DNA of 61,525 nucleotides. It comes from Octopus bimaculoides (taxonomy: Eukaryota). A model generated the notes under the pieces. It saw only the letters and a list, made by a program, of their open reading frames with translations. It was not told the DNA's origin and made no database searches. The stretch spans positions 19,025,670 through 19,087,194 of the forward strand of contig NC_068994.1 in assembly GCF_001194135.2 (NCBI RefSeq), given 5' to 3'. Positions 1-61,525 of the stretch are shown here, one piece after another (within the stretch, counting starts at the first letter, position 1; every line of letters begins with the position of its first letter). Made by a program: the position numbers and the translations under genes.

Positions 1-207
1 AGTTCCTCCTGCCAGCTTGCATTTCCTCCTCCTACCAGCTTGCATTTCCTCCTCCTGCCAGCTTGCATTTCCTCCTCCTGCCAGCTTGCATTTCCTCCTC
101 CACCACCAGCTTGCATTTCCTCCTCCTGCCAGCTTGCATTTCCTCCTCCTACCAGCTTGCATTTCCTCCTCCTACCAGCTTGCATTTCCTCCTCCTGCCA
201 GCTTGCA
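1..207. repeat. 23-bp minisatellite (cctcctcctgccagcttgcattt), about 9 copies, cut by the window edge
   Basis: The ccagcttgc core recurs every 23 nt (one unit is 25 nt). ORFs 17..256 and 40..333 are by-products. Confidence 0.92.
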
Positions 208-498
208 GCCCTCCTTTCAAGTGATATTCTCCTGTATTATTCTGTTTTTGCATTGACACTTTGCCCACAATTTCCTTTAATCAGATACACTCTTATAAAG
301 ATTATACTACTTTCTGCCGCTCCCAACCTTTAATACAAACATCACATATATACAACCTAGACAATTCCCTTTCATGAAGAATGCAAGGCTACTATGGAAC
401 TTGAAAAATTTTGTGATAGCAACTTGAATCTAGTTTTATTCAATGACAGCAAAACACTATTATCATGCATATAAAAAAAATCCCATTACAAAAGTTGT

Positions 499-726
499 TT
501 AACCCTTTAGCATTTAAACAGACCATATCTGGCCAAAATAATATATCTGTTTTATCTTCAAACTGGCCAGATCCAGCCTCTCACACCTACCTTACAATGT
601 TATTCTAAAAATAAGCAATCACATCATTGAAATCTTAAAGAGACAAGATAATGCAGGATTAATTCAAAACAATGTGGATAAGTAAGTATCGAATTTAACT
701 GAGTTGTCAGAATGCTGAAAGGTTAA
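499..726. mobile_element. piggyBac-type MITE, copy 1
   Basis: TTAA-CCCTTTAGCATT ... AATGCTGAAAGG-TTAA ends; body shared with four other copies. Confidence 0.75.
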
Positions 727-2579
727 AGAGCTACAGTTCCCAGAAATCATGGAATTATCTTGAATCAAATTCAATGTCCTCCCCCACCCACCCATTCATT
801 AAACAAAAGCAACAGGCTCCATGTTAATTTAAACTGACTCTGAAATAAATATGAATCAGTTAATCCTTTTTTCTCTCTGACCCACTTTAAATGTCTGCAA
901 TGCTACCCATTTTGACCAATGAATTTATAAAATAATTTAAGAAAGGCTACACCAAACAGAATTTTTTTTTTTTTTTTTCAGAGAAGAGTTGTGGCTCTCA
1001 AAGGTTTTGATTTTGTGTGGTGCACTGGCAGCACCTTCTCAATTACTTTTCCCCAGTGATTTTCAGGTTATAACATGATAATGCATTCCGTAGGCTTATA
1101 CCACTTGTTTGACTTCATGGCACAATGGAGTCTCCCAAAGCCTTATATCACTATTTGCACTTTTGAAAATACTGGAACCTAACAAATTTTTTATTGTTGT
1201 TATTGCTTGTGAATAATAACAATAACATTGCTAGCATTACTAATGGATTACTAGTGACACCTATTGAAAAGACAAATCTCTTCCTAATGTGACAAAGTTT
1301 CAATTAATGGCAGGTGTGAGTTAATTTCACTTGTATGTATCTAGCTAATTGAGCTTACATGAGAGCCTTTAGGTGACTGCTCAACCAGCTAGAAGTAATG
1401 ACCATATCTTCTTTATATCACACCTTATCATTCCCAAAATGAGTGGGCATGTTGTATTATGTATTCCTAGATGCACTATGCTTTGAAAAAAGAACAGCAT
1501 GTTTATGGCTGAAGTACATAAGGTTGCTCAATCAAGTGTTAAATAGCAACAAAAACTACAAATAACAATGTAAGTAACTGAAACTCTCAATGCAAAAAAG
1601 AAACTCGAACTACTATTTTCTCATACAGCCAGGCATAAAGTTTAAAAACAGTTATTTTTATTGTTGTTGCTAAGGCAATGAGCTGGTATAATTGTTAGCA
1701 TGCTGGACAAAATGCTTAGCGGCATTCTTATGTTTTGAGTTCAAATTCCACTGAGATCAACTTTGTCTTACATCCTTTCAGAGTCAATGGAATAAATAGT
1801 AGTCAAGTACTGGGGTTGATGTAAGGGATTAGCCCCCTCATCCAACATTTCAGGCTCTGTGCCTAGAGTAGAAAGGATTATTATTATTGTTGTTGTAGTG
1901 AATGTTCTAGAGTAGAAGTAAAGTCCATAATAAGCTGATACTTTTGAAGCTATTTTGATTTTCTGATCAAACTATATCATTTAATTTACCTTACATAGAA
2001 TATGTTAAGGGATATGTTTAAGAAAGGTGTTATGTCAGATCATTGTATAGAGTTACCTCTCTAAATACAAGGCAGTGTTATAATGTCAAAAAAGTATTGT
2101 TATATTAACAAATACCATCTATACAGTAGAGGTAGGCTCTGTTCTAGCAACGTTCAACATTTTGAACCGATAAGGAAGGTCTCTACATGGTTGCTCAACC
2201 TGTTAAAAATAACAGCCAAGTCTTCCATCACCATCTTAAGGAAGAGAAACAACTTAGATAATATAGTTCTAGAAAGTCCTCCCTCTAACTTCCCAAAAGT
2301 TGGGATGGTCATAGTTGGAATACCCCTGATCATGAGTCTGGTAAGTTAGGTTGATCTAGAACTAAACAATAATCTCTTTTGTGATATCTACACACAGCAA
2401 TTATCTTACTTATGTTGCTAATTTCAATGAAAATGGCAAGCACATGACAACTTCCATTCACATATTCCAATGCTTCTAATGCTTTGTGTTAAATGTTAGA
2501 ATTTTTCTGTCTGATGTTACAAGAGCTGACTGAAAAGTTAATAGGTTCATCAAGATACTCTCATGGAGTGTGACCAAAT

Positions 2580-2790
2580 GAGATTTATTTTTCAACATAG
2601 TTCTCCTTGCATTCCACACATGTCTTCCATTGTATCGTAGTACTTGGATCCCATTGGTGAAGAAGCATTCATCGTATTGCTCAAAAATATTATCAACTGC
2701 AGATATAATGTCATCATCATTGCAGAATTAACTGGTTTCACTTGTATAAAAGTGATAATGCATTCCAACTGATTTTTGCAAAAGCAACAG
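2580..2790 (-). mobile_element. mariner transposase 3' fragment
   Basis: Frameshifted 'DDDIISAVDNIFEQYDECFFTNGIQVL' resembles the mariner C-terminus. Confidence 0.6.
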
Positions 2791-2959
2791 CAACAACAAC
2801 AAACAAGCAACACAGACACTTTTATGCTTGAAAATAACAATTTCGAATGATACAGATTAATATACATAAAAACATTTGAAGAGAAATACGTTAAGGAATA
2901 AATATAAATCCTAATATTGTAATAAGGTATGTTCTTACCACAAAAAAAAAAAAAAACTA

Positions 2960-3230
2960 TTCTGACTATATGTCTGTGCACACATTTGAATGTGGTGTAT
3001 GCCAGAAGGCTTGCAAATCCAATGGTAATCTTAAAAGACATGTTAGGATCCACAATGAGCAGAACTTACCTGCAGGTGTTGATAGTACAAATCAGAGGTG
3101 CAATCTGTGTGGGTGTTTTTTTCAAAACATTGTCTGGTTTAAAAAGCCACCTCAGACGCCATGAAAGAGCTAAGGGGTAGGTACAGGAGGTGGTCAAACT
3201 CTGTGTAAGGAGTAGACAACCACCATCTTA
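2960..3230 (+). mobile_element. Fragment with two C2H2 zinc fingers, probably the 3' end of an RTE-clade LINE
   Basis: CGVCQKACKSNGNLKRHVRIH and CNLCG(F)FKTLSGLKSHLRRH (one frameshift), then stop and a short 3' UTR ending in accaccat. No splice sites join it to other exons. Confidence 0.55.
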
Positions 3231-3687
3231 TCACAAAAGATGTTGACTAGTGTGTGAGGGTTGAAGGTGAAATGAAAGTTACTGAGAGGATGAGGGACAC
3301 TATCTGCTATATGATAGTTAATCATCATCAACATCCACTTCAGGGTGAAGAGCTTTTCCAAAGTTGTTTGATGTTTATGGTACATTATTACTTTGTGGAG
3401 ATCAGTGTAGAAACTGAGATCATTGAAAACTCCACTTGTAATTTTTATGTTACAGCCATGATTAGAGTCGTTATCAACAAAAGCTTGCAGACCTTCCTCT
3501 ATAAGTGCCAATCTGTTAGCAATATTCTTTGCAGTCAGTTTAAGTGGAATTTCCGTATTCTTATCAGTATTCTCAGCTTGATCTAGTTTTAGCAGCATCA
3601 ACTTCTCATTAGATAAACTTCCTCTATGGGACACTAGCAACTCAACCACATCATCCCCTATGACTTCTTCAAACCCTATATCATTTA

Positions 3688-4944
3688 TTAGGTCGTCAAG
3701 TATGAAATTTATAGTAAGGTATATGGCAAGCTTTGACAGCCGCTCACTTTGCGCCATTTTAATATTTTGACAATCTTTATCTTTTGTTAGAAAACTGACA
3801 CATTTATTTCTTTATTCTAACTGACTTCATGCTTTATAAAGTATCTATAAATTGCTTTTTGTTATTTTTGTTTAGAAATGGGTAAGTTGGAATTTGTACA
3901 GTTTTGAAATATGAGTTCTTTCTTGGAAATGCAGCATCACAGACAACTTGGAATATTAATGGAGTATTTCATTTTAATGTTATTACACAGCAGGCAGTAT
4001 CAAATTGGTTTGAAAAATTTCGTTCTCGTAACTTTGACCTCATTAATGAGCAATGCAGTTGACCATGTGACAAAGGTGGATAATGACAAACTGAAAGCCA
4101 CTATCGTGCAAAGTGCCTGTGAATTATTGTTGCTCTTTGGTGTTAGCACGCAAATAATATTGACTCGCCTAGTTCAAATTGGTAAAGTGAAAAAGTTGGA
4201 TAAGTGGGTTCCACATGAAAATGAAAATCAGAAACAGCAACATTTGGAAGCCTGTATTATGCTACTTTCTCATCACAAAAATGAATCATTTTTTAACTGA
4301 ATTGTAACATGTGATGAGAAATAGATCAAATACAACAACTGTAAACGTTCAGCACAATGGTTGGACAAAGACGAGCCACCAAAACAAAGTCTAAAAAGTA
4401 AAATTCATCAAAAGAAGCTGATGGTGTGTGTTTAGTGGTCTGGTGCAGGTGTGATCTATTATGATTTGATTAAACCTGATTCATCAATCCTGGCTGAAGT
4501 ACACTGCAGCTAACTGGACCAAATGATGCAGAAACTTACACAAAAAAAAACAGCCTAGATTAGTCAACAGATCCACTCCTATTTTATTGCAAGACAACAC
4601 CAGACCACACATCACAAAAATGACACTGGCGAACCTAAAGGAGTTGGAGTTGGAAGTTCTTCATCATCCACCATGCACACCTGATTTTGCCCCCACTGAC
4701 TACCACTTCTTCCAGAATTTGGATAACTTTTTGATAGGAAAATAATTTAATTCCAACGATGCTGTAAAACAGGACTCTAGATTGCAAAGCTCTTACAGTT
4801 CTGGGCTGGACAAGCTACCGCTGAAATGGCAAGAGTGTATTGACAATACGGCTGCATACTTTCTGAATAAAACTATTCCTTGTATTTATAAAACATTAGC
4901 AAACTTTTTTGTCTTTTCTACAAATTTCATACTTGACGACTAAA
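3688..4944 (+). mobile_element. Full-length degenerate mariner (DD34D), ~1.26 kb
   Basis: TIRs TTAGGTCGTCAAGTATGAAATTT and its near-complement, TA on both sides. Motifs KLDKWVPH, IVTCDEK, LLQDNTRPH, HPPCTPDFAPTDYHFF with stops and frameshifts. Confidence 0.92.
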
Positions 4945-5289
4945 TACAAGCGCCACAATCTCTTTCCGAATTTGGTGTAGACTTTCTGCTTGTAAAAAAC
5001 TTGTGAAGTCACAGAAACAATCTGGTCATATATTTTCTAAGTACCATTCAAAGCTGAAGGCTCCACTTCATCCCATGACTTAACTACATCATCTACAGCA
5101 TCTATTAAGTTTCTATCTGCAGGTGTATCTTCCCTGTCAATTGCTATCAGAAGTTGTTTGAAATTTTCAGATAATGTACCTTGAAGTTAACTATCAAACC
5201 ATGATCCATGAGCCAGGGAGAAGAGTTCATAGTCTTGGGGATATACTCTGCTCTAACATTATCAGAAACTTAAATAAAGTTCACTGGGT

Positions 5290-5690
5290 GCTTTGATGTG
5301 TTCTCTAAAAGAAGCAATTCCACTAAGGTCAACTTTACCTTTCATTCTTTTGAGGTCAATAAAATAAGTACCAGTTGAGCACTGGGACTGGGGTTGAATT
5401 AATAAACTTACCCCCTCCCCTGAACGTGCTGGCCTTGTGCCAAAATTTGAAAACAATATTATATCTAACACTAAGGCAGTGAGCTGACAGAAACATTAGC
5501 ATGCTGGGGAAAATGCTTAGCACCGTTTTGTCCATCTTTACATCCTGAGTTGAAATTCTGCTGAGGTTGACTTTGCCTTTCATCCTTTTGGGGCTCGATA
5601 AAATAAGTACCAGTCAAGCATTGGGGTTGATGTAATTGACTTACCCACTTCCCTGAATTTGCTGCTCTCGTGTCAATATTTGAAGCTAAT
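5290..5690. mobile_element. Two oppositely oriented tRNA-derived SINEs (family B) inside the Tigger
   Basis: Shared 'aaggcagtgagctg...gagttgaaattc...gttgactttgcctttcatccttttgggg...aataagtaccag' body; the central part resembles a Nin/Deu-type SINE domain. Confidence 0.75.
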
Positions 5691-7454
5691 CTGGCACTGT
5701 ACCTTTCTACAGCAAGACAAAAAGTGTTTTTAAGCTACTCTCCAAGAATGCACTTGGTCACCCATACCTTCTTATTTGAATTCCACATCAGAGGGAAATT
5801 AATCTTTGCATAACCCTTGAAAGCCTATTGATTTTCAGAGTAATACATGAGTAGAGGTTTTAATTTCATATCACCAGTGGTATTTCCACTCACAAGAAGC
5901 CTCAGACAATTTTCAGAAACTTTGAATCCTCGAGTGCTCATTTTCCTTCTTGAGAAATAGATATTTTAGTAGAAGTTTCCTCAATAGTATATACTTGCTC
6001 TGATGCGTAACCCCCTTTAAGAATTAATTTTTTCCAGTGGTTGACCATAACTAGTGGCAGTTTCTGAATCAGCTTCAACGGTCATTTTTATGTCGGACTA
6101 ATACAAATGCATAAACTTTTCAAACCAGATTTTACAAGCCAAAAAAACGCTTCTCATTAAAAGTTTCACCTTTCTTTTTCTATAAATCATCGTACAAATT
6201 TTTGGCTTTTTAAATTACCAATTGCTTATCAGCACATTTTGTTAAGCCTGATCCTTAATCCATAAACTTAAAAGTAGTCCCATTTTGAACATCATATTAG
6301 ATCTATGAAAAAATAAGGTCCAAAGAGTTAACAGAGTACTTCTTGAGCACTTAAGTCCATTTCTATTGCCCTGTAGTGTTCCATGATAAATGTTGCAGGC
6401 TTTAATTTTTTTGGCAATGGGACTGGTTTTTTTCTTTTCCTTCATCAAATTTTTTTAAAACATGAAGTTTAATATTCAGTGTAATCCCTTTACAGTTCCT
6501 TTTCACACTACTACCTTCAGGTCCACTTGATGACTTCTTTCTGAACATCTTGAATCATAGGTATATCTAATAGCAGTGGTGGTCAACAGTTATCCACAAC
6601 AAATGTGTAGTAAAAGAAGTAGCAGAAGGAAAGAACTGTTTTGTGAGAGCTAAAAACCATTATCTTATTTCTATGTTTGTAAGAATGGGAGTGAGAAGAT
6701 GAAAAGGTGGTGAAATGAGATATGAAGGGGTACTGTATAATTACAATTAGTTAAAGGGGTACCTTGCCCTGAGTATGACATTAAACTGCATTAGGTGGTG
6801 AGGCTCTATTTCAGGAGTTCTGGGGTTGTGGTGAGTGTGGGGTCGCCCCTTAATTACCATTACTTGCAAGTCCATTCTGACCCAGAATGGTATTACCTGT
6901 TAGGGCCCCATCTATAGGTCAAATAGATTTTTGTATAGGTAGATTGAGCTCCTAGCTGCAGTGAAAGCAATCACTTGAAGAAAAGGTAAACTTCAAAATT
7001 AATGCCCTCTTCCAACATACCCTAAGCTAGCACAGAAAAATTTGGCTGATAAAACTAACATGAGGTACGCTCAATAACATAGATTTAGATGAGAGAAGGC
7101 CACTTCTGAGCCCTCGACAGGCAACCAGTAGGGCACATCAACAGCCCTGAACTGGCATATCTTGAATGCTCTTGCCAAAGACCAAGTGCTATGGAGGCAA
7201 CTGTCTCATGTTGATGCACATTCTGCTGCAGGCAGAGATAACAGAAAATAATGTTGATGAGAGATACCAGGTCCTTGGGTACTTTGGTTCTGGTACCACT
7301 GACTTAAGCCATATAAACATTGCTATCATATTGATATCATTGTTGTTGTTGCCCAGAGGTTATTCAAATGCTGGTGTGTTTGATAGTAGTGGTGATGATG
7401 GTGGAGATATTGTTGTTGGAGGTCACATTGTTCTTGTTAATTGTATTCTCTTTT

Positions 7455-7845
7455 ACTCTTTTACTCTTCTACTTGTTTCAGTCATTTGACTGTGGCCATG
7501 CTAGAGCACTGCCTTTAGTCGAGCAAATTGATCCCAGGACTTATTCTATCAGTCTCTTTTGCCGAACCGCTAAGTTACGGGGACGTAAACACACCAGCAT
7601 CAGTTGTCAAGTGATGTTGGGGCACAAACACAGACACACAAACACAAACATATACATACTTATATATATACATATATACGACGGGCTTCTTTCAGTTTCC
7701 GTCTACCAAATCCACTCACAAGGCTTTGGTCGGCCCGAGGCTATAGTAGATGACACTTGCCCAAGGTGCCACGCAGTGGGACTGAACCCAGAACCATGTG
7801 GTTTGTAAGCAGGCTACTTACCACACAGCCACTCCTACGCCTGTA
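7455..7845 (-). mobile_element. tRNA-derived CORE-like SINE (family A) with an internal (TA/CA)n tract
   Basis: Head ggagtggctgtgtggtaag...ggttcagtccc (A/B-box-like), 'ccttgggcaagt' CORE-like motif, tail 'gtcaaatgactgaaacaagt'. Confidence 0.85.
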
Positions 7846-8404
7846 TTGTTGATGTTTAGTTTCAAGTCAGTTTTCATTGTACTAAGATATTTCATTCAAC
7901 ATTTTTAAATGTTGCTCTATGGTAACAACATCAGCTCATGTTATTATTCTTGTTATTTTAGGTGGAGTTGCTTATCTTGTTCACACTGTTACTATTCTGA
8001 TGCTGCTGTTTTAGGTCATTAAGGAGATGGTGGGTTGGTAACGGTGGTGGTGGTTGTACTGGTTTTGGTATTGATGGTAGTTGTGTTAGAGTTGATGATG
8101 GTGGTTAGTGGTGGTTGTGAAGGCTGATTTATACACACACATACACGTGCATGCACATGCAAACACACACACGCACACACAGATAAATAGATAGATAAAC
8201 AGACAGAGAGACAGACAGATACTTATTGTGATACTGCAAAATATATACAAATCCATACACAAATATTCACAATGAAAAATTCCATCACCTCATACTCTGT
8301 AAAGACAAACACTTGCTTCCACAAACACACACATACATGTATGTAATGTGATTTACTCTCATTTTCATATACATAAATATGTGTGTGTTTGCATATAAAT
8401 ATAT

Positions 8405-8534
8405 CAGGGTGTCCACAAAGTCTGGGTACATGGGGATTAACACATACTTTAAGAAATAATCATTTCTTATATTTAATTGTTTATGCTATGATTTTATTTA
8501 CTCCTCCATGTACCCAGACCTTGTGGACACCCTG
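8405..8534. mobile_element. Tc1/mariner-type MITE
   Basis: ~29-bp TIRs CAGGGTGTCCACAAAGTCTGGGTACATGG / CCATGTACCCAGACCTTGTGGACACCCTG with TA-rich flanks. Confidence 0.8.
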
Positions 8535-8579
8535 TATATATATATCATCATTGTCATCATCATCATCATCATCATTGTC

Positions 8580-11088
8580 ATCGTCATCATTTAGTATCCG
8601 ATCTCTATGCTGGCATGGGTTAGATAGTTTGATTGGAGCTGCACCAGGTTCCAGTCTGATTTGGTATGGTTTCTACAGCTGGATGTGCCCTTCCTAATGC
8701 CAACCACTCCAGGAGTGTAATGGGTGCTTTTACATGCCACCAGCATGGGTGCCATTTAGATGACACCAGCAATTACCACAACTATGATTCATGACTGGGT
8801 GCCACTTATATGACACCAGCAATGACCATGACCACAATGCATGGGTGCCATATACATGGTACCAGCAATGACCACAACTATGATTCATGGGTGCTATTTG
8901 CATGGCACTGGCAACAACTCATGGGTGCCATTTATATGGCACTACCAATGACCATGATTCTCGGGTGCCAATTTACATGGCACCATCGATGACCACGATT
9001 ATGATGTCACAGGTGTCAATTACATGGCACCAGCACTGACCATGACAATTCACAAGTGTCATTTACATGATACTGTCAACGACCATGACTACATGACTAC
9101 GATGCATGGGTGCCACTTACCACATGACACCAGCACAGCCGCATCTACGATTTCTCTTGGCCTGATGAGTCTTCTCACACACAGCATATTGCCAGAGCTC
9201 TCGGTCACTTGTCATCACCTCTGTGAGGCCCAACGTTCAAAGATCATGCTTCACCACCTCACCCCATGTCTTCCTGGGTCTATCTTTTCCACAGGTTCCC
9301 TCCACAGTTAGAGATTGACACTTCTTTACACAGGTGTCCTTGTACACACACATCACATGACCACACCAGCACATTTGTATCTCTTGCACACTACATCTGA
9401 TGCCTCTTATGCCCAGCTTTTCTCTCAAGAGGCTTACATTCTGTTGTACATGCACACTGACATTACACATCCAGCGAAGCAATACTGGCTTCATTTCTTT
9501 CAAGCCTATACATGTCCCCGGTGGTCACAGCCTATGTTTCACTGCCATGTAGTATAGCTGTTCAGACACATACATCATACAGTCTGCTTTCACTCTGAGG
9601 GAAAGGCCCTTTGTTACCAACTGAATTTTGCCCATCCTATTCTTATTTCCGCAGCTACACTCCCCGAGCAGCATCCACTCCTACTACTGACTTGGTCACC
9701 AAGATAATAGAAGCTATCAACTACCTCTAGCTTACCTGCCTGGCATTTGATGGAGTCTATTTTCTCTACATATTGTACCTATGCATTTTCTTTACATGTA
9801 AATTATATTTTTCCCTGTTAATCTTCCTCTGATATTGCTACACCTCTTATGTGTCCATAGCTTACATCTTATAGAGTTTCTTCCTGTGCTTTTCTACAGA
9901 TTGAGTAAGGCCATCTACCTCAGGGGATTTGTGATATGTCTGCTTTCCTACTAACTAACACTTTGGTTTTTGCTAGACTAACTCTAAAGCCCTTTGATTC
10001 TCGACCTTGCTTCCACACCTAAAATTTCTTCTCTAGTTCTTGAAGTGATTCGCTATGAGATCAAAGTTATCAGCATTGAGGGGCTCCCAGAGCAGCTTGT
10101 CTTAAATTCTTCTGTTATTGCCTGGAGGACTATGATGAACAGGAGAGGGCAGAGGACTTCAGGGTAGATGTAGGGGTTCACCAAGGATCCCCCTACTTCT
10201 ACCCTGAATTCATCACTATGTTTGTCGCTAATCTCCACCTTACTGATGGCATCTCTGTACATGGCTTATGTCACTTTCACCAACTACTCATCTATCTCTA
10301 GTTTTTGCTTTGACCATCAGGGATTGAAAGACCCTATCAAAGGCTTTCTCCATGTCAACAAAAGTCAAGTACAAAGGTTTATCTTTGGCTAGGTACCTCT
10401 TCTTCACCACTGATGCTATATTTCTTACCAGAAATATAGCATCAGTGGTGCTTCTCCCTGGCACAAAATCAAACTGCATCTCATCCTAATTAGTTGGGCT
10501 ATGACCCTCTCTGTAACTTTCATCACCTGATCTAACAGTTTGATACATCTGTAATTATTTCTGTCCAGGGCATCACCTTTACATTTGTAGCTGTTGACTC
10601 TGATGCTGCTACACCAGTCATTGGGTATGACTCCCTCATGTACAACCTGATTTACTATATGGGTAACAAGTCCATACCCAACACCACCAGATTTTTTAAG
10701 CATCTCAGCAGTGATTCCTGATGGGCCAGGGGCTTTCCTGGTCTTCATGGCTTTATCTACCGATTGCCGGTCCTTCTGTTGAATTCACTTTAGGCAGACT
10801 CTCCTTCTCCCATGCATTCTCTACATTTAAGTAGCCTTTCATAGTGACACTTCCAAGCCTCTTTCTTTACAAAGTTACTAACTGTAAGTGAACCAACATC
10901 CATGCAGACACACTCCTCTCCCACAACATCACAATTTTCCCTGGCACACTGTCTTGCAAGCTGAAACACTTCACGCCTCTGGTCCTCATGTTGTAAGACA
11001 CTGGCAACCTTCTCCCTTTCTGCTTCATTCCTAGCTAAATATACCTGCTTCCAAGTTTCCCTTCTAGCTGCCTGATATAACTCCTTAT

Positions 11089-11090
<2 letters not shown>
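8580..11090 (-). mobile_element. 5'-truncated degenerate RTE-clade LINE with minisatellite-bearing 3' UTR and (GAT)n tail
   Basis: KAPGPSGITAEMLK, QFDFVPGRSTTDAIFLVR, FVDMEKAFDRV and an 'RPRKTW' C-terminal motif. 3' UTR repeats at ~8740-9130. Confidence 0.9.
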
Positions 11091-11145
<55 letters not shown>

Positions 11146-11461
11146 ATAATACAAATGATATGTGAGTATATGCATATATACGTACATGTATGTACATACC
11201 TTCATCTACATGTATATATAGATACATATCTGGGTACAGGACATCACAAAAAAACGTGGACAAAATGAAAAACAGAACATAAACAGAGCACAAAAACACA
11301 CAGGCCACATAGGGAACATTTCCTTCATCAGCTGCCACCATTCTAAAACTAAGCGTNNNNNNNNNNNNNNNNNNNNNNNNNNNNNNNNNNNNNNNNNNNN
11401 NNNNNNNNNNNNNNNNNNNNNNNNNNNNNNNNNNNNNNNNNNNNNNNNNNNNNNNNNNNNN

Positions 11462-11502
<41 letters not shown>

Positions 11503-13129
11503 GGAAAGTAATATTTTTAGTCAGTGCCGTCATGATAGAAAAGTTGTTTTGGAAATGTAGTCTTTCTATTTGCCAACTGACACATTATGGACACAACTGG
11601 AATCATTCAAAGGCAGATAGTTTTGGCATTTTTTAAAGCCTAGTACTTATTCAATTGGTCTCTCCTGCTGAACTGCTAATTTATGGAGACATAAACACAC
11701 CAACACTGGTTGTCAAGCAGTGGTGGGGGCCAAACACAGACACAAAGACACACACACACACACACACACATGCATATACACACAACAGGCTTCTCTCAGT
11801 TTCCATCTGCTAAATGCACTTGCCTAAGGCTTTGATCAGCTTGAGGTTGTAGTAGAAGACACTTGTCCAAAGTGCCATGCAGTGGGACTAAACCCAGAAC
11901 CATGTGGTTGAGAAGAAAGCCTCTTACCACATAGCCATACCTTAATAGATGGCTACTTCAATTTTGTATACCAGATTATGTAACATCCCATCGACCTATA
12001 TTTTATTTAAGCATTAAGTTGTCTATGACTATACATTATTCAATATATCTTTCCATTTTATTTTAATTATTCACTGGGTCTCATCCTAGATTAGTAAGAT
12101 TGATACCAAAGGTATTCTTCTTGAACCTTTGTTAATCACCAACTGTAGGAAAAGTAAGAGCAGGAAGGTGGAGAGGGAATTTAAGAGGTGACATAATAGG
12201 AAAAAAGAACTGAGCATAATGATTAGAGTAGATTTAGCTGCTATTTTTAGCATAGAGATTGAGAACCTGTGTAGAGACTTCCACGGTAGTGGCTGCTACA
12301 TTGCTATTGACTTACGAAATATCTTATCATTCTGTAATCAGATTTCTTCACTCATGAATTCAGTGTATTGTTGCTATGTTATTGTGTGTTAAGATTGCTG
12401 TTATAAGATGTTGAAATTACTAGTGATGAAGTTCTCTTAGCTGGGTTCTTTTCAGTATTTACCAACATAAAATAATGTTACTTCATTTGTCTGCACTGTC
12501 TGACTTTCAGTTTTCTAAATTTAGTTAAGTTAGTCTCCCCACAACTACACATATTTACAAATCAGACGACAGTTTTCTATATTAACAAGGATGGAACGGA
12601 TTATAGAAATTCTTTTGGTTCAAGCACAAAGCAAAATATTTATATAGACTATTGATTTATCCTACTTCATGACTGAATGAGTGAGTAAACAATTCAAAAT
12701 GTTTTACCTTTTTTCCAACACTGCTCAACACCTTTTCTGCAACACTCTTACCAGAGCATTTAACTTGGTGACCCAGTTCTCTAAGTAAACAGCTAGGAAC
12801 AGCACACAGTGATGGAAAACAGAAGTATTGTAAACATTTTCAATTATCATTCGTTCTTAATATTGAGTTTGACAACTATGAAATTTTACCATGAAAGATA
12901 CCTATCAAATAAGGCTTTGCTTTCAACTTCGTTACTATCACTCTGATGTGGGCAGGAAAATAAATGACTGGATTATTTAATTACTGAGAAATAAAAACAA
13001 ACTCAAGTTTCCACAAATATGAATTTGCAGTTGAGATTATTATGACTGCATACTGTAATGTTTAAGCTATGTGAGTCATCATTACAGCTCTTGGAAACCA
13101 CTAAGTTATGCGAGGATATATATATCATC

Positions 13130-13490
13130 ATCATCATCGTTTAACGTCTGCTTTCCATGCTAGCATAGGTTGGACGATTTGACTGAGGATTGGCAAACCA
13201 GATGGCTGCACCAGGCTTCAATCTGATCTGGCAGAGTTTCTACAGCTGGATGCCCTTCCTAACGCCAACCACTCAGAGTGGGTGCTTTTACGTGCCACCA
13301 GCACAAGGGCCAGTCAGGCGCTACTGGCAACAGCCATGCTCAAAATGGTGTATTTACGTGCCACCTGCACAGGAGCCAGTCCAGCGGCACTGGTAACGAC
13401 CTCGCTCGAATGTTTTTTCATGTGCCACTGGCACAAGTGCCAGTAATTCGACGCTGGTAACGATCATGCTCAAATGGTGTTATTTACGTG
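13130..13490 (-). mobile_element. RTE 3'-end fragment (terminal module plus minisatellite)
   Basis: Same terminal module 'ggttggcgttaggaagggcatccagctgtagaaac...ggacgttaaacgatgatgatg' as the LINE copies at 8580 and 42600. Confidence 0.8.
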
Positions 13491-14421
13491 CACCCATTAT
13501 CTGCCATATACATGTACATACATAAATACATATGCATACATGTTTCTCAGGCGAATGAGCATTTTAAAATTTTAAAATGGTGTCTCACACACACAGCAAC
13601 ATACACTTTCTCCTTCCCTCTCTCTCACTCACACCCCTCTCATTCTCTCTTTCAAACAAACACACACTCACTAAAAAGAGATGTGAGAAAAAGTAAATAA
13701 ATAAAATTTACATTACCTCTCTCCCACTCTCTCTCTCTCTCTCACACACACAGCGATACACTCTTTCTCTCTCTTTACAACAACACCTCTCTCTCTCTCT
13801 CTCTCCCTCAGTCAATAACTCACACACTCATTCAAAAAAGATGTGAGGAAAAACAAATAAAATATGTATGCTGTTTTTGCCCTCACACACACACACACAC
13901 GCAGCAACATACATCTCTCTCTTTCTTTCTCCCTCTCTCTCACATACACATATACACAACACACACTTTCTGTCTCGCACCCCTCATCATCACATACACA
14001 CATCCCTGTCAAGTTTCTCTCTTTCACTTTATGCTGACATCCAACGAAATGTACATTTCCAGCCACAGAAATAAATGATGTCTGCAATTTACTGTTTCAG
14101 TTTGTGGATGTTGTAAGATATTTCTCTGAGAATGAGGCGATACACAGACACACACTTTCCAGTGTAAGGGAGACAATCGGTTTCTGACCATTACTTCGTA
14201 AAGAGTTACCTTCCTTGTCCAAAATAGTCACTATCGAAAGTTTTTATGACTTTCTGACCCGAGGTGCCCCATTACTCCATATTACTGCATAAGTGACAAA
14301 GCTAAAGAGTGTAGAACCATCTGTGGAACATAAGTGATATATTTGCCAAGCATGAACGAAATCGGATGAAAAATATTGATTTTATGTGAGCTCAAGCTAA
14401 TGGTTGGTCTCACACACACAC

Positions 14422-14456
<35 letters not shown>

Positions 14457-14573
14457 TANNNNNNNNNNNNNNNNNNNNNNNNNNNNNNNNNNNNNNNNNN
14501 NNNNNNNNNNNNNNNNNNNNNNNNNNNNNNNNNNNNNNNNNNNNNNNNNNNNNNNNNNATATATATGTAAGTA

Positions 14574-16958
14574 CGAGGTAGTATCAAAAGGTTCCCAGGC
14601 TAGTTATGTTTAAGGATCTAACTGGTTTGGCTGCCAGCATTTCAAAACTTAAAATTTATCGAAAATTTTAAAATTTGGTATAATAATATACTTTTCCAAG
14701 CTCAATTGCTGGAGTTATTTCACTTTTTCCAGATAACTGTTTTAAAAAAGTTACAGGGGTTTAAACTTTGATCATTTTCACCCAATCAGAAGACAGGATT
14801 TGGAAGTTGTCATTTTGTGCATAACTATACATTTTGTCATCAACATCCTGAAAGCAGCATGTGTTGTCAATAGTTGTAAACAACACATGTTTTGTAGTTT
14901 GAAGAATTCAATATGCATTTAATGTGATAGTACAAACTTAAAAGATTTATCCAAAAAACGTTATTTAGCTGTTATTTTTAGCACACCTCACAACCACCTC
15001 AATGACAAAAAAAAATGAGTAAACAAGTAGTTTTGAGCATTCAATATGCATTGAATGCAAATGCGATGAACAACACGTTACCTGCAATAAACACATTACA
15101 ATTTTCCTCCACAAATGGTTTCAATACAGTTTTAACAGAAAGGTCTGAAGAATTAGATGAAAGTTCTCTAGTAATTTTCTTTCGTGTAAATAAATGTTTA
15201 TGTTAATTTGAAAATTTGCCAGCAAAATCTTATAAAATGTCAATGTTCTAAAAGATGTACATGTGTATATGTTATATATGGAAATAAAAAAGTGAACAAA
15301 ATATGCTTAAAAAACAAACGTTTTAGTATGCAATAAGCAACACATTACAAAATATTTTTAAAATTAAAAATGTAAGTTAGAAATACATTCAATCAATTTC
15401 TCAAACAAATCACAATTTTTGTATCTCCTGTGCCACATAAATTCACAGAGATATGAATCTACCATAGAATGGTGAGTCCCACAGTGTCCTTTATTACTTC
15501 GCTTCACAGAGGTCCACATACTCTCCACTTGTTGAGTGTGGGTACCATCTTTCAAGTTAACAAATCCAACACTGTGGTTCAACGTTCTATGCTCAAAATT
15601 GTAACCATTAACTTCAGGAATGTGAGAGTACACCCTCCATAAATCATCGGAAATTGTGGTTCCTGGAAGAATTGAGTGATGTATGCATTCTTCCAGTGTG
15701 TCAGGATTTGGATTATACCCTTTTTTTGAAGGTACAACACAATATCCTCTTCTGTTTTCAGTGTTTGCTTCATAGAAGTGGGGTTACAGGAGCTTGCTGC
15801 CATAATCAAACAGTAAAATTTCCAACAGAATACTGTGTCAAATTTGTCAACACGTACTTTCTCACAGTTAAAAGAGTTCTTGGTTCCACTTGTTACTATG
15901 AAAACAGGCATGAATGTGCCTGTGGCTTACAATTGGCTAAAATTACCCAAAATTTTCAAACTTTAATTGCTAATAACTCTTTATTGATTTATGGTGAAAA
16001 TGATTTTCACATCATTCATTAGCCAATAAAAGTGCATCATTATACTGAATATGAAATCAATTCGAACAGAATTGATGCTGGCAGCCAAACCAACTAGATC
16101 CATGCTTAATAAAAAGTAACTTATTTACCTAAGTTTTAACATCATCTCCTTTGAAAATAGTCAATTTGTGCAACAATATACTGGTCCCAGCATTCCTACC
16201 ACTTTTAGAATCCAGTCTGGAAGTCATTTTCTGTAAGTGAATTGAGGACTTTCTGCAATTCACACTGGATCTTGACAACAGTGTTAAAATGGCAACCATT
16301 TGAGCTACATTTTCATCTTGGAGATGAGATGGAAGTCTGCAGGTGCTAAATCTGGTGAAAAGGGTGGGTGTAGAAGCAATACCATATTGTTTTTAGCAAG
16401 AAACTCATGCATGAGGAGAACACAGTGATAGGGTGCATTATCGTCATGAAGAATCTAATTTATCACAAATCCGGTAGCTTTCACCAAATGTGTCCCTAAA
16501 ATACTTCAAAAAGTTGTTGATTTCCTCCAATGATCCTCATGCACAACCTGATGAATTGTCTCCCCATTTCTAGGAGTGATGCTCATGGCAGGCCTTCAAG
16601 ATCACTCATCGTCTTCCAGAGATGTTCTTCTGCTTTTGAAGAGCCAGTGCCACCCAAAATGTTGTGTACAATCATTGCCTCATTGCCAGAGCATGTTCAG
16701 TGTCTCTGTGGCACGCTTCCCAAGATTAACACAAAATTTCATGTTGGCTTTTTATTCTGTCCATGACATAATCGCAGACCACAGCATACACATTATCACA
16801 AAAACACAAATTTCACAAGTTACGAAGTAAACATAGCAATGTCAGCCGGCACACTGCCTCATGAAGGTCACTGTTAGTTCTCACTGTGTACACAACTGTG
16901 TGCTGCCATTTGTTGGAGCATTACAGAACTAGTCTGGGAACTTCTTCATACCACCTCA
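14574..16958 (-). mobile_element. Degenerate, internally deleted mariner hosting a Merlin element
   Basis: TIRs CGAGGTAGTATCAAAAGGTTCCCAGGCTAGTT / AACTAGTCTGGGAACTTCTTCATACCACCTCA with TA flanks. Remnants 'KFCVNLGKRATETLNML', 'HDDNAP', 'HPPFSPDLAPADF'. Confidence 0.85.
14614..16101 (-). mobile_element. Merlin (IS1595/ISXO2-like) DNA transposon, internally deleted
   Basis: ~28-bp TIRs GGATCTA(A/G)(C/T)TGGTTTGGCTGCCAGCAT, 8-bp TSD atgtttaa/atgcttaa, motifs 'ILPGTTISDDLWRVY', 'NHSVGFVNLKDGTHTQQVESMW', 'DSYLCEFMW'. Confidence 0.88.
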
Positions 16959-18101
16959 TATATGTATATCTTCCCATAACTTAGTGGTTCAGCAAAAAGA
17001 GACTGACGGAATAAGTACCAGGTAAAAAAATAAAAAATAAAAAGTACTTGACACCTGAGCTGTCAATAATTAGAGGATGAGGAAGTAAATAAAAATGCCC
17101 AAAATAACAGGAAAATAAGAAACTTATATTTATGACTCCCTGAAATACTCTACCAGATATGAAATTCATGAAGCAAACTTCTTACCACATAGCCAAACCT
17201 GTACCTATAGTTGTTGATATTATCCAACAAGCTGTCCTTACTTCACCATATCAATTACCCATTTGTGCTATGATAATGATTTTAAGTAAATATGACTTAT
17301 GGTTTCAAATAACAGTTAAGTGTAATAGCTATCTTGACATCTCAATCAAACTCAAAAGCCAAGCATTAAAATAAAATAAAAAAGAAGAATGTGGATTTTA
17401 CTACAGATTAACCTTTTTGTTGCTGTGCTTATATTGAAATACATCCTCTTTATTTCAATTAATTTAAAGATTAATCAAGTACATAATAAAATAACTTTGT
17501 TGTTATTAAGCTAATTTTTGGAACATAAATTAACACAAAATTTCAATGGGAAATAGTAAAAGAGCTTTGACAAAAACAAAACAAATAACCTACTGTTTAA
17601 CCAAATTAAACAAACAATCGATTAGTTAGTTGGATATTTAACCGACTAACTAATAATAAAGGAGTGGAATTGGATTATTGCATGTGCTAATAATATTGGC
17701 ATGACTCTTCCTAGACACAACAAAATTAATGGGAAATTTTAAGTTAAATGACTTTAAAATAGAAATACAAATAGAACCAAGGGTCAGCTTGAGTGGGTTG
17801 AATCAAAAGGATTAAAGATATCATGGTATGTAAGATATTTTCATGAATCATGCCTTCAGCTGTCAGTGATCATACAACTTCGCTCCCTTCAGCTCTGCAC
17901 CTTAACTTAGTAGTACATTATTGGGTTGGTCTTCTTATATAACTAGATACTACCAGATATTTTGTTTCATTATCTTTTCCAACTTTTCTCTCTTTTAGAT
18001 AGAGCGACAAGCAGGCATATAATATCTATGCACAAGTATGGTTGTGATTCAATGAAATGAAATTCACTTCCTTTCTTGATTCAGTCCCAATGTATGGTAC
18101 C

Positions 18102-18400
18102 TTAAGCTAGCGCCTTCATTACTGACTCAGCTAAATTTAGAGACACACTCGAATTTAGCAATGGTGGGTGCAGTGGTTTGTTTACATTATTTTTAACGCC
18201 ACTTCTGGCAGATTTTGGCCCATTTTCAGTGTTTTGGGAAGATCGAGGACCAGTTGATTTGCTTTTTACAAAAGATGCGTGTCGTCGGAGCTGTTTTGCC
18301 ATGAAAGTATTTAAGTTGGGATGAGCTTCCTCCCAGTATTGTTTTAACCACTTCATATATCCGACTGAAGGTTTTTTTCATAGCATCAAAGTAAATCTTG
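18102..18400 (-). mobile_element. N-terminal fragment of an R4/Dong-like non-LTR element
   Basis: 'MKWLKQYWEEAHPNLNTFMAKQLRRHASFV' resembles the N-terminal motif of R4/Dong ORFs (from memory). Confidence 0.5.
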
Positions 18401-19329
18401 GCTTAGTTGTTGAGTCCAAGTAAAATGAGAAGAATACTCACATCTTCTTAAATAGCTTACTGGTGAAGTAGTATGTATGTGTGTATGTTTACGAAAAAAA
18501 AGACAAAAAAAAAAAGAAAAACATTCGAAAGCCCAATAGCTTTACATTCTTTTATAATCTAAATTTATAAATTTGTATTTTCACTCATATTTTTTAAGTT
18601 ATTACAAAATTTTCAGCAGGAGAACAGCACCTTTCAGGTAGGTTACAGGAAGAAAGAACATTGTAAAATTTAAAAAATAAAGCTACTAATATTTATACAT
18701 ATTTTATAAATAATATGAATTAATATCTCATTTGCTAGTACAATGTCTTCAATATGGGAATTACATTCTACTTGTAAATTAAACATCCATAATAATTTCC
18801 ATTATTAATTGTAAAAAAATATATTCTCAGTCTTTATATATGCAAAATAGAGCCCCTTTAGGGAGCTGTTTACAGATATAGCTCACAAAAAACAACATAT
18901 AAAGTATTTTTTTTTTCATAATCATCAACCGTACATTTGTAACAAAGAAGTCAATTTCTGCATTTTTGTAAATACTTGTCTTACTATGCTAAAACAAAAA
19001 TTAAATTTTTGGTATTGAACATTGAGACTATAAAGTATTTCACTTGACTTGCTAGAAACAGCAACCGAATCTCACTCAAATTGCACCTTATCATCTCAAA
19101 TGAGGAAGGACACGTTGGACAATATTGTCTGCTGGTAGTGAAGATGGATGGAAACACTTTTGATCAAAGTCTGCTTATTTAGAGTCCACCTAGAGTTAAA
19201 TAGCAACAAGGTTGCCGGCTTAATTGACACAAAATATAATGAAGAGATGTAGTTATTCGAGTAGATTCCTCAATATATAACTGATGATTCTTTGATTAAA
19301 ATCTTGCAGAATTTGGACTTAATAATAAT

Positions 19330-19770
19330 AGTCCTTTCTACTATAGACACAAAGCCTGAAATTTTGGGGGAGGAGACTAGTCAATTACATTGACCCCAGT
19401 GTTCAACTCGTACTTATTTTATCAATCCCAAAAGGATGAAAGGCAAAGTCAACCCCAGCAGCATTTGAATTCAGAACATAAAGTCGGACGAAATACTGCT
19501 AAGTATTTTGCTCAGTGTGCTAACAATTCTTCCAGCTCACTACCTTGATAATAATAATAATCTTTTCTACTAAAGGTACAAGGCCTGAAATTTGTGGTGA
19601 GTGGGTTTGTCGATCACATCGACCCCAGTACTTGACTGGTATTTATTGATCCCGAAAGGATGAAAGGCAAAGTCAACCTCGGCAGAATTTGAACACAGAA
19701 CATAAAGACAGACAAAATGCTGCTAAGCATTTAGCCCAGCATGCTAACAATTCAGCCAGCTTGCTGCCTT
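19330..19770 (-). mobile_element. Two tandem family-B SINEs
   Basis: Two copies of 'aaaggatgaaaggcaaagtcaacc...gaatttgaa...tgctaac' separated by (AAT)n. Confidence 0.8.
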
Positions 19771-20788
19771 AGGAATAATAATGATGACGATGATGATGAT
19801 GATGATGATAACAACAACAATAACAATAATGATGATGGACTCTCTCATCGAAGACGATGTATGAATGTTCAGCTTTTGCCGAACGACCTGTACAAATGAT
19901 TTGTATATAGTGATGAAACGTTTGTACCACACATTAGCTTGCTCTCTCCATCAAATTGACATTGTCTGAGCAGGTGCACAATGTAGCATGCGTCAGGTGT
20001 TGAAGTAATCGCAGAGCAATGTGAGATGAAGTGTCTTGCTCAAGAGCACAATGCACCAACCGGTCTAAGAATTGAAACCATGATCTTGCAATCATGAGTG
20101 CTTCACCCTAACCACTAGGCCATGTGTCCTAATAATGATAGTTTCTGATTTAGATAAAAGACCAGAATTTTCAATTTTGTTTTTTCTTTTTATCAATTCT
20201 GGAAGGATGAAAGACAAAGTTGACCTTAGTGGAATTTGAACCCCAGAAGTAGAGAATTGGAAAAAATACTGTAAAGCATTTTGTTTGACATTCTAACGAT
20301 TTTTCTAATGCACTCAAATGGTTTCTTATATATACATTCAAGGTGAAAAACTTGGGAGAAAGGAGCAGTCAATCATATCAACCCCAGTATGTGACTGGTA
20401 TTATTATTTTCTATTTGGGACAGATCAAAAGCAAAGGACATAAAACTGAGAGAAATCGTGTAAGGCATTTTTCAACCAGTAATAATTTCAAATTTAGGTA
20501 CATAGACTGATATTTAGAGGATGGGGTTAGCCAAATATATCGACCCTAGCACTAGACTAGAACTTTATTTTACTAACCCTAGAAGGATTGAGAGCAAAGT
20601 TGACCTTAGTAGGATTTGAGTTGAGAATGTAAAGAACCAGAATTAAATCCCACAAGGCAATTTTATCCAATCTCTAAGGATTCTATTAGTGCACTACCCT
20701 TCATAGTTTCTAACTTAGGTACAAAGTCAAAAATTTAGGGAAGGGATCTATCAAAAAAATGAATCTCCAGTACTTGACTCATACTTTA

Positions 20789-21006
20789 TTAACCCTTTAG
20801 CATTTAAATCAGCCGAAATATTCTACCTATTTTATGTTCAAACTGGCAAGATTCAGCCTCTCACACCTATTCTACAATGTAATTCTAAAGATAAACATTC
20901 ACATCATTAAAATCTTGAAGCTACAAGATAATGCATGGTTAATTCAAAACAATGTGAATAAATATGCATTACATTTGTCAAAACAATTTCAATGCTAAGG
21001 GGTTAA
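20789..21006. mobile_element. piggyBac-type MITE, copy 2
   Basis: TTAA-CCCTTTAGCATT ... AATGCTAAGGGG-TTAA. Confidence 0.8.
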
Positions 21007-21369
21007 ACCTAATATTTCAACTGGGACTTTATCTTATTGACACCCAGAACTTGATCGGAGCTTTATTTCATTGACCTCAGAAGGATGAATTACTAATATA
21101 TTTCTAGAAAACTGCTGCTGTTGTTACAACAAATATGTGGGTGTCAAATATGTGGATGGTAGAAGGTCAAAACAAAACGACAGCACTAGTGAACAAACAC
21201 TATTGCTACTAATCCTTCAATATGTCATCGATACTTATATTTCAAAAAGCCAGTTATGTTATTATATCATCCTAGATCTGCTCTAATTTAGTCGACCTTT
21301 GATCATGTGCATTCCAGCTGTGACCATCCCATTTCATTTTCTGTCATGTCATTTTAAAAAAAAAATCAT

Positions 21370-21601
21370 TTTACTTGTTTCAGTCATTTGACTGTGGCCA
21401 TGCTAGGGCACTACCGTGAAGGATTTTAGTTGAACGAATTGACCCCAGGATTTTTTTTTTAAAGCCTAGTACTTATTCTATTGGTCTCTTTTGCCGAACC
21501 ACTAAGTTACAGCAGCATAAACAAACCAACACTGGTTGTCAGGCAGTGGTGGGAGACAAACACAAAGACACACACATACACGCCTATACATACATACAAA
21601 C

Positions 21602-21670
<69 letters not shown>

Positions 21671-21694
21671 TATATACATACATATATATCTGTA

Positions 21695-21726
<32 letters not shown>

Positions 21727-21766
21727 CACATACACATATAAATACATACATATATATATATGTGTG

Positions 21767-21797
<31 letters not shown>

Positions 21798-22075
21798 GAA
21801 TTTGTATGTCTGTGTTTGTCCCTCCACCATCGCTTGACAACTGCTGTTGGTATGTTTATGTCCCTGGAACTTAGCAGTTTGGCAAAAAAGACTGATAGAA
21901 TAAGTACTAAGCTTACAAAGAATAAGTCCTGGGGTCAATTTGTTCGACTAAAGGCGGTGCTCCAGCATGGCCACAGTCAAATANNNNNNNNNNCTGGGGT
22001 CAATTTGTTCGACTAAAGGCGGTGCTCCAGCATGGCCACAGTCAAATAACTGAAACAAGTAAAAGAATAAAAGAA
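21370..22075. mobile_element. Two family-A SINE halves in inverted orientation around a ~230-bp (TA/CA)n tract
   Basis: Minus-strand tail at 21370-21560 and plus-strand tail at 21800-22075. Confidence 0.7.
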
Positions 22076-22076
22076 T

Positions 22077-22108
<32 letters not shown>

Positions 22109-22178
22109 TTGTATGTATATATACTACACACATATATATTGTACATATAAATATATATATATATATATATACATAAAT

Positions 22179-22209
<31 letters not shown>

Positions 22210-22254
22210 GGGTGACTTGTTAGCAATTTTTCAACCCAAAGGCAAAAATATATG

Positions 22255-22413
22255 TCACTGTCTTATTTACTGAAAAGTGAGGCAAGCTCACTAAACACCA
22301 GGCATAGCTGGATCACAAGTGATTTTGCATTAATGTAAACATGAAATCACTAGTGATCTGGCTATGCCCGGTGCTTGGGAGCTTGTCTCCCTTGTCAGTA
22401 AATAAGACGGTGA
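22255..22413. repeat. ~160-bp imperfect inverted repeat (hairpin)
   Basis: Left arm tcactgtcttatttactg...gatcacaagtgattttgcat pairs with right arm atgaaatcactagtgatc...cagtaaataagacggtga. Confidence 0.9.
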
Positions 22414-22506
22414 GTTACTGTGTTATTGTGGCTATGAATTGTTTTGACTCTTATTTCCAGCAGCAATAGTGGTGCTGAATAGTGCCCTCAGTCGCTTTAG
22501 TGATGT

Positions 22507-22560
<54 letters not shown>

Positions 22561-23487
22561 GCAACAGTTTTCTTTCAGTTTCTGTCTACCAAAACCACTC
22601 ACAAGGCTTTGGTCAGCCGGAGGCTATAGTAGAAGACACTTAGCCAAGATGCCACACAGTGGGACTGAACCTAGAACTATGGGGGTGGGAAGCAAGCTTC
22701 TTACCTCACAACCAGACCTGTGCCATAATACATCTAAAATGTTCTGCAATGTTTAAAAAAAATAGTAGGGTGTGATTTGAAGAAGATTTGGCTGCTATTT
22801 CCAGCAAGTTAAGCAAGTGGTCAGCACCTCACTTCTTTGCCATGAGGTTAAATGGCAACATTTCTAAAAAAAGCAATACTTTTACAAAGTATTTCATTTA
22901 GGAAATAGAGTTACACCATGGCAACACATCAGACTTAAATGCATTTAGTTTATTCTCCTAACATCATCATCATCATCATCATCGTTTAACGTCCGCTTTC
23001 CATGGGTTGGATGATTTGACTGAGGACTGGCAAGCCAGAAGGCTGCACCAGGCCCCAATCTGATCTGGCAGATTTTCTACAGCTGGATGCCCTTCCTAAC
23101 ATCAACCACTCCAAGAGTGTAGTGGGTGCTTTTACGTGCCACTGGCACGAGGGCCAGTTACACGGTACTGGCAATGGCCTCGCTCAAAAGGTGTTTCTTA
23201 CGTGCCACCTGCACGGGAGCCAGTCCAGCGGCACTGGCAACGACCTCACTTGAATGATTTTCTAACGTGCCACCAGCACAAGTGCTAGAAGGTGACGCTG
23301 GTAATGATTACACTCATATCTAAATCCTAATATAATTAAGTTTTATTTTCTAATCTTCCAAGGTCACTAAAAACAAATAAAATAAATACATGTAACATCC
23401 TGAACTGATTTAATTGGTTTTACCTCTCTTCTTCACAGTTATTTAACTTACAAGAAGCAGAGACCAAATTCTCTTAAACCATACCCT

Positions 23488-23888
23488 AGGCGCAGGAGTG
23501 GCTGTGTGGTAAGTAGCCCGCTTACCAACTACATGGTTCCATGTTCAATCCCACTGCATGGTACCTTGGGCAAGTGTCTTCTACTATAGCCTCGGATCAC
23601 CCAAAGCCTTGTGAGCAAATTTGGTAGATGGAAACTGAAAGAAGCCCATCATATATGTGTGTGTGTGTGTGTGTGTGTATGTTTGCATGTCTGTGTTTGT
23701 CTCTCCACCATTGCTTGACAATTGATGTTGGTGTGTTTACATCCCTGTAATTTAGCGGTTCGGCAAAAGAGACTGATAGAATAAGTACTAGGCTTACAAA
23801 GAATAAGTCCTGAGGTCGATATGTTCGACTAAAGGTGGTGCTCCAGCATGGCCGAAGTCAAATAATTGAAACAAATAAAAGAGTGAAA
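23488..23888 (+). mobile_element. Full-length family-A SINE
   Basis: aggcgcaggagtggctgtgtggtaag head, CORE-like motif, central (TG)n, tail ...gtcaaataattgaaacaaataaaagag. Confidence 0.85.
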
Positions 23889-24059
23889 ATGTATTGGTTA
23901 CAGAAAAGAAAAGAGAGAGCACAATGTTGCCCTAGATATACAACAAGATATGATGGATGGTCACACTTGGAATGCCTTTGTTCATAGGTCTACTTGATCA
24001 GGCCTAACAACGTTTCCAACTGTGCCCTAATGTAAGAAATCATTATTTTAATTAGAGCA

Positions 24060-26579
24060 GGGAAAACAGCAAGTTGGCAGAATTGTTAGCATGCCAGGCA
24101 AAATGTTTACTGACATTTCTTCCAGCTCCAGCTCTTTACGTTCTGAGTTCAAATTCCGCTGAGGTTGACTTTACCTTTCATCCTTTTGGGGTTGATTAAA
24201 TAAGTACCAATCAAGCACTGAGGTTGGTGTAAGCGACTAGCCCCTCCTCCATTGAGATTTCAGGCCTTGTGCCTATAGCAAAAGTACGTAAAACAGTAAG
24301 CTGGCATTCGTTGGCATGCTGAGAAAAATGCTTAGCAGCATTTCATCTGTTTTTATGTTCTTAGTTCAAATTCTGCCAAGGTTGCATTTGTCCTTCATCC
24401 TTTTGTGGTTGATAAAATAAGTACCAGTTGAGCACTGGTGTTGATGTAATCAGCTTACCCCATCCCGAAATTACTGGCCTTGTGCCAAAAATTGAAACCG
24501 TTATCATTATTAGAGTAGGGAAGACAGTGAGTTGGCAGAATTCCTAGCATGCTGAGCAAAATGCTTATTGACATTTCATCTTTCTGGGCTTGTATACTCA
24601 ATTGTTTTGATCCCAACAAATTTCTGACCTTGTGCTTGTGTCAGATATTATTATCATCATCATTATAATTATTAAGGCGGTGAGCTAGCAGAATCATTAG
24701 CATACAGGGCAAAATGCTTAGTAGCATTTTTTTCTGTCTTTATGTTCTGAGTCAAAATTCCACTGAGGTTGACTTTGCCTTTCATCTTTATGGGGTTGAT
24801 AAAACATGGACTAGTTAAGCACTGGGATAAATGTAATCAATTTATCCCCTTCTCCGAACTTGCTAGCCTTGTGCAAAAATCTGAAATTATTATTATTATT
24901 ATTATTATTATTATTGAACATGGTGAGCAGGCAGAATNNNNNNNNNNNNNNNNNNNNNNNNNNNNNNNNNNNNNNNNNNNNNNNNNNNNNNNNNNNNNNN
25001 NNNNNNNNNNNNNNNNNNNNNNNNNNAATTATTATTATTATTATTATTATTATTATTGAACATGGTGAGCAGGCAGAATTGTATGTGTGCCAGACAAAAT
25101 GCTTAGCAGCATTTCTTTCAGCTTTACATTCCACCAAGGTCACTCTTTCAGAGTTGATAAAATAAATACCTGTTGAGTACTGGGGCTAATGTACTTGGCT
25201 ACCCACCTGCTCCCAATTTTCAGACTTTATGCCTATAGTAGAAAGGATTATCATTATCATTAACTAAAGTGTAATGACAGATATGGTCAGATGCCTTACC
25301 AGAGACCCAAGTTCATTGGTAAAGTATTTTACTACATTTGCTAGTGAAAGTCAATTTCACTACACTTAAAATGTGTTCCAAGAATACTCATAAGGGCCCT
25401 CTCCCTCATGAATGAATGATAAATCACTCTACATTATCATCTGCCATGTTGACGATCCCTCAGCCCCTGAGTCCTTCCCTGAATGTTGTACTAACATTGA
25501 AACCCAGCACCCTAACACTTACTAAAATCTGCCTTGTGAACATCAACAATAACTGAGCTGAGTTTAAGGCAGTGAGCTGGCAGAGTTGTTAGCATGCCAG
25601 GCAAAATGCTTAGCAGCAATTTGTCTGCCTTTAATGTTCTGAGTTCAAATTCTGCTGAGGTTGACTTTGCTTTCCTTCCTTTCGGGATCAATAAAAGAAG
25701 TATCAGTTGAACACGGGTCAATGTAAGCGACTTACCTTCATTCCAAACCTGTTGCACTTGTACCAAAAATTTGAAACTAATAATTGAGCTGAGAGCCTAT
25801 GGGCAACAGGATGAACTCTAGTTATGTTAACTGGTTTATAGGCTACTTTGAGGTTCATATTTTCAAGGCATTTGGGTAGTAAGTACAAGACTCCCCACTG
25901 AATAGGATACCAATTAGTTTCAGGATTAATCCTCATGGTGACACTGGTGTTCATTTTCAATTTAGTACATTGAAATAATGTGAAAACAAATGCCTTGCTC
26001 AAGGACAGTGGTGACATTTGATCTGAGATTCAAACCCACAGCCTAAAAACTGAGAGCCCAACACCCTTGCCACTAGACCATGCACTTTCGCAACTATCAT
26101 GTAAGGTTCATTTAAAAGTTGTGTCTGTCTGGAAAAGCTATTGAAAATTTTTTTTTTTTCCTATTTAGCTTCTCTTGTAGATTGCACCNNNNNNNNNNNN
26201 NNNNNNNNNNNNNNNNNNNNNNNNNNNNNNNNNNNNNNNNNNNNNNNNNNNNNNNNNNNNNNNNNNNNNNNNNNNNNNNNNNNNNNNNNNNNNNNNNNNN
26301 NNNNNNNNNNNNNNNNNNNNNNNNNNNNNNNNNNNNAACAAACATAGAAACAGATACACTACATGTAAAGAAATGGAATCAAAGAGGATAAACCAATCAT
26401 TTCAAATGTATTACTTCATTGAAAGAATATTATCAGGAGGGTTGCTTTGAAGAGCAATCACAGAGTGGTTAAGAAATCTGCTTCACAAATATGTGGTTTC
26501 AGGTTCAACTCCTTAGTATGGCACCTTGAACAAGAGTCTCCTACTATAATCTCAGGCTGATCATTGCTGTGTAAGTGAA

Positions 26580-26633
<54 letters not shown>

Positions 26634-26840
26634 GGTGGCAAGCTGGCAGGATTGTTAGCATGCCAGGCAAACTGCTTAGTGGCATTTTGTCTGTCTTTAT
26701 GTTCTGAGTTCAAATCCTGCCAAGATCAACTTTGCCTTTCATCCTTTTAGGGTCAGTAAAATAAGTACCAGACAAGCACAAGGGTCGATGTAATTGACTT
26801 ATCCTCATCCCCAAAATTGCTGGCCTTGTGCCAAAATTTG

Positions 26841-26877
<37 letters not shown>

Positions 26878-27200
26878 TATTATTAAGGCTGGCAGAAACA
26901 TTAGGTTGGATGAAATGTTTAGCAGCATTTCATCCACCTTAATGTTGTGAGTTCAAATTCCGCTGAGGTCAACTTTATTTTTCATCCTTTCAGGGTTCAT
27001 AAAATAGAAACCTTTTGAGTTCTGGGGGCAATATAATCAATTAGACCACTCCCACAAACTTTCAGGCCTTCTACAAAGGATTACTATTTTTTTGTTTTGT
27101 TTCAAGTTTTTGCACAAGGCCACCAAATTTAGATGGAGGGACTCTGTCAATTTCATCCACCTCAGTGTGTAACTGATACTTATTTTATCAATCTCAAATA
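24060..27200 (+). repeat. Dense array of at least 8 mostly plus-strand family-B SINEs separated by (ATT)n/(ATC)n
   Basis: Heads (aaggc/aagac/aaggt)(g/a)gtgagctg-like near 24060, 24295, 24520, 24675, 25070, 25566, 26633 and 26884. Confidence 0.8.
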
Positions 27201-27549
27201 GGATAAAAGGCAAAGTTTAAATTCCAGTGTTTGTTGTTCATCCATTGAAGGCCAATCAACTAACCCTCTCTCACTACATTTCAGACTTTATGCCAATAGT
27301 AGAAAAATTATTATTATTGTCATCGTTATCAGCCAGCTAAACAGATTTAACAAAATTATCTCCCTTTACTAGAGTTACATCCCTTTGACAATGTGTGATT
27401 CTTTAAATAATGTAATCTGCTTGAAAACAAATAGTAAAGTGGGACTAACAGATTAAGGTACAGAGGAAAACAAATTTACAATTAAACTCATTATAAAACG
27501 AATAATTAATTCTGGTCATGAAAAGCAAAGGAGATTATTTTTTTTCGTG

Positions 27550-28186
27550 TTACTCGTTCTTTTTTGCTAAGAAGGAATATATTCACAGACACGACAGAAC
27601 TGGGACCTATATACACTGGAAGCTATGCCAACACTATAGAATAACAACAGAAAAAAGATGGTATAAACACACGCCAGAAAAGGTCACAGAAAACGAGAAA
27701 GCAACCATATTCTGGGATATGCCAATACACACAGATAGAGAAATTAAGGCAAATAGACCAGATATAGTTGTCAAAGATCATGAAGAATAAAAATGCTTTC
27801 TAATTGATGTATCAATACCAGCAGATGACAACGTTTCTCTAAAAGAAATGGAAAAACTTTCAAAATACAAAGACCTGGAAATAGAGATAACTCGAATGTG
27901 GAATCTAAAANNNNNNNNNNNNNNNNNNNNNNNNNNNNNNNNNNNNNNNNNNNNNNNNNNNTAGGTATAATAAAAAAATATTCAGACAAATACATAACAA
28001 AAACACCAGGACTTACAAATATATATAACATACAGAAAATTGCACTACTGGGTACTGCACACATTCTACGCAAAACACTTTCAATACAGTAAACATAAGA
28101 GCACCACAGCAAACCACAGCACATACCCAAGGTGCACAGAGCTGCGCTCGGTAGTGAAGTGAAAGCACGTTATAAAAATAAAACTA

Positions 28187-28190
<4 letters not shown>
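27550..28190 (+). mobile_element. 3' fragment of an R4/Dong-type LINE with restriction-like endonuclease, followed by (AAT)n
   Basis: YIHRHD, FWDMPIHTDREIKANRPDIVV, LIDVSIPADDN, EKLSKYKDLEIE, IQKIALLGTAHILRKTL. Confidence 0.9.
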
Positions 28191-28246
<56 letters not shown>

Positions 28247-28283
28247 AATAATAGTAATGATAATAGTAATAACGATAATAATG

Positions 28284-29021
28284 ATGGTTTCAAATTTTCC
28301 CACAAGGGCAGCCATTTTGGGGGAGGGGATAAGTCAATTACATTGACCCCAGTGTTTCACTAGTACTTAATTTATCGACCCTGAAAGGAGGAAAGGCAAA
28401 GTTGACCTCAGCAGAATTTGAACTGATGGACGAACTGCAACCAAGCATTTTGACCAGTGTGTTAATAGTAATAATAAATGCCTGGATGCAATACCAGGCA
28501 GTGACTCTAATCTTAACTGATTGGAAGTGTTACCATGTACATGTTTTGTCTTGGTATAAAAGATGAGCTACGGCAAATATTCTGCTCAATACCACAGATT
28601 TGTTTGACCTTAACCATCTGAGCAGCTTTGATCATGAACAGGAGTAGTGGGATGGGATGGGGGAGCATCATAGCCATGTGTTGATAGGAAGTCTTTGAGG
28701 TTTGAATAATTCACCTCTGGAAACTAGGGTGTCTTGTCTATCATCCTTAAAGAACCTTTATTCAGGGACTTTTTGAGCTGGGTGGATTGCTCAACCTCAA
28801 GAAAATTCAAACTGGGCTCCACCTGTAAAGTCATGTGTTGTTTCTCTTGATATAAGGTCATCATGTCACATACATATTGTTGTTATGCATGAGCCTGGTG
28901 TACCCTTATCAGACGGATATTCATGACAGGTACATTGGGCTTTGTATATTTGAACCCCTGTGTCACTTAGCTGGCATGCACTGCTCTTTCACTCAATAAT
29001 AATAATAACAACAATAATAAT

Positions 29022-29052
<31 letters not shown>

Positions 29053-29567
29053 CAAAGACCTCAAAATTGAAGTATTCAAGATGTAGGGCATGAAGTTGAA
29101 AACAATATCAATAATAATTGGAGCATTGGGCATGATTAAAAAACATATGAACAAAAATGAAGAAACTATACCTAGAATCAAAAAAGTAGCTCAGCCAGGA
29201 ACAGCGCACATCCTACACAAGACACTATCAATTCAATAATACAACCCAAGGAAAACAATCCATAAATACAAGACACATTCTATATAGCAGTTATCCAAAA
29301 TAAACTACCACCAGCAGGCTATAAAACCCAACACATTACACACACAACACAATACAAACACTAATACAACAAAAGACTGCACCATACCACACTAAAAACA
29401 GAAATTGATGCAATACAATATAGGGAAAAGTTTGTACACTCCAAACAATAAGAAAAGAACACACAATGCTGTGTACAACCTAGCAACATGGAGGTGAACC
29501 AGTATGATGCAGTAGAAATTTGCCTGAAACTACCAAATGTTGAATAATAATAATAATAATAATAATG

Positions 29568-29601
<34 letters not shown>

Positions 29602-30046
29602 TTTCAAATTTTGACACAGGGCCAGCAATTCTAAGAGCAGTGGGTAAGTGAGATTACATCAACGTCAGTGCTCAGTTGAAATTTATTTTATCAACCCCGA
29701 AATGATGAAAAGTAGTCACTTCAGTGGAATTTGAACTCAGAATGTAAAGATGGAGAAATGCTGCTAAGCATTTTACTTGGTGTGCTAACAATTCTACCAG
29801 CTCACCACCTTAATAATCCTTCTATTATAAGCACAAGGCCTGAAATTTGTTGGGAGGAGACTAATCAATTACCTTGACCCCAGTGTTTCACTGGTACTTA
29901 ATTTATTAATTCCGAAAAGATGAAAGGAAAAGTCAACCTCAGCGGAATTTGAACTCATAACATAAAGATGGATGAAATGCCACTAAGCATTTTTCCCAGT
30001 ATGCTAATGATTCTGCCAGCTTGCTGCCTGAATAATGATAATAATG

Positions 30047-30094
<48 letters not shown>

Positions 30095-30165
30095 GTTTCT
30101 AATTTAGGTGCAAAGCCTGCAATTTTGAGGGGATGGGGTTAGTTGATTGTATTTACACCAGTAGT
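28284..30165 (-). repeat. Cluster of minus-strand family-B SINEs between (AAT)n tracts (interleaved with other repeats)
   Basis: Copies at ~28284-28460, 29600-29815, 29820-30030 and 30095-30165. Confidence 0.75.
29050..29545 (+). mobile_element. Second, more degraded R4/Dong-like 3' fragment between (AAT/AAC)n tracts
   Basis: 'KDLKIEV...IIIGALGMIKK...AQPGTAHILHKTLSIQ'. Confidence 0.7.
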
Positions 30166-30323
30166 AATAATAATGACATAGTGAAAACAGTAACAACATC
30201 TCTGAATACTCAATACGTTATATAAATAATTAGTACTGATATGTCAGGAACTCCCTGATATTCAGAGTATCACAACATAATATAACATGTTATGCATCAT
30301 ACATTACTTGAAACAAATGTTTA

Positions 30324-30961
30324 CTACACCAGAGTATCATGCTTGTTTTCTGTGTGGAATTTTGGGAGTGACAAGGGAAGACAATCGAGAAAAGAGTCCA
30401 ATTCGAAAGGGTCGTGGGTAGAGTGACTTGCTTTTAAATTGAGATCCATAACACAATGGGATGGACTGATAAATGGACTTTCAGTTTTGTAGTTACCAAT
30501 GCAGGGACAACTTGAACATAGTTTTGGATGATATGCAGTCTTCTCTGGGTAATTAATTATATTGTGTGGGGTAGAGCAGTTCATGTCAACATTTTGGTAA
30601 AACTGTTTGGTGACTATACAAGGAGAATTAATGAAAGATGAAAAGTAATTATTGGAATTAGTTTTTTCCTCTGAATGTTTGGATGTCGTACAGTGACAAT
30701 TAGAGATGAGCAAATCCTCAACAGGGTTCACTGAGCAATGGGAATATTCTGTGGTGGGTATGGGTGAGTGAGGTTCAGGATGTGTTTGTTCAGTGGATGA
30801 GTTAAACAGAGCGGAACAAACAAAATTCGCACAGTGCCAGATTTGTTTGACTAATGATGAAGTGGAATCCAGAAATGTTTTGCATTTAAATATTGAATTG
30901 TGATTTGAAGGTGTTAAAGCTTTCTTCAGTAGTTTATGTTGCACTCTGTGAAATTTCAGTG
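30324..30961 (-). CDS. alpha-catenin-like gene, apparent last coding exon (LKFHRVQHKLLKKAL...FLDSTSSLVKQIWHCANFV + low-complexity tail, TAG)
   Basis: Long pyrimidine tract then ttccAG, phase 1 as required, and 211 open codons in AT-rich DNA. The start fits the M3 end 'FIDASRLVYDGIRDI'. The 3' end (stop versus an internal donor) is uncertain. Confidence 0.75.
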
Positions 30962-31832
30962 CTGGAATACATAAAGAAAAAGAAAATAATTCTTACATTT
31001 GGAAGGTAATGAAGTGGAAAATATACAACGTTTCAACAAATTGCAGACATACATACATACATACAAGCATAATTGAAATTAAATCAGAAATTAAACAATG
31101 GACAAGAGAACAGGAATTACATAATCAACTTCACAACTGTTACTTCTTTAAGATACAATGTACTCAGAGCTGAGTGCTTGTACATCACCTTATTGTTTCC
31201 TTGGAGCTTTTAATGCACACACTTTTCTACAGGAAGATGAAGTTTTACAACAGTGTGTTGACAATATTATGGGTTTTAACAAAAATGACAGAACAGAATT
31301 GTTAATTTTAAGTGTACTCCATTCTTTTACATAATTGGAAGAAATATCTGACTTAAAGTAAACTAAAATACTTATAAATAAGAATATAAATAAAATGTTT
31401 GCCACACATATTTGAGTGTATCTGTCCTATGTACAACAGACCCCAATATCTGAGAAAAATTATGTTATTATGTACTTATATGTGTCCCTATTTCTATCAC
31501 ATTTCATTTTTTGATTATTTTTTTCAATAAGATTGGTTTTGTAAACAATAAAAATTAATTTAATTTAAAATAAATATATTTTATTTGATAATTAACATAA
31601 AGTTTAGAGTTCTACACTATAAGTATTAAGTGTGGATTTCCTTACATCAGTAGTTTCTGAAATCTCAGATCTCAAATACTCAAGGAATTTAAAGAGATCT
31701 AACAAATCTGTCAGAACAGAGGCAGCAGGGTCAACGTTTTGGATGGAGGAGAGAGAGGATTGGTGTTAGAAGTGCACATAAAATGGTTACTGGTACATAG
31801 TACAGAGACCATGTTACAACAAAGTTACTTAC

Positions 31833-32030
31833 ACTGATGAATCTGATCAATAAGGTGGATAACATGTAATGGATTTGGGAAGATGTTTCCACAAGATTTC
31901 AGATCAGACAGGAACTGAGCCACTCGGGAACACTTTGCACGAATAGAACGACTTGTTCTTAGTAGATACTGCAGATCACCTTTGTTAGCAGCATCAACAC
32001 ACACATTCATTTCATCCTCTAATCGTTTTA
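31833..32030 (-). CDS. alpha-catenin-like gene, exon 10 (KRLEDEMNVCVDAANKGDLQYLLRTSRSIRAKCSRVAQFL...IHQ)
   Basis: ttttcacAG acceptor, T|GTAAGT donor, 198 nt, phase 1-1. Close match to M3 'HILEDVNKCVIALQEKDVDGLDRTAGAIRGRAARVIHVV'. Confidence 0.9.
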
Positions 32031-32083
32031 CTGTGAAAATAAACAACAATAACACATGTATATACATATTATGTGTTCATGGG

Positions 32084-32116
<33 letters not shown>

Positions 32117-33349
32117 AGATGTCTAAGAAACTCTAAGTCAGTCATACCAATCAGTTTTGCTCTAGGGGCTCTGAAAAGGACAGGGTTATATAATCAGGCT
32201 GTTATATAACACCCCGTTAAACCCCTAGTGCAAAACCAATTGGTAAGATCAGCTGCAGTGGAGATATAACATTGTACACTTCAATAAATATATATATATA
32301 GATATATAGCAACATAATTGAGATTCAGATGAATTAGGTACTTAAGTTGAAGAACCAAAAATTAGTACGGTATTATCAGTACAACTTCAAAATAAGGTGA
32401 ATAAGTAAAATTATACAAATGTGTTGAACTGATTAAAAAAATTCTATTTATTTATTTATGCAGCTGAGGATAGCCCTGCATTTAAATTGATGTAATCATT
32501 GTATTGTTCAATTAAATAGAACCGCTTGAAATGGTCATACTGCATCACCTCTGGATATCCTATCGCTTATTTTAAGTATATATATATATATATCATCATC
32601 ATCATCATTTAACGTCTATCGATGATGATGATAATAAATATATATCAAACATAAATTAAAAACAGAACACAAAGGATATCACAGTACACGTGTTTCAAGC
32701 TTTATAAACAATCTGTTATTACATCAGCATAGGTATATTATTGATATAAAAGATGGTGTAAAGCTTTCCTCAGCCACAACCATTGTTAGTCCAAAGATTA
32801 CATCACACAAGAAAGAGTACATGTAATTATAATAGGTTTATCACATCTCTTTGAAAAGGTATATCTGCATAAAGGTTCATTGGATTTCAAAAATCTGCCC
32901 ATACTGTACTGCTATTCAGCATAGAGTGAATGTTAAATAGATTGGATTGAGTTTATATTTAACTAACGTGTATAAGATAGAAAGAAAAGAACAAAGGTAA
33001 AAAATAAAAAGTAAAAAATAAAAGTAATAGAAGTAAAAACAAGAGTAATACAAGCAAAAATAATAAAGTTAAATATACATATAAATAAGATTTAGCAATA
33101 TTGGAATAAAGTAACAAAATAAAAACATAAAATAAAAGATAAAGAGATAAAATAATATCAGCTGAGAACAGGATGTTGGCTTGGATGAGATGTTAGGGGT
33201 CATAAATAATTTCCTAGCTTGACCACTAGGGGTCATAAATAATTTCCTAGCTTGAATTAGAGATTAAGGTTGTAATATGATATCATTGTGATGAAAGGTC
33301 GGTTTACCCAACCCACCACTAAAAATTTCTAGCTTTATAAACTTATCTA

Positions 33350-34500
33350 TTAAATGGGTACATACACATACATAGAAGTCAACTAGCCCTGGCAGCAAAT
33401 AAACTTCGACTTGATCCATGCAAGACCAACTTTCTAAGTTATCTCCCTTCACACACTTCAAACTATCAAGTCATTCGATCGCAATTCAAGTGAAGAACAT
33501 TACCTACAAGACCTGGAAAAGACTAGATACCACTACCATCAACTGGCATTAGCTTACCCAGTACCAGCACAATACTTGCAAGCAAAGATGTCTTCTGGCA
33601 TCACATAATCTATAAGTTATCTCTCCAGCTGCCGATATTGAAGCAGAGCTTTCTGGTCCTTTGCCAAGGGAAGCTCTACAAACTTTTTAAAATCCTCCTA
33701 AACTGTCATTATTTCATTAATATAGTAAGTAGCAATCACACTGAAAGTGCTTCTGTATTTAATACCAATTTGCTTCCATCTCCACACTGCAAGCATTCAT
33801 CAAAAACCTTCAGAAACTCTTCTTTTTCACACTACAACCTCACCGTCTTATATACAAGTTTAACAATTGTGAACTCTAAATCAACCCATCCAACCCACCA
33901 CAGCAATTAGTCCTGATGGCATCTTTTCTATTCCAGAACTAGCTCTTATACTTACCAAATTCTTTAATCATTCTATCTACAGGAATTTGCTCTACAGAGT
34001 GTCCCATGGTCTCAGAAAAGTGCTTCCCCCTGACTCAACAAACTGCTTATTTATCCTTCTCATAGCTCAAAAGTCATAGAAACAATAAAAAACAATAACC
34101 TCCGCCATCACATCTCAACCACTAACCAATAAGTTTTCTATACAATCAGATCCTTTGTCACCCCACCATGGAGAATGTTGTCAAAAGCAATATTGTTGTT
34201 CTTCATATTAACAAAGCCTTTAACTGGCATGATAATCTTCTATACTAGTTGCTCACCTATTGGTCAATGTAAAGCTCTCATTTCTTGGATTAAAAGCTAC
34301 AACATTGAAAGGTCACACTACTGCAGTGTATGGCAACAGGCCTTTCTACTCATCCCTAATCCTTAGGCTATGGTTTATCCCCGAGATTCTGTAGTGCCCC
34401 TCATACCATCATAATCATTACTAACAACACACAAAAATGTAAAGATGGCCCTGCATTTCATCCATCTTAGCCTTCTGCACATGATCTACAACCTAAATAT
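33350..34500 (+). mobile_element. Highly degraded APE-type LINE (CR1/Jockey-like) RT relic
   Basis: 'NIVVLHINKAFNWHDNLL...KALISWIKSY' corresponds to RT 'LDISKAFDRVWHDGLL...LSWIKSFL'. Confidence 0.5.
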
Positions 34501-34883
34501 CTCACACACACACACACACACACACTCTCATCTGCGTCAGACACTAGATATTTTACAGAAATTTCAACTGGTTATCTTCCTTGCATGATGTTTTCTTTTT
34601 ATATTTTAAACATCAATAAAGGATGTTCTAAACCAATGTAGTAAACAAGTGAAAACCTTAGTGGCTGAAAGAATTAACAGCTTTGAACACACACACGCAC
34701 ACACACGCACATGCACACACACACACACACACACACACATCATTTTAATGCATTTTTCCATGCTTGCATGGAGCAGACATATTTCAAACTATACTTCTTT
34801 ATATAACAGTGTTTGCAAAATCTTTTAACAATTACTTTATTATGTTTCATTGAAAAAAAAAAAAAAAAATCTATTAAACTTAC

Positions 34884-35114
34884 AAGACATTGTGATGAAA
34901 ATGTCAGGATCCACCATTGTGTCTAGTAAAAATACAAGATGAGCCAACAACTTCTTCCATTCTTTTATAAGACTTTTTAGTCTTGTCGTCATGGATTCAG
35001 ACAAAGAATCAAATGGATTAACTGAAATTTTTTGAATATGTAGACTAACTAAAGAAGAGATTTCTGGATCAAGGCATTCCAAGTTTTTGATTGTCATTTC
35101 AAACTGCTGCACAA
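34884..35114 (-). CDS. alpha-catenin-like gene, exon 9 (VQQFEMTIKNLECLDPEI...LDTMVDPDIFITMS)
   Basis: ttctctAG acceptor, T|GTAAGT donor, 231 nt, phase 1-1. Fits 'SASQLEALCPQVI...QWEKQVRVLTDAVDDITSIDDFLAVS'. Confidence 0.88.
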
Positions 35115-35285
35115 CTAGAGAATAAATAAATATTGTTACGTTAATAACATTTTCTCATATTTTTTTACTTACAAAACACACAAAATCGCTCTCTCTCTCT
35201 CTATCTCTTTCTCTCTCTCAATACTGATGTAGTTACAAATCAAAAAAAATTTTTTAATGTAAATACTTCCTAATCACTTTAAACC

Positions 35286-35643
35286 CAGGGGTTCTCAACC
35301 ATTTTTTATTTATGGACCCCTTTGATTACTATTTTATTCTGATGCCTCCACCCCAGTCAGCCGATGCTTGAAAACTAGTTTTATAGAAACTTCCTTTAAA
35401 ATTCCTATTTTGTTTTTTCACACATTCACTTGTGTAGGTTGAACTATGTAAAATGTTAGAGAAAGAAACCTAGCTGTTTCTCGCAATACATACCAATACA
35501 AACATCTAAAACAAAATCTTTCCAGGGGCCCTCAAAATATTATTGTGGATCCTCAATTTAATACTCTGCTGTGTGACTCCCCCACTCCTCCAAATCTTAT
35601 ATGGATCCTCAGGGGCCATATGGACCCTGGTTGAGAACCCTTT
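35286..35643. mobile_element. hAT-like MITE
   Basis: Termini CAGGGGTTCTCAACC ... GGTTGAGAACCC; TSD not clear. Confidence 0.6.
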
Positions 35644-35892
35644 TGATACCAACCTTGGTTCAATGATACAAATTCCCTATTTTAAAGTGATGTATAGTAA
35701 AACCTTCCATCAAAATTTCATCTTCATTTATATTCCACTTTAACAAGCCTTTCTACTATAGGCACAAGGACTGAAAGTTTTCGGGGAGGAAACAAGTCAA
35801 TTACATCAGCTCCAGTGCTCAACTGGTACTTAATTTATCAACCCTGAAAGGATGAAAGGCAAAGTCGACCTCGGTGGGATAATAAGGACAAA

Positions 35893-36104
35893 GGGCGATC
35901 TTTCGTTTTGATTACATTTTACGTCATTTCTAATCCACGTGCATTTGTTTATGTTTCCGTAAAAGGGTTTTAGGGTTAGGGACGGAATTCCCTAACCCTA
36001 ACCCTAAAACCATTTTACGGAAAGCGACGATCTTGTTCAGAAACATAAACAAACGCACGTGGGTTAGAAATGGCGTAAAATGTAATCAAAACGAAAGATC
36101 GCCC
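35893..36104. mobile_element. Foldback MITE with ~65-bp TIRs and an inner (TTAGGG)n/(CCCTAA)n hairpin
   Basis: GGGCGATCTTTCGTTTTGATTACATTTTACG... is mirrored at the right end; inner cgtaaaagggttttagggttaggg / ccctaaccctaaccctaaaaccattttacg. Confidence 0.85.
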
Positions 36105-36310
36105 AAATATGGTAGTAGAAACACAATTCTTACATATAATCAGGTATACTTTTTTCTTGATGACTAAGTGAAGGGGCTTAAAAAACAGATATGCAAGTTG
36201 CTTATCCAACACAATATCTACGAAGTCATTTTGTCTTTACAACTCAAATTATAAATCATGAATTTTATATCTTATTTATAGTTATTGATAAAGACTTTTT
36301 ACTTAGTTGC

Positions 36311-36699
36311 AGAGAGATGTTAGCACTCCGTCGCTTACGACGTCGAGGGTTCCAGTTGATCCGATCAACGGAACAGCCTGCTCGTGAAATTAACGTGCAA
36401 GTGGCTGAGCACTCCACAGACATGTGCACCCTTAACATAGTTCTCAGGGATATTCAGTGTGACACAGTGTGACAAGGCTGACCCTTTGAATTACAGGCAC
36501 AACAGAAACAGGAAGTAAGAGTGAGAGAAAGTTGTGGTGAAAGAGTACAGCAGGGTTCGCCACCATCCTCTGCCGGAGCCTTGTGGAGCTTTAGGTGTTT
36601 TTGCTCAATAAACACTCACAACGCCCGGTCTGGAAATCGAAACCGCAATCCTATGACCGTGAGTCCGCTGCCCTAACCACTGGGTCATTGCACCTCCAC
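36311..36699 (-). mobile_element. tRNA-derived SINE (family D), near full length
   Basis: Head gtggaggtgcaatgacccagtggttagggcagcggactc...gtttcgatttcc. The tail is shared with copies at ~58370-58670 and ~19900-20130. Confidence 0.8.
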
Positions 36700-37451
36700 A
36701 CAGAAAGATATAATGAGCCAATTTGTTGGAGTATTAACTTTCTGGATCAGCAGACATGATGCTGTATTGAGAGTTTTTCCAGGGACACAACATAGTGTTG
36801 ATGATGAGATATAAATCACTGGTCCCAAATTCATTATAACAGTATTTTATGACTTAGCCATCTGTGACTCTCCACCTCCCCTCAAGAGACAAACATACTA
36901 ATGCAATAAGTTACAATCTCATAAGTAAGCAAAACAATTCATTATTATGGAAGCAGTGTTAGTTCAGAATAACATTCTGTATAACTTACTTCATGAGGAT
37001 ATACTGCAGAAAGCCACAAAACTGTGGCGTTTGTCTTGAGAAAACATCTCATATACACATAGAGCACTAAAATGCACAGAAGAATATCAGTAGATGACAA
37101 AAAGTACCCAGCAGCAGTGGTGGAATGGCTAAATCAAGATTTCTGCTTCCTTGTGCGTCATCAGTAGCAGGTATCCACAAGCAACTGCCCACTTAAACAA
37201 ATTTAGCCTCTACTGACTTAAGAAAACAGTGATTAACAATACTTGAGCTTCTAGGGTGTTGTCATACACTATTTAGTAACGTCTATCATTAACTGACTGT
37301 GATGTCCCAAAGAATCCATTCAGTGACTTTATACATACATAGACACATATGAAGGATGATGGTTAAAACAAGATACTTTCCTTCACAGCTTTGCTACCAA
37401 GCAGCTGGCCAGTCAAAATTTACATTAGATTAAAAACAGAAAGAGAAGAAT

Positions 37452-37493
<42 letters not shown>

Positions 37494-37659
37494 TAGATGA
37501 GGGAAGTGAGAAGCTGTAGAAACACATATATAAAAAAAAAAAAGGTTTGTTGATTGAGTTTGATAAGGATCTGTTCTATCATGATGCTCATGATATTTAT
37601 GTTCAGCACTGATTATTGTTGCCATTTTTCTAGAGCTCAAAGAATATTTAGTCACTTAC

Positions 37660-37774
37660 ACTTTGATCTTCTGGAGCCAGCGATGATAAAACGTGCAACT
37701 TCGTACATATTGTCTAAATGATTGTAAAAGTAATCTTGTAAGGATTTCAGTCTTTCTTGACAGCAATCACTCTG
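37660..37774 (-). CDS. alpha-catenin-like gene, exon 8 (QSDCCQERLKSLQDYFYNHLDNMYEVARFIIAGSRRSK); not in the ORF track
   Basis: ccAG acceptor (NAGNAG), T|GTAAGT donor, 115 nt, phase 0-1. Fits M2 'FREHANKLIEVANLACSIS'. Confidence 0.82.
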
Positions 37775-38430
37775 CTGGATAATATCAAAGAAAACATTTA
37801 TTCAACAAAAATCTTAATAACATGATACACACAGCTATAAATAAAAAGAAATGCATAAAAAGTCAATTCTTCTATTAAACCATATTTTTAATTATGTTAC
37901 ACCCAAAGTTCCTTCAGTGACTTGATGATAGCCCAGGATGAATTGTATACTTTTATAATTGACAGGATAGCATGTGGTCAAAGGCAAATATATCCAACCC
38001 CACAACCCCAATAATGCAAGACTCCTTTTTCTGTTCCTCAGTACTACCCACCTCACCTCAGTTGCAGGGTTTTGTCCTGCAGTTACTTGATGGCTTTGGT
38101 GCTGCTGGTGCCACATAAAAAGCACCCAGGACACTCAGCAAAACAGTTGGCATTATGAAGGGCATCCAGCTGTAGAAACTATGCCAAAGCAGGCAGCAGG
38201 AATTGATGCAGTATTCAGACTTGTCAGTTCCAGTGGAACCCAACCCATGCCAGCAAGGAAAACGGGTGTGAAATGATGATGATGATGATGACGATGATAA
38301 TGATGATGATGATGATGATGATGATGACATACACAACGATTTTTTCCCCAAATACTCAAAGCCTCACACTTACAAAAAGAGAAATAATTTGGTGAAATAT
38401 TTACGTTTTAGAAGAATATTGGCAGCATGG

Positions 38431-38462
<32 letters not shown>

Positions 38463-39952
38463 GGACGGAAGGATGGATGGGGACACACACACACACTAAA
38501 AAATAGTGTCTACAGAGGTGTACAGATTTTATATACTAATTAAAATAAGAAAGTAGTCAGGCGTTGGTGAAATACTATTTATTACTCAAACATATTGTTT
38601 TAGGACTTTCCTTCATCACGGAACTGTGTTCACGTTTACATATACATATACATACACATACGTGCACACACATATATGTACACATAAATACATATATATA
38701 TACACTCACATAAATATGTTTACACTCTTTTTATTTATTCATCACTCTAAGAAGAAATTGATATGGATCCATTTTGATCAGCTAAATTTGATTGGTTAAT
38801 GGAAATTTGAATAATAAATTATGCAAACCCTATAGCATTTCTAGAGAAGTGTAATCAGCATAATGGTTTCTTAAAATTGTTATGACCAAAAATATATGTG
38901 AGAATAATAAATGTTTATGCTTACATGCTTGCAAGTGTAGGTAAAGTTTAATCATATATATATATATATATATATATATAAACACACACACATATACACA
39001 AACATGCATATACATATATGTACACACATACACATATGCACATAGCTGTCTATGCAAGCACAAGTTCATGTATACATATATATATCCATATACATATGTA
39101 TACATACATATACACATATACACACAAACACACGTACATGCATACATACACATACACACAAGTAAGTACCTATATCTTTACAAGCACACACATGTACACA
39201 TACAGAGACTTGTACATGCATACACGCATATATATATATATATATAAAAACAAATAATAAATGAGTATATGCGTATATACATACAGGTATGTGCATACCT
39301 ACATCTACCTGTATATATAGGTGCATATCTGGGTACAGGACATTGCAAACAAAACGTAGACAAGAAAATAATAATAACCAGAGTACAGAAAACACACAAG
39401 CCACATAGAGAACATTTTCCTTCATCAACTACCCCCGTTTTAACACCGGCGTTTCGAAGTGTTGGGCAGGACGCATCATTAAAACGGCTCTTCCCATGGA
39501 CCGCAAATTAAATTTGTATACACAAATTAAACCTGTGCCATTGAGGAATGTGTAAGTTTTCAACCAGTATAAATATATGTATATTATAAATCTTTGTAGA
39601 TTTGGTCAGCAAAGGAAAACAAATAAAAGTAATCAATGGTCCATTAGAAACATGTAACCAATGATGCTATTGTTCACAAATTTTGATATAAAATGAATAA
39701 ATAGATATCCAAAGTTTTATTACACTTTATCACAACCTTGAGCAAATTTAATGTCTGACAAAACATTTGTTAATGTAAAATAGCTCTGTAATACCAAACA
39801 TTTCTATTTTTTAATTTCTTGACCTTTCTTCACCATCTTGTTGAAATCTATGGCTCTAGCCATTGAAAGTTATTTGCCAAATTTCACTGGTTTCAAATAC
39901 TTTTTAATCTTTATAAACAAAAATAAAAATGGTTAAAAAGTAACACACTTAC

Positions 39953-40130
39953 TGTTTCTGGAAATAAAATTGGATCAACTAATCGTTCTAATGGTTCTGA
40001 AGTTTCAGCAAAGACATTGACCATAAGATGAAGAATTTCCTGGTTTACTTTATCCTCCAGTTGATAAAGTAAGTCAACAACTTTGTCACAGTCATCCTCA
40101 TAATTGTTACACAGCCTATTATAGCTGTCA
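39953..40130 (-). CDS. alpha-catenin-like gene, exon 7 (DSYNRLCNNYEDD...VNVFAETSEPLERLVDPILFPET); not in the ORF track
   Basis: ttttatatAG acceptor, ACA|GTAAGT donor, 178 nt, phase 2-0. 'VFAETSEPLERLV' matches alpha-catenin 'DSFLETNVPLLVLI' at the M1/M2 junction. Confidence 0.88.
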
Positions 40131-40269
40131 CTATATAAAAGAAAAGGAATATATCATATACAAATGAAAGAAAGAAGCACTCAATACATTTGGTTAGAAT
40201 TACATGTATTTAATAACAGTCTGACTCAGCCTCAGGGTTACATCCAGGAAGCTGACCTTTGTTAAGCTC

Positions 40270-41005
40270 ATACTCTTTTACTTGTTTCAGTCATTTGACT
40301 GCGGCCATGCTGGAGCACCGACTTTAGTCAAGAAAATCGACCCAGGACTTATTCTTTGTAAGCCTAGTACTTATTCTATCGGTCTCTCTTTGCCGAACCG
40401 CTAAGTTACGGGGACGTAAACGCACCAGCATCGGTTGTTAAGTGATGGTGGGGTGACAAACACAGACACACAAACACACATACATATATACATATATATA
40501 TATACATATATACAACGGGCTTCTTTCAGTTTCCGTCTACCAAATCCACTCACAAGACTTTGGTGAGCCCAAGGCTATAGTAGAAGACACTTGCCCAAGG
40601 TGCCACGCAGTGGAACTGAACCCGGAACCATATGGTTGGTAAGCAAGCTACTTANNNNNNNNNNGAAAATCGACCCAGGACTTATTCTTTGTAAGCCTAG
40701 TACTTATTCTATCGGTCTCTCTTTGCCGAACCGCTAAGTTACGGGGACGTAAACGCACCAGCATCGGTTGTTAAGTGATGGTGGGGTGACAAACACAGAC
40801 ACACAAACACACATACATATATACATATATATATATACATATATACAACGGGCTTCTTTCAGTTTCCGTCTACCAAATCCACTCACAAGACTTTGGTGAG
40901 CCCAAGGCTATAGTAGAAGACACTTGCCCAAGGTGCCACGCAGTGGAACTGAACCCGGAACCATATGGTTGGTAAGCAAGCTACTTACCACACAGCCACT
41001 CCTGG
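40270..41005 (-). mobile_element. Family-A SINE, partly duplicated across a 10-N gap
   Basis: Identical ~320-bp blocks on both sides of the gap at 40654-40663. Confidence 0.8.
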
Positions 41006-41283
41006 TAACAGTTATAGTTAGGACAAATATTTTGGAGATTCTTCCTGAATTTATTCATGACAAGGCTGTTCATATGGTTTGAGATAACTGGACCATCATC
41101 TTTATAAAAGACCAGTCTGTGGAGGTGTGTAAATTGTTTTAGGGGATCAAAGATGAATAACTCAATGACATCAGCAATCTCAACACTATCATAGCTCCCT
41201 ATGAATATGTCAAACAGTGGAATGCCTTCCATTTTCACCCAGTAGGGATCATCATGGAATACAAGTGATTTTGTAATATTCAC
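41005..41283 (-). mobile_element. Penelope-like RT fragment
   Basis: 'KSLVFHDDPYWVK...LFDIFIGSYDSVEIADVIELF...LVFYKDDG' corresponds to the PLE consensus 'FDVTMGSYDGAEVCELVG...GLYRDDG'. Confidence 0.75.
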
Positions 41284-41289
41284 AATGAT

Positions 41290-42760
41290 TCACAATGGTT
41301 AGTGAGAGCTGTGCGAGCCATGTACAGAGATGCTGCCAGTAAGGTGAGGGTTGGAAATGAGTACAGCAATGAATTCCGGGTAGAGGTAGGGGTCCACCAA
41401 GGTTCCGTCCTCAGCCCCCTCTTATTTATCATAGTCCTCCAGGCAATCACAGAGGAGTTCAAGACAGGTTGCCCCTGGGAGCTCCTCTATGCTGATGACC
41501 TTGCCCTAATTGCGGAGTCACTATCAGAACTAGAGGAGAAGTTTCAGGTGTGGAAGCAAGGTCTAGAATTGAAGGGCCTTAGAGTCAACCTAGCTAAAAC
41601 CAAAATCCTAATAAGTAGGAAGGTAGATAAAACACAAACCCCTTCAGGTAGATGGCCCTACTCNNNNNNNNNNNNNNNNNNNNNNNNNNNNNNNNNNNNN
41701 NNNNNNNNNNNNNNNNNNNNNNNNNNNNNNNNNNNNNNNNNNNNNNNNNNNNNNNNNNNNNNNNNNNNNNNNNNNNNNNNNNNNNNNNNNNNNNNNNNNN
41801 NNNNNNNNNNNNNNNNNNNNNNNNNNNNNNNNNNNNNNNNNNNNNNNNNNNNNNNNNNNNNNNNNNNNNNNNNNNNNNNNNNNNNNNNNNNNNNNNNNNN
41901 NNNNNNNNNNNNNNNNNNNNNNNNNNNNNNNNNNNNNNNNNNNNNNNNNNNNNNNNNNNNNNNNNNNNNNNNNNNNNNNNNNNNNNNNNNNNNNNNNNNN
42001 NNNNNNNNNNNNNNNNNNNNNNNNNNNNNNNNNNNNNNNNNNNNNNNNNNNNNNNNNNNNNNNNNNNNNNNNNNNNNNNNNNNNNNNNNNNNNNNNNNNN
42101 NNNNNNNNNNNNNNNNNNNNNNNNNNNNNNNNNNNNNNNNNNNNNNNNNNNNNNNNNNNNNNNNNNNNNNNNNNNNNNNNNNNNNNNNNNNNNNNNNNNN
42201 NNNNNNNNNNNNNNNNNNNNNNNNNNNNNNNNNNNNNNNNNNNNNNNNNNNNNNNNNNNNNNNNNNNNNNNNNNNNNNNNNNNNNNNNNNNNNNNNNNNN
42301 NNNNNNNNNNNNNNNNNNNNNNNNNNNNNNNNNNNNNNNNNNNNNNNNNNNNNNNNNNNNNNNNNNNNNNNNNNNNNNNNNNNNNNNNNNNNNNNNNNNN
42401 NNNNNNNNNNNNNNNNNNNNNNNNNNNNNNNNNNNNNNNNNNNNNNNNNNNNNNNNNNNNNNNNNNNNNNNNNNNNNNNNNNNNNNNNNNNNNNNNNNNN
42501 NNNGGTGGCACATAAAAGACACCATTTCGAGCGTGGCCGTTGCCAGTATCGCCTGACTGGCCTTCGTGCAGGTGACACGTAAAAGCACCTACTACACTCT
42601 CTGAGTGGTTGGCGTTAGGAAGGGCATCCAGCTGTAGAAACTCTGCCAAATTTAGATTGGAGCCTGGTGTTGCCATCTGGTTTCACCAGTCCTCAGTCAA
42701 ATCGTCCAACCCATGCTAGCATGGAAAGCGGACGTTAAACGATGATGATGATGATGATGA
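41290..42760 (+). mobile_element. 5'-truncated, relatively young RTE LINE spanning a gap
   Basis: Open 'VGVHQGSVLSPLLFIIVL...ELLYADDL...GLRVNLAKTK'; after the gap, the 3' UTR repeat, terminal module and (GAT)n. Confidence 0.92.
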
Positions 42761-43429
42761 TTCTGATATCAAAGTTCCTAATTCTGGTGAATTGTCTATC
42801 AGAGAAATACTTCTTAAGGCTTGAAATTTAGTGGTGGTGGGGTTAGTTGATTGCATTAACCCCAATGCAACAGGTACTTAATTTATCGACCTTGAAAAGA
42901 TGAAAACCAAAGTCAACTTCGGTGAAATTTGAACTCAGAACAAAAAGCCAAAAGATAAGGTTGCTAAGCATTTTATCCAGTGTACTTATGATTCTGCCAG
43001 CTTGCTACCCACCAAAGTAATAAAGAGAAAAATATATGAATGTAAGTACATAAAACACATATAGAAGACCCAAGAAGACATGGGATGAAGTCCTGAAGGA
43101 CAACCTCAGGACACTGAACTTTGACAAAGGACCAAAATATCTGATGCCTTGCTGTACTCCAAAAGACTTGTCTCCACAGCAGAAGTGCTAATGCTGCTAT
43201 CCCTGGAGTAGAGGATTGGCCTGCAAGAACCATGTGCTGGTGCCATGTAAAAAGCATTCATGCCAGTGCCATGTTAAAAGCATCCTGCACACATTGTAAA
43301 GTGTTTGGCATTAGGAAGAGCATTCAGTCATAGAAACCAAACCAAATCAGACTGGAACCTGGTGCAGGTCTGCTGCTTGCCAGCTCTGGTCAAACTGTCC
43401 GACCCATGCCAGCCTGGAAAATGAATGTT

Positions 43430-43474
<45 letters not shown>

Positions 43475-43594
43475 GTGTTTATATAGATACATGTACCTTC
43501 ATTTACACGTAGTGCAAGTATGTGTATGCATGTGTTTGTCACTATGAGAATGCAATTGAAATGTAATAAAAAAACAGAACAGAAGTATGCTTAC

Positions 43595-43668
43595 TTGCAG
43601 TATAAATCTTGAGTTTCTGCACTGACTGAATCTTGAAATTCATACAAGCTGTTTTTAGCTTCTAGAAG
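43595..43668 (-). CDS. alpha-catenin-like gene, exon 6 (LLEAKNSLYEFQDSVSAETQDLYC); not in the ORF track
   Basis: ttttctatAG acceptor, AA|GTAAGC donor, 74 nt, phase 0-2, which is the phase the next exon requires. Confidence 0.82.
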
Positions 43669-44938
43669 CTATAGAAAAGAAAAGTCAAAATTCAAGAAAA
43701 AAAAGCACATAAGTGTAAATAAAATGAAATATATTTGAAATCCTATTTTGATGCTTTATTTTAGAAATATCAAAAAGGAATAAGGAAAATAACATGATAA
43801 ATGTAGATAAGGCTATATACACTGAATAGCAGGTTTAACATCACCACCTAGTTGTTGGCTGCCTTTAGCAGAGTTAACTCTGATCCAAGCATACTGACCA
43901 GACTCCCAGATTCTCTCACATATTTCCAGCAGATTTTCAGGCTAAGTATCACCCATATTAATCTCAGCAGTGATTGAAGGATCTGTAAAGTTTATGGACA
44001 TTACCCATTTTTGCCTGACCAACACATAAATGCTGCAAAGCATTTTATCCAACGTGCTAATGATTCTGCCAGCTTGCTGCCCACCAATATTCAGTTGCTT
44101 CAACTAAGGCACATTAAAGACCCTTACCTTACTGATACTTCCAAGGGGACAAATGATAAAGTCAACCTCAGAATCTAGAGAGAAAAACTAACTACTGTAA
44201 ATACTTTTCATTCAAGGATATCTTCATCCATTCTTTCTAATGTACTTATAATATCTAATATGATTCACATTAAAATCTTAGCCATTAATTTATAATTTAT
44301 GGGTTTAATTTTGGCTGTAAATATCAAATCAAAGTATGGTATCTCATTATGGTGGATATATCTAAAATAGCCTCACTAAGGCTAAGTGACAGCTAAATAT
44401 ATATCTAAAGATATATTTAAAATAGCCTCTCTAAAGTTAAGTGACAGCTAAATAAGTGAGATACTTGTGAAGCTAGACTAGCACAATTTCATGCTACAGT
44501 TTAGTAACTGGAACCCCCCCCCCCAGCTAATTTGAGAAGCTCCACCATGCAATCAGTAATAGATGCATGGATTCATCAGTGTACCTATCCATCTTGTTCC
44601 AATCTCTATAGTAAAACTTTAGGTGTAGTTTATGATTTAGACAAAGTAAACTGATGTAGCTTGGAGTGTGTGGACCTCATAGGGTGGTCATTTATATATT
44701 TGTGTTTGCTGTAGTGAAAAATATGTGGTAGTTAGGAAAGAGGGCAGTCAATTTGGCTAGCATACAGGGTAGTTAAAACCCATGCTATGCTACTAATAAC
44801 ATATATTTCCAAAAAGTGATGAAAAATTAGGGCCATATTTGAAATTCTGAGTTTAAGAACATCCCAGTCTGTGAAATGGTTTGGCTTAACAAGGTGTGTA
44901 TTAAGCAGACCTGGTAACAAAAACAACAGGTGTCACAT

Positions 44939-45166
44939 TTAACCCTTTAGCATTCAAACAAGCCATGTCTGGCCCAAATATTCTACCTGCTTTGTGTTCA
45001 AACCAGCCAGATCCAGCCTTTCACACAAACCCTATATTGCCATTCTAAAAGTAAACAAACTCCTCATCAAAATCCCAAAGCTACAGTATAATACATGATT
45101 CATTCAAAACAATGTGAATAAACAAGCATTACATTTGACAGAGTAATCTGAATACTAAATGGTTAA
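44939..45166. mobile_element. piggyBac-type MITE, copy 3
   Basis: TTAA-CCCTTTAGCATT ... AATACTAAATGG-TTAA. Confidence 0.78.
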
Positions 45167-45477
45167 ACTTTATAACATTGAATTCAGTCAACATCAAGAA
45201 ACAAAGTATAAAGAACAAACAACTAAAAAAAACAATTCTTAGTTCTATGGAAAATGGGCACCAAGATAATATAGAACCTCTCTGTAGGCTGTAGGAACAC
45301 CGCATACCTGAAAACTGATTTTATTGATTTTTTTTCAGTGTTAAGTTCAATTTGTCCATGGACAAACCCTATGCATGAAGGAATGAAATGCTAACAACAT
45401 ACAGACTAAAATAGTTAAGATTTTGACATTTTACCAACAATAGTAGCAACCACAGGTAAAAATAAAATTGTTATTAC

Positions 45478-45624
45478 CTTAAGGCAAATATTGATCAGTG
45501 GACTTCTACGTTCTTCAACAATGAGATGAGCCACAAACATTGCATGTTTGATTAACAGGTAGATCCATGTTTCAAAATGTTGATCAAGGCTGGTCCAGTT
45601 TTCCTCAGTTAAAGCTGCTTTGGC
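45478..45624 (-). CDS. alpha-catenin-like gene, exon 5 (AKAALTEENWTSLDQHFE...EERRSPLINICLK)
   Basis: ttcAG acceptor, AAG|GTAATA donor, 147 nt, phase 0-0. Fits M1 'LEERLESIISGAALMAD...DDRRERIVAEC'. Confidence 0.85.
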
Positions 45625-46009
45625 CTGAAATATACACATACAAATACAATATAATACAATGCAAGCATGCATGCATACGCACATACATATGTATGTATGT
45701 CATTATTCAGTTTATTTCAAAATTTTTTGCCAATAGAGAAAGAACTGTTTTCTAACCTAGATCCAAGGTTCCTTCATTGGAATTTCAACATCAACAACAG
45801 GGTATTTTTGTTTGTTTGTTTGTTTGTATGTATGTATGTATGTATGCATGTATGTATGTATGTATGTATGTATGTACGTACGTGCGTGTAGATTTGTATG
45901 TTTTATGTATGTATTCCCATGGATATAGTTACATATCTAGACATGCTCATATATATTTAAATGATAAACTTCCGGAAAGTTTTACAGATTTTACAGTTTC
46001 TGTGATGGA

Positions 46010-46291
46010 TTAGATTTGTAGTCTTCGAATTACCTTTCTCCTTCCTGGTTTTGAGAAGTCTAATTTCTCAAGACTGGTATTTAGGCAGTGTGTTACATAT
46101 CCCAGGGTCCCAATAATTACAGATATAAACCTGAACTTGTAATCTGGATAGAGTAACATTAGATTCCTCAATAGTTCAGCATAGGTGTTCTCTTTCTCAC
46201 TGATCTTCAGCTTTATGTTAACACCCGCTGGGCAGCTAATTTCCACAACTGTGCAGTTTCTCTTCTCTACCCCAAATGAGCCACAGTGCAC
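46010..46291 (-). mobile_element. RLE-type non-LTR endonuclease 3' fragment
   Basis: 'CTVVEISCP...ISEKENTYAELL...VIIGTLG' has the layout of a PD-(D/E)xK RLE C-terminus. Confidence 0.65.
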
Positions 46292-46669
46292 TTGAGCACT
46301 ATATACAATAAACTCCTTATAATTATTTATTAAAAGATAGATCCTCGTTAATTTGTGAAGGAAGAGTTGAAGGAGATAAATCTATTTAAACAATATGTCA
46401 AAAAAAATTAACCAAATTTCTTTACTGGGAATTATGACTAAAGTTAAAAACAATTATAGCAGATATATAAACAAAAGGGAATGACCAACCAATCAAAAAA
46501 CTAGAATGACTTAAAAGTGAGATTCCTTTTTTCTTAAGATGGACAGAGAATAAAAAGCTCAAAGTGATTGGAAATATGTAAAAGAATTTTAAAATTTACA
46601 AAAATCTTACATAGATAGTGAGAAAAACAAACTACTTTCCAAAAAAATTTTTAATATTATTTATCATCA

Positions 46670-47400
46670 TCATCATCATCAAACATCCATTTCCATGCCA
46701 GCATCGGCCATAACTATGATCTCACTTCGTTTGACAGGTCATCTCAAGCACAGTATATTGACAAAAGTTTCAGTCACTTGTCACTGCCTCCATGAGGCCC
46801 TACATTCAAAGGGTGCTTTTTATATGCCACCAGCATGAGTGCCAGTTATGCAACACTGGCATCAGCCATAACTACGATTTCACTTGGCTTGATGGGTCTT
46901 CTCAAGCACAGCATATCTCCCAATGTTCAAAGGGTGCTTTTTATGTGTCAGCTACACAACACTGGCATCAACCACAACCGCAGTTTCACTTGGCTTGATG
47001 GGTCTTCTTAACCACAGCATATCACCAAAGGTCTTGGTCACTTGTCATTGCCTCCATGAGGTCCAACGTTCGAAGATCATGCTTCATCACCTCATCCATG
47101 TCTTCCTAGGTCTCCTTCTTCCACAGCTTCTTTCCACTGGTAGAGATCAACACTTCTTTACACAGCTGTCCCTGTTCATACACATTACATGACCATACCA
47201 ACACAGTCATCTCTCTTGTATACCATATCTGATGCCTCTTATACCCAACTTTTCTCTCAAGACACATTCTGTTGTACAAGCACACTGACATTGCACATCC
47301 AGCAAAGCATACTAGCCTCATTTCTTTCAAGCCTTCACATGCCCCTGATGGTCATTGCCCGTGTTTCATTGCTATGGAGCATGGCTGTTCATACACAAGC
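46670..47400 (-). mobile_element. RTE LINE 3' portion with duplicated 3' UTR repeats
   Basis: Matches 9130-9500 (RT C-terminus, 'RPRKTW' region) plus repeated gtggca/gcaccc units. Confidence 0.8.
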
Positions 47401-47547
47401 ATCATTATTATCATTATTATAAAATTGAATGGTATTTTACCATAATCTAGTACACTGAAATAATATTTAAAATTACATATAATACTAGTTTAGAATTTTA
47501 TAATAAATTTCTTGTAATCAAAAACGAAATGAAGAAAATTTACTGCA

Positions 47548-47750
47548 TTAACCCTTTAGCATTAAAACCAACCTAATCCAACCCAAATATTCTACCTATT
47601 TTATGGTCAAAGTGATCAGATCTGGCCCCTCAAACCTACCCTACAATGTCATTCTAAATATAAACAATTACATCTTCGAAATTTTGAAGCTATAGGATAA
47701 TGCATGATTAATTCATAACAATGTGAGTAAGCATTACATCTGACAGAGTT
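47548..47750. mobile_element. piggyBac-type MITE, copy 4 (right end missing)
   Basis: TTAA-CCCTTTAGCATT start and the same body as the other copies. Confidence 0.7.
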
Positions 47751-48164
47751 TTCAAAAGATAACAGCTGTAAACTTTCAAGCATCAAGCACTAACATAAAT
47801 TAAAATTCCATTATTACTTTCTAAAGTATTTGAGAAATCAATTAATTTTATGTAAAAATTTGAAGGAAACTTCCTTTGAGCTTTTCCTTGTATTTTATGC
47901 AAGCTAACAGTGTTTCAGTTGAATTTAACAATTTTTCTGTCACCTTTTTCAGGGACAGCTTGATGAACAGTCAATGGCATTGGAGAGCATAAAGATTAAA
48001 ATTGAAGGTGAGAAAAAGTTAGCTGACATGGAGGACTGGAAGCCATGTGAATATTGGAAAAAATTACTGGTACCAGGTAATTACAGGTAATTACAGGTAA
48101 TTACCTGTATCAAAAAGCTGACATCATGACTGCTGCTTAATGCTCTGTAAACACTGTAAAGGTT

Positions 48165-48790
48165 GTAAGATGTGACATGGACATCATGAAAACCAAGCTA
48201 CCCCAAACTGTGATGATCTTTGAGTGTGTCTCCAGTGAACATGAAGTCATGCTGCCCTACATCTTCAAACGGAGCCTTCAACTCAATTCAGCTGGCCAAA
48301 AGAAGCTGCTGGAAACTGTGATCAAACCCTGGCTGGAGAGGGTTACTGCTGGAAGGTCATGTATGTAGCAACAGGATTCAGTTCCTTGCCATACCTCCGA
48401 AAAGAGTCAGAAGTGGTTGCTGAAGAATTTCTATGACTTCACCACCCACAATTTCTGGCCTCCTAATTTCCTGATTTTGATCTCATGGATCACTGTGTGT
48501 GGGGTGTGATTGAGAAAAATACTAACTGCTCTGCTTGCAACTTCAAGGCCGAACTGATGGCCAAGATCAGAAAGGTGTTCAAAGATCTTCCAAGGGATAT
48601 AATGAGAAATGCATGTGCCAGGTGATGGAAACTTAGGCTTAGTTACTTTGAGTAAACTGTTATCTGTCAGCCATAATCTAGTTGGTATTTTTGATTTTTT
48701 TAAATACTCTTATTGCTTATTGGACAGGACATTGTGTTTTCTTTACCTTTTATGCAAACTGTAAAATGTAGCCCGTAATACCCTGCAATT
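48165..48790 (+). mobile_element. Tc1/mariner-superfamily (maT-like) transposase relic
   Basis: 'PQTVMIFECVSSE', 'TVIKPWLERV', 'QQDSVPCH', 'FWPPN(S)PD' frameshifted DDE motifs. Confidence 0.75.
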
Positions 48791-48866
48791 TAAATTGATA
48801 TTGTTAAAACCTCTCTACCTTTGAATAGGAAGAGAAATAATTATAGAATTAATAAACAATAGTTAC

Positions 48867-48998
48867 CTTTCCTAGAAGACTGATAAATTGTCCAGATTCA
48901 TTGCTTTCTGTTAAGTCCAATGGTAGCTTGTTCAAAACAGTATCGCTAATTAAAGTAATGGTATTAAGGATTTGATAGATCAAGAAATCTCGGTTAGC
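48867..48998 (-). CDS. alpha-catenin-like gene, exon 4 (ANRDFLIYQILNTITLISDTV...GQFISLLGK); not in the ORF track
   Basis: atAG acceptor, AAG|GTAACT donor, 132 nt, phase 0-0. Contains ANRD, as in alpha-catenin 'KANRDLIYKQLQQAVTGISNAA'. Confidence 0.88.
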
Positions 48999-50014
48999 CT
49001 ATATTTATAAGATAAGAACAAAATTAGTTGGTTAAACCAAGTTCAGTAAATATAAATATACATAAACAATTTTTAGTCTTACTGTGAAAATGCTTTTGAA
49101 CTACAGCACTGGTTACTAACAAGCCATTACTTCAGAAGCAGTCCCTGTATAACTAATTCAAATGCATTTGTGTCATCCGTTATGGTAATGCTAAAGGTAC
49201 ATGCCTTATTTTTGCATTGCCCAATAGATTTCAAATTTTGGCACAATGCCAGCTAGTTTGGGGGAGGAGTACGTTGATTATATTGATCTCAGTGTTTAAC
49301 TGGCACTTATTTTATCGACCTTGAAAGTTTGAAAGGCAAAGTAAACCTTGATGGAATTTGAATTCAGAATGTAAAGACAGAAGAAATGCTGCTAACCAAT
49401 TTGCCTGGTGTGCTAATGATTCTGCCAGCTCGCCACCTTAAAAGGAAAAGATGTCCAGAAGCAAAGTTAGACTGAACCAGAGACTAAGTGGTTACAATGC
49501 AGACTTCTTAATCGCACAGATATGCATACATGTGCAGCATTAACCAATATATTAATACTCTGTTTAGAAGAGTTGCTGTTGCAAAGATAAACAAGCTTGG
49601 AGATGAATTTCAGAAATCCTTTACATGGTAGATAAATGATAAAATGAAATTAATATATTCATGTTGGATATATATTTTTATATGTAAGTATATATGAATA
49701 TATTATATATTATTGGCTGGTTTGTTTCTTAGCTGCATCTCAAACAACAAGAACTCAGAATCAGTAATCACAGAATGTTTTCCCAATCTTATTTAGTGTC
49801 AATAGCCACACCACATTGAATCATGCGCCCTCTTGTGTCAGCATAGCTAAATATTCTGGCAATCTGTTTAGGACATATGTTGATGCTAAAATGAAAAAAA
49901 GGTTCTGACTTAATTCTAGAAAGCATTAGAACAGTGGTTCTCAACCAAGGTCCATATAAGATTTTGTTGTTAAAGTTTATCTGCAATAAACTGGTTATAC
50001 TTCAACAATACTCT

Positions 50015-50415
50015 CTTTTAGTCTTTTACTTGTTTCAGTCATTTGACTGTGGCCATGCTGGAGCACCGCCTTTAGTCGAGCAAATCGACCCCAGGACTTA
50101 TTCTTTGTAAGCCTAGTACTTATTCTATCGGTTTCTTTTGCTGAACTGCTAAGTTACGGGGACGTAAACACACCACCAGCGGTTGTCAAGCGATGTTGGT
50201 GGGGAGGGGACAAACACAGACACACAAACACACACACATATATATATACATATATACGACAGGCTTCTTTCAGTTTCCGTCTACCAAATCCACTCACAAG
50301 GCTTTGGTCGGCCCGAGGCTATAGCAGAAGACACTTGCCCAAGGTGCCACACAGTGGGACTGAACCCGGAACCGTGTGGTTGGTAAGGAAGCTACTTACC
50401 ACACAGCCACTCCAG
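50015..50415 (-). mobile_element. Full-length, young-looking family-A SINE in the intron between exons 3 and 4
   Basis: Near-consensus head, CORE-like motif, internal (TA)n and (tttac/ttta)n tail. Confidence 0.88.
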
Positions 50416-50590
50416 AAAATATTTTAATTTTTTATATAATTCCTAATATTTAATCATAAAAATGCAGTAAGATTTTTTTATACAGTGAATGGCTATGGAT
50501 GTCCAGTAGAGTGAAATAAGAATCAAAGGAGTCCAAAGGCAATTAGAATTTAATAATAAGAAAAGAGGATATGATGAAGGTGCAAACTAC

Positions 50591-50773
50591 CTCGGCTGAT
50601 TTGTTATTTGGTTCAGCAATACAAACTGTCAGGGCTTCTTGTAAAGTAGGAAGAGTCATTCTAATTGTATGTAAGCAGTTGGCAAGGAGGTCTTGAAGCT
50701 GCTGCTGTCCAGCAAGATTATCATGGTGTCTCATGCAGATCTTGTTTAGTAACAGTAACTCATCTGACAGCTC
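50591..50773 (-). CDS. alpha-catenin-like gene, exon 3 (ELSDELLLLNKICMRHHDNL...CIAEPNNKSAE)
   Basis: ttccAG acceptor, GAG|GTAGTT donor, 183 nt, phase 0-0. Fits catenin N2 'ACLQHPDVAAYK'. Confidence 0.85.
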
Positions 50774-52389
50774 CTGGAACCGAAACAACAAAAAGATTAT
50801 TAAAAAGAAACACAACAAAAAACAAAGACAAAACTATCAAAGACATATCTAATTAGAATTTAAGTAACTAATCTTTTGACATTTTTATTCTTTCCTTTCA
50901 AAGAAGATTTACAAAGAAGAAACAAATGCCAGATTTGTTAAGGAATGGATACAAAAGTGATGCATAGATTTGTATCTAAGATAAAGCAGTGGCTTCATCT
51001 CATATCTTAGTTTCTTTGCTGAATTCTTCCTTCACGGTGATAGTGTTGATGACTATATAGACCAATTAAATCAATCACATTTACAGTTGCAAAAAAAAAA
51101 AAAATGTGAATAAAGCAAGAAATTGATTAAGAAACATAAGCCGACAAGTCATAAATCTGTAAACACAAAGATTTGTGCACTTGAAAATCCCAACCACGTA
51201 TTCTAAACTTTCTAATCCAATTATTATACCAATTATACCGAGTTATCATCATCTTACAACAATTAATTCTGGCATAAGATGTTTAGACAAAAATTATTTC
51301 CAAGAAGGATTCATCATCATCATCATCATCATTATCTAATGTCTGTTTTCCGTGCTGGCATGAGTTGGATGGTTTGACTGAAAACTGGTAATCTGGGGAG
51401 CTGCACCAGGTTTCAATCTGATTTGGTATGGTTTCTACAGCTGGATGCCCTTCCTAATGCCAACCACTCCAAGAGTGTAGTGGGTGCTTTTTACATGCCA
51501 ATGGCACGTAACACTGGCATCAGCCATGACTACAATCTCACCCGGCTTGACAGGTCTTCTTAAGCACGGCATATTGCCAAAGGTCTCGGTCACTGGCTCC
51601 ATGAGGCCCAAAGTTCAAAGGGTGCTTTTTATGTGCCATATAATAAATCATCTATATTAGACTGATAGGGCCAGCTGTACAAACTTTCAAGACTTAGAAC
51701 ATGCAGTCCTGATCACAGGTTTTAGAGCTGCGGTAGAAGACTCATTTGTTACTGATGCTATGTTGAGTCTGTGGCAGCCACTCAAATCTGAGTAGCTTAA
51801 TCTACCCAGCTTATAACTTAGAAACGCAGGCATGAGGAACATTATATATTTGACTTGTAACAAACTCAAATTTTTTCTTCAGCCTACTGAAAGAGAAAAT
51901 GAAAGCTGAAACAACTAAACCACTCCCAAACAGATACCTGTGATTAGAAAAGACTCTGCATATCACTTGGGTACTTTATTGATCCATAATTGATTGTTTT
52001 TTAGTGTAACAGAGAGAATTCTTCAGTGTTGAATTATAATCTTACTCATTGGTCTGTTTAGTATTGATATTATTCATATTAGTTACTATACAATTGCTGT
52101 TAATGTTATTGTTAGAGCTGTTGGTGCTAATGGTGCTGTAGACTTTGTTATACTAATGACAAAGCATATGAAATACATAAATATAAAATATATTCTAGGA
52201 TCCAACAAAAGTAACGATGGATGTATTATTATAACGTCAATGCTAATGCTGGTGACTGTGGATGGTGGAACATATTGTTGTGATGATGGTGGTGGTGGTG
52301 GTGGTGGGGGTCATAATGGTATGTATCAAATAAAATATTCAAAAACAGAAGTTACTTGTTTCAGGAAAAATGGGCTTCCATTTATTATA

Positions 52390-54190
52390 TGCCATGGAAG
52401 GTTGAATTTTAGTGAGAAGGACAGGGGAAGAGTTTGGAGAGAGTATATGGAGGGAATTATGAATGAGAAGAATGAATGGGATCAGAGGGTGGAAGTTGCT
52501 GTAGTGGAGAGAGTTAGTCAGGAAAAATTAGTAGGGGCAATGAAGGAGATGAAAACAGGAAAGGCAGCTGGACCATCAGAAGTAAGTGTGGAAATGATAA
52601 CTGCAAGTGGAGAGATAGGGATTGTTGTGATGATGGAGCTTTGCCAGGAGTGAGCTGGATGGAAGAGGAATGCCAGATTATCGAGCACTAAATGTGGTGG
52701 TACTGATCTTTAAGGGAAAGGGGGATGCAATGTGTTGTGGGGCATATAGGGGAGTGAAGTTATTAGAGCATGCAATGAAGATTGTGGAAAGGGTGTTGAA
52801 GGGGAGAATTCGGAAAATGGTGGATGTGGATGAGATGCAATTTGGTTTTATGCCAGGAAAGGGGATAATAGATGCAGTGTTCATTGTAAGGAGATTGCAG
52901 GAGGAATACCGAGATAAGGAGAAGGTGTTGTACATGTGCTTCATTGATCTGGAAAAGGCATTTGATAGGGTTCCAAGGAAGGTGATTGAGTGGGTATTGA
53001 GGAAGAGAGGTGTGCTAGAGATAATAGTGAGGGCAGTGATGAGTTTGTATGAAGGGGTAAAGACAAGAGTTAGAATTGGATCGGAGCTGTCAGAGGAGTT
53101 TGCAGTAAAAGTTGGTGTGCATCAGAGATCTGTGTTATCACCATTGTTGTTTGCAATAGTGGTTGATGTGGTGACAGAGAGTGCAAGAGAGGGATTGATA
53201 ATGGAGATACTGTATGCGGATGACCTTGTTCTAATGAGTGAGACAATGGAGGGATTAAAGAAGACATTTCAGAAATGAAAGGAGGCGTTTGAAAGCAAGA
53301 GTTTGAAGGTAAACCTCAGAAAGACAAAGGTGATGGTGAGCAGGGTGGAAAGAGAAATGTTAGTGAGTAAGGTAGGACTATGTGGTGTGTGTGGGAGGAG
53401 GGTAATGGCAAATGCGGTGTTGTGCATGAAATGTGGGAAATGGATTCATGGTAGATGTACGAAAATGAAGGTGATCCTGAAACTGGCAAGAGAGTTTGTT
53501 TGTAGAAGATGTGAGAAAGGAACTGGAGGACTGGCGGAACCAGTGGAAATGGTGAGAGGGTTTTGCTATTTGGGAGGTAGGGTGGATGTAAGTGATGGAT
53601 GTGAAGCAGCTGTGACAGTAAGAGTGAGATTTGGCTGGGTGAAGTTCAGGGAATGTAGAGCGTTATTAAATGGGAAAAGGTTCTCCTTGAAGATGAAAGG
53701 AAGGGTTTATCAGAGTTGCATGAGATCTGCAATCCTGTATGGGAGTGAGACATGGTGTCTGAGGGAAAGCAAAATGGCAATTATGAGAAGGACCGAGAGA
53801 GCAACAGTGAGAGAAATGTGTGGTGTGAAACTATTGGATAAAAGGAGGACTGAGGACTTGATAGGGATGCTGGTGTTGGAGGAATTAGTGGAACAGCTGG
53901 CAAGGGCAAATGGAGTGCGGTGGTACGGATATGTTTTGAGGAGGAATGAGGATCATGTTCTGAGGAGAGTGCTTGAGTTTAAAGAAAATGAACTGCGAAA
54001 GCAAGGTCGACCATAGAAAACGTGGAGGGGATTGGTGGAGGGGGAGATTGGGAGGGTTGGTTAGAGGAGGGATGATGCTCAAAACTGGGCGAGATGGTGC
54101 GAGAGCGGTTGCTGTAAGAGTGAGGTAGACCCCCCCACCACCATTAACGGGGACAAACCCAGATTTTAAACATTGGAATTCATCATCGTC
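52390..54190 (+). mobile_element. 5'-truncated degenerate RTE LINE, second family
   Basis: MKTGKAAGPS, QFGFMPGKG, FIDLEKAFDRV, VGVHQRSVLSP, ILYADDL, LYGSETW, VRWYGYVLRR, GRP; stops at 52653, 53278 and 54016. Confidence 0.93.
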
Positions 54191-54709
54191 AATGGCATAG
54201 AAGTAAACAGGATGAATGGATGGAGCCATGTGTGCATGTATGTGTGTGAGTGTTCATGTGTGTGTATGTGTGTGTGTGTGTGTGTGTGTGTATACGTGAG
54301 TATTTAACAAAAGATGTCATGACAATCCCATATGCATTTTTTATAAATTAAATGTATATATTTTATTTAAAAGATATTGAAATCAATTTTACATTACTGC
54401 AGTATTTCTTTTTTTATACAAATATGAACTGACAATGTTTTATACATATTTTCTCAAAACAAAAGAGTGTGTTTGAATGAGTGCATGTGTGTGTGTAAAT
54501 GTATATGCATATTTACAATTACAGTTGCAAACAAGAAAAAGAGATTCAATGCATGTGGTAGGGTTTATTTAACTGTATAAATCCTGAATCAGGAATCTTG
54601 TTAAGAAGTGAATCATCAATTTTATACAGTAAACAAACATATATCTATCTATGTATTCATGTGTACATACACATAGCTATAACTCTCTCTCTATATATAA
54701 ATATTGGAA

Positions 54710-54934
54710 ATGTGCTGTGCGTGAGAAGACCCGGCAAGCCAAGTGAGATCGTTGCCAGTGCCCCTGGACTGGCTCTTGTGCGGGTGGCACATAAGATGTA
54801 CCATCCTGAGCATGACCGTTGCCAGTACCGCCTGACTGGCCTTGTAGGGTTTTCGAGCGAGATCGTTGCCAGTGCCCCTGGACTGGCTCTTGTGCGGGTG
54901 GCACATAAAAGACACCATTTCGAGCGTGGCCGTT
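54710..54934 (+). mobile_element. RTE ORF end plus start of the 3' UTR minisatellite, running into a gap
   Basis: 'gctgtgcgtgagaagacccggcaagccaagtga' (AVREKTRQAK*), then repeated gagatcgttgccagtgcccctggactggctcttgtgcgggtggcac units. Confidence 0.8.
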
Positions 54935-55538
54935 TNNNNNNNNNNNNNNNNNNNNNNNNNNNNNNNNNNNNNNNNNNNNNNNNNNNNNNNNNNNNNNNNN
55001 NNNNNNNNNNNNNNNNNNNNNNNNNNNNNNNNNNNNNNNNNNNNNNNNNNNNNNNNNNNNNNNNNNNNNNNNNNNNNNNNNNNNNNNNNNNNNNNNNNNN
55101 NNNNNNNNNNNNNNNNNNNNNNNNNNNNNNNNNNNNNNNNNNNNNNNNNNNNNNNNNNNNNNNNNNNNNNNNNNNNNNNNNNNNNNNNNNNNNNNNNNNN
55201 NNNNNNNNNNNNNNNNNNNNNNNNNNNNNNNNNNNNNNNNNNNNNNNNNNNNNNNNNNNNNNNNNNNNNNNNNNNNNNNNNNNNNNNNNNNNNNNNNNNN
55301 NNNNNNNNNNNNNNNNNNNNNNNNNNNNNNNNNNNNNNNNNNNNNNGATAATTATGTGATGTTTAGAAATAATTAAATGCTTACAAACTGTATGATTTGT
55401 AAACATCTGATCACTAAAGTACGAAACAATTACACGGAAAGTCATTCTTATTTACGTTTTTTATCATTTTTTATCATACATGTATATATGCACGCATACA
55501 TGTGTGTGCATGTGTTTGTGTGTGTGTGTGTGCGCGTG

Positions 55539-55589
<51 letters not shown>

Positions 55590-57915
55590 ATGTGAGAAAT
55601 CATAATAGACACAAGTTGGTTGGTTGGAACCTTTGCATTGGATTTTCTAAATGCAATAGGATGCTTAACCACAATGGATCACCAAGGGAACACTTCATTG
55701 CAGTATGTTACAGGGACCTATAAGAATAATTCACCCACAGAAGTGGGTAAATAATATAAAGGTTAACAACTTCCAGCCCTCTATATAATTCGATTCTTGA
55801 CCTTTATTTGAAAAGGACCAGTACTCTACAACATTTTGAATTATACACTCTCGGAGTGGTTGGCATTAGGAAGGGCATCCAGCTGTAGAAACTCTGCCAA
55901 ATCAGATTGGAGCCTAGTGTAGCCATCTGGTTTCACCAGTCCTTAGTCAAATCGTCCAACCCATGCTAGCATGGAAAGCGGACGTTAAACAATGATGATG
56001 ATGATGATGAAGATTATGTTTTTCAAATGCAGTAATGCCATTAGAACAGTAGAAATAATTCATAAACTACCCTTAAAGGCAGAAAAAGTTGTCATCAAAC
56101 AGCCATTGGACTTGAACTCACATCCTCCAAGATTCCAGCTGAGTGCTTTACCATTAAGGTAAACTGTCTGCTGACAATTTCATCTGCTGATTTAGATGCT
56201 AAATAGCTTATTGAAAATTAGTCAGGTCAAAAAAATTGTTACAATAAAGTATATGTTAAAAAATGGGAGAGTAATGCATAGGTGCAACTTCCAAGCAGTG
56301 TAGGGCCTTTTTTTTTTTTATTATATTTAAAGGATATAAATGAGAGAAATTTATTTCTGTAAACTATGTCAAAACCGTTGCAGAAGAAATAGATTATGTG
56401 GCAAAAATGGCCCTAAATCTGTCTTTAAGCCATCATTTTTTTTTTCTAGGAACAAGCAGGAGAATGTTTCCACTAAAACATAAAACGTATAGAAAAATAG
56501 ATACCCAGGTTGGTGGAACATAGATATGATGATAGGCAATTGTTTGGATCAAATAAGAGACTGGAACAGAAGTGATTATGTTCAACAATCCAAGAAAAGA
56601 AAGCTGCTTTCTTGAGAACATCAAACTTGTTGAACCAGTCTTGTTCTAATGTTTATTTTACATCTTCAGATGTTCAATTAACACAAAATGGATGGTGCAG
56701 TTGCTAGGTAATGTATTTATTTCTACTATATAGCACTGTTTACTATCACATGTGTCATTTCAATGATAATTCGCATGTGCCATTGCTTTTGTTTTTCTTT
56801 TGTAATTTGATGGTGTAAGAATGGCTAGAGTAGCAAAATAAAGTATGCCAATTTTTAGTAAATGTAAAAGCTTTTTTTTTTTTCATAAAGTACCTCTAAT
56901 GCATGGTGTGTGGTTAAAAAACTTGCTCCGCAACAACATGGTTTCAGGTTCAGTCCCATCATATGGCACCTTGGGCCAGTATCTTTAACTATAGCCCAAG
57001 GCCAATCAATGCTTTGTAAGTGAATAAAGTAAACTGTCTTGAAGCCCATCTTATATGTGTGTGTGTGTGTGTGTGACAGAGAGAGAGAGAGAGTGTTTGT
57101 GTTTGTGTGTGTGTGTGTGTGTGTGTGCATTTGTGTGTGTTTATTGAACACACATACTGAATGTATGTGCTTTGCTAGTTCACCGATAGGCTGCAATTTA
57201 GTATGGTAGAGATGGATCCCTCAAAGCATTGGGTATTAAAACACCTGAAAGTCATGGATGTGTGTGTATGCATGTGTGTGCGTGCGTGTGTGTGTGTGGG
57301 GGGGTAAAGAAGCTTGAAGCTTGCTTCCCAACAATGTGGTCTTAGGCTCAGTCCCTTGGGTGGCACCTTGGGTAAGTGTCTTCTGTTATAGTCTTAAGCC
57401 GATCAAAGCCTTATGACCAGATCTGGTAGATGGAGACTGAAAGCATATATATATATATATATATGTGTGTGTATGTATAAGTGTGTATGTACATGTGTGT
57501 GTGTGTGTGTGTTTGCATGTATCCTTGTCTTGACATGATGTGATGGCTACAAACTGCAACTGGCGTTTGTCGATATTTCCTGTCAACAAATCATCCACTG
57601 GCTCAGTACATTTGAATTCCTCTGGACTAAATAAATCCCTTACTTGAAAAATAGGTAAGGGTTGGCAACAGGAAGAGTACCCAGCTGTGAAAATCCTGCC
57701 TCAAATACTTCCCTCATCTAAGCCACGCAAACATGTAAAAAGAGATGTTAAACAAATGACCAACAGAATTTTAAACAATTTTAAAATGTATGCTCATTTT
57801 ATATAAAATGAACAGACATTTTAAAATAAATTGTTTATATTTCAGTAACTATTTTATATTAGAGAGCGAGAGAAAGAAGGATATAATTTTTAAGGAAAAG
57901 AAAAATACCCCATAC

Positions 57916-58041
57916 CTTAAAATATTTGCTTACCAACTCTGGGTTGGAGCTGTTCAATTTCAGGAAAGCTACTCTATTTTTAACCCGACCTACAATCATA
58001 GGTAATTCTTTGAGTTCTGAGCTACTGGCTATAATTAACAC
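57916..58041 (-). CDS. alpha-catenin-like gene, exon 2 (VLIIASSSELKEL...PELVSKYFK)
   Basis: ttttctttttacAG acceptor, AAG|GTATGG donor, 126 nt, phase 0-0. A second in-frame donor lies at 57934. Confidence 0.78.
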
Positions 58042-58980
58042 CTGTAAAAAGAAAAATAAATAAATGAATATATCATATTACTATCTTTAGATATCAAGGT
58101 TAATAGAGTAATCAGTGCAGGCATGGCTATATGGTAAGAAGTTTGTTTTTGAACCACATATTCCAGGTTCAGTCCTACTACATGGCACATGGGGCAAGTG
58201 TTTTATACTATAGCTTCAGTGAGTGGATTTGGGAGATGGAAACTGAAAGAAGCCCATCATATATATATCATTTTATGTTGACAGCATGGAATTTGACTGC
58301 TACTTCTGGCCAGTCAAATGATCATGTAAACTTTGACTCCCTTGTTCACATGTGGTCTCTTCATTGGTTTGTGGTTCCATATTGACTCAACGATCGTGAC
58401 CCAATTCCTGGCTGCATGCTGTGTCCTTGAGCGAGACACTTTGTTTCATATTTCTCCAGTCTACTCAGTTGGCAAAAATAAGTTGTACCTATATTTCAAA
58501 GAGGCCAACCTTGTCACTCTGTGTCACGCTGAATCTCCTTGAAAATTACATTAAGGGTATGTGTGTCTGTGGTGTGCTCAGCCACTTGCACGTTAATTTC
58601 ATGAGCAGGCTGTTCCACTGATTGGATCAACTGGAACCCTCATCGTTATAACTGACGGAGTACCAGTTAGTTATTGACTCAACATTACTCTGATATTCCA
58701 CCAAGATACACACCTGAGCTATAACACTTTAATACACTCCCAACAACTATCATTGACACAATACATCTTAGTACAAAAATAATACAGATAACACAAGAGG
58801 TCTCACAACTAAATTCTCTTCATACCTTAAATAATCCACACTAACACATCTAGAAAACTCAATGTGGTCTGTGGTTACTCAATTTGCAACAAAGAACAGC
58901 CTATCTCCCTACCATTTTAAAAAGGAGCTGTTAGAAAATGAAGTCCTTAAATGTACAAACAAAAATGCATAGATGTATAC

Positions 58981-59136
58981 CTGAAATGTCTGTTGCAGAA
59001 CTTCTTTGGAAGCATTAATTAACTGTTTGCACATGCCACTGCTTGCATCATGCTCCAGTTGATTCATAGTTCTATAAATTCCATTACTGGCATCCTGCAA
59101 TTGTTCACAGGCTTGGGACATTTGAGCTTTCAGTGA
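58981..59136 (-). CDS. alpha-catenin/vinculin-superfamily gene, first visible exon (SLKAQMSQACEQL...EVLQQTFQ)
   Basis: Pyrimidine tract then aacAG acceptor, GTATAC donor, 156 nt, phase 0-0. Resembles the alpha-catenin N1 segment 'AVEDVRKQGDLMK...NMVRAARALLSAVTRLLILAD'. Confidence 0.8.
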
Positions 59137-59256
59137 CTGTTAAGAGAAAACCAAACAAGACATTCGATAAAAATAATGTTATTTAAGTCAGCTTATTTTT
59201 TAAAATCATGCTTTAAACTATTAAGTTAATTTTTCTCACTTGTTTTACACTACTCT

Positions 59257-60480
59257 TTAATTCTTTAGCATTTAAATTGGTCATATCTGGCCAAAATATT
59301 CTATCTGTTTTATGTTCAAACTGCTCAGATCTAACCTCTCACACCTATTCTACAATGTCACTCTGAAAATACACAATCACTTCATCAAAATCTCAATGCC
59401 ACACATTCATCATCATCATCATCATCGTTTAACGTCCGCTTTCCATGCTAGCATGGGTTGGACGATTTGACTGAGGACTGGTGAAACCGGATGGCAACAC
59501 CAGGCTCCAGTCTGATTTGGCAGAGTTTCTACAGCTGGATGCCCTTCCTAACGCCAACCACTCAGAGAGTGTAGTGGGTGCTTTTACGTGTCACCCGCAC
59601 GAAAACGGCCACGCTCGAAATGGTGTCTTTTATGTGCCACCCGCACAAGCCAGTCCAGGGGCACTGGCAACGATCTCGCTCGAAAATCCTACAGGAGCCA
59701 GTCAGGCGGTNNNNNNNNNNNNNNNNNNNNNNNNNNNNNNNNNNNNNNNNNNNNNNNNNNNNNNNNNNNNNNNNNNNNNNNNNNNNNNNNNNNNNNNNNN
59801 NNNNNNNNNNNNNNNNNNNNNNNNNNNNNNNNNNNNNNNNNNNNNNNNNNNNNNNNNNNNNNNNNNNNNNNNNNNNNNNNNNNNNNNNNNNNNNNNNNNN
59901 NNNNNNNNNNNNNNNNNNNNNNNNNNNNNNNNNNNNNNNNNNNNNNNNNNNNNNNNNNNNNNNNNNNNNNNNNNNNNNNNNNNNNNNNNNNNNNNNNNNN
60001 NNNNNNNNNNNNNNNNNNNNNNNNNNNNNNNNNNNNNNNNNNNNNNNNNNNNNNNNNNNNNNNNNNNNNNNNNNNNNNNNNNNNNNNNNNNNNNNNNNNN
60101 NNNNNNNNNNNNNNNNNNNNNNNNNNNNNNNNNNNNNNNNNNNNNNNNNNNNNNNNNNNNNNNNNNNNNNNNNNNNNNNNNNNNNNNNNNNNNNNNNNNN
60201 NNNNNNNNNNNNNNNNNNNNNNNNNNNNNNNNNNNNNNNNNNNNNNNNNNNNNNNNNNNNNNNNNNNNNNNNNNNNNNNNNNNNNNNNNNNNNNNNNNNN
60301 NNNNNNNNNNNNNNNNNNNNNNNNNNNNNNNNNNNNNNNNNNNNNNNNNNNNNNNNNNNNNNNNNNNNNNNNNNNNNNNNNNNNNNNNNNNNNNNNTCTG
60401 CCTTTTACTCTGATAAATTCAAAACAATGTGAATGAATAAGCATTACATTTGACAGAGTAATCTGAATGATAAAGGGTTA
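59257..60480. mobile_element. piggyBac-type MITE, copy 5, split by an RTE 3'-end insertion (59401 to ~60397, mostly gap)
   Basis: Left half at 59257-59398; right half resumes 'aattcaaaacaatgtgaat...aatgataaagggtta' at 60417-60480. Confidence 0.75.
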
Positions 60481-61319
60481 CGCTGTACAATTTAATAACA
60501 CTTTACTATCTCACAATGCTGAGTTACCCAAGAAACTCCAAATGAAAATGATGTGGTGACATGGGACTTCCATAACTATTGATTGCAAGAAGTTGAACAA
60601 CTGACTATTTCCCACCTCTGATGAAAAAAAAAAAAAAATGAAAGTCTAATTTCTTGCATACACACTGTGTTTTTGTATCTATAGGAGAATGGAAATGAAA
60701 CTGTGGCATTCACACTTGATTGAAAATTTATTAGCAACATATGTAGAGTGAAATAGCAACAACTGGGAATCAAACTAGATCTCAGGCACAACACATTGAG
60801 AATCTATTTCTGCTTTGATGCAATCCCCATGGGATAAATAAAATATCAAATCAGTTATAAATATATTAAAAGTGAATTGATAACTGAATTATTAAATGAT
60901 ATGGTAAGTATATTTCATATGCCAGCAAGGAAAAGTAGACATTAATGTAATAATGATGATAATGGAGAATAATGTAAACAGCAACAAAAAATCTATATCT
61001 AATGATGACAGATCTCAATAAATTCCATCATGTATAATGACAAAGTTGAAGGTGTGGCTTCCCATCCACATGGTTTCAGGTTCATCCCCACTGCATGGCA
61101 TTTGGGGCAAGTGTCTACCACTATAGCCCTGGGGTGACAAAAGCTTGTGAGTGGAATTTAACAGATGGAAACTACGGGTTCAGATGTGTTCACGTTCGCA
61201 AACATACTTATTTTTGGTTTAGATAATTTCATTGTTTATTTCTCCTATAGCAGAACTTTGTTATGATCGGGTATTAAGGTCTGGGTTTTAGTATTTTTAG
61301 TTCTGCTATTGCTCTATTT

Positions 61320-61486
61320 ACTTATTCGTACATCTGTTCATATACATGTGCAAGTGTATATACATATGCATAGGTATACGTGGAAAAATGTGTGTATATA
61401 TGTGTATGTATGTGTGTGTATATATGTATATGGGTATGTATGTGTATGTGTGTATGTATGTATATGTGTATATATACTTATATGTA

Positions 61487-61525
<39 letters not shown>
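61320..61525. repeat. Compound (TA)n/(TG)n microsatellite
   Basis: Direct inspection. Confidence 0.9.

Follow-up and report, generated by a model that had tools for sequence, protein, structure and literature searches.

Work on the vinculin/alpha-catenin family usually considers three branches, vinculin, alpha-catenin and alpha-catulin, and the locus analysed here raises the question of which of them, if any, its product belongs to. The locus occupies the minus strand of a 61,525-nucleotide stretch of the Octopus bimaculoides genome (the window), in which a preliminary description made from the letters alone had read a hidden 11-exon gene for a divergent member of this superfamily, an extra paralog rather than the ortholog of alpha-catenin, alpha-catulin or vinculin.

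Rebuilding the gene from the sequence gave an exact match to the 11 minus-strand exons, the GT-AG sites, the end phases (0,0,0,0,0,2,0,1,1,1) and the 2178-nt in-window frame (725 codons followed by TAG) of that description, and the landmarks it cited (ANRD, VFAETSEPL, LECLDPEI and LEDEMNVCVDAANKGD...SIRAKCSRV) are found in the rebuilt translation. The gene is not hidden, as RefSeq already holds a model annotated “uncharacterized protein LOC106874078” (O. bimaculoides, 809 aa), to which the translation of the window model is 100% identical; nor is the exon count 11, as the RefSeq model possesses 13 coding exons, the first two of which lie upstream, beyond the window. The window frame opens at a splice acceptor (..aacag/TCACTG) without a start codon. 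All in-window introns of the model carry GT...AG borders with pyrimidine-rich acceptors. The whole gene spans ~62 kb, and the Argonauta ortholog displays the same 13-piece structure within 10.8 kb. Splice junctions were assigned from their canonical sites together with the RefSeq model and collinearity across species; short cuttlefish database matches were rejected as junction support, these being single-exon ORFs that run into introns of genomic contigs rather than spliced transcripts. The ORF at 57386-57700 (-) was likewise rejected as an exon: it is intronic, missing from the orthologs and not in the RefSeq product.

Table 1. Coding exons of LOC106874078; window coordinates except for exons 1 and 2
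Coding exon	Position	Strand	Encoded sequence	End phase	Remarks
1	C14:19118090-19118001		with ATG		upstream of window
2	C14:19098354-19098193				upstream of window
3	58981..59136	-	SLKAQMSQACEQ...QQTFQ	0	first exon in window, begins at acceptor; splice sites, RefSeq identity, cuttlefish collinearity
4	57916..58041	-	VLIIASSSELKEL...SKYFK	0	splice sites, RefSeq identity, cuttlefish collinearity
5	50591..50773	-	ELSDELLLLNKICMRHH...NNKSAE	0	411-N gap in upstream intron; splice sites, RefSeq identity, cuttlefish collinearity
6	48867..48998	-	ANRDFLIYQ...SLLGK	0	
7	45478..45624	-	AKAALTEENW...IKHAMFVAH...ICLK	0	M region begins
8	43595..43668	-	LLEAKNSLYEFQDSVSAETQDLYC + 2 nt	2	840-N and 10-N gaps in downstream intron
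9	39953..40130	-	..DSYNRLCNNYEDDCDK...VNVFAETSEPLERLVDPILFPET	0	most conserved exon
10	37660..37774	-	QSDCCQERLKSLQDYFYNHLDNMYEVARFIIAGSRRSK + 1 nt	1	
11	34884..35114	-	..VQQFEMTIKNLECLDPEISS...DPDIFITMS + 1 nt	1	M2/M3 bundles
12	31833..32030	-	..KRLEDEMNVCVDAANKGDLQYLLRTSRSIRAKCSRVAQFL...IHQ + 1 nt	1	M3 bundle
13 (terminal)	30324..30961	-	...ENKHDTLV, then TAG		last head helix, then ~155-aa disordered tail

With a stop-codon frequency of 0.064 on the coding strand, a 726-codon open frame would arise by chance with P ~1e-21, which excludes chance; for the 212-codon last exon, P is ~8e-7. Three N gaps fall within the gene, all of them intronic: one (54936-55346) interrupts the intron that joins exon 4 (57916) to exon 5 (50773), and the other two (40655-40664 and 41664-42503) the intron from exon 8 (43595) to exon 9 (40130). 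Over both junctions, the orthologs of Argonauta and cuttlefish are continuous (KYFK/ELS... and ...C/N/DSYNRLC) with zero extra residues; hence, no coding sequence resides in these gaps and the frame is unbroken. A tblastx comparison of the Argonauta flanks with the window returned simple-repeat noise only, and no mention of LOC106874078 or LOC115219168 was found in the literature searched.

The full-length protein scores 131.8 bits with the Pfam Vinculin profile (PF01044), whose gathering cut-off is 38.1, and its residues 20-570 align to profile positions 7-535; the part encoded in the window scores 91.7 bits by itself. In the AlphaFold model, residues 20-652 are all helical at a pLDDT of 80-95, and the best Foldseek matches are sponge vinculin, full-length alphaE-catenin and vinculin (E 2e-13 to 1e-8). 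By region, VH1 matches the alpha-catenin VH1 domain at a TMt of 0.71 (VH1 range 0.71-0.80) and M1–M3 match the alphaN-catenin region at 0.75. In a phmmer search against the PDB, octopus residues align with the N2 and M domains of alphaE-catenin, and the ANRD motif of exon 6 with KANRD of N2. The profile search and structure prediction that the preliminary description had proposed as checks are thus both in its favour, and residues ~20-652 are predicted to be an alpha-catenin-type head of N (VH1) and M (M1–M3) helical bundles. Relative to alphaE/alphaN-catenin (CTNNA1/2), the octopus protein shares the predicted N + M fold (Foldseek E ~2e-13; TMt 0.63-0.75) and recognizable sequence landmarks; however, identity is only ~18%, the actin-binding domain is absent, and the two fall in separate clades.

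The three canonical members reside at other loci, as the preliminary description had suggested verifying. Octopus alpha-catenin is at C2:25.906-25.959 Mb, where the exons share 46-94% identity with the insect and shark proteins across residues 27-857; vinculin occupies C7:50.23-50.35 Mb (last exon ...YTIRWIRKRPWY); and alpha-catulin, identified by a search with one exon padded to full length, is at C1:191.886-192.043 Mb (RefSeq ‘alpha-catulin isoform X1’, 785 aa, whose exons match at 97-100%). In a maximum likelihood (ML) tree, vinculins form their own clade (support 97/93); the octopus protein lies outside it and is not a vinculin ortholog, vinculins being marked by an extra D2 bundle pair and a tail that ends in ...RWVRKxPWY. 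Tree position and genome locus likewise argue against orthology to alpha-catenin and to alpha-catulin.

Instead, the cephalopod proteins are placed inside a fourth clade of 32 sequences with 100/100 support. This clade includes ~1500-aa “vinculin-like” proteins from other molluscs, brachiopods, annelids, echinoderms, amphioxus, fishes and one turtle, and also takes in arthropod Serendipity-alpha-like proteins, with an insect protein named ‘serendipity locus protein alpha’ (Pfam PF05482 match, E 9e-40) among its members. Approximately unbiased (AU) tests reject the union of the octopus protein with alpha-catulin (p 3e-35) and with alpha-catenin (p 8e-49), in keeping with the separate placement for which a tree had been proposed as the check. 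Within the clade, cephalopods and the other molluscs are sister groups with moderate support (88/80), the cephalopods on a long stem branch of 1.41 substitutions per site, so that on the sequences compared the exact position of the cephalopods is less secure than their membership of the fourth clade. When the cuttlefish ortholog was searched by phmmer against 1.84 billion representatives, the ~1500-aa proteins were recovered at E 1e-63 to 1e-40 and canonical alpha-catenin only at ~1e-9; no mammal was seen among the fourth-clade members in this search. The octopus protein gave no match to PF05482 (Serendipity_A) at E <= 0.01. That model matches the abalone (E 2e-16) and mussel (3e-10) relatives as well as insect members; because it covers insect-type proteins, the miss argues for divergence and not for exclusion from the clade. 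A clade with insect Serendipity-alpha (Sry-alpha) and Spitting image (Spt) has been described, with uncharacterised vertebrate members already noted (PMC3820746), and a passage of PMC13245172 cites an ‘uncharacterized alpha-catenin-like clade’ of Miller et al. 2013.

The fourth clade is old and widespread in bilaterians, and the octopus gene is its cephalopod representative. Pfam score, fold, separate loci and tree agree on a divergent superfamily member that is not the ortholog of alpha-catenin, alpha-catulin or vinculin; the term “extra paralog” stands in the sense of separation from these three, and falls in the sense of a lineage-specific copy. A cephalopod-specific paralog accompanied by an undetected canonical ~1500-aa ortholog elsewhere in the genome is, in our view, unlikely. 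Exon-level genome searches are insensitive for so fast-evolving a family (the abalone protein recovers only one of the 13 exons, exon 9), and the cephalopod sister relation has just the 88/80 support given above; yet three independent genome-wide searches, one with the Pfam Vinculin profile, one with the full abalone protein and one with a scallop tail, arrived at the C1, C2, C7 and C14 loci only, a second cephalopod cluster was not seen among 59 matches from the 1.84 billion representatives, and a 5.8-billion-protein search returned only three cephalopod proteins.

The closest relatives of this cephalopod representative outside cephalopods are the ~1500-aa ‘vinculin-like / catenin alpha-1-like’ proteins, with 24-30% identity over the ~560-aa head (E 1e-63 to 1e-40); examples are Haliotis XP_067657935, Lingula XP_013384611, Ylistrum LOC132553356, Pelodiscus LOC102459754 and the Branchiostoma and Asterias proteins. 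The motifs HSMxVAH and LExxVNxALLxLxVDVFxETxEPLERL are common to them and the octopus protein. These relatives possess ~800 aa more, part of which is a C-terminal homolog of the actin-binding tail of alpha-catenin and vinculin, whereas the cephalopod proteins end after the head and a short disordered tail. The octopus match to Pfam Vinculin ends at position 535 of 852, and the C-terminal five-helix actin-binding tail (VH3/ABD) is absent from the protein. A tail profile built from the ~1500-aa forms picks up the corresponding exons of all three canonical octopus genes, alpha-catulin, vinculin and alpha-catenin (E 4e-14 to 4e-7). It has no match anywhere in the window, nor in the Argonauta locus, in which the next gene downstream begins after 7 kb; genome-wide searches of O. 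bimaculoides found no fourth tail. Exon-by-exon searching being insensitive, a detached tail gene elsewhere in the genome keeps a small probability. These profile searches indicate that the cephalopod copies are without the C-terminal half of the ~1500-aa forms, the vinculin-tail-like actin-binding domain included.

In place of that half, residues 654-809 are predicted by AlphaFold to be disordered (pLDDT <50 from residue 654), forming a ~155-aa tail rich in Ser, Pro, Thr, Asn, His and Cys. The C-termini read ...KHDTLV in octopus, ...KHDTLV in Argonauta and ...PHNTLV in cuttlefish, with H(D/N)TLV invariant in all three; as a sequence pattern only, this conserved end fits the class I PDZ-ligand consensus X-[S/T]-X-hydrophobic. 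The missing actin-binding tail and very long stem branch, together with the weak conservation of the tail region (octopus identity 43% to Argonauta and 24% to cuttlefish), are what might be expected of a degenerating duplicate, whether a relic or a pseudogene, derived from alpha-catenin or from a ~1500-aa gene of the fourth clade. We regard this as very improbable: the 809-codon frame is unbroken over 13 exons with every splice site canonical, architecture and exon count are common to Argonauta and a cuttlefish, the head is 67% (Argonauta) and 46% (cuttlefish) identical with invariant residues throughout and is predicted to fold with confidence, and the C-terminal motif is kept. Least credible, with next to no probability left to it, is that the gene is the ortholog of alpha-catulin (CTNNAL1), itself a divergent alpha-catenin relative of the same superfamily, of similar length (~730-790 aa) and with comparably weak similarity to alpha-catenin, since O. 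bimaculoides alpha-catulin is a different gene that retains its C-terminal tail domain, alpha-catulins form their own 100/100 clade beside alpha-catenin with the AU test against the union, and cuttlefish, Lingula, abalone, hemichordate, crinoid and horseshoe crab possess both alpha-catulin and a fourth-clade protein.

Taken together, we consider it very probable that positions 59136-30324 (-) carry exons 3-13 of LOC106874078, and that the gene encodes a fast-evolving fourth-clade protein that has lost its actin-binding tail, for which we infer an adaptor mechanism. Sry-alpha and Spt share with it the 100/100 clade, an alpha-catenin-like bundle head and the absence of a vinculin-type actin-binding tail. 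In contrast to these proteins, the octopus protein retains a complete VH1 (N) region, its Pfam match is to Vinculin rather than to PF05482, and its disordered tail ending in TLV is cephalopod-specific. Most other lineages retain the actin-binding tail, so cephalopods and arthropods appear to have lost it independently. Sry-alpha and Spt act in Drosophila cellularisation. Direct F-actin binding and cortical localisation have been shown for both Drosophila proteins (PMC3820746).

A model for the octopus protein can be proposed on this basis, in which it would serve as a cortical or junctional adaptor and not as a classical cadherin-actin link. By analogy with the insect proteins, the bundle head would bind other proteins and possibly F-actin directly, F-actin contact having been reported for Sry-alpha at full length and for a fragment of Spt from the M region (PMC3820746), and the C-terminal T-L-V, a putative class I PDZ ligand, may dock the protein onto a PDZ scaffold. 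We give roughly even odds to the corresponding history, in which a ~1500-aa actin-binding ancestor became a ~800-aa tail-less cephalopod adaptor with a new disordered TLV end, after the split from other molluscs and with strongly accelerated sequence evolution, in parallel with the independent truncation of arthropod Sry-alpha/Spt.

The evidence supports a divergent new member of a known, little-studied clade; nothing is overturned, and the mechanism is only proposed. The octopus thus has a fourth family member, belonging to a widespread clade whose sole functional data come from Drosophila Sry-alpha/Spt; if the proposed history is true, this clade would represent an ancestral bilaterian cytoskeletal linker. 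The insect proteins, the inconsistently named ~1500-aa ‘vinculin-like’ proteins and the truncated, fast-evolving cephalopod form are now linked, LOC106874078 gains a better name than ‘uncharacterized protein’, and cell-junction and cortex biology gains a concrete case of domain loss.

Queried against protein databases, the full gene model returned "uncharacterized protein LOC106874078 [Octopus bimaculoides]" (809 aa) at 100% identity over the entire query; the gene that the preliminary description had called hidden is thus already annotated in RefSeq, but unnamed. Its proposed exons could be rebuilt from the sequence, with canonical GT...AG introns, end phases 0,0,0,0,0,2,0,1,1,1 and a single 2178-nt frame reaching a TAG, and all of the catenin motifs cited there are present in this frame. 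At a stop-codon frequency of 0.064 on the minus strand, the chance probability of such an open frame is ~1e-21. The count of 11 exons holds within the window but not for the whole gene: the frame opens at an acceptor, two further coding exons lie upstream, and the coding region comprises 13 exons over about 62 kb. Exon 37774 begins at a tandem CAG/CAG acceptor (..tatccag/CAG/AGT.., window 37774-37769); the RefSeq product follows the first AG, at 37774, and use of the second would cost one Gln.

All three N runs in the window are intronic, and the proteins of Argonauta hians and the cuttlefish Acanthosepion pharaonis cross both gap-bearing junctions without insertion, so no coding sequence is lost to the gaps and the LOC106874078 frame is continuous. 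Two intronic segments flanking the 10-N gap, 40332-40654 and 40665-40987, are identical (323/323 bp), most likely representing an unmerged assembly overlap from gap closing rather than a true tandem duplication. Retrotransposon remnants at 52634-54016 and 41269-41661 lie antisense to the gene. Downstream, window positions 1-30300 hold many microsatellites and repeats, with no further protein-coding gene recognised; the open frame at 15364-15783 is probably a transposon relic.

Coordinates of the LOC106874078 gene model, of other features in the window and of canonical family loci in O. bimaculoides (window numbering, except positions prefixed with a contig handle; C14 is NC_068994.1)
Feature	Position	Strand	Remarks
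Exon 1 with ATG	C14:19118090-19118001		upstream, outside window
Exon 2	C14:19098354-19098193		upstream, outside window
Coding exon	59136-58981	minus	sequence reconstruction
Coding exon	58041-57916	minus	sequence reconstruction
Coding exon	50773-50591	minus	sequence reconstruction
Coding exon	48998-48867	minus	sequence reconstruction
Coding exon	45624-45478	minus	sequence reconstruction
Coding exon	43668-43595	minus	sequence reconstruction
Coding exon	40130-39953	minus	sequence reconstruction
Coding exon	37774-37660	minus	sequence reconstruction
Coding exon	35114-34884	minus	sequence reconstruction
Coding exon	32030-31833	minus	sequence reconstruction
Coding exon, terminal, TAG stop	30961-30324	minus	sequence reconstruction
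N gap	54936-55346		between exons ending 57916 and starting 50773
N gap (840 N)	41664-42503		between exons 43595 and 40130
N gap (10 N)	40655-40664		between exons 43595 and 40130
PHD finger ORF, retrotransposon remnant	53279-54016	plus	E 3.5e-6; intron 57916/50773
RVT_1 ORF, retrotransposon remnant	52634-53278	plus	E 2e-24; intron 57916/50773
Reverse-transcriptase fragment	41269-41661	plus	E 4e-15; intronic; runs into 840-N gap
139-aa open frame, ISXO2-like DDE transposase domain	15364-15783	minus	PF12762, E 7e-10
alpha-catulin	C1:191.886-192.043 Mb		RefSeq "alpha-catulin isoform X1 [Octopus bimaculoides]"
alpha-catenin	C2:25.906-25.959 Mb		exons 46-94% identical to insect and shark alpha-catenins
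vinculin	C7:50.23-50.35 Mb		matches vinculins; end ...YTIRWIRKRPWY

The octopus protein shares 62% identity with its Argonauta ortholog (822 aa) and 43-45% with that of the cuttlefish (724 aa). The identical set of 13 coding pieces occupies 10.8 kb within the Argonauta locus BAAFZT010000037.1:4710523-4741308, versus ~62 kb in O. bimaculoides, where introns are roughly six-fold larger, for the most part through repeats. Upstream of the Argonauta ortholog lies a gene for an ADAM-type metalloprotease, and downstream of it one for a short-chain dehydrogenase. Short database fragments considered as transcript support were rejected, being genomic single-exon ORFs.

Membership in the vinculin/alpha-catenin superfamily is borne out by sequence and predicted fold. 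The Pfam Vinculin model scores the protein at 131.8 bits against a cut-off of 38.1, covering profile positions 7-535 of 852, and a PDB sequence search aligns it with the alphaE-catenin N2 and M domains. An AlphaFold model computed from a 26-sequence alignment is confidently helical over residues 20-652 and disordered over 654-809; in a Foldseek comparison, the structures that matched it best were those of a sponge vinculin homolog, of full-length alphaE-catenin and of vinculin (E 2e-13 to 1e-8). Both the VH1 domain of alpha-catenin and the "force-sensing" M1-M3 region of alphaN-catenin superpose well on the model (Foldseek TMt 0.71-0.80).

A phmmer search of 1.84 billion cluster representatives with the cuttlefish ortholog yielded 59 matches, none of them mammalian. 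After cephalopods, the best were ~1500-aa proteins (E 1e-63 to 1e-40) from bivalves, gastropods, Lingula, a nemertean, an annelid, amphioxus, a starfish, a crinoid and a hemichordate; canonical alpha-catenins reached only near E 1e-9. Vertebrate matches came from elephant shark, gars, arowana, deep-sea eel, whitefish and softshell turtle. One arthropod match, named "serendipity locus protein alpha", strongly matches PF05482, and several others are PF05482-positive and unnamed. Database labels on the ~1500-aa proteins are inconsistent: "vinculin-like", "catenin alpha-1 isoform X2", "CTNNA1", "Vinculin" and "uncharacterized". Head-only products of ~660-780 aa, also listed for Glandiceps, Callorhinchus and Scleropages, could be short isoforms.

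In an IQ-TREE phylogeny (LG+C20; 53 sequences, 592 head columns), the vinculins group together as a clade (97/93), and alpha-catenin joins alpha-catulin at 100/100, each being monophyletic; a fourth clade (100/100) takes in the cephalopod and vertebrate proteins, the ~1500-aa forms and the Sry-alpha-like proteins of arthropods. Within it, cephalopods are sister to other molluscs (88/80), and the cephalopod stem branch measures 1.41 substitutions per site. A union of the cephalopod proteins with alpha-catulin is rejected by the AU test (p 3e-35), as is one with alpha-catenin (p 8e-49), in keeping with the earlier proposal that the gene is an ortholog of neither; several species with a fourth-clade protein also have a separately annotated alpha-catulin. 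Zheng et al. 2013 (PMC3820746) had assigned Sry-alpha and Spitting image (Spt) to a superfamily clade of their own, which also has uncharacterised members in zebrafish and Xenopus. A 2026 paper (PMC13245172) mentions an "uncharacterized alpha-catenin-like clade", attributed there to Miller et al. 2013.

Scanning the O. bimaculoides genome in six frames with the Vinculin profile recovered three other multi-exon family loci, on C1, C2 and C7; the canonical genes therefore exist elsewhere, as the paralog hypothesis required. A very diverged second fourth-clade copy is unlikely: neither large protein search returned a second cephalopod copy, although exon-level genome searches are insensitive for a family evolving this fast (an abalone protein recovered 1/13 exons).

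The ~1500-aa relatives carry a C-terminal domain homologous to the actin-binding tail of alpha-catenin, of alpha-catulin and of vinculin. A profile built from this domain detects individual tail exons in the octopus genes for alpha-catulin (E 4e-14), vinculin (6e-9, 4e-7) and alpha-catenin (4e-8), and finds no match on either strand of the 61.5-kb window or in the Argonauta locus, where the unrelated dehydrogenase gene starts 7 kb past the stop codon. Genome-wide searches recovered only three loci bearing the tail. In place of the tail domain, all three cephalopod proteins have a disordered tail rich in Ser, Pro, Thr, Asn, His and Cys; the octopus tail is 43% identical to that of Argonauta and 24% to that of cuttlefish, versus 67% and 46% for the head. 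Its end, ...H(D/N)TLV, is invariant in 3/3 proteins and fits the class I PDZ-ligand pattern. Arthropod fourth-clade members likewise lack the tail domain; since most other lineages retain it, the cephalopod and arthropod losses look independent.

LOC106874078 is an intact, conserved gene encoding an alpha-catenin-like N and M head without the actin-binding tail. We infer that its product would serve as a cortical or junctional adaptor, in which the bundle head would supply binding surfaces and the TLV terminus would dock the protein onto a PDZ scaffold. The cephalopod head could also contact actin directly, since co-sedimentation with F-actin is reported in Drosophila for Sry-alpha at full length and for a fragment of the Spt M region (PMC3820746).

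Follow-up and report, generated by a model that had tools for sequence, protein, structure and literature searches.

A shortened alpha-catenin-like protein of cephalopods without the C-terminal actin-binding domain

Introduction

The vinculin/alpha-catenin superfamily is the textbook connection of adhesion receptors to actin. A fourth alpha-catenin-like group, metazoan-wide in distribution, has been noted but, to our knowledge, never characterised beyond the Drosophila pair Sry-alpha and Spitting Image (Spt, CG8247). These two proteins define a clade of their own within the superfamily, to which uncharacterised proteins of vertebrates also belong, and, although they have no C-terminal actin-binding domain (ABD), they bind F-actin through their middle region, Sry-alpha co-sedimenting with F-actin, as do residues 250-461 of Spt (Zheng et al. 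2013, PMC3820746). An uncharacterised alpha-catenin-like clade described by Miller et al. 2013 is cited in PMC4948710 and PMC13245172.

The protein described here, encoded by a gene of Octopus bimaculoides and found in other cephalopods, has alpha-catenin (CTNNA1/2/3, HMP-1) as its best structural match, with collinear N1-N2-M1-M2-M3 bundles. The two kinds of protein are, however, only 15-17% identical, and the cephalopod proteins have neither the linker nor the ABD. Vinculin shares its Pfam family and D1-like N-terminal bundles with the cephalopod protein, from which vinculin's proline-rich hinge and tail domain are missing. Sry-alpha, Spt and the arthropod serendipity alpha-like proteins belong to the same superfamily, fall in the same tree group and are likewise devoid of an ABD. 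A family of long proteins, such as Lingula XP_013384611 ('catenin alpha-1 isoform X2', 1575 aa), Haliotis XP_067657935 ('vinculin-like', 1478 aa), Branchiostoma CAH1257676 (1579 aa), Asterias XP_033633446 and Brienomyrus XP_048864764, shares homologous N and M bundles with the cephalopod protein over about 600 aa. As far as the citing articles portray it, the clade of Miller et al. 2013 is probably this long family. Past the part resembling the cephalopod protein, the long relatives go on for about 850 aa, whereas the cephalopod proteins have a tail of 105-160 aa that ends in TLV. Cephalopods have a shortened version of this little-studied alpha-catenin-like protein.

Results

Structure of the octopus gene

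The window, that is the whole stretch of 61,525 nucleotides that was analysed, carries a gene on the minus strand, 11 exons of which, all bounded by GT-AG introns, were assembled by exact spliced reconstruction. The candidate exons were concatenated and searched against proteins, which led to three cephalopod sequences: P0001 of Octopus bimaculoides (NCBI 'uncharacterized protein LOC106874078', 809 aa), P0002 of Argonauta hians (822 aa) and P0003 of Acanthosepion pharaonis (724 aa). The translation of the 11 exons is identical to P0001 over aa 85-809. Those encoding aa 1-84 lie outside the readable sequence of the window and may be located in the N gap at 59711-60396 or beyond position 61525. 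The exons, each placed by spliced reconstruction, are as follows.

58981..59136, minus strand: exon, aa 85-136, N-terminal helical bundles (also found by tblastn)
57916..58041, minus strand: exon, aa 137-178
50591..50773, minus strand: exon, aa 179-239
48867..48998, minus strand: exon, aa 240-283
45478..45624, minus strand: exon, aa 284-332, holding the EERRSPL..C helix
43595..43668, minus strand: exon, aa 333-357
39953..40130, minus strand: exon, aa 357-416, holding FAETSEPLERLVDP
37660..37774, minus strand: exon, aa 417-454
34884..35114, minus strand: exon, aa 455-531
31833..32030, minus strand: exon, aa 532-597, start of M3
30324..30961, minus strand: last exon, phase 1, aa 598-809 and the TAG stop

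The EERRSPL..C helix corresponds in the alignment to RRERIVAEC, a helix of alpha-catenin M1, and C330, in the same exon, is invariant among the aligned sequences. The family's most conserved stretch is FAETSEPLERLVDP, and the exon holding it is the one that the long-family N+M profile matches best (E 2e-14). Introns measure 0.9-7.1 kb, in line with the 1-7 kb estimated in a first-pass annotation made from the sequence of the window. That annotation had also read the last exon as running from M3 directly into a tail of about 160 aa with a hydrophobic-acidic patch, ending in HDTLV-TAG-TAA, and the public gene model agrees. The frame of this exon is free of stops from 30992 down to 30327, and the reverse complement of 30300-30349 contains CAT GAT ACT CTG GTG TAG TAA, which encodes H, D, T, L, V and two stops. 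AATAAA sequences, candidate poly(A) signals, are located 416 and 636 nt beyond the stop.

Orthologous loci in other cephalopods

The Argonauta and Acanthosepion proteins were mapped to their genomic loci (L001 and L002, respectively), where each gene has 13 exons whose lengths and phases equal those of the octopus exons. In both, the last exon begins at the equivalent phase-1 position and a stop directly follows T-L-V (GTG TAG TAA in Argonauta, GTG TAA in Acanthosepion). A second Octopus species was represented by a 1051-bp Logan contig (L003, run SRR11869384) spanning the last exon and its flanks. Stop position, exon structure and T-L-V end are common to Argonauta hians, Acanthosepion pharaonis and this second Octopus species, so that retention of the stop and the TLV end, which had been raised as a question, is now established for these cephalopods. 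As the truncation is common to octopods and a cuttlefish, it is older than the octopod-decapod split, which is estimated to date back more than 250 million years.

Between cephalopod genera, the helical part is 62% and 43% identical. The tail, compared over four sequences from three genera, is only about 20-45% identical and varies in length from about 105 aa in Acanthosepion to 160 aa in Octopus; the identity between these two genera over the whole last-exon product is about 27%.

Superfamily and predicted fold

All three proteins matched the Pfam Vinculin family (PF01044) well above its cut-off of 38.1 bits, with 131.8 bits for the octopus protein (aa 20-570), 99.2 bits for that of Argonauta and 119 bits for that of Acanthosepion; the window exons alone reached 44.7 bits. 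A sequence-profile search of the PDB gave a single collinear match, to residues 82-558 of alphaE-catenin (E 2e-17), while vinculin was matched mainly via its D1 domain (E 3e-14).

An AlphaFold2 (AF2) prediction based on the three cephalopod sequences alone had a pLDDT of 42 and was unusable. Run again with 24 sequences, it gave a model with a pLDDT of 73 and confident helices over residues 23-653. The best Foldseek matches of this model were alphaE-catenin structures (6o3e, 4igg and 4k1n; E 3e-15, target-normalised TM about 0.72), followed by a sponge vinculin; the TM of 0.72 is that to alphaE-catenin 82-883. As modelled, the cephalopod protein is a tandem of head and middle bundles (a VH1-like N part and VH2-like M1-M3) in an alpha-catenin-like arrangement. 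The C-terminal five-helix F-actin-binding domain of the superfamily (VH3, the ABD) was not found in the cephalopod proteins.

Assignment to the long alpha-catenin-like family

In an exhaustive profile search, the top non-cephalopod matches (E 1e-50 to 1e-78) were proteins of 1200-1680 aa from bivalves, gastropods, Lingula, a nemertean, an annelid, a sea star, a crinoid, an acorn worm and amphioxus, compared with about 4e-15 for canonical alpha-catenin in the same search. Lower-ranked matches came from elephant shark, gars and osteoglossomorph fishes and included arthropod proteins named 'serendipity alpha' by NCBI. Members of the family in Scleropages are predicted in short and long forms (661, 205 and 926 aa).

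The same preference was apparent when profiles of each group were scored against the cephalopod proteins: 277-343 bits for the long family, 135-145 bits for the arthropod Sry-alpha-like proteins, 73-110 bits for alpha-catenins and 58-84 bits for vinculins, the lowest of the four. In a crude neighbour-joining tree with 100 bootstraps, the alpha-catenin clade had 99% support and left the cephalopod proteins outside, whereas the latter were monophyletic (100%) within a group formed by the long and Sry-alpha proteins. Their position inside this group is poorly supported (bootstrap 27-43); they attach to the fast-evolving arthropod branch with 43% support, which may be long-branch attraction. No sequence in the set was labelled alpha-catulin, but P0119, a protein of 759 aa with a weak ABD that branches at the base of the alpha-catenin clade, is a possible candidate.

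Judged by sequence comparison, the cephalopod protein is not an alpha-catenin proper and is closest, by a large margin, to the family of alpha-catenin-like proteins of about 1500 aa. The interpretation in the first-pass annotation, which set this catenin-like protein beside alpha-catenin, thus needs correcting in view of both the tree and the profile scores, and the 'beta-catenin-binding and mechanosensing bundles' that it attributed to the protein are consequently only an analogy.

Search for an actin-binding domain

To search for the missing domain, an ABD HMM was built from the long relatives of the cephalopod protein, whose ABD is unmistakable and bears the signature WED..NPIVxVAK.MS.Q...M..F..G.GP...FAKI.A..C.D.....DL..YA.Q.P....QL.II..V....AD..LVKNA.NLM......AAE..VKGL...QW+RK...DELGLRR. 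With this HMM, complete long-family proteins reached 150-334 bits and partial models less; for canonical alpha-catenins, vinculins and vinculin-like proteins the scores were about 85-136 bits. The HMM found no ABD in the octopus, Argonauta and Acanthosepion proteins, with E-values of 5.6, 0.2 and 0.035, respectively, compared with 1e-28 to 1e-100 in the relatives. The proposal that the protein ends without an ABD therefore stands.

The sequence covered past the stop amounts to 30 kb in the window and to 10 kb, free of Ns, in each of the Argonauta and Acanthosepion loci. In six-frame translations of the window and both loci, the best match of the ABD HMM was intronic, with an E-value of 1.9, whereas a control N+M profile made from non-cephalopod proteins recovered 8 of the 11 window exons at E < 0.01. 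A profile of the region between M3 and the ABD (about 700 positions) had no match in the flanks of the three loci, and tblastn with some 60 full-length relatives gave scattered downstream matches, all with E > 0.4. The earlier statement that the 30 kb downstream contain no ABD-like exon is thus borne out by the ABD and mid-region HMMs as well as by tblastn. Like the M3-to-ABD conserved region and the ABD itself, the QW+RK...DELGLRR extension of the long relatives is absent from the cephalopod proteins and from the flanking DNA examined.

In Argonauta, an adh_short (short-chain dehydrogenase) gene begins on the same strand 7.3 kb past the stop. The window has six N gaps downstream of the stop, which total 503 bp and hence offer far too little room for a lost part of about 850 aa. 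Comparison of the Argonauta and Acanthosepion flanks with the window by tblastx and blastn, for synteny or coding conservation, detected dispersed repeats only. The larger downstream minus-strand ORFs contained no Pfam match other than an ISXO2-like transposase fragment, and the whole window had no match in Rfam. A word-index query with the long-family ABD alignment returned only three Mytilus/Logan fragments and missed the query proteins themselves, so it is uninformative for cephalopods. It is possible that the locus gives rise to a further isoform, or that cephalopod genomes have elsewhere a full-length paralogue or a separate gene for the part that was lost.

We also considered an internal splice donor suggested in the first-pass annotation (ATTG/GTAACT near 30496, the slash marking the exon end), which is located as follows.

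30495..30497, minus strand: candidate internal donor TTG/GTAACT, last exonic base 30497 (weak, unsupported)

Scored with a matrix of the 34 real donors of the three cephalopod genes, this site is the best GT of the last exon; its score is nevertheless only 3.1 bits, and 33 of the 34 real donors score higher (5.5-13). The codons past it are the most conserved portion of the tail. The candidate was therefore rejected, its score being weak and coding constraint persisting beyond it.

A disordered tail under purifying selection

The last exon can be divided into the following parts.

30807..30961, minus strand: final two M3 helices, to about aa 651 (AF2 and alignment)
30327..30806, minus strand: disordered tail of 160 aa, aa 650-809 (pLDDT about 30, composition, dN/dS)
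30762..30782, minus strand: HPEPHSP, aa 658-664, aligned with HPxILSPxR of the long relatives
30375..30410, minus strand: hydrophobic-acidic patch PFELDSFLDCLP, aa 782-793 (alignment of three genera)
30327..30341, minus strand: C-terminal H-D-T-L-V, aa 805-809 (direct reading and alignment)
30321..30326, minus strand: tandem stops TAG-TAA, TAG at 30324-30326 and TAA at 30321-30323 (direct reading)

The final two M3 helices span residues 585-612 and 624-651 in the AF2 secondary structure (pLDDT 74-95), in agreement with the M3 alignment with relatives. Past M3, the long relatives have HPxILSPxR, a short variable stretch, several hundred conserved and apparently helical residues, the ABD and the DELGLRR extension. 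THPEPHSPI in Octopus and SGFLSPILT in Argonauta align with HPxILSPxR, the alignment being unclear for Acanthosepion. The sequence resemblance is suggestive of homology between the start of the octopod tail and this motif; the tail may thus start out as post-M3 sequence proper to the family before diverging from it.

The octopus tail contains neither Arg nor Trp and is enriched relative to the helical body in Ser (13.8%), Pro (9.4%), Asn (8.7%), Thr (8.7%), His (7.5%) and Cys (6.2%). In the model made from the 24-sequence alignment the pLDDT is about 30 over residues 654-809, which predicts a disordered tail. A Cys/His zinc-binding tail was also considered and dropped, because the three genera have no more than three invariant Cys and no spacing pattern in common. 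The last-exon alignment, used as a word-index protein query, returned P0004 as its sole match.

Judged from base composition, a stop-free run of 160 codons would arise by chance in DNA of about 33% G+C with a P of about 4e-6. Relative to the second Octopus species, the tail shows 17 non-synonymous and 14 synonymous changes (dN/dS 0.30), a split that departs from the neutral expectation of 79:21 (binomial P 0.002). No indel occurs in its 477 nt, while beside it 11 gapped positions were counted in the adjacent intron and 30 in the 3' flank. Conservation is highest in the distal 56 codons, where 5 changes were counted in 168 nt. Purifying selection acts on the tail.

Two conserved islands in the tail

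Two islands of the tail are conserved, one being the hydrophobic-acidic patch, the other the free C-terminal end H-[DN]-T-L-V. The patch HDPFELDSFLDCLP and the HDTLV end are present in the octopus tail as first described. The four tails have the patch pattern P-[FW]-x-x-x-S-[FC]-L-[DE]-x-x-P in common, with P782, S787, L789 and P793 invariant in the three genera.

The C-terminus H-[DN]-T-L-V-COOH was found in all four cephalopod sequences, from three genera, and its conservation exceeds that of the surrounding last-exon product. Class I PDZ-binding C-termini follow the pattern X-[S/T]-X-[V/L/I]-COOH; one example is the end of Fas, t-S-L-V, which binds PTPN13. The cephalopod D-T-L-V fits the same pattern and is immediately followed by the stop, hence free, in the four sequences, in keeping with the fit originally pointed out for -T-L-V. 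From these four residues and their conservation in four sequences, we infer that the C-terminus is a putative class I PDZ ligand.

Comparison with Sry-alpha-like proteins

Some long relatives of the octopus protein match Pfam Serendipity_A (PF05482) with 34-60 bits. The three cephalopod proteins had no match to this family up to E 0.1, whereas the arthropod protein P0048 scored 137 bits. Arthropod Sry-alpha-like C-termini carry the motif ..RIQDL..V..R...LK and, unlike those of cephalopods, no TLV. Given this difference, the two ABD losses look independent, and the loss in cephalopods most likely occurred separately from that in the arthropod proteins.

Discussion

We favour, with a probability of roughly 0.6, a truncated long-family protein in which the N and M bundles serve as an adaptor, the tail is constrained and PDZ tethering replaces anchoring by the ABD. 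In this scheme, the helical N and M bundles, which are kept, would bind partners as an adaptor; by analogy with Sry-alpha and Spt, these partners may include F-actin, bound via the M region. Everything after the short post-M3 motif has given way to a disordered tail of 105-160 aa, at the expense of the helical-looking conserved sequence, the five-helix ABD and the DELGLRR extension. The C-terminus would then dock on a junctional or cortical scaffold by way of the scaffold's class I PDZ domain, and this tethering would substitute for actin anchoring by the ABD. A missing ABD does not by itself mean absent actin binding, since the ABD-less Sry-alpha and Spt bind F-actin (PMC3820746); the conclusion of the first-pass annotation that the protein would not bind F-actin does not follow. 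As to the origin of this organisation, one can tentatively imagine, and we regard it as rather doubtful, that the coleoid ancestor lost the ABD half and gained or exposed the PDZ-ligand end, direct actin anchoring giving way to tethering by a PDZ scaffold in an independent parallel to Sry-alpha and Spt.

The conservation of the tail end and patch would also fit with a function other than that of a PDZ ligand, for example a 14-3-3 mode III site, a stability signal or an LD-like patch, in which case PFELDSFLDCLP might fold onto the protein's own bundles or bind another bundle protein. AF2 predicts the patch as a short, low-confidence helix (residues 783-789), and in Octopus it reads LDxFLxxL, resembling the LD motifs of the paxillin type. 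This resemblance is, however, limited to Octopus, the corresponding residues being FDSFLDCP in Argonauta and VMSCLEYI in Acanthosepion. The 14-3-3 mode III pattern is pS/pT-X1-2-COOH, and 14-3-3 sites mostly have an Arg or Lys upstream; no such residue precedes the tail Thr. We consider a non-PDZ role of these islands unlikely. It is improbable that the protein is an alpha-catenin paralogue acting as a decoy at adherens junctions, bound to beta-catenin and vinculin but not to F-actin. The N-M architecture resembles that of alpha-catenin, the ERR...C helix aligns with RRERIVAEC of alpha-catenin M1 and the ABD is absent, as a decoy would have it. Yet the 99% alpha-catenin clade leaves the cephalopod proteins out, the HMM scores favour the long family, the identity to alpha-catenins is only 15-17%, the parent family occurs side by side with canonical alpha-catenin throughout bilaterians, and direct binding of F-actin is known from ABD-less relatives (PMC3820746). 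Since the protein is not an alpha-catenin, the decoy idea of the first-pass annotation carries less weight.

An end produced by annotation or assembly, or belonging to one isoform only, with ABD exons hidden in N gaps, farther out or on another scaffold, would be compatible with the six N gaps downstream of the stop and with the short and long forms predicted elsewhere in the family, as for Scleropages (661, 205 and 926 aa). It appears highly improbable when set against the identical stop in three independently assembled and annotated genera, the gap-free 10-kb flanks of two of them with no ABD or mid-region signal, the next Argonauta gene at 7.3 kb, the purifying selection acting on the tail right to the stop, and gaps of 503 bp for about 850 aa lost. 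The low complexity of the tail, its predicted disorder, its variable length (about 105 versus 160 aa) and its identity of about 20-45% could also be those of a functionless remnant of the truncation, read through into a former linker or intron, in a decaying gene. Such decay is hard to credit in a tail with a dN/dS of 0.30 and no indels, whose frame and stop have been retained since the octopod-decapod split and whose end and patch are invariant, in a protein with good conservation of its helical part (62% and 43% identity).

Truncation of a long-family protein, the preferred reading, is no surprise in principle, as ABD-less family members and PDZ-ligand ends are already known kinds, and the protein itself was already present in databases as an uncharacterised, unnamed prediction. 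The cephalopod sequences show that this group can drop the ABD and the sequence preceding it and yet stay under selection for a very long time. They also call for caution in naming, domain matches alone being insufficient to call such proteins 'alpha-catenin'. If true, the PDZ switch would amount to a lineage-specific rewiring of a junction or cortex adaptor. With its bundles, a short tail and two islands, the cephalopod gene is a compact natural construct for finding the partners of the head and middle bundles.

A bilaterian-wide family of long alpha-catenin-like proteins

The closest relatives of the cephalopod protein are proteins of about 1500 aa (P0005-P0017, P0027 and P0030), which form a bilaterian-wide family. 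Each of them contains the N and M bundles, an HPxILSPxR motif after M3, the actin-binding domain (ABD) and a conserved C-terminal extension (QW+RK...DELGLRR...PxL). Besides the bundles and the ABD, these proteins share several hundred conserved residues, apparently helical. Their database naming is inconsistent ('catenin alpha-1', 'vinculin-like', 'CTNNA1', 'uncharacterized'), and the family seems essentially unstudied except for Drosophila Sry-alpha/Spt. The word-index protein searches gave very few matches, and one failed to return even the proteins behind its own query alignment; negatives from these searches do not show absence.

Gene size across cephalopods

All three genera have the gene in the same 13-exon form. 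Its length is 10.8 kb in Argonauta hians (L001 10001-20786) and 52 kb in Acanthosepion pharaonis (L002 10001-62140); the Octopus gene, which occupies the window from 30324 to past 59136, exceeds 29 kb. The exons hardly differ in length or phase between these genera, so the difference in gene size is entirely intronic. The last of ten assembly gaps (59711-60396) may conceal the octopus exon that encodes aa 33-84.

Gaps, repeats and transposon-derived sequence

Features of the window
11357-11461, 14459-14558, 21984-21993, 24938-25026, 26189-26336, 27911-27961, 40655-40664, 41664-42503, 54936-55346, 59711-60396: N runs (assembly gaps)
52156-54016, plus strand: non-LTR retrotransposon fragment with reverse-transcriptase ORFs
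9240-10784, minus strand: reverse-transcriptase-like ORF pieces, e.g. DEMQFDFVPGRSTTDAIFLVR, downstream of the gene
15367-15783, minus strand: ORF fragment matching Pfam PF12762 (ISXO2-like DDE transposase domain) at E 7e-10
7679-7767, 22572-22648, 23563-23650, 40515-40601, 40848-40934, 50257-50345: dispersed repeat, roughly 89 bp long, in six copies
28190-28282, 29543-29599, 30031-30094: (AAT)n microsatellites, 19-31 copies, in the gene's 3' flank

The non-LTR fragment, which carries a YADD box in the ORF at 52670-53278, lies within the gene's 7.1-kb intron on the opposite strand to the gene, and accounts for the strong G-over-C skew (0.59) at 52-54 kb. Two of the reverse-transcriptase-like pieces from 9240-10784 gave no Pfam match at E up to 0.001. 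The ISXO2-like fragment is presumably a transposon relic.

The repeat of roughly 89 bp matches copies in the Argonauta flanking sequence at 82-87% identity; it is a SINE-like element that octopod genera share. Copies of a similar repeat were observed at 29700-30030, immediately 3' of the gene's stop, and the nearest (AAT)n microsatellite starts 230 nt past the stop codon.
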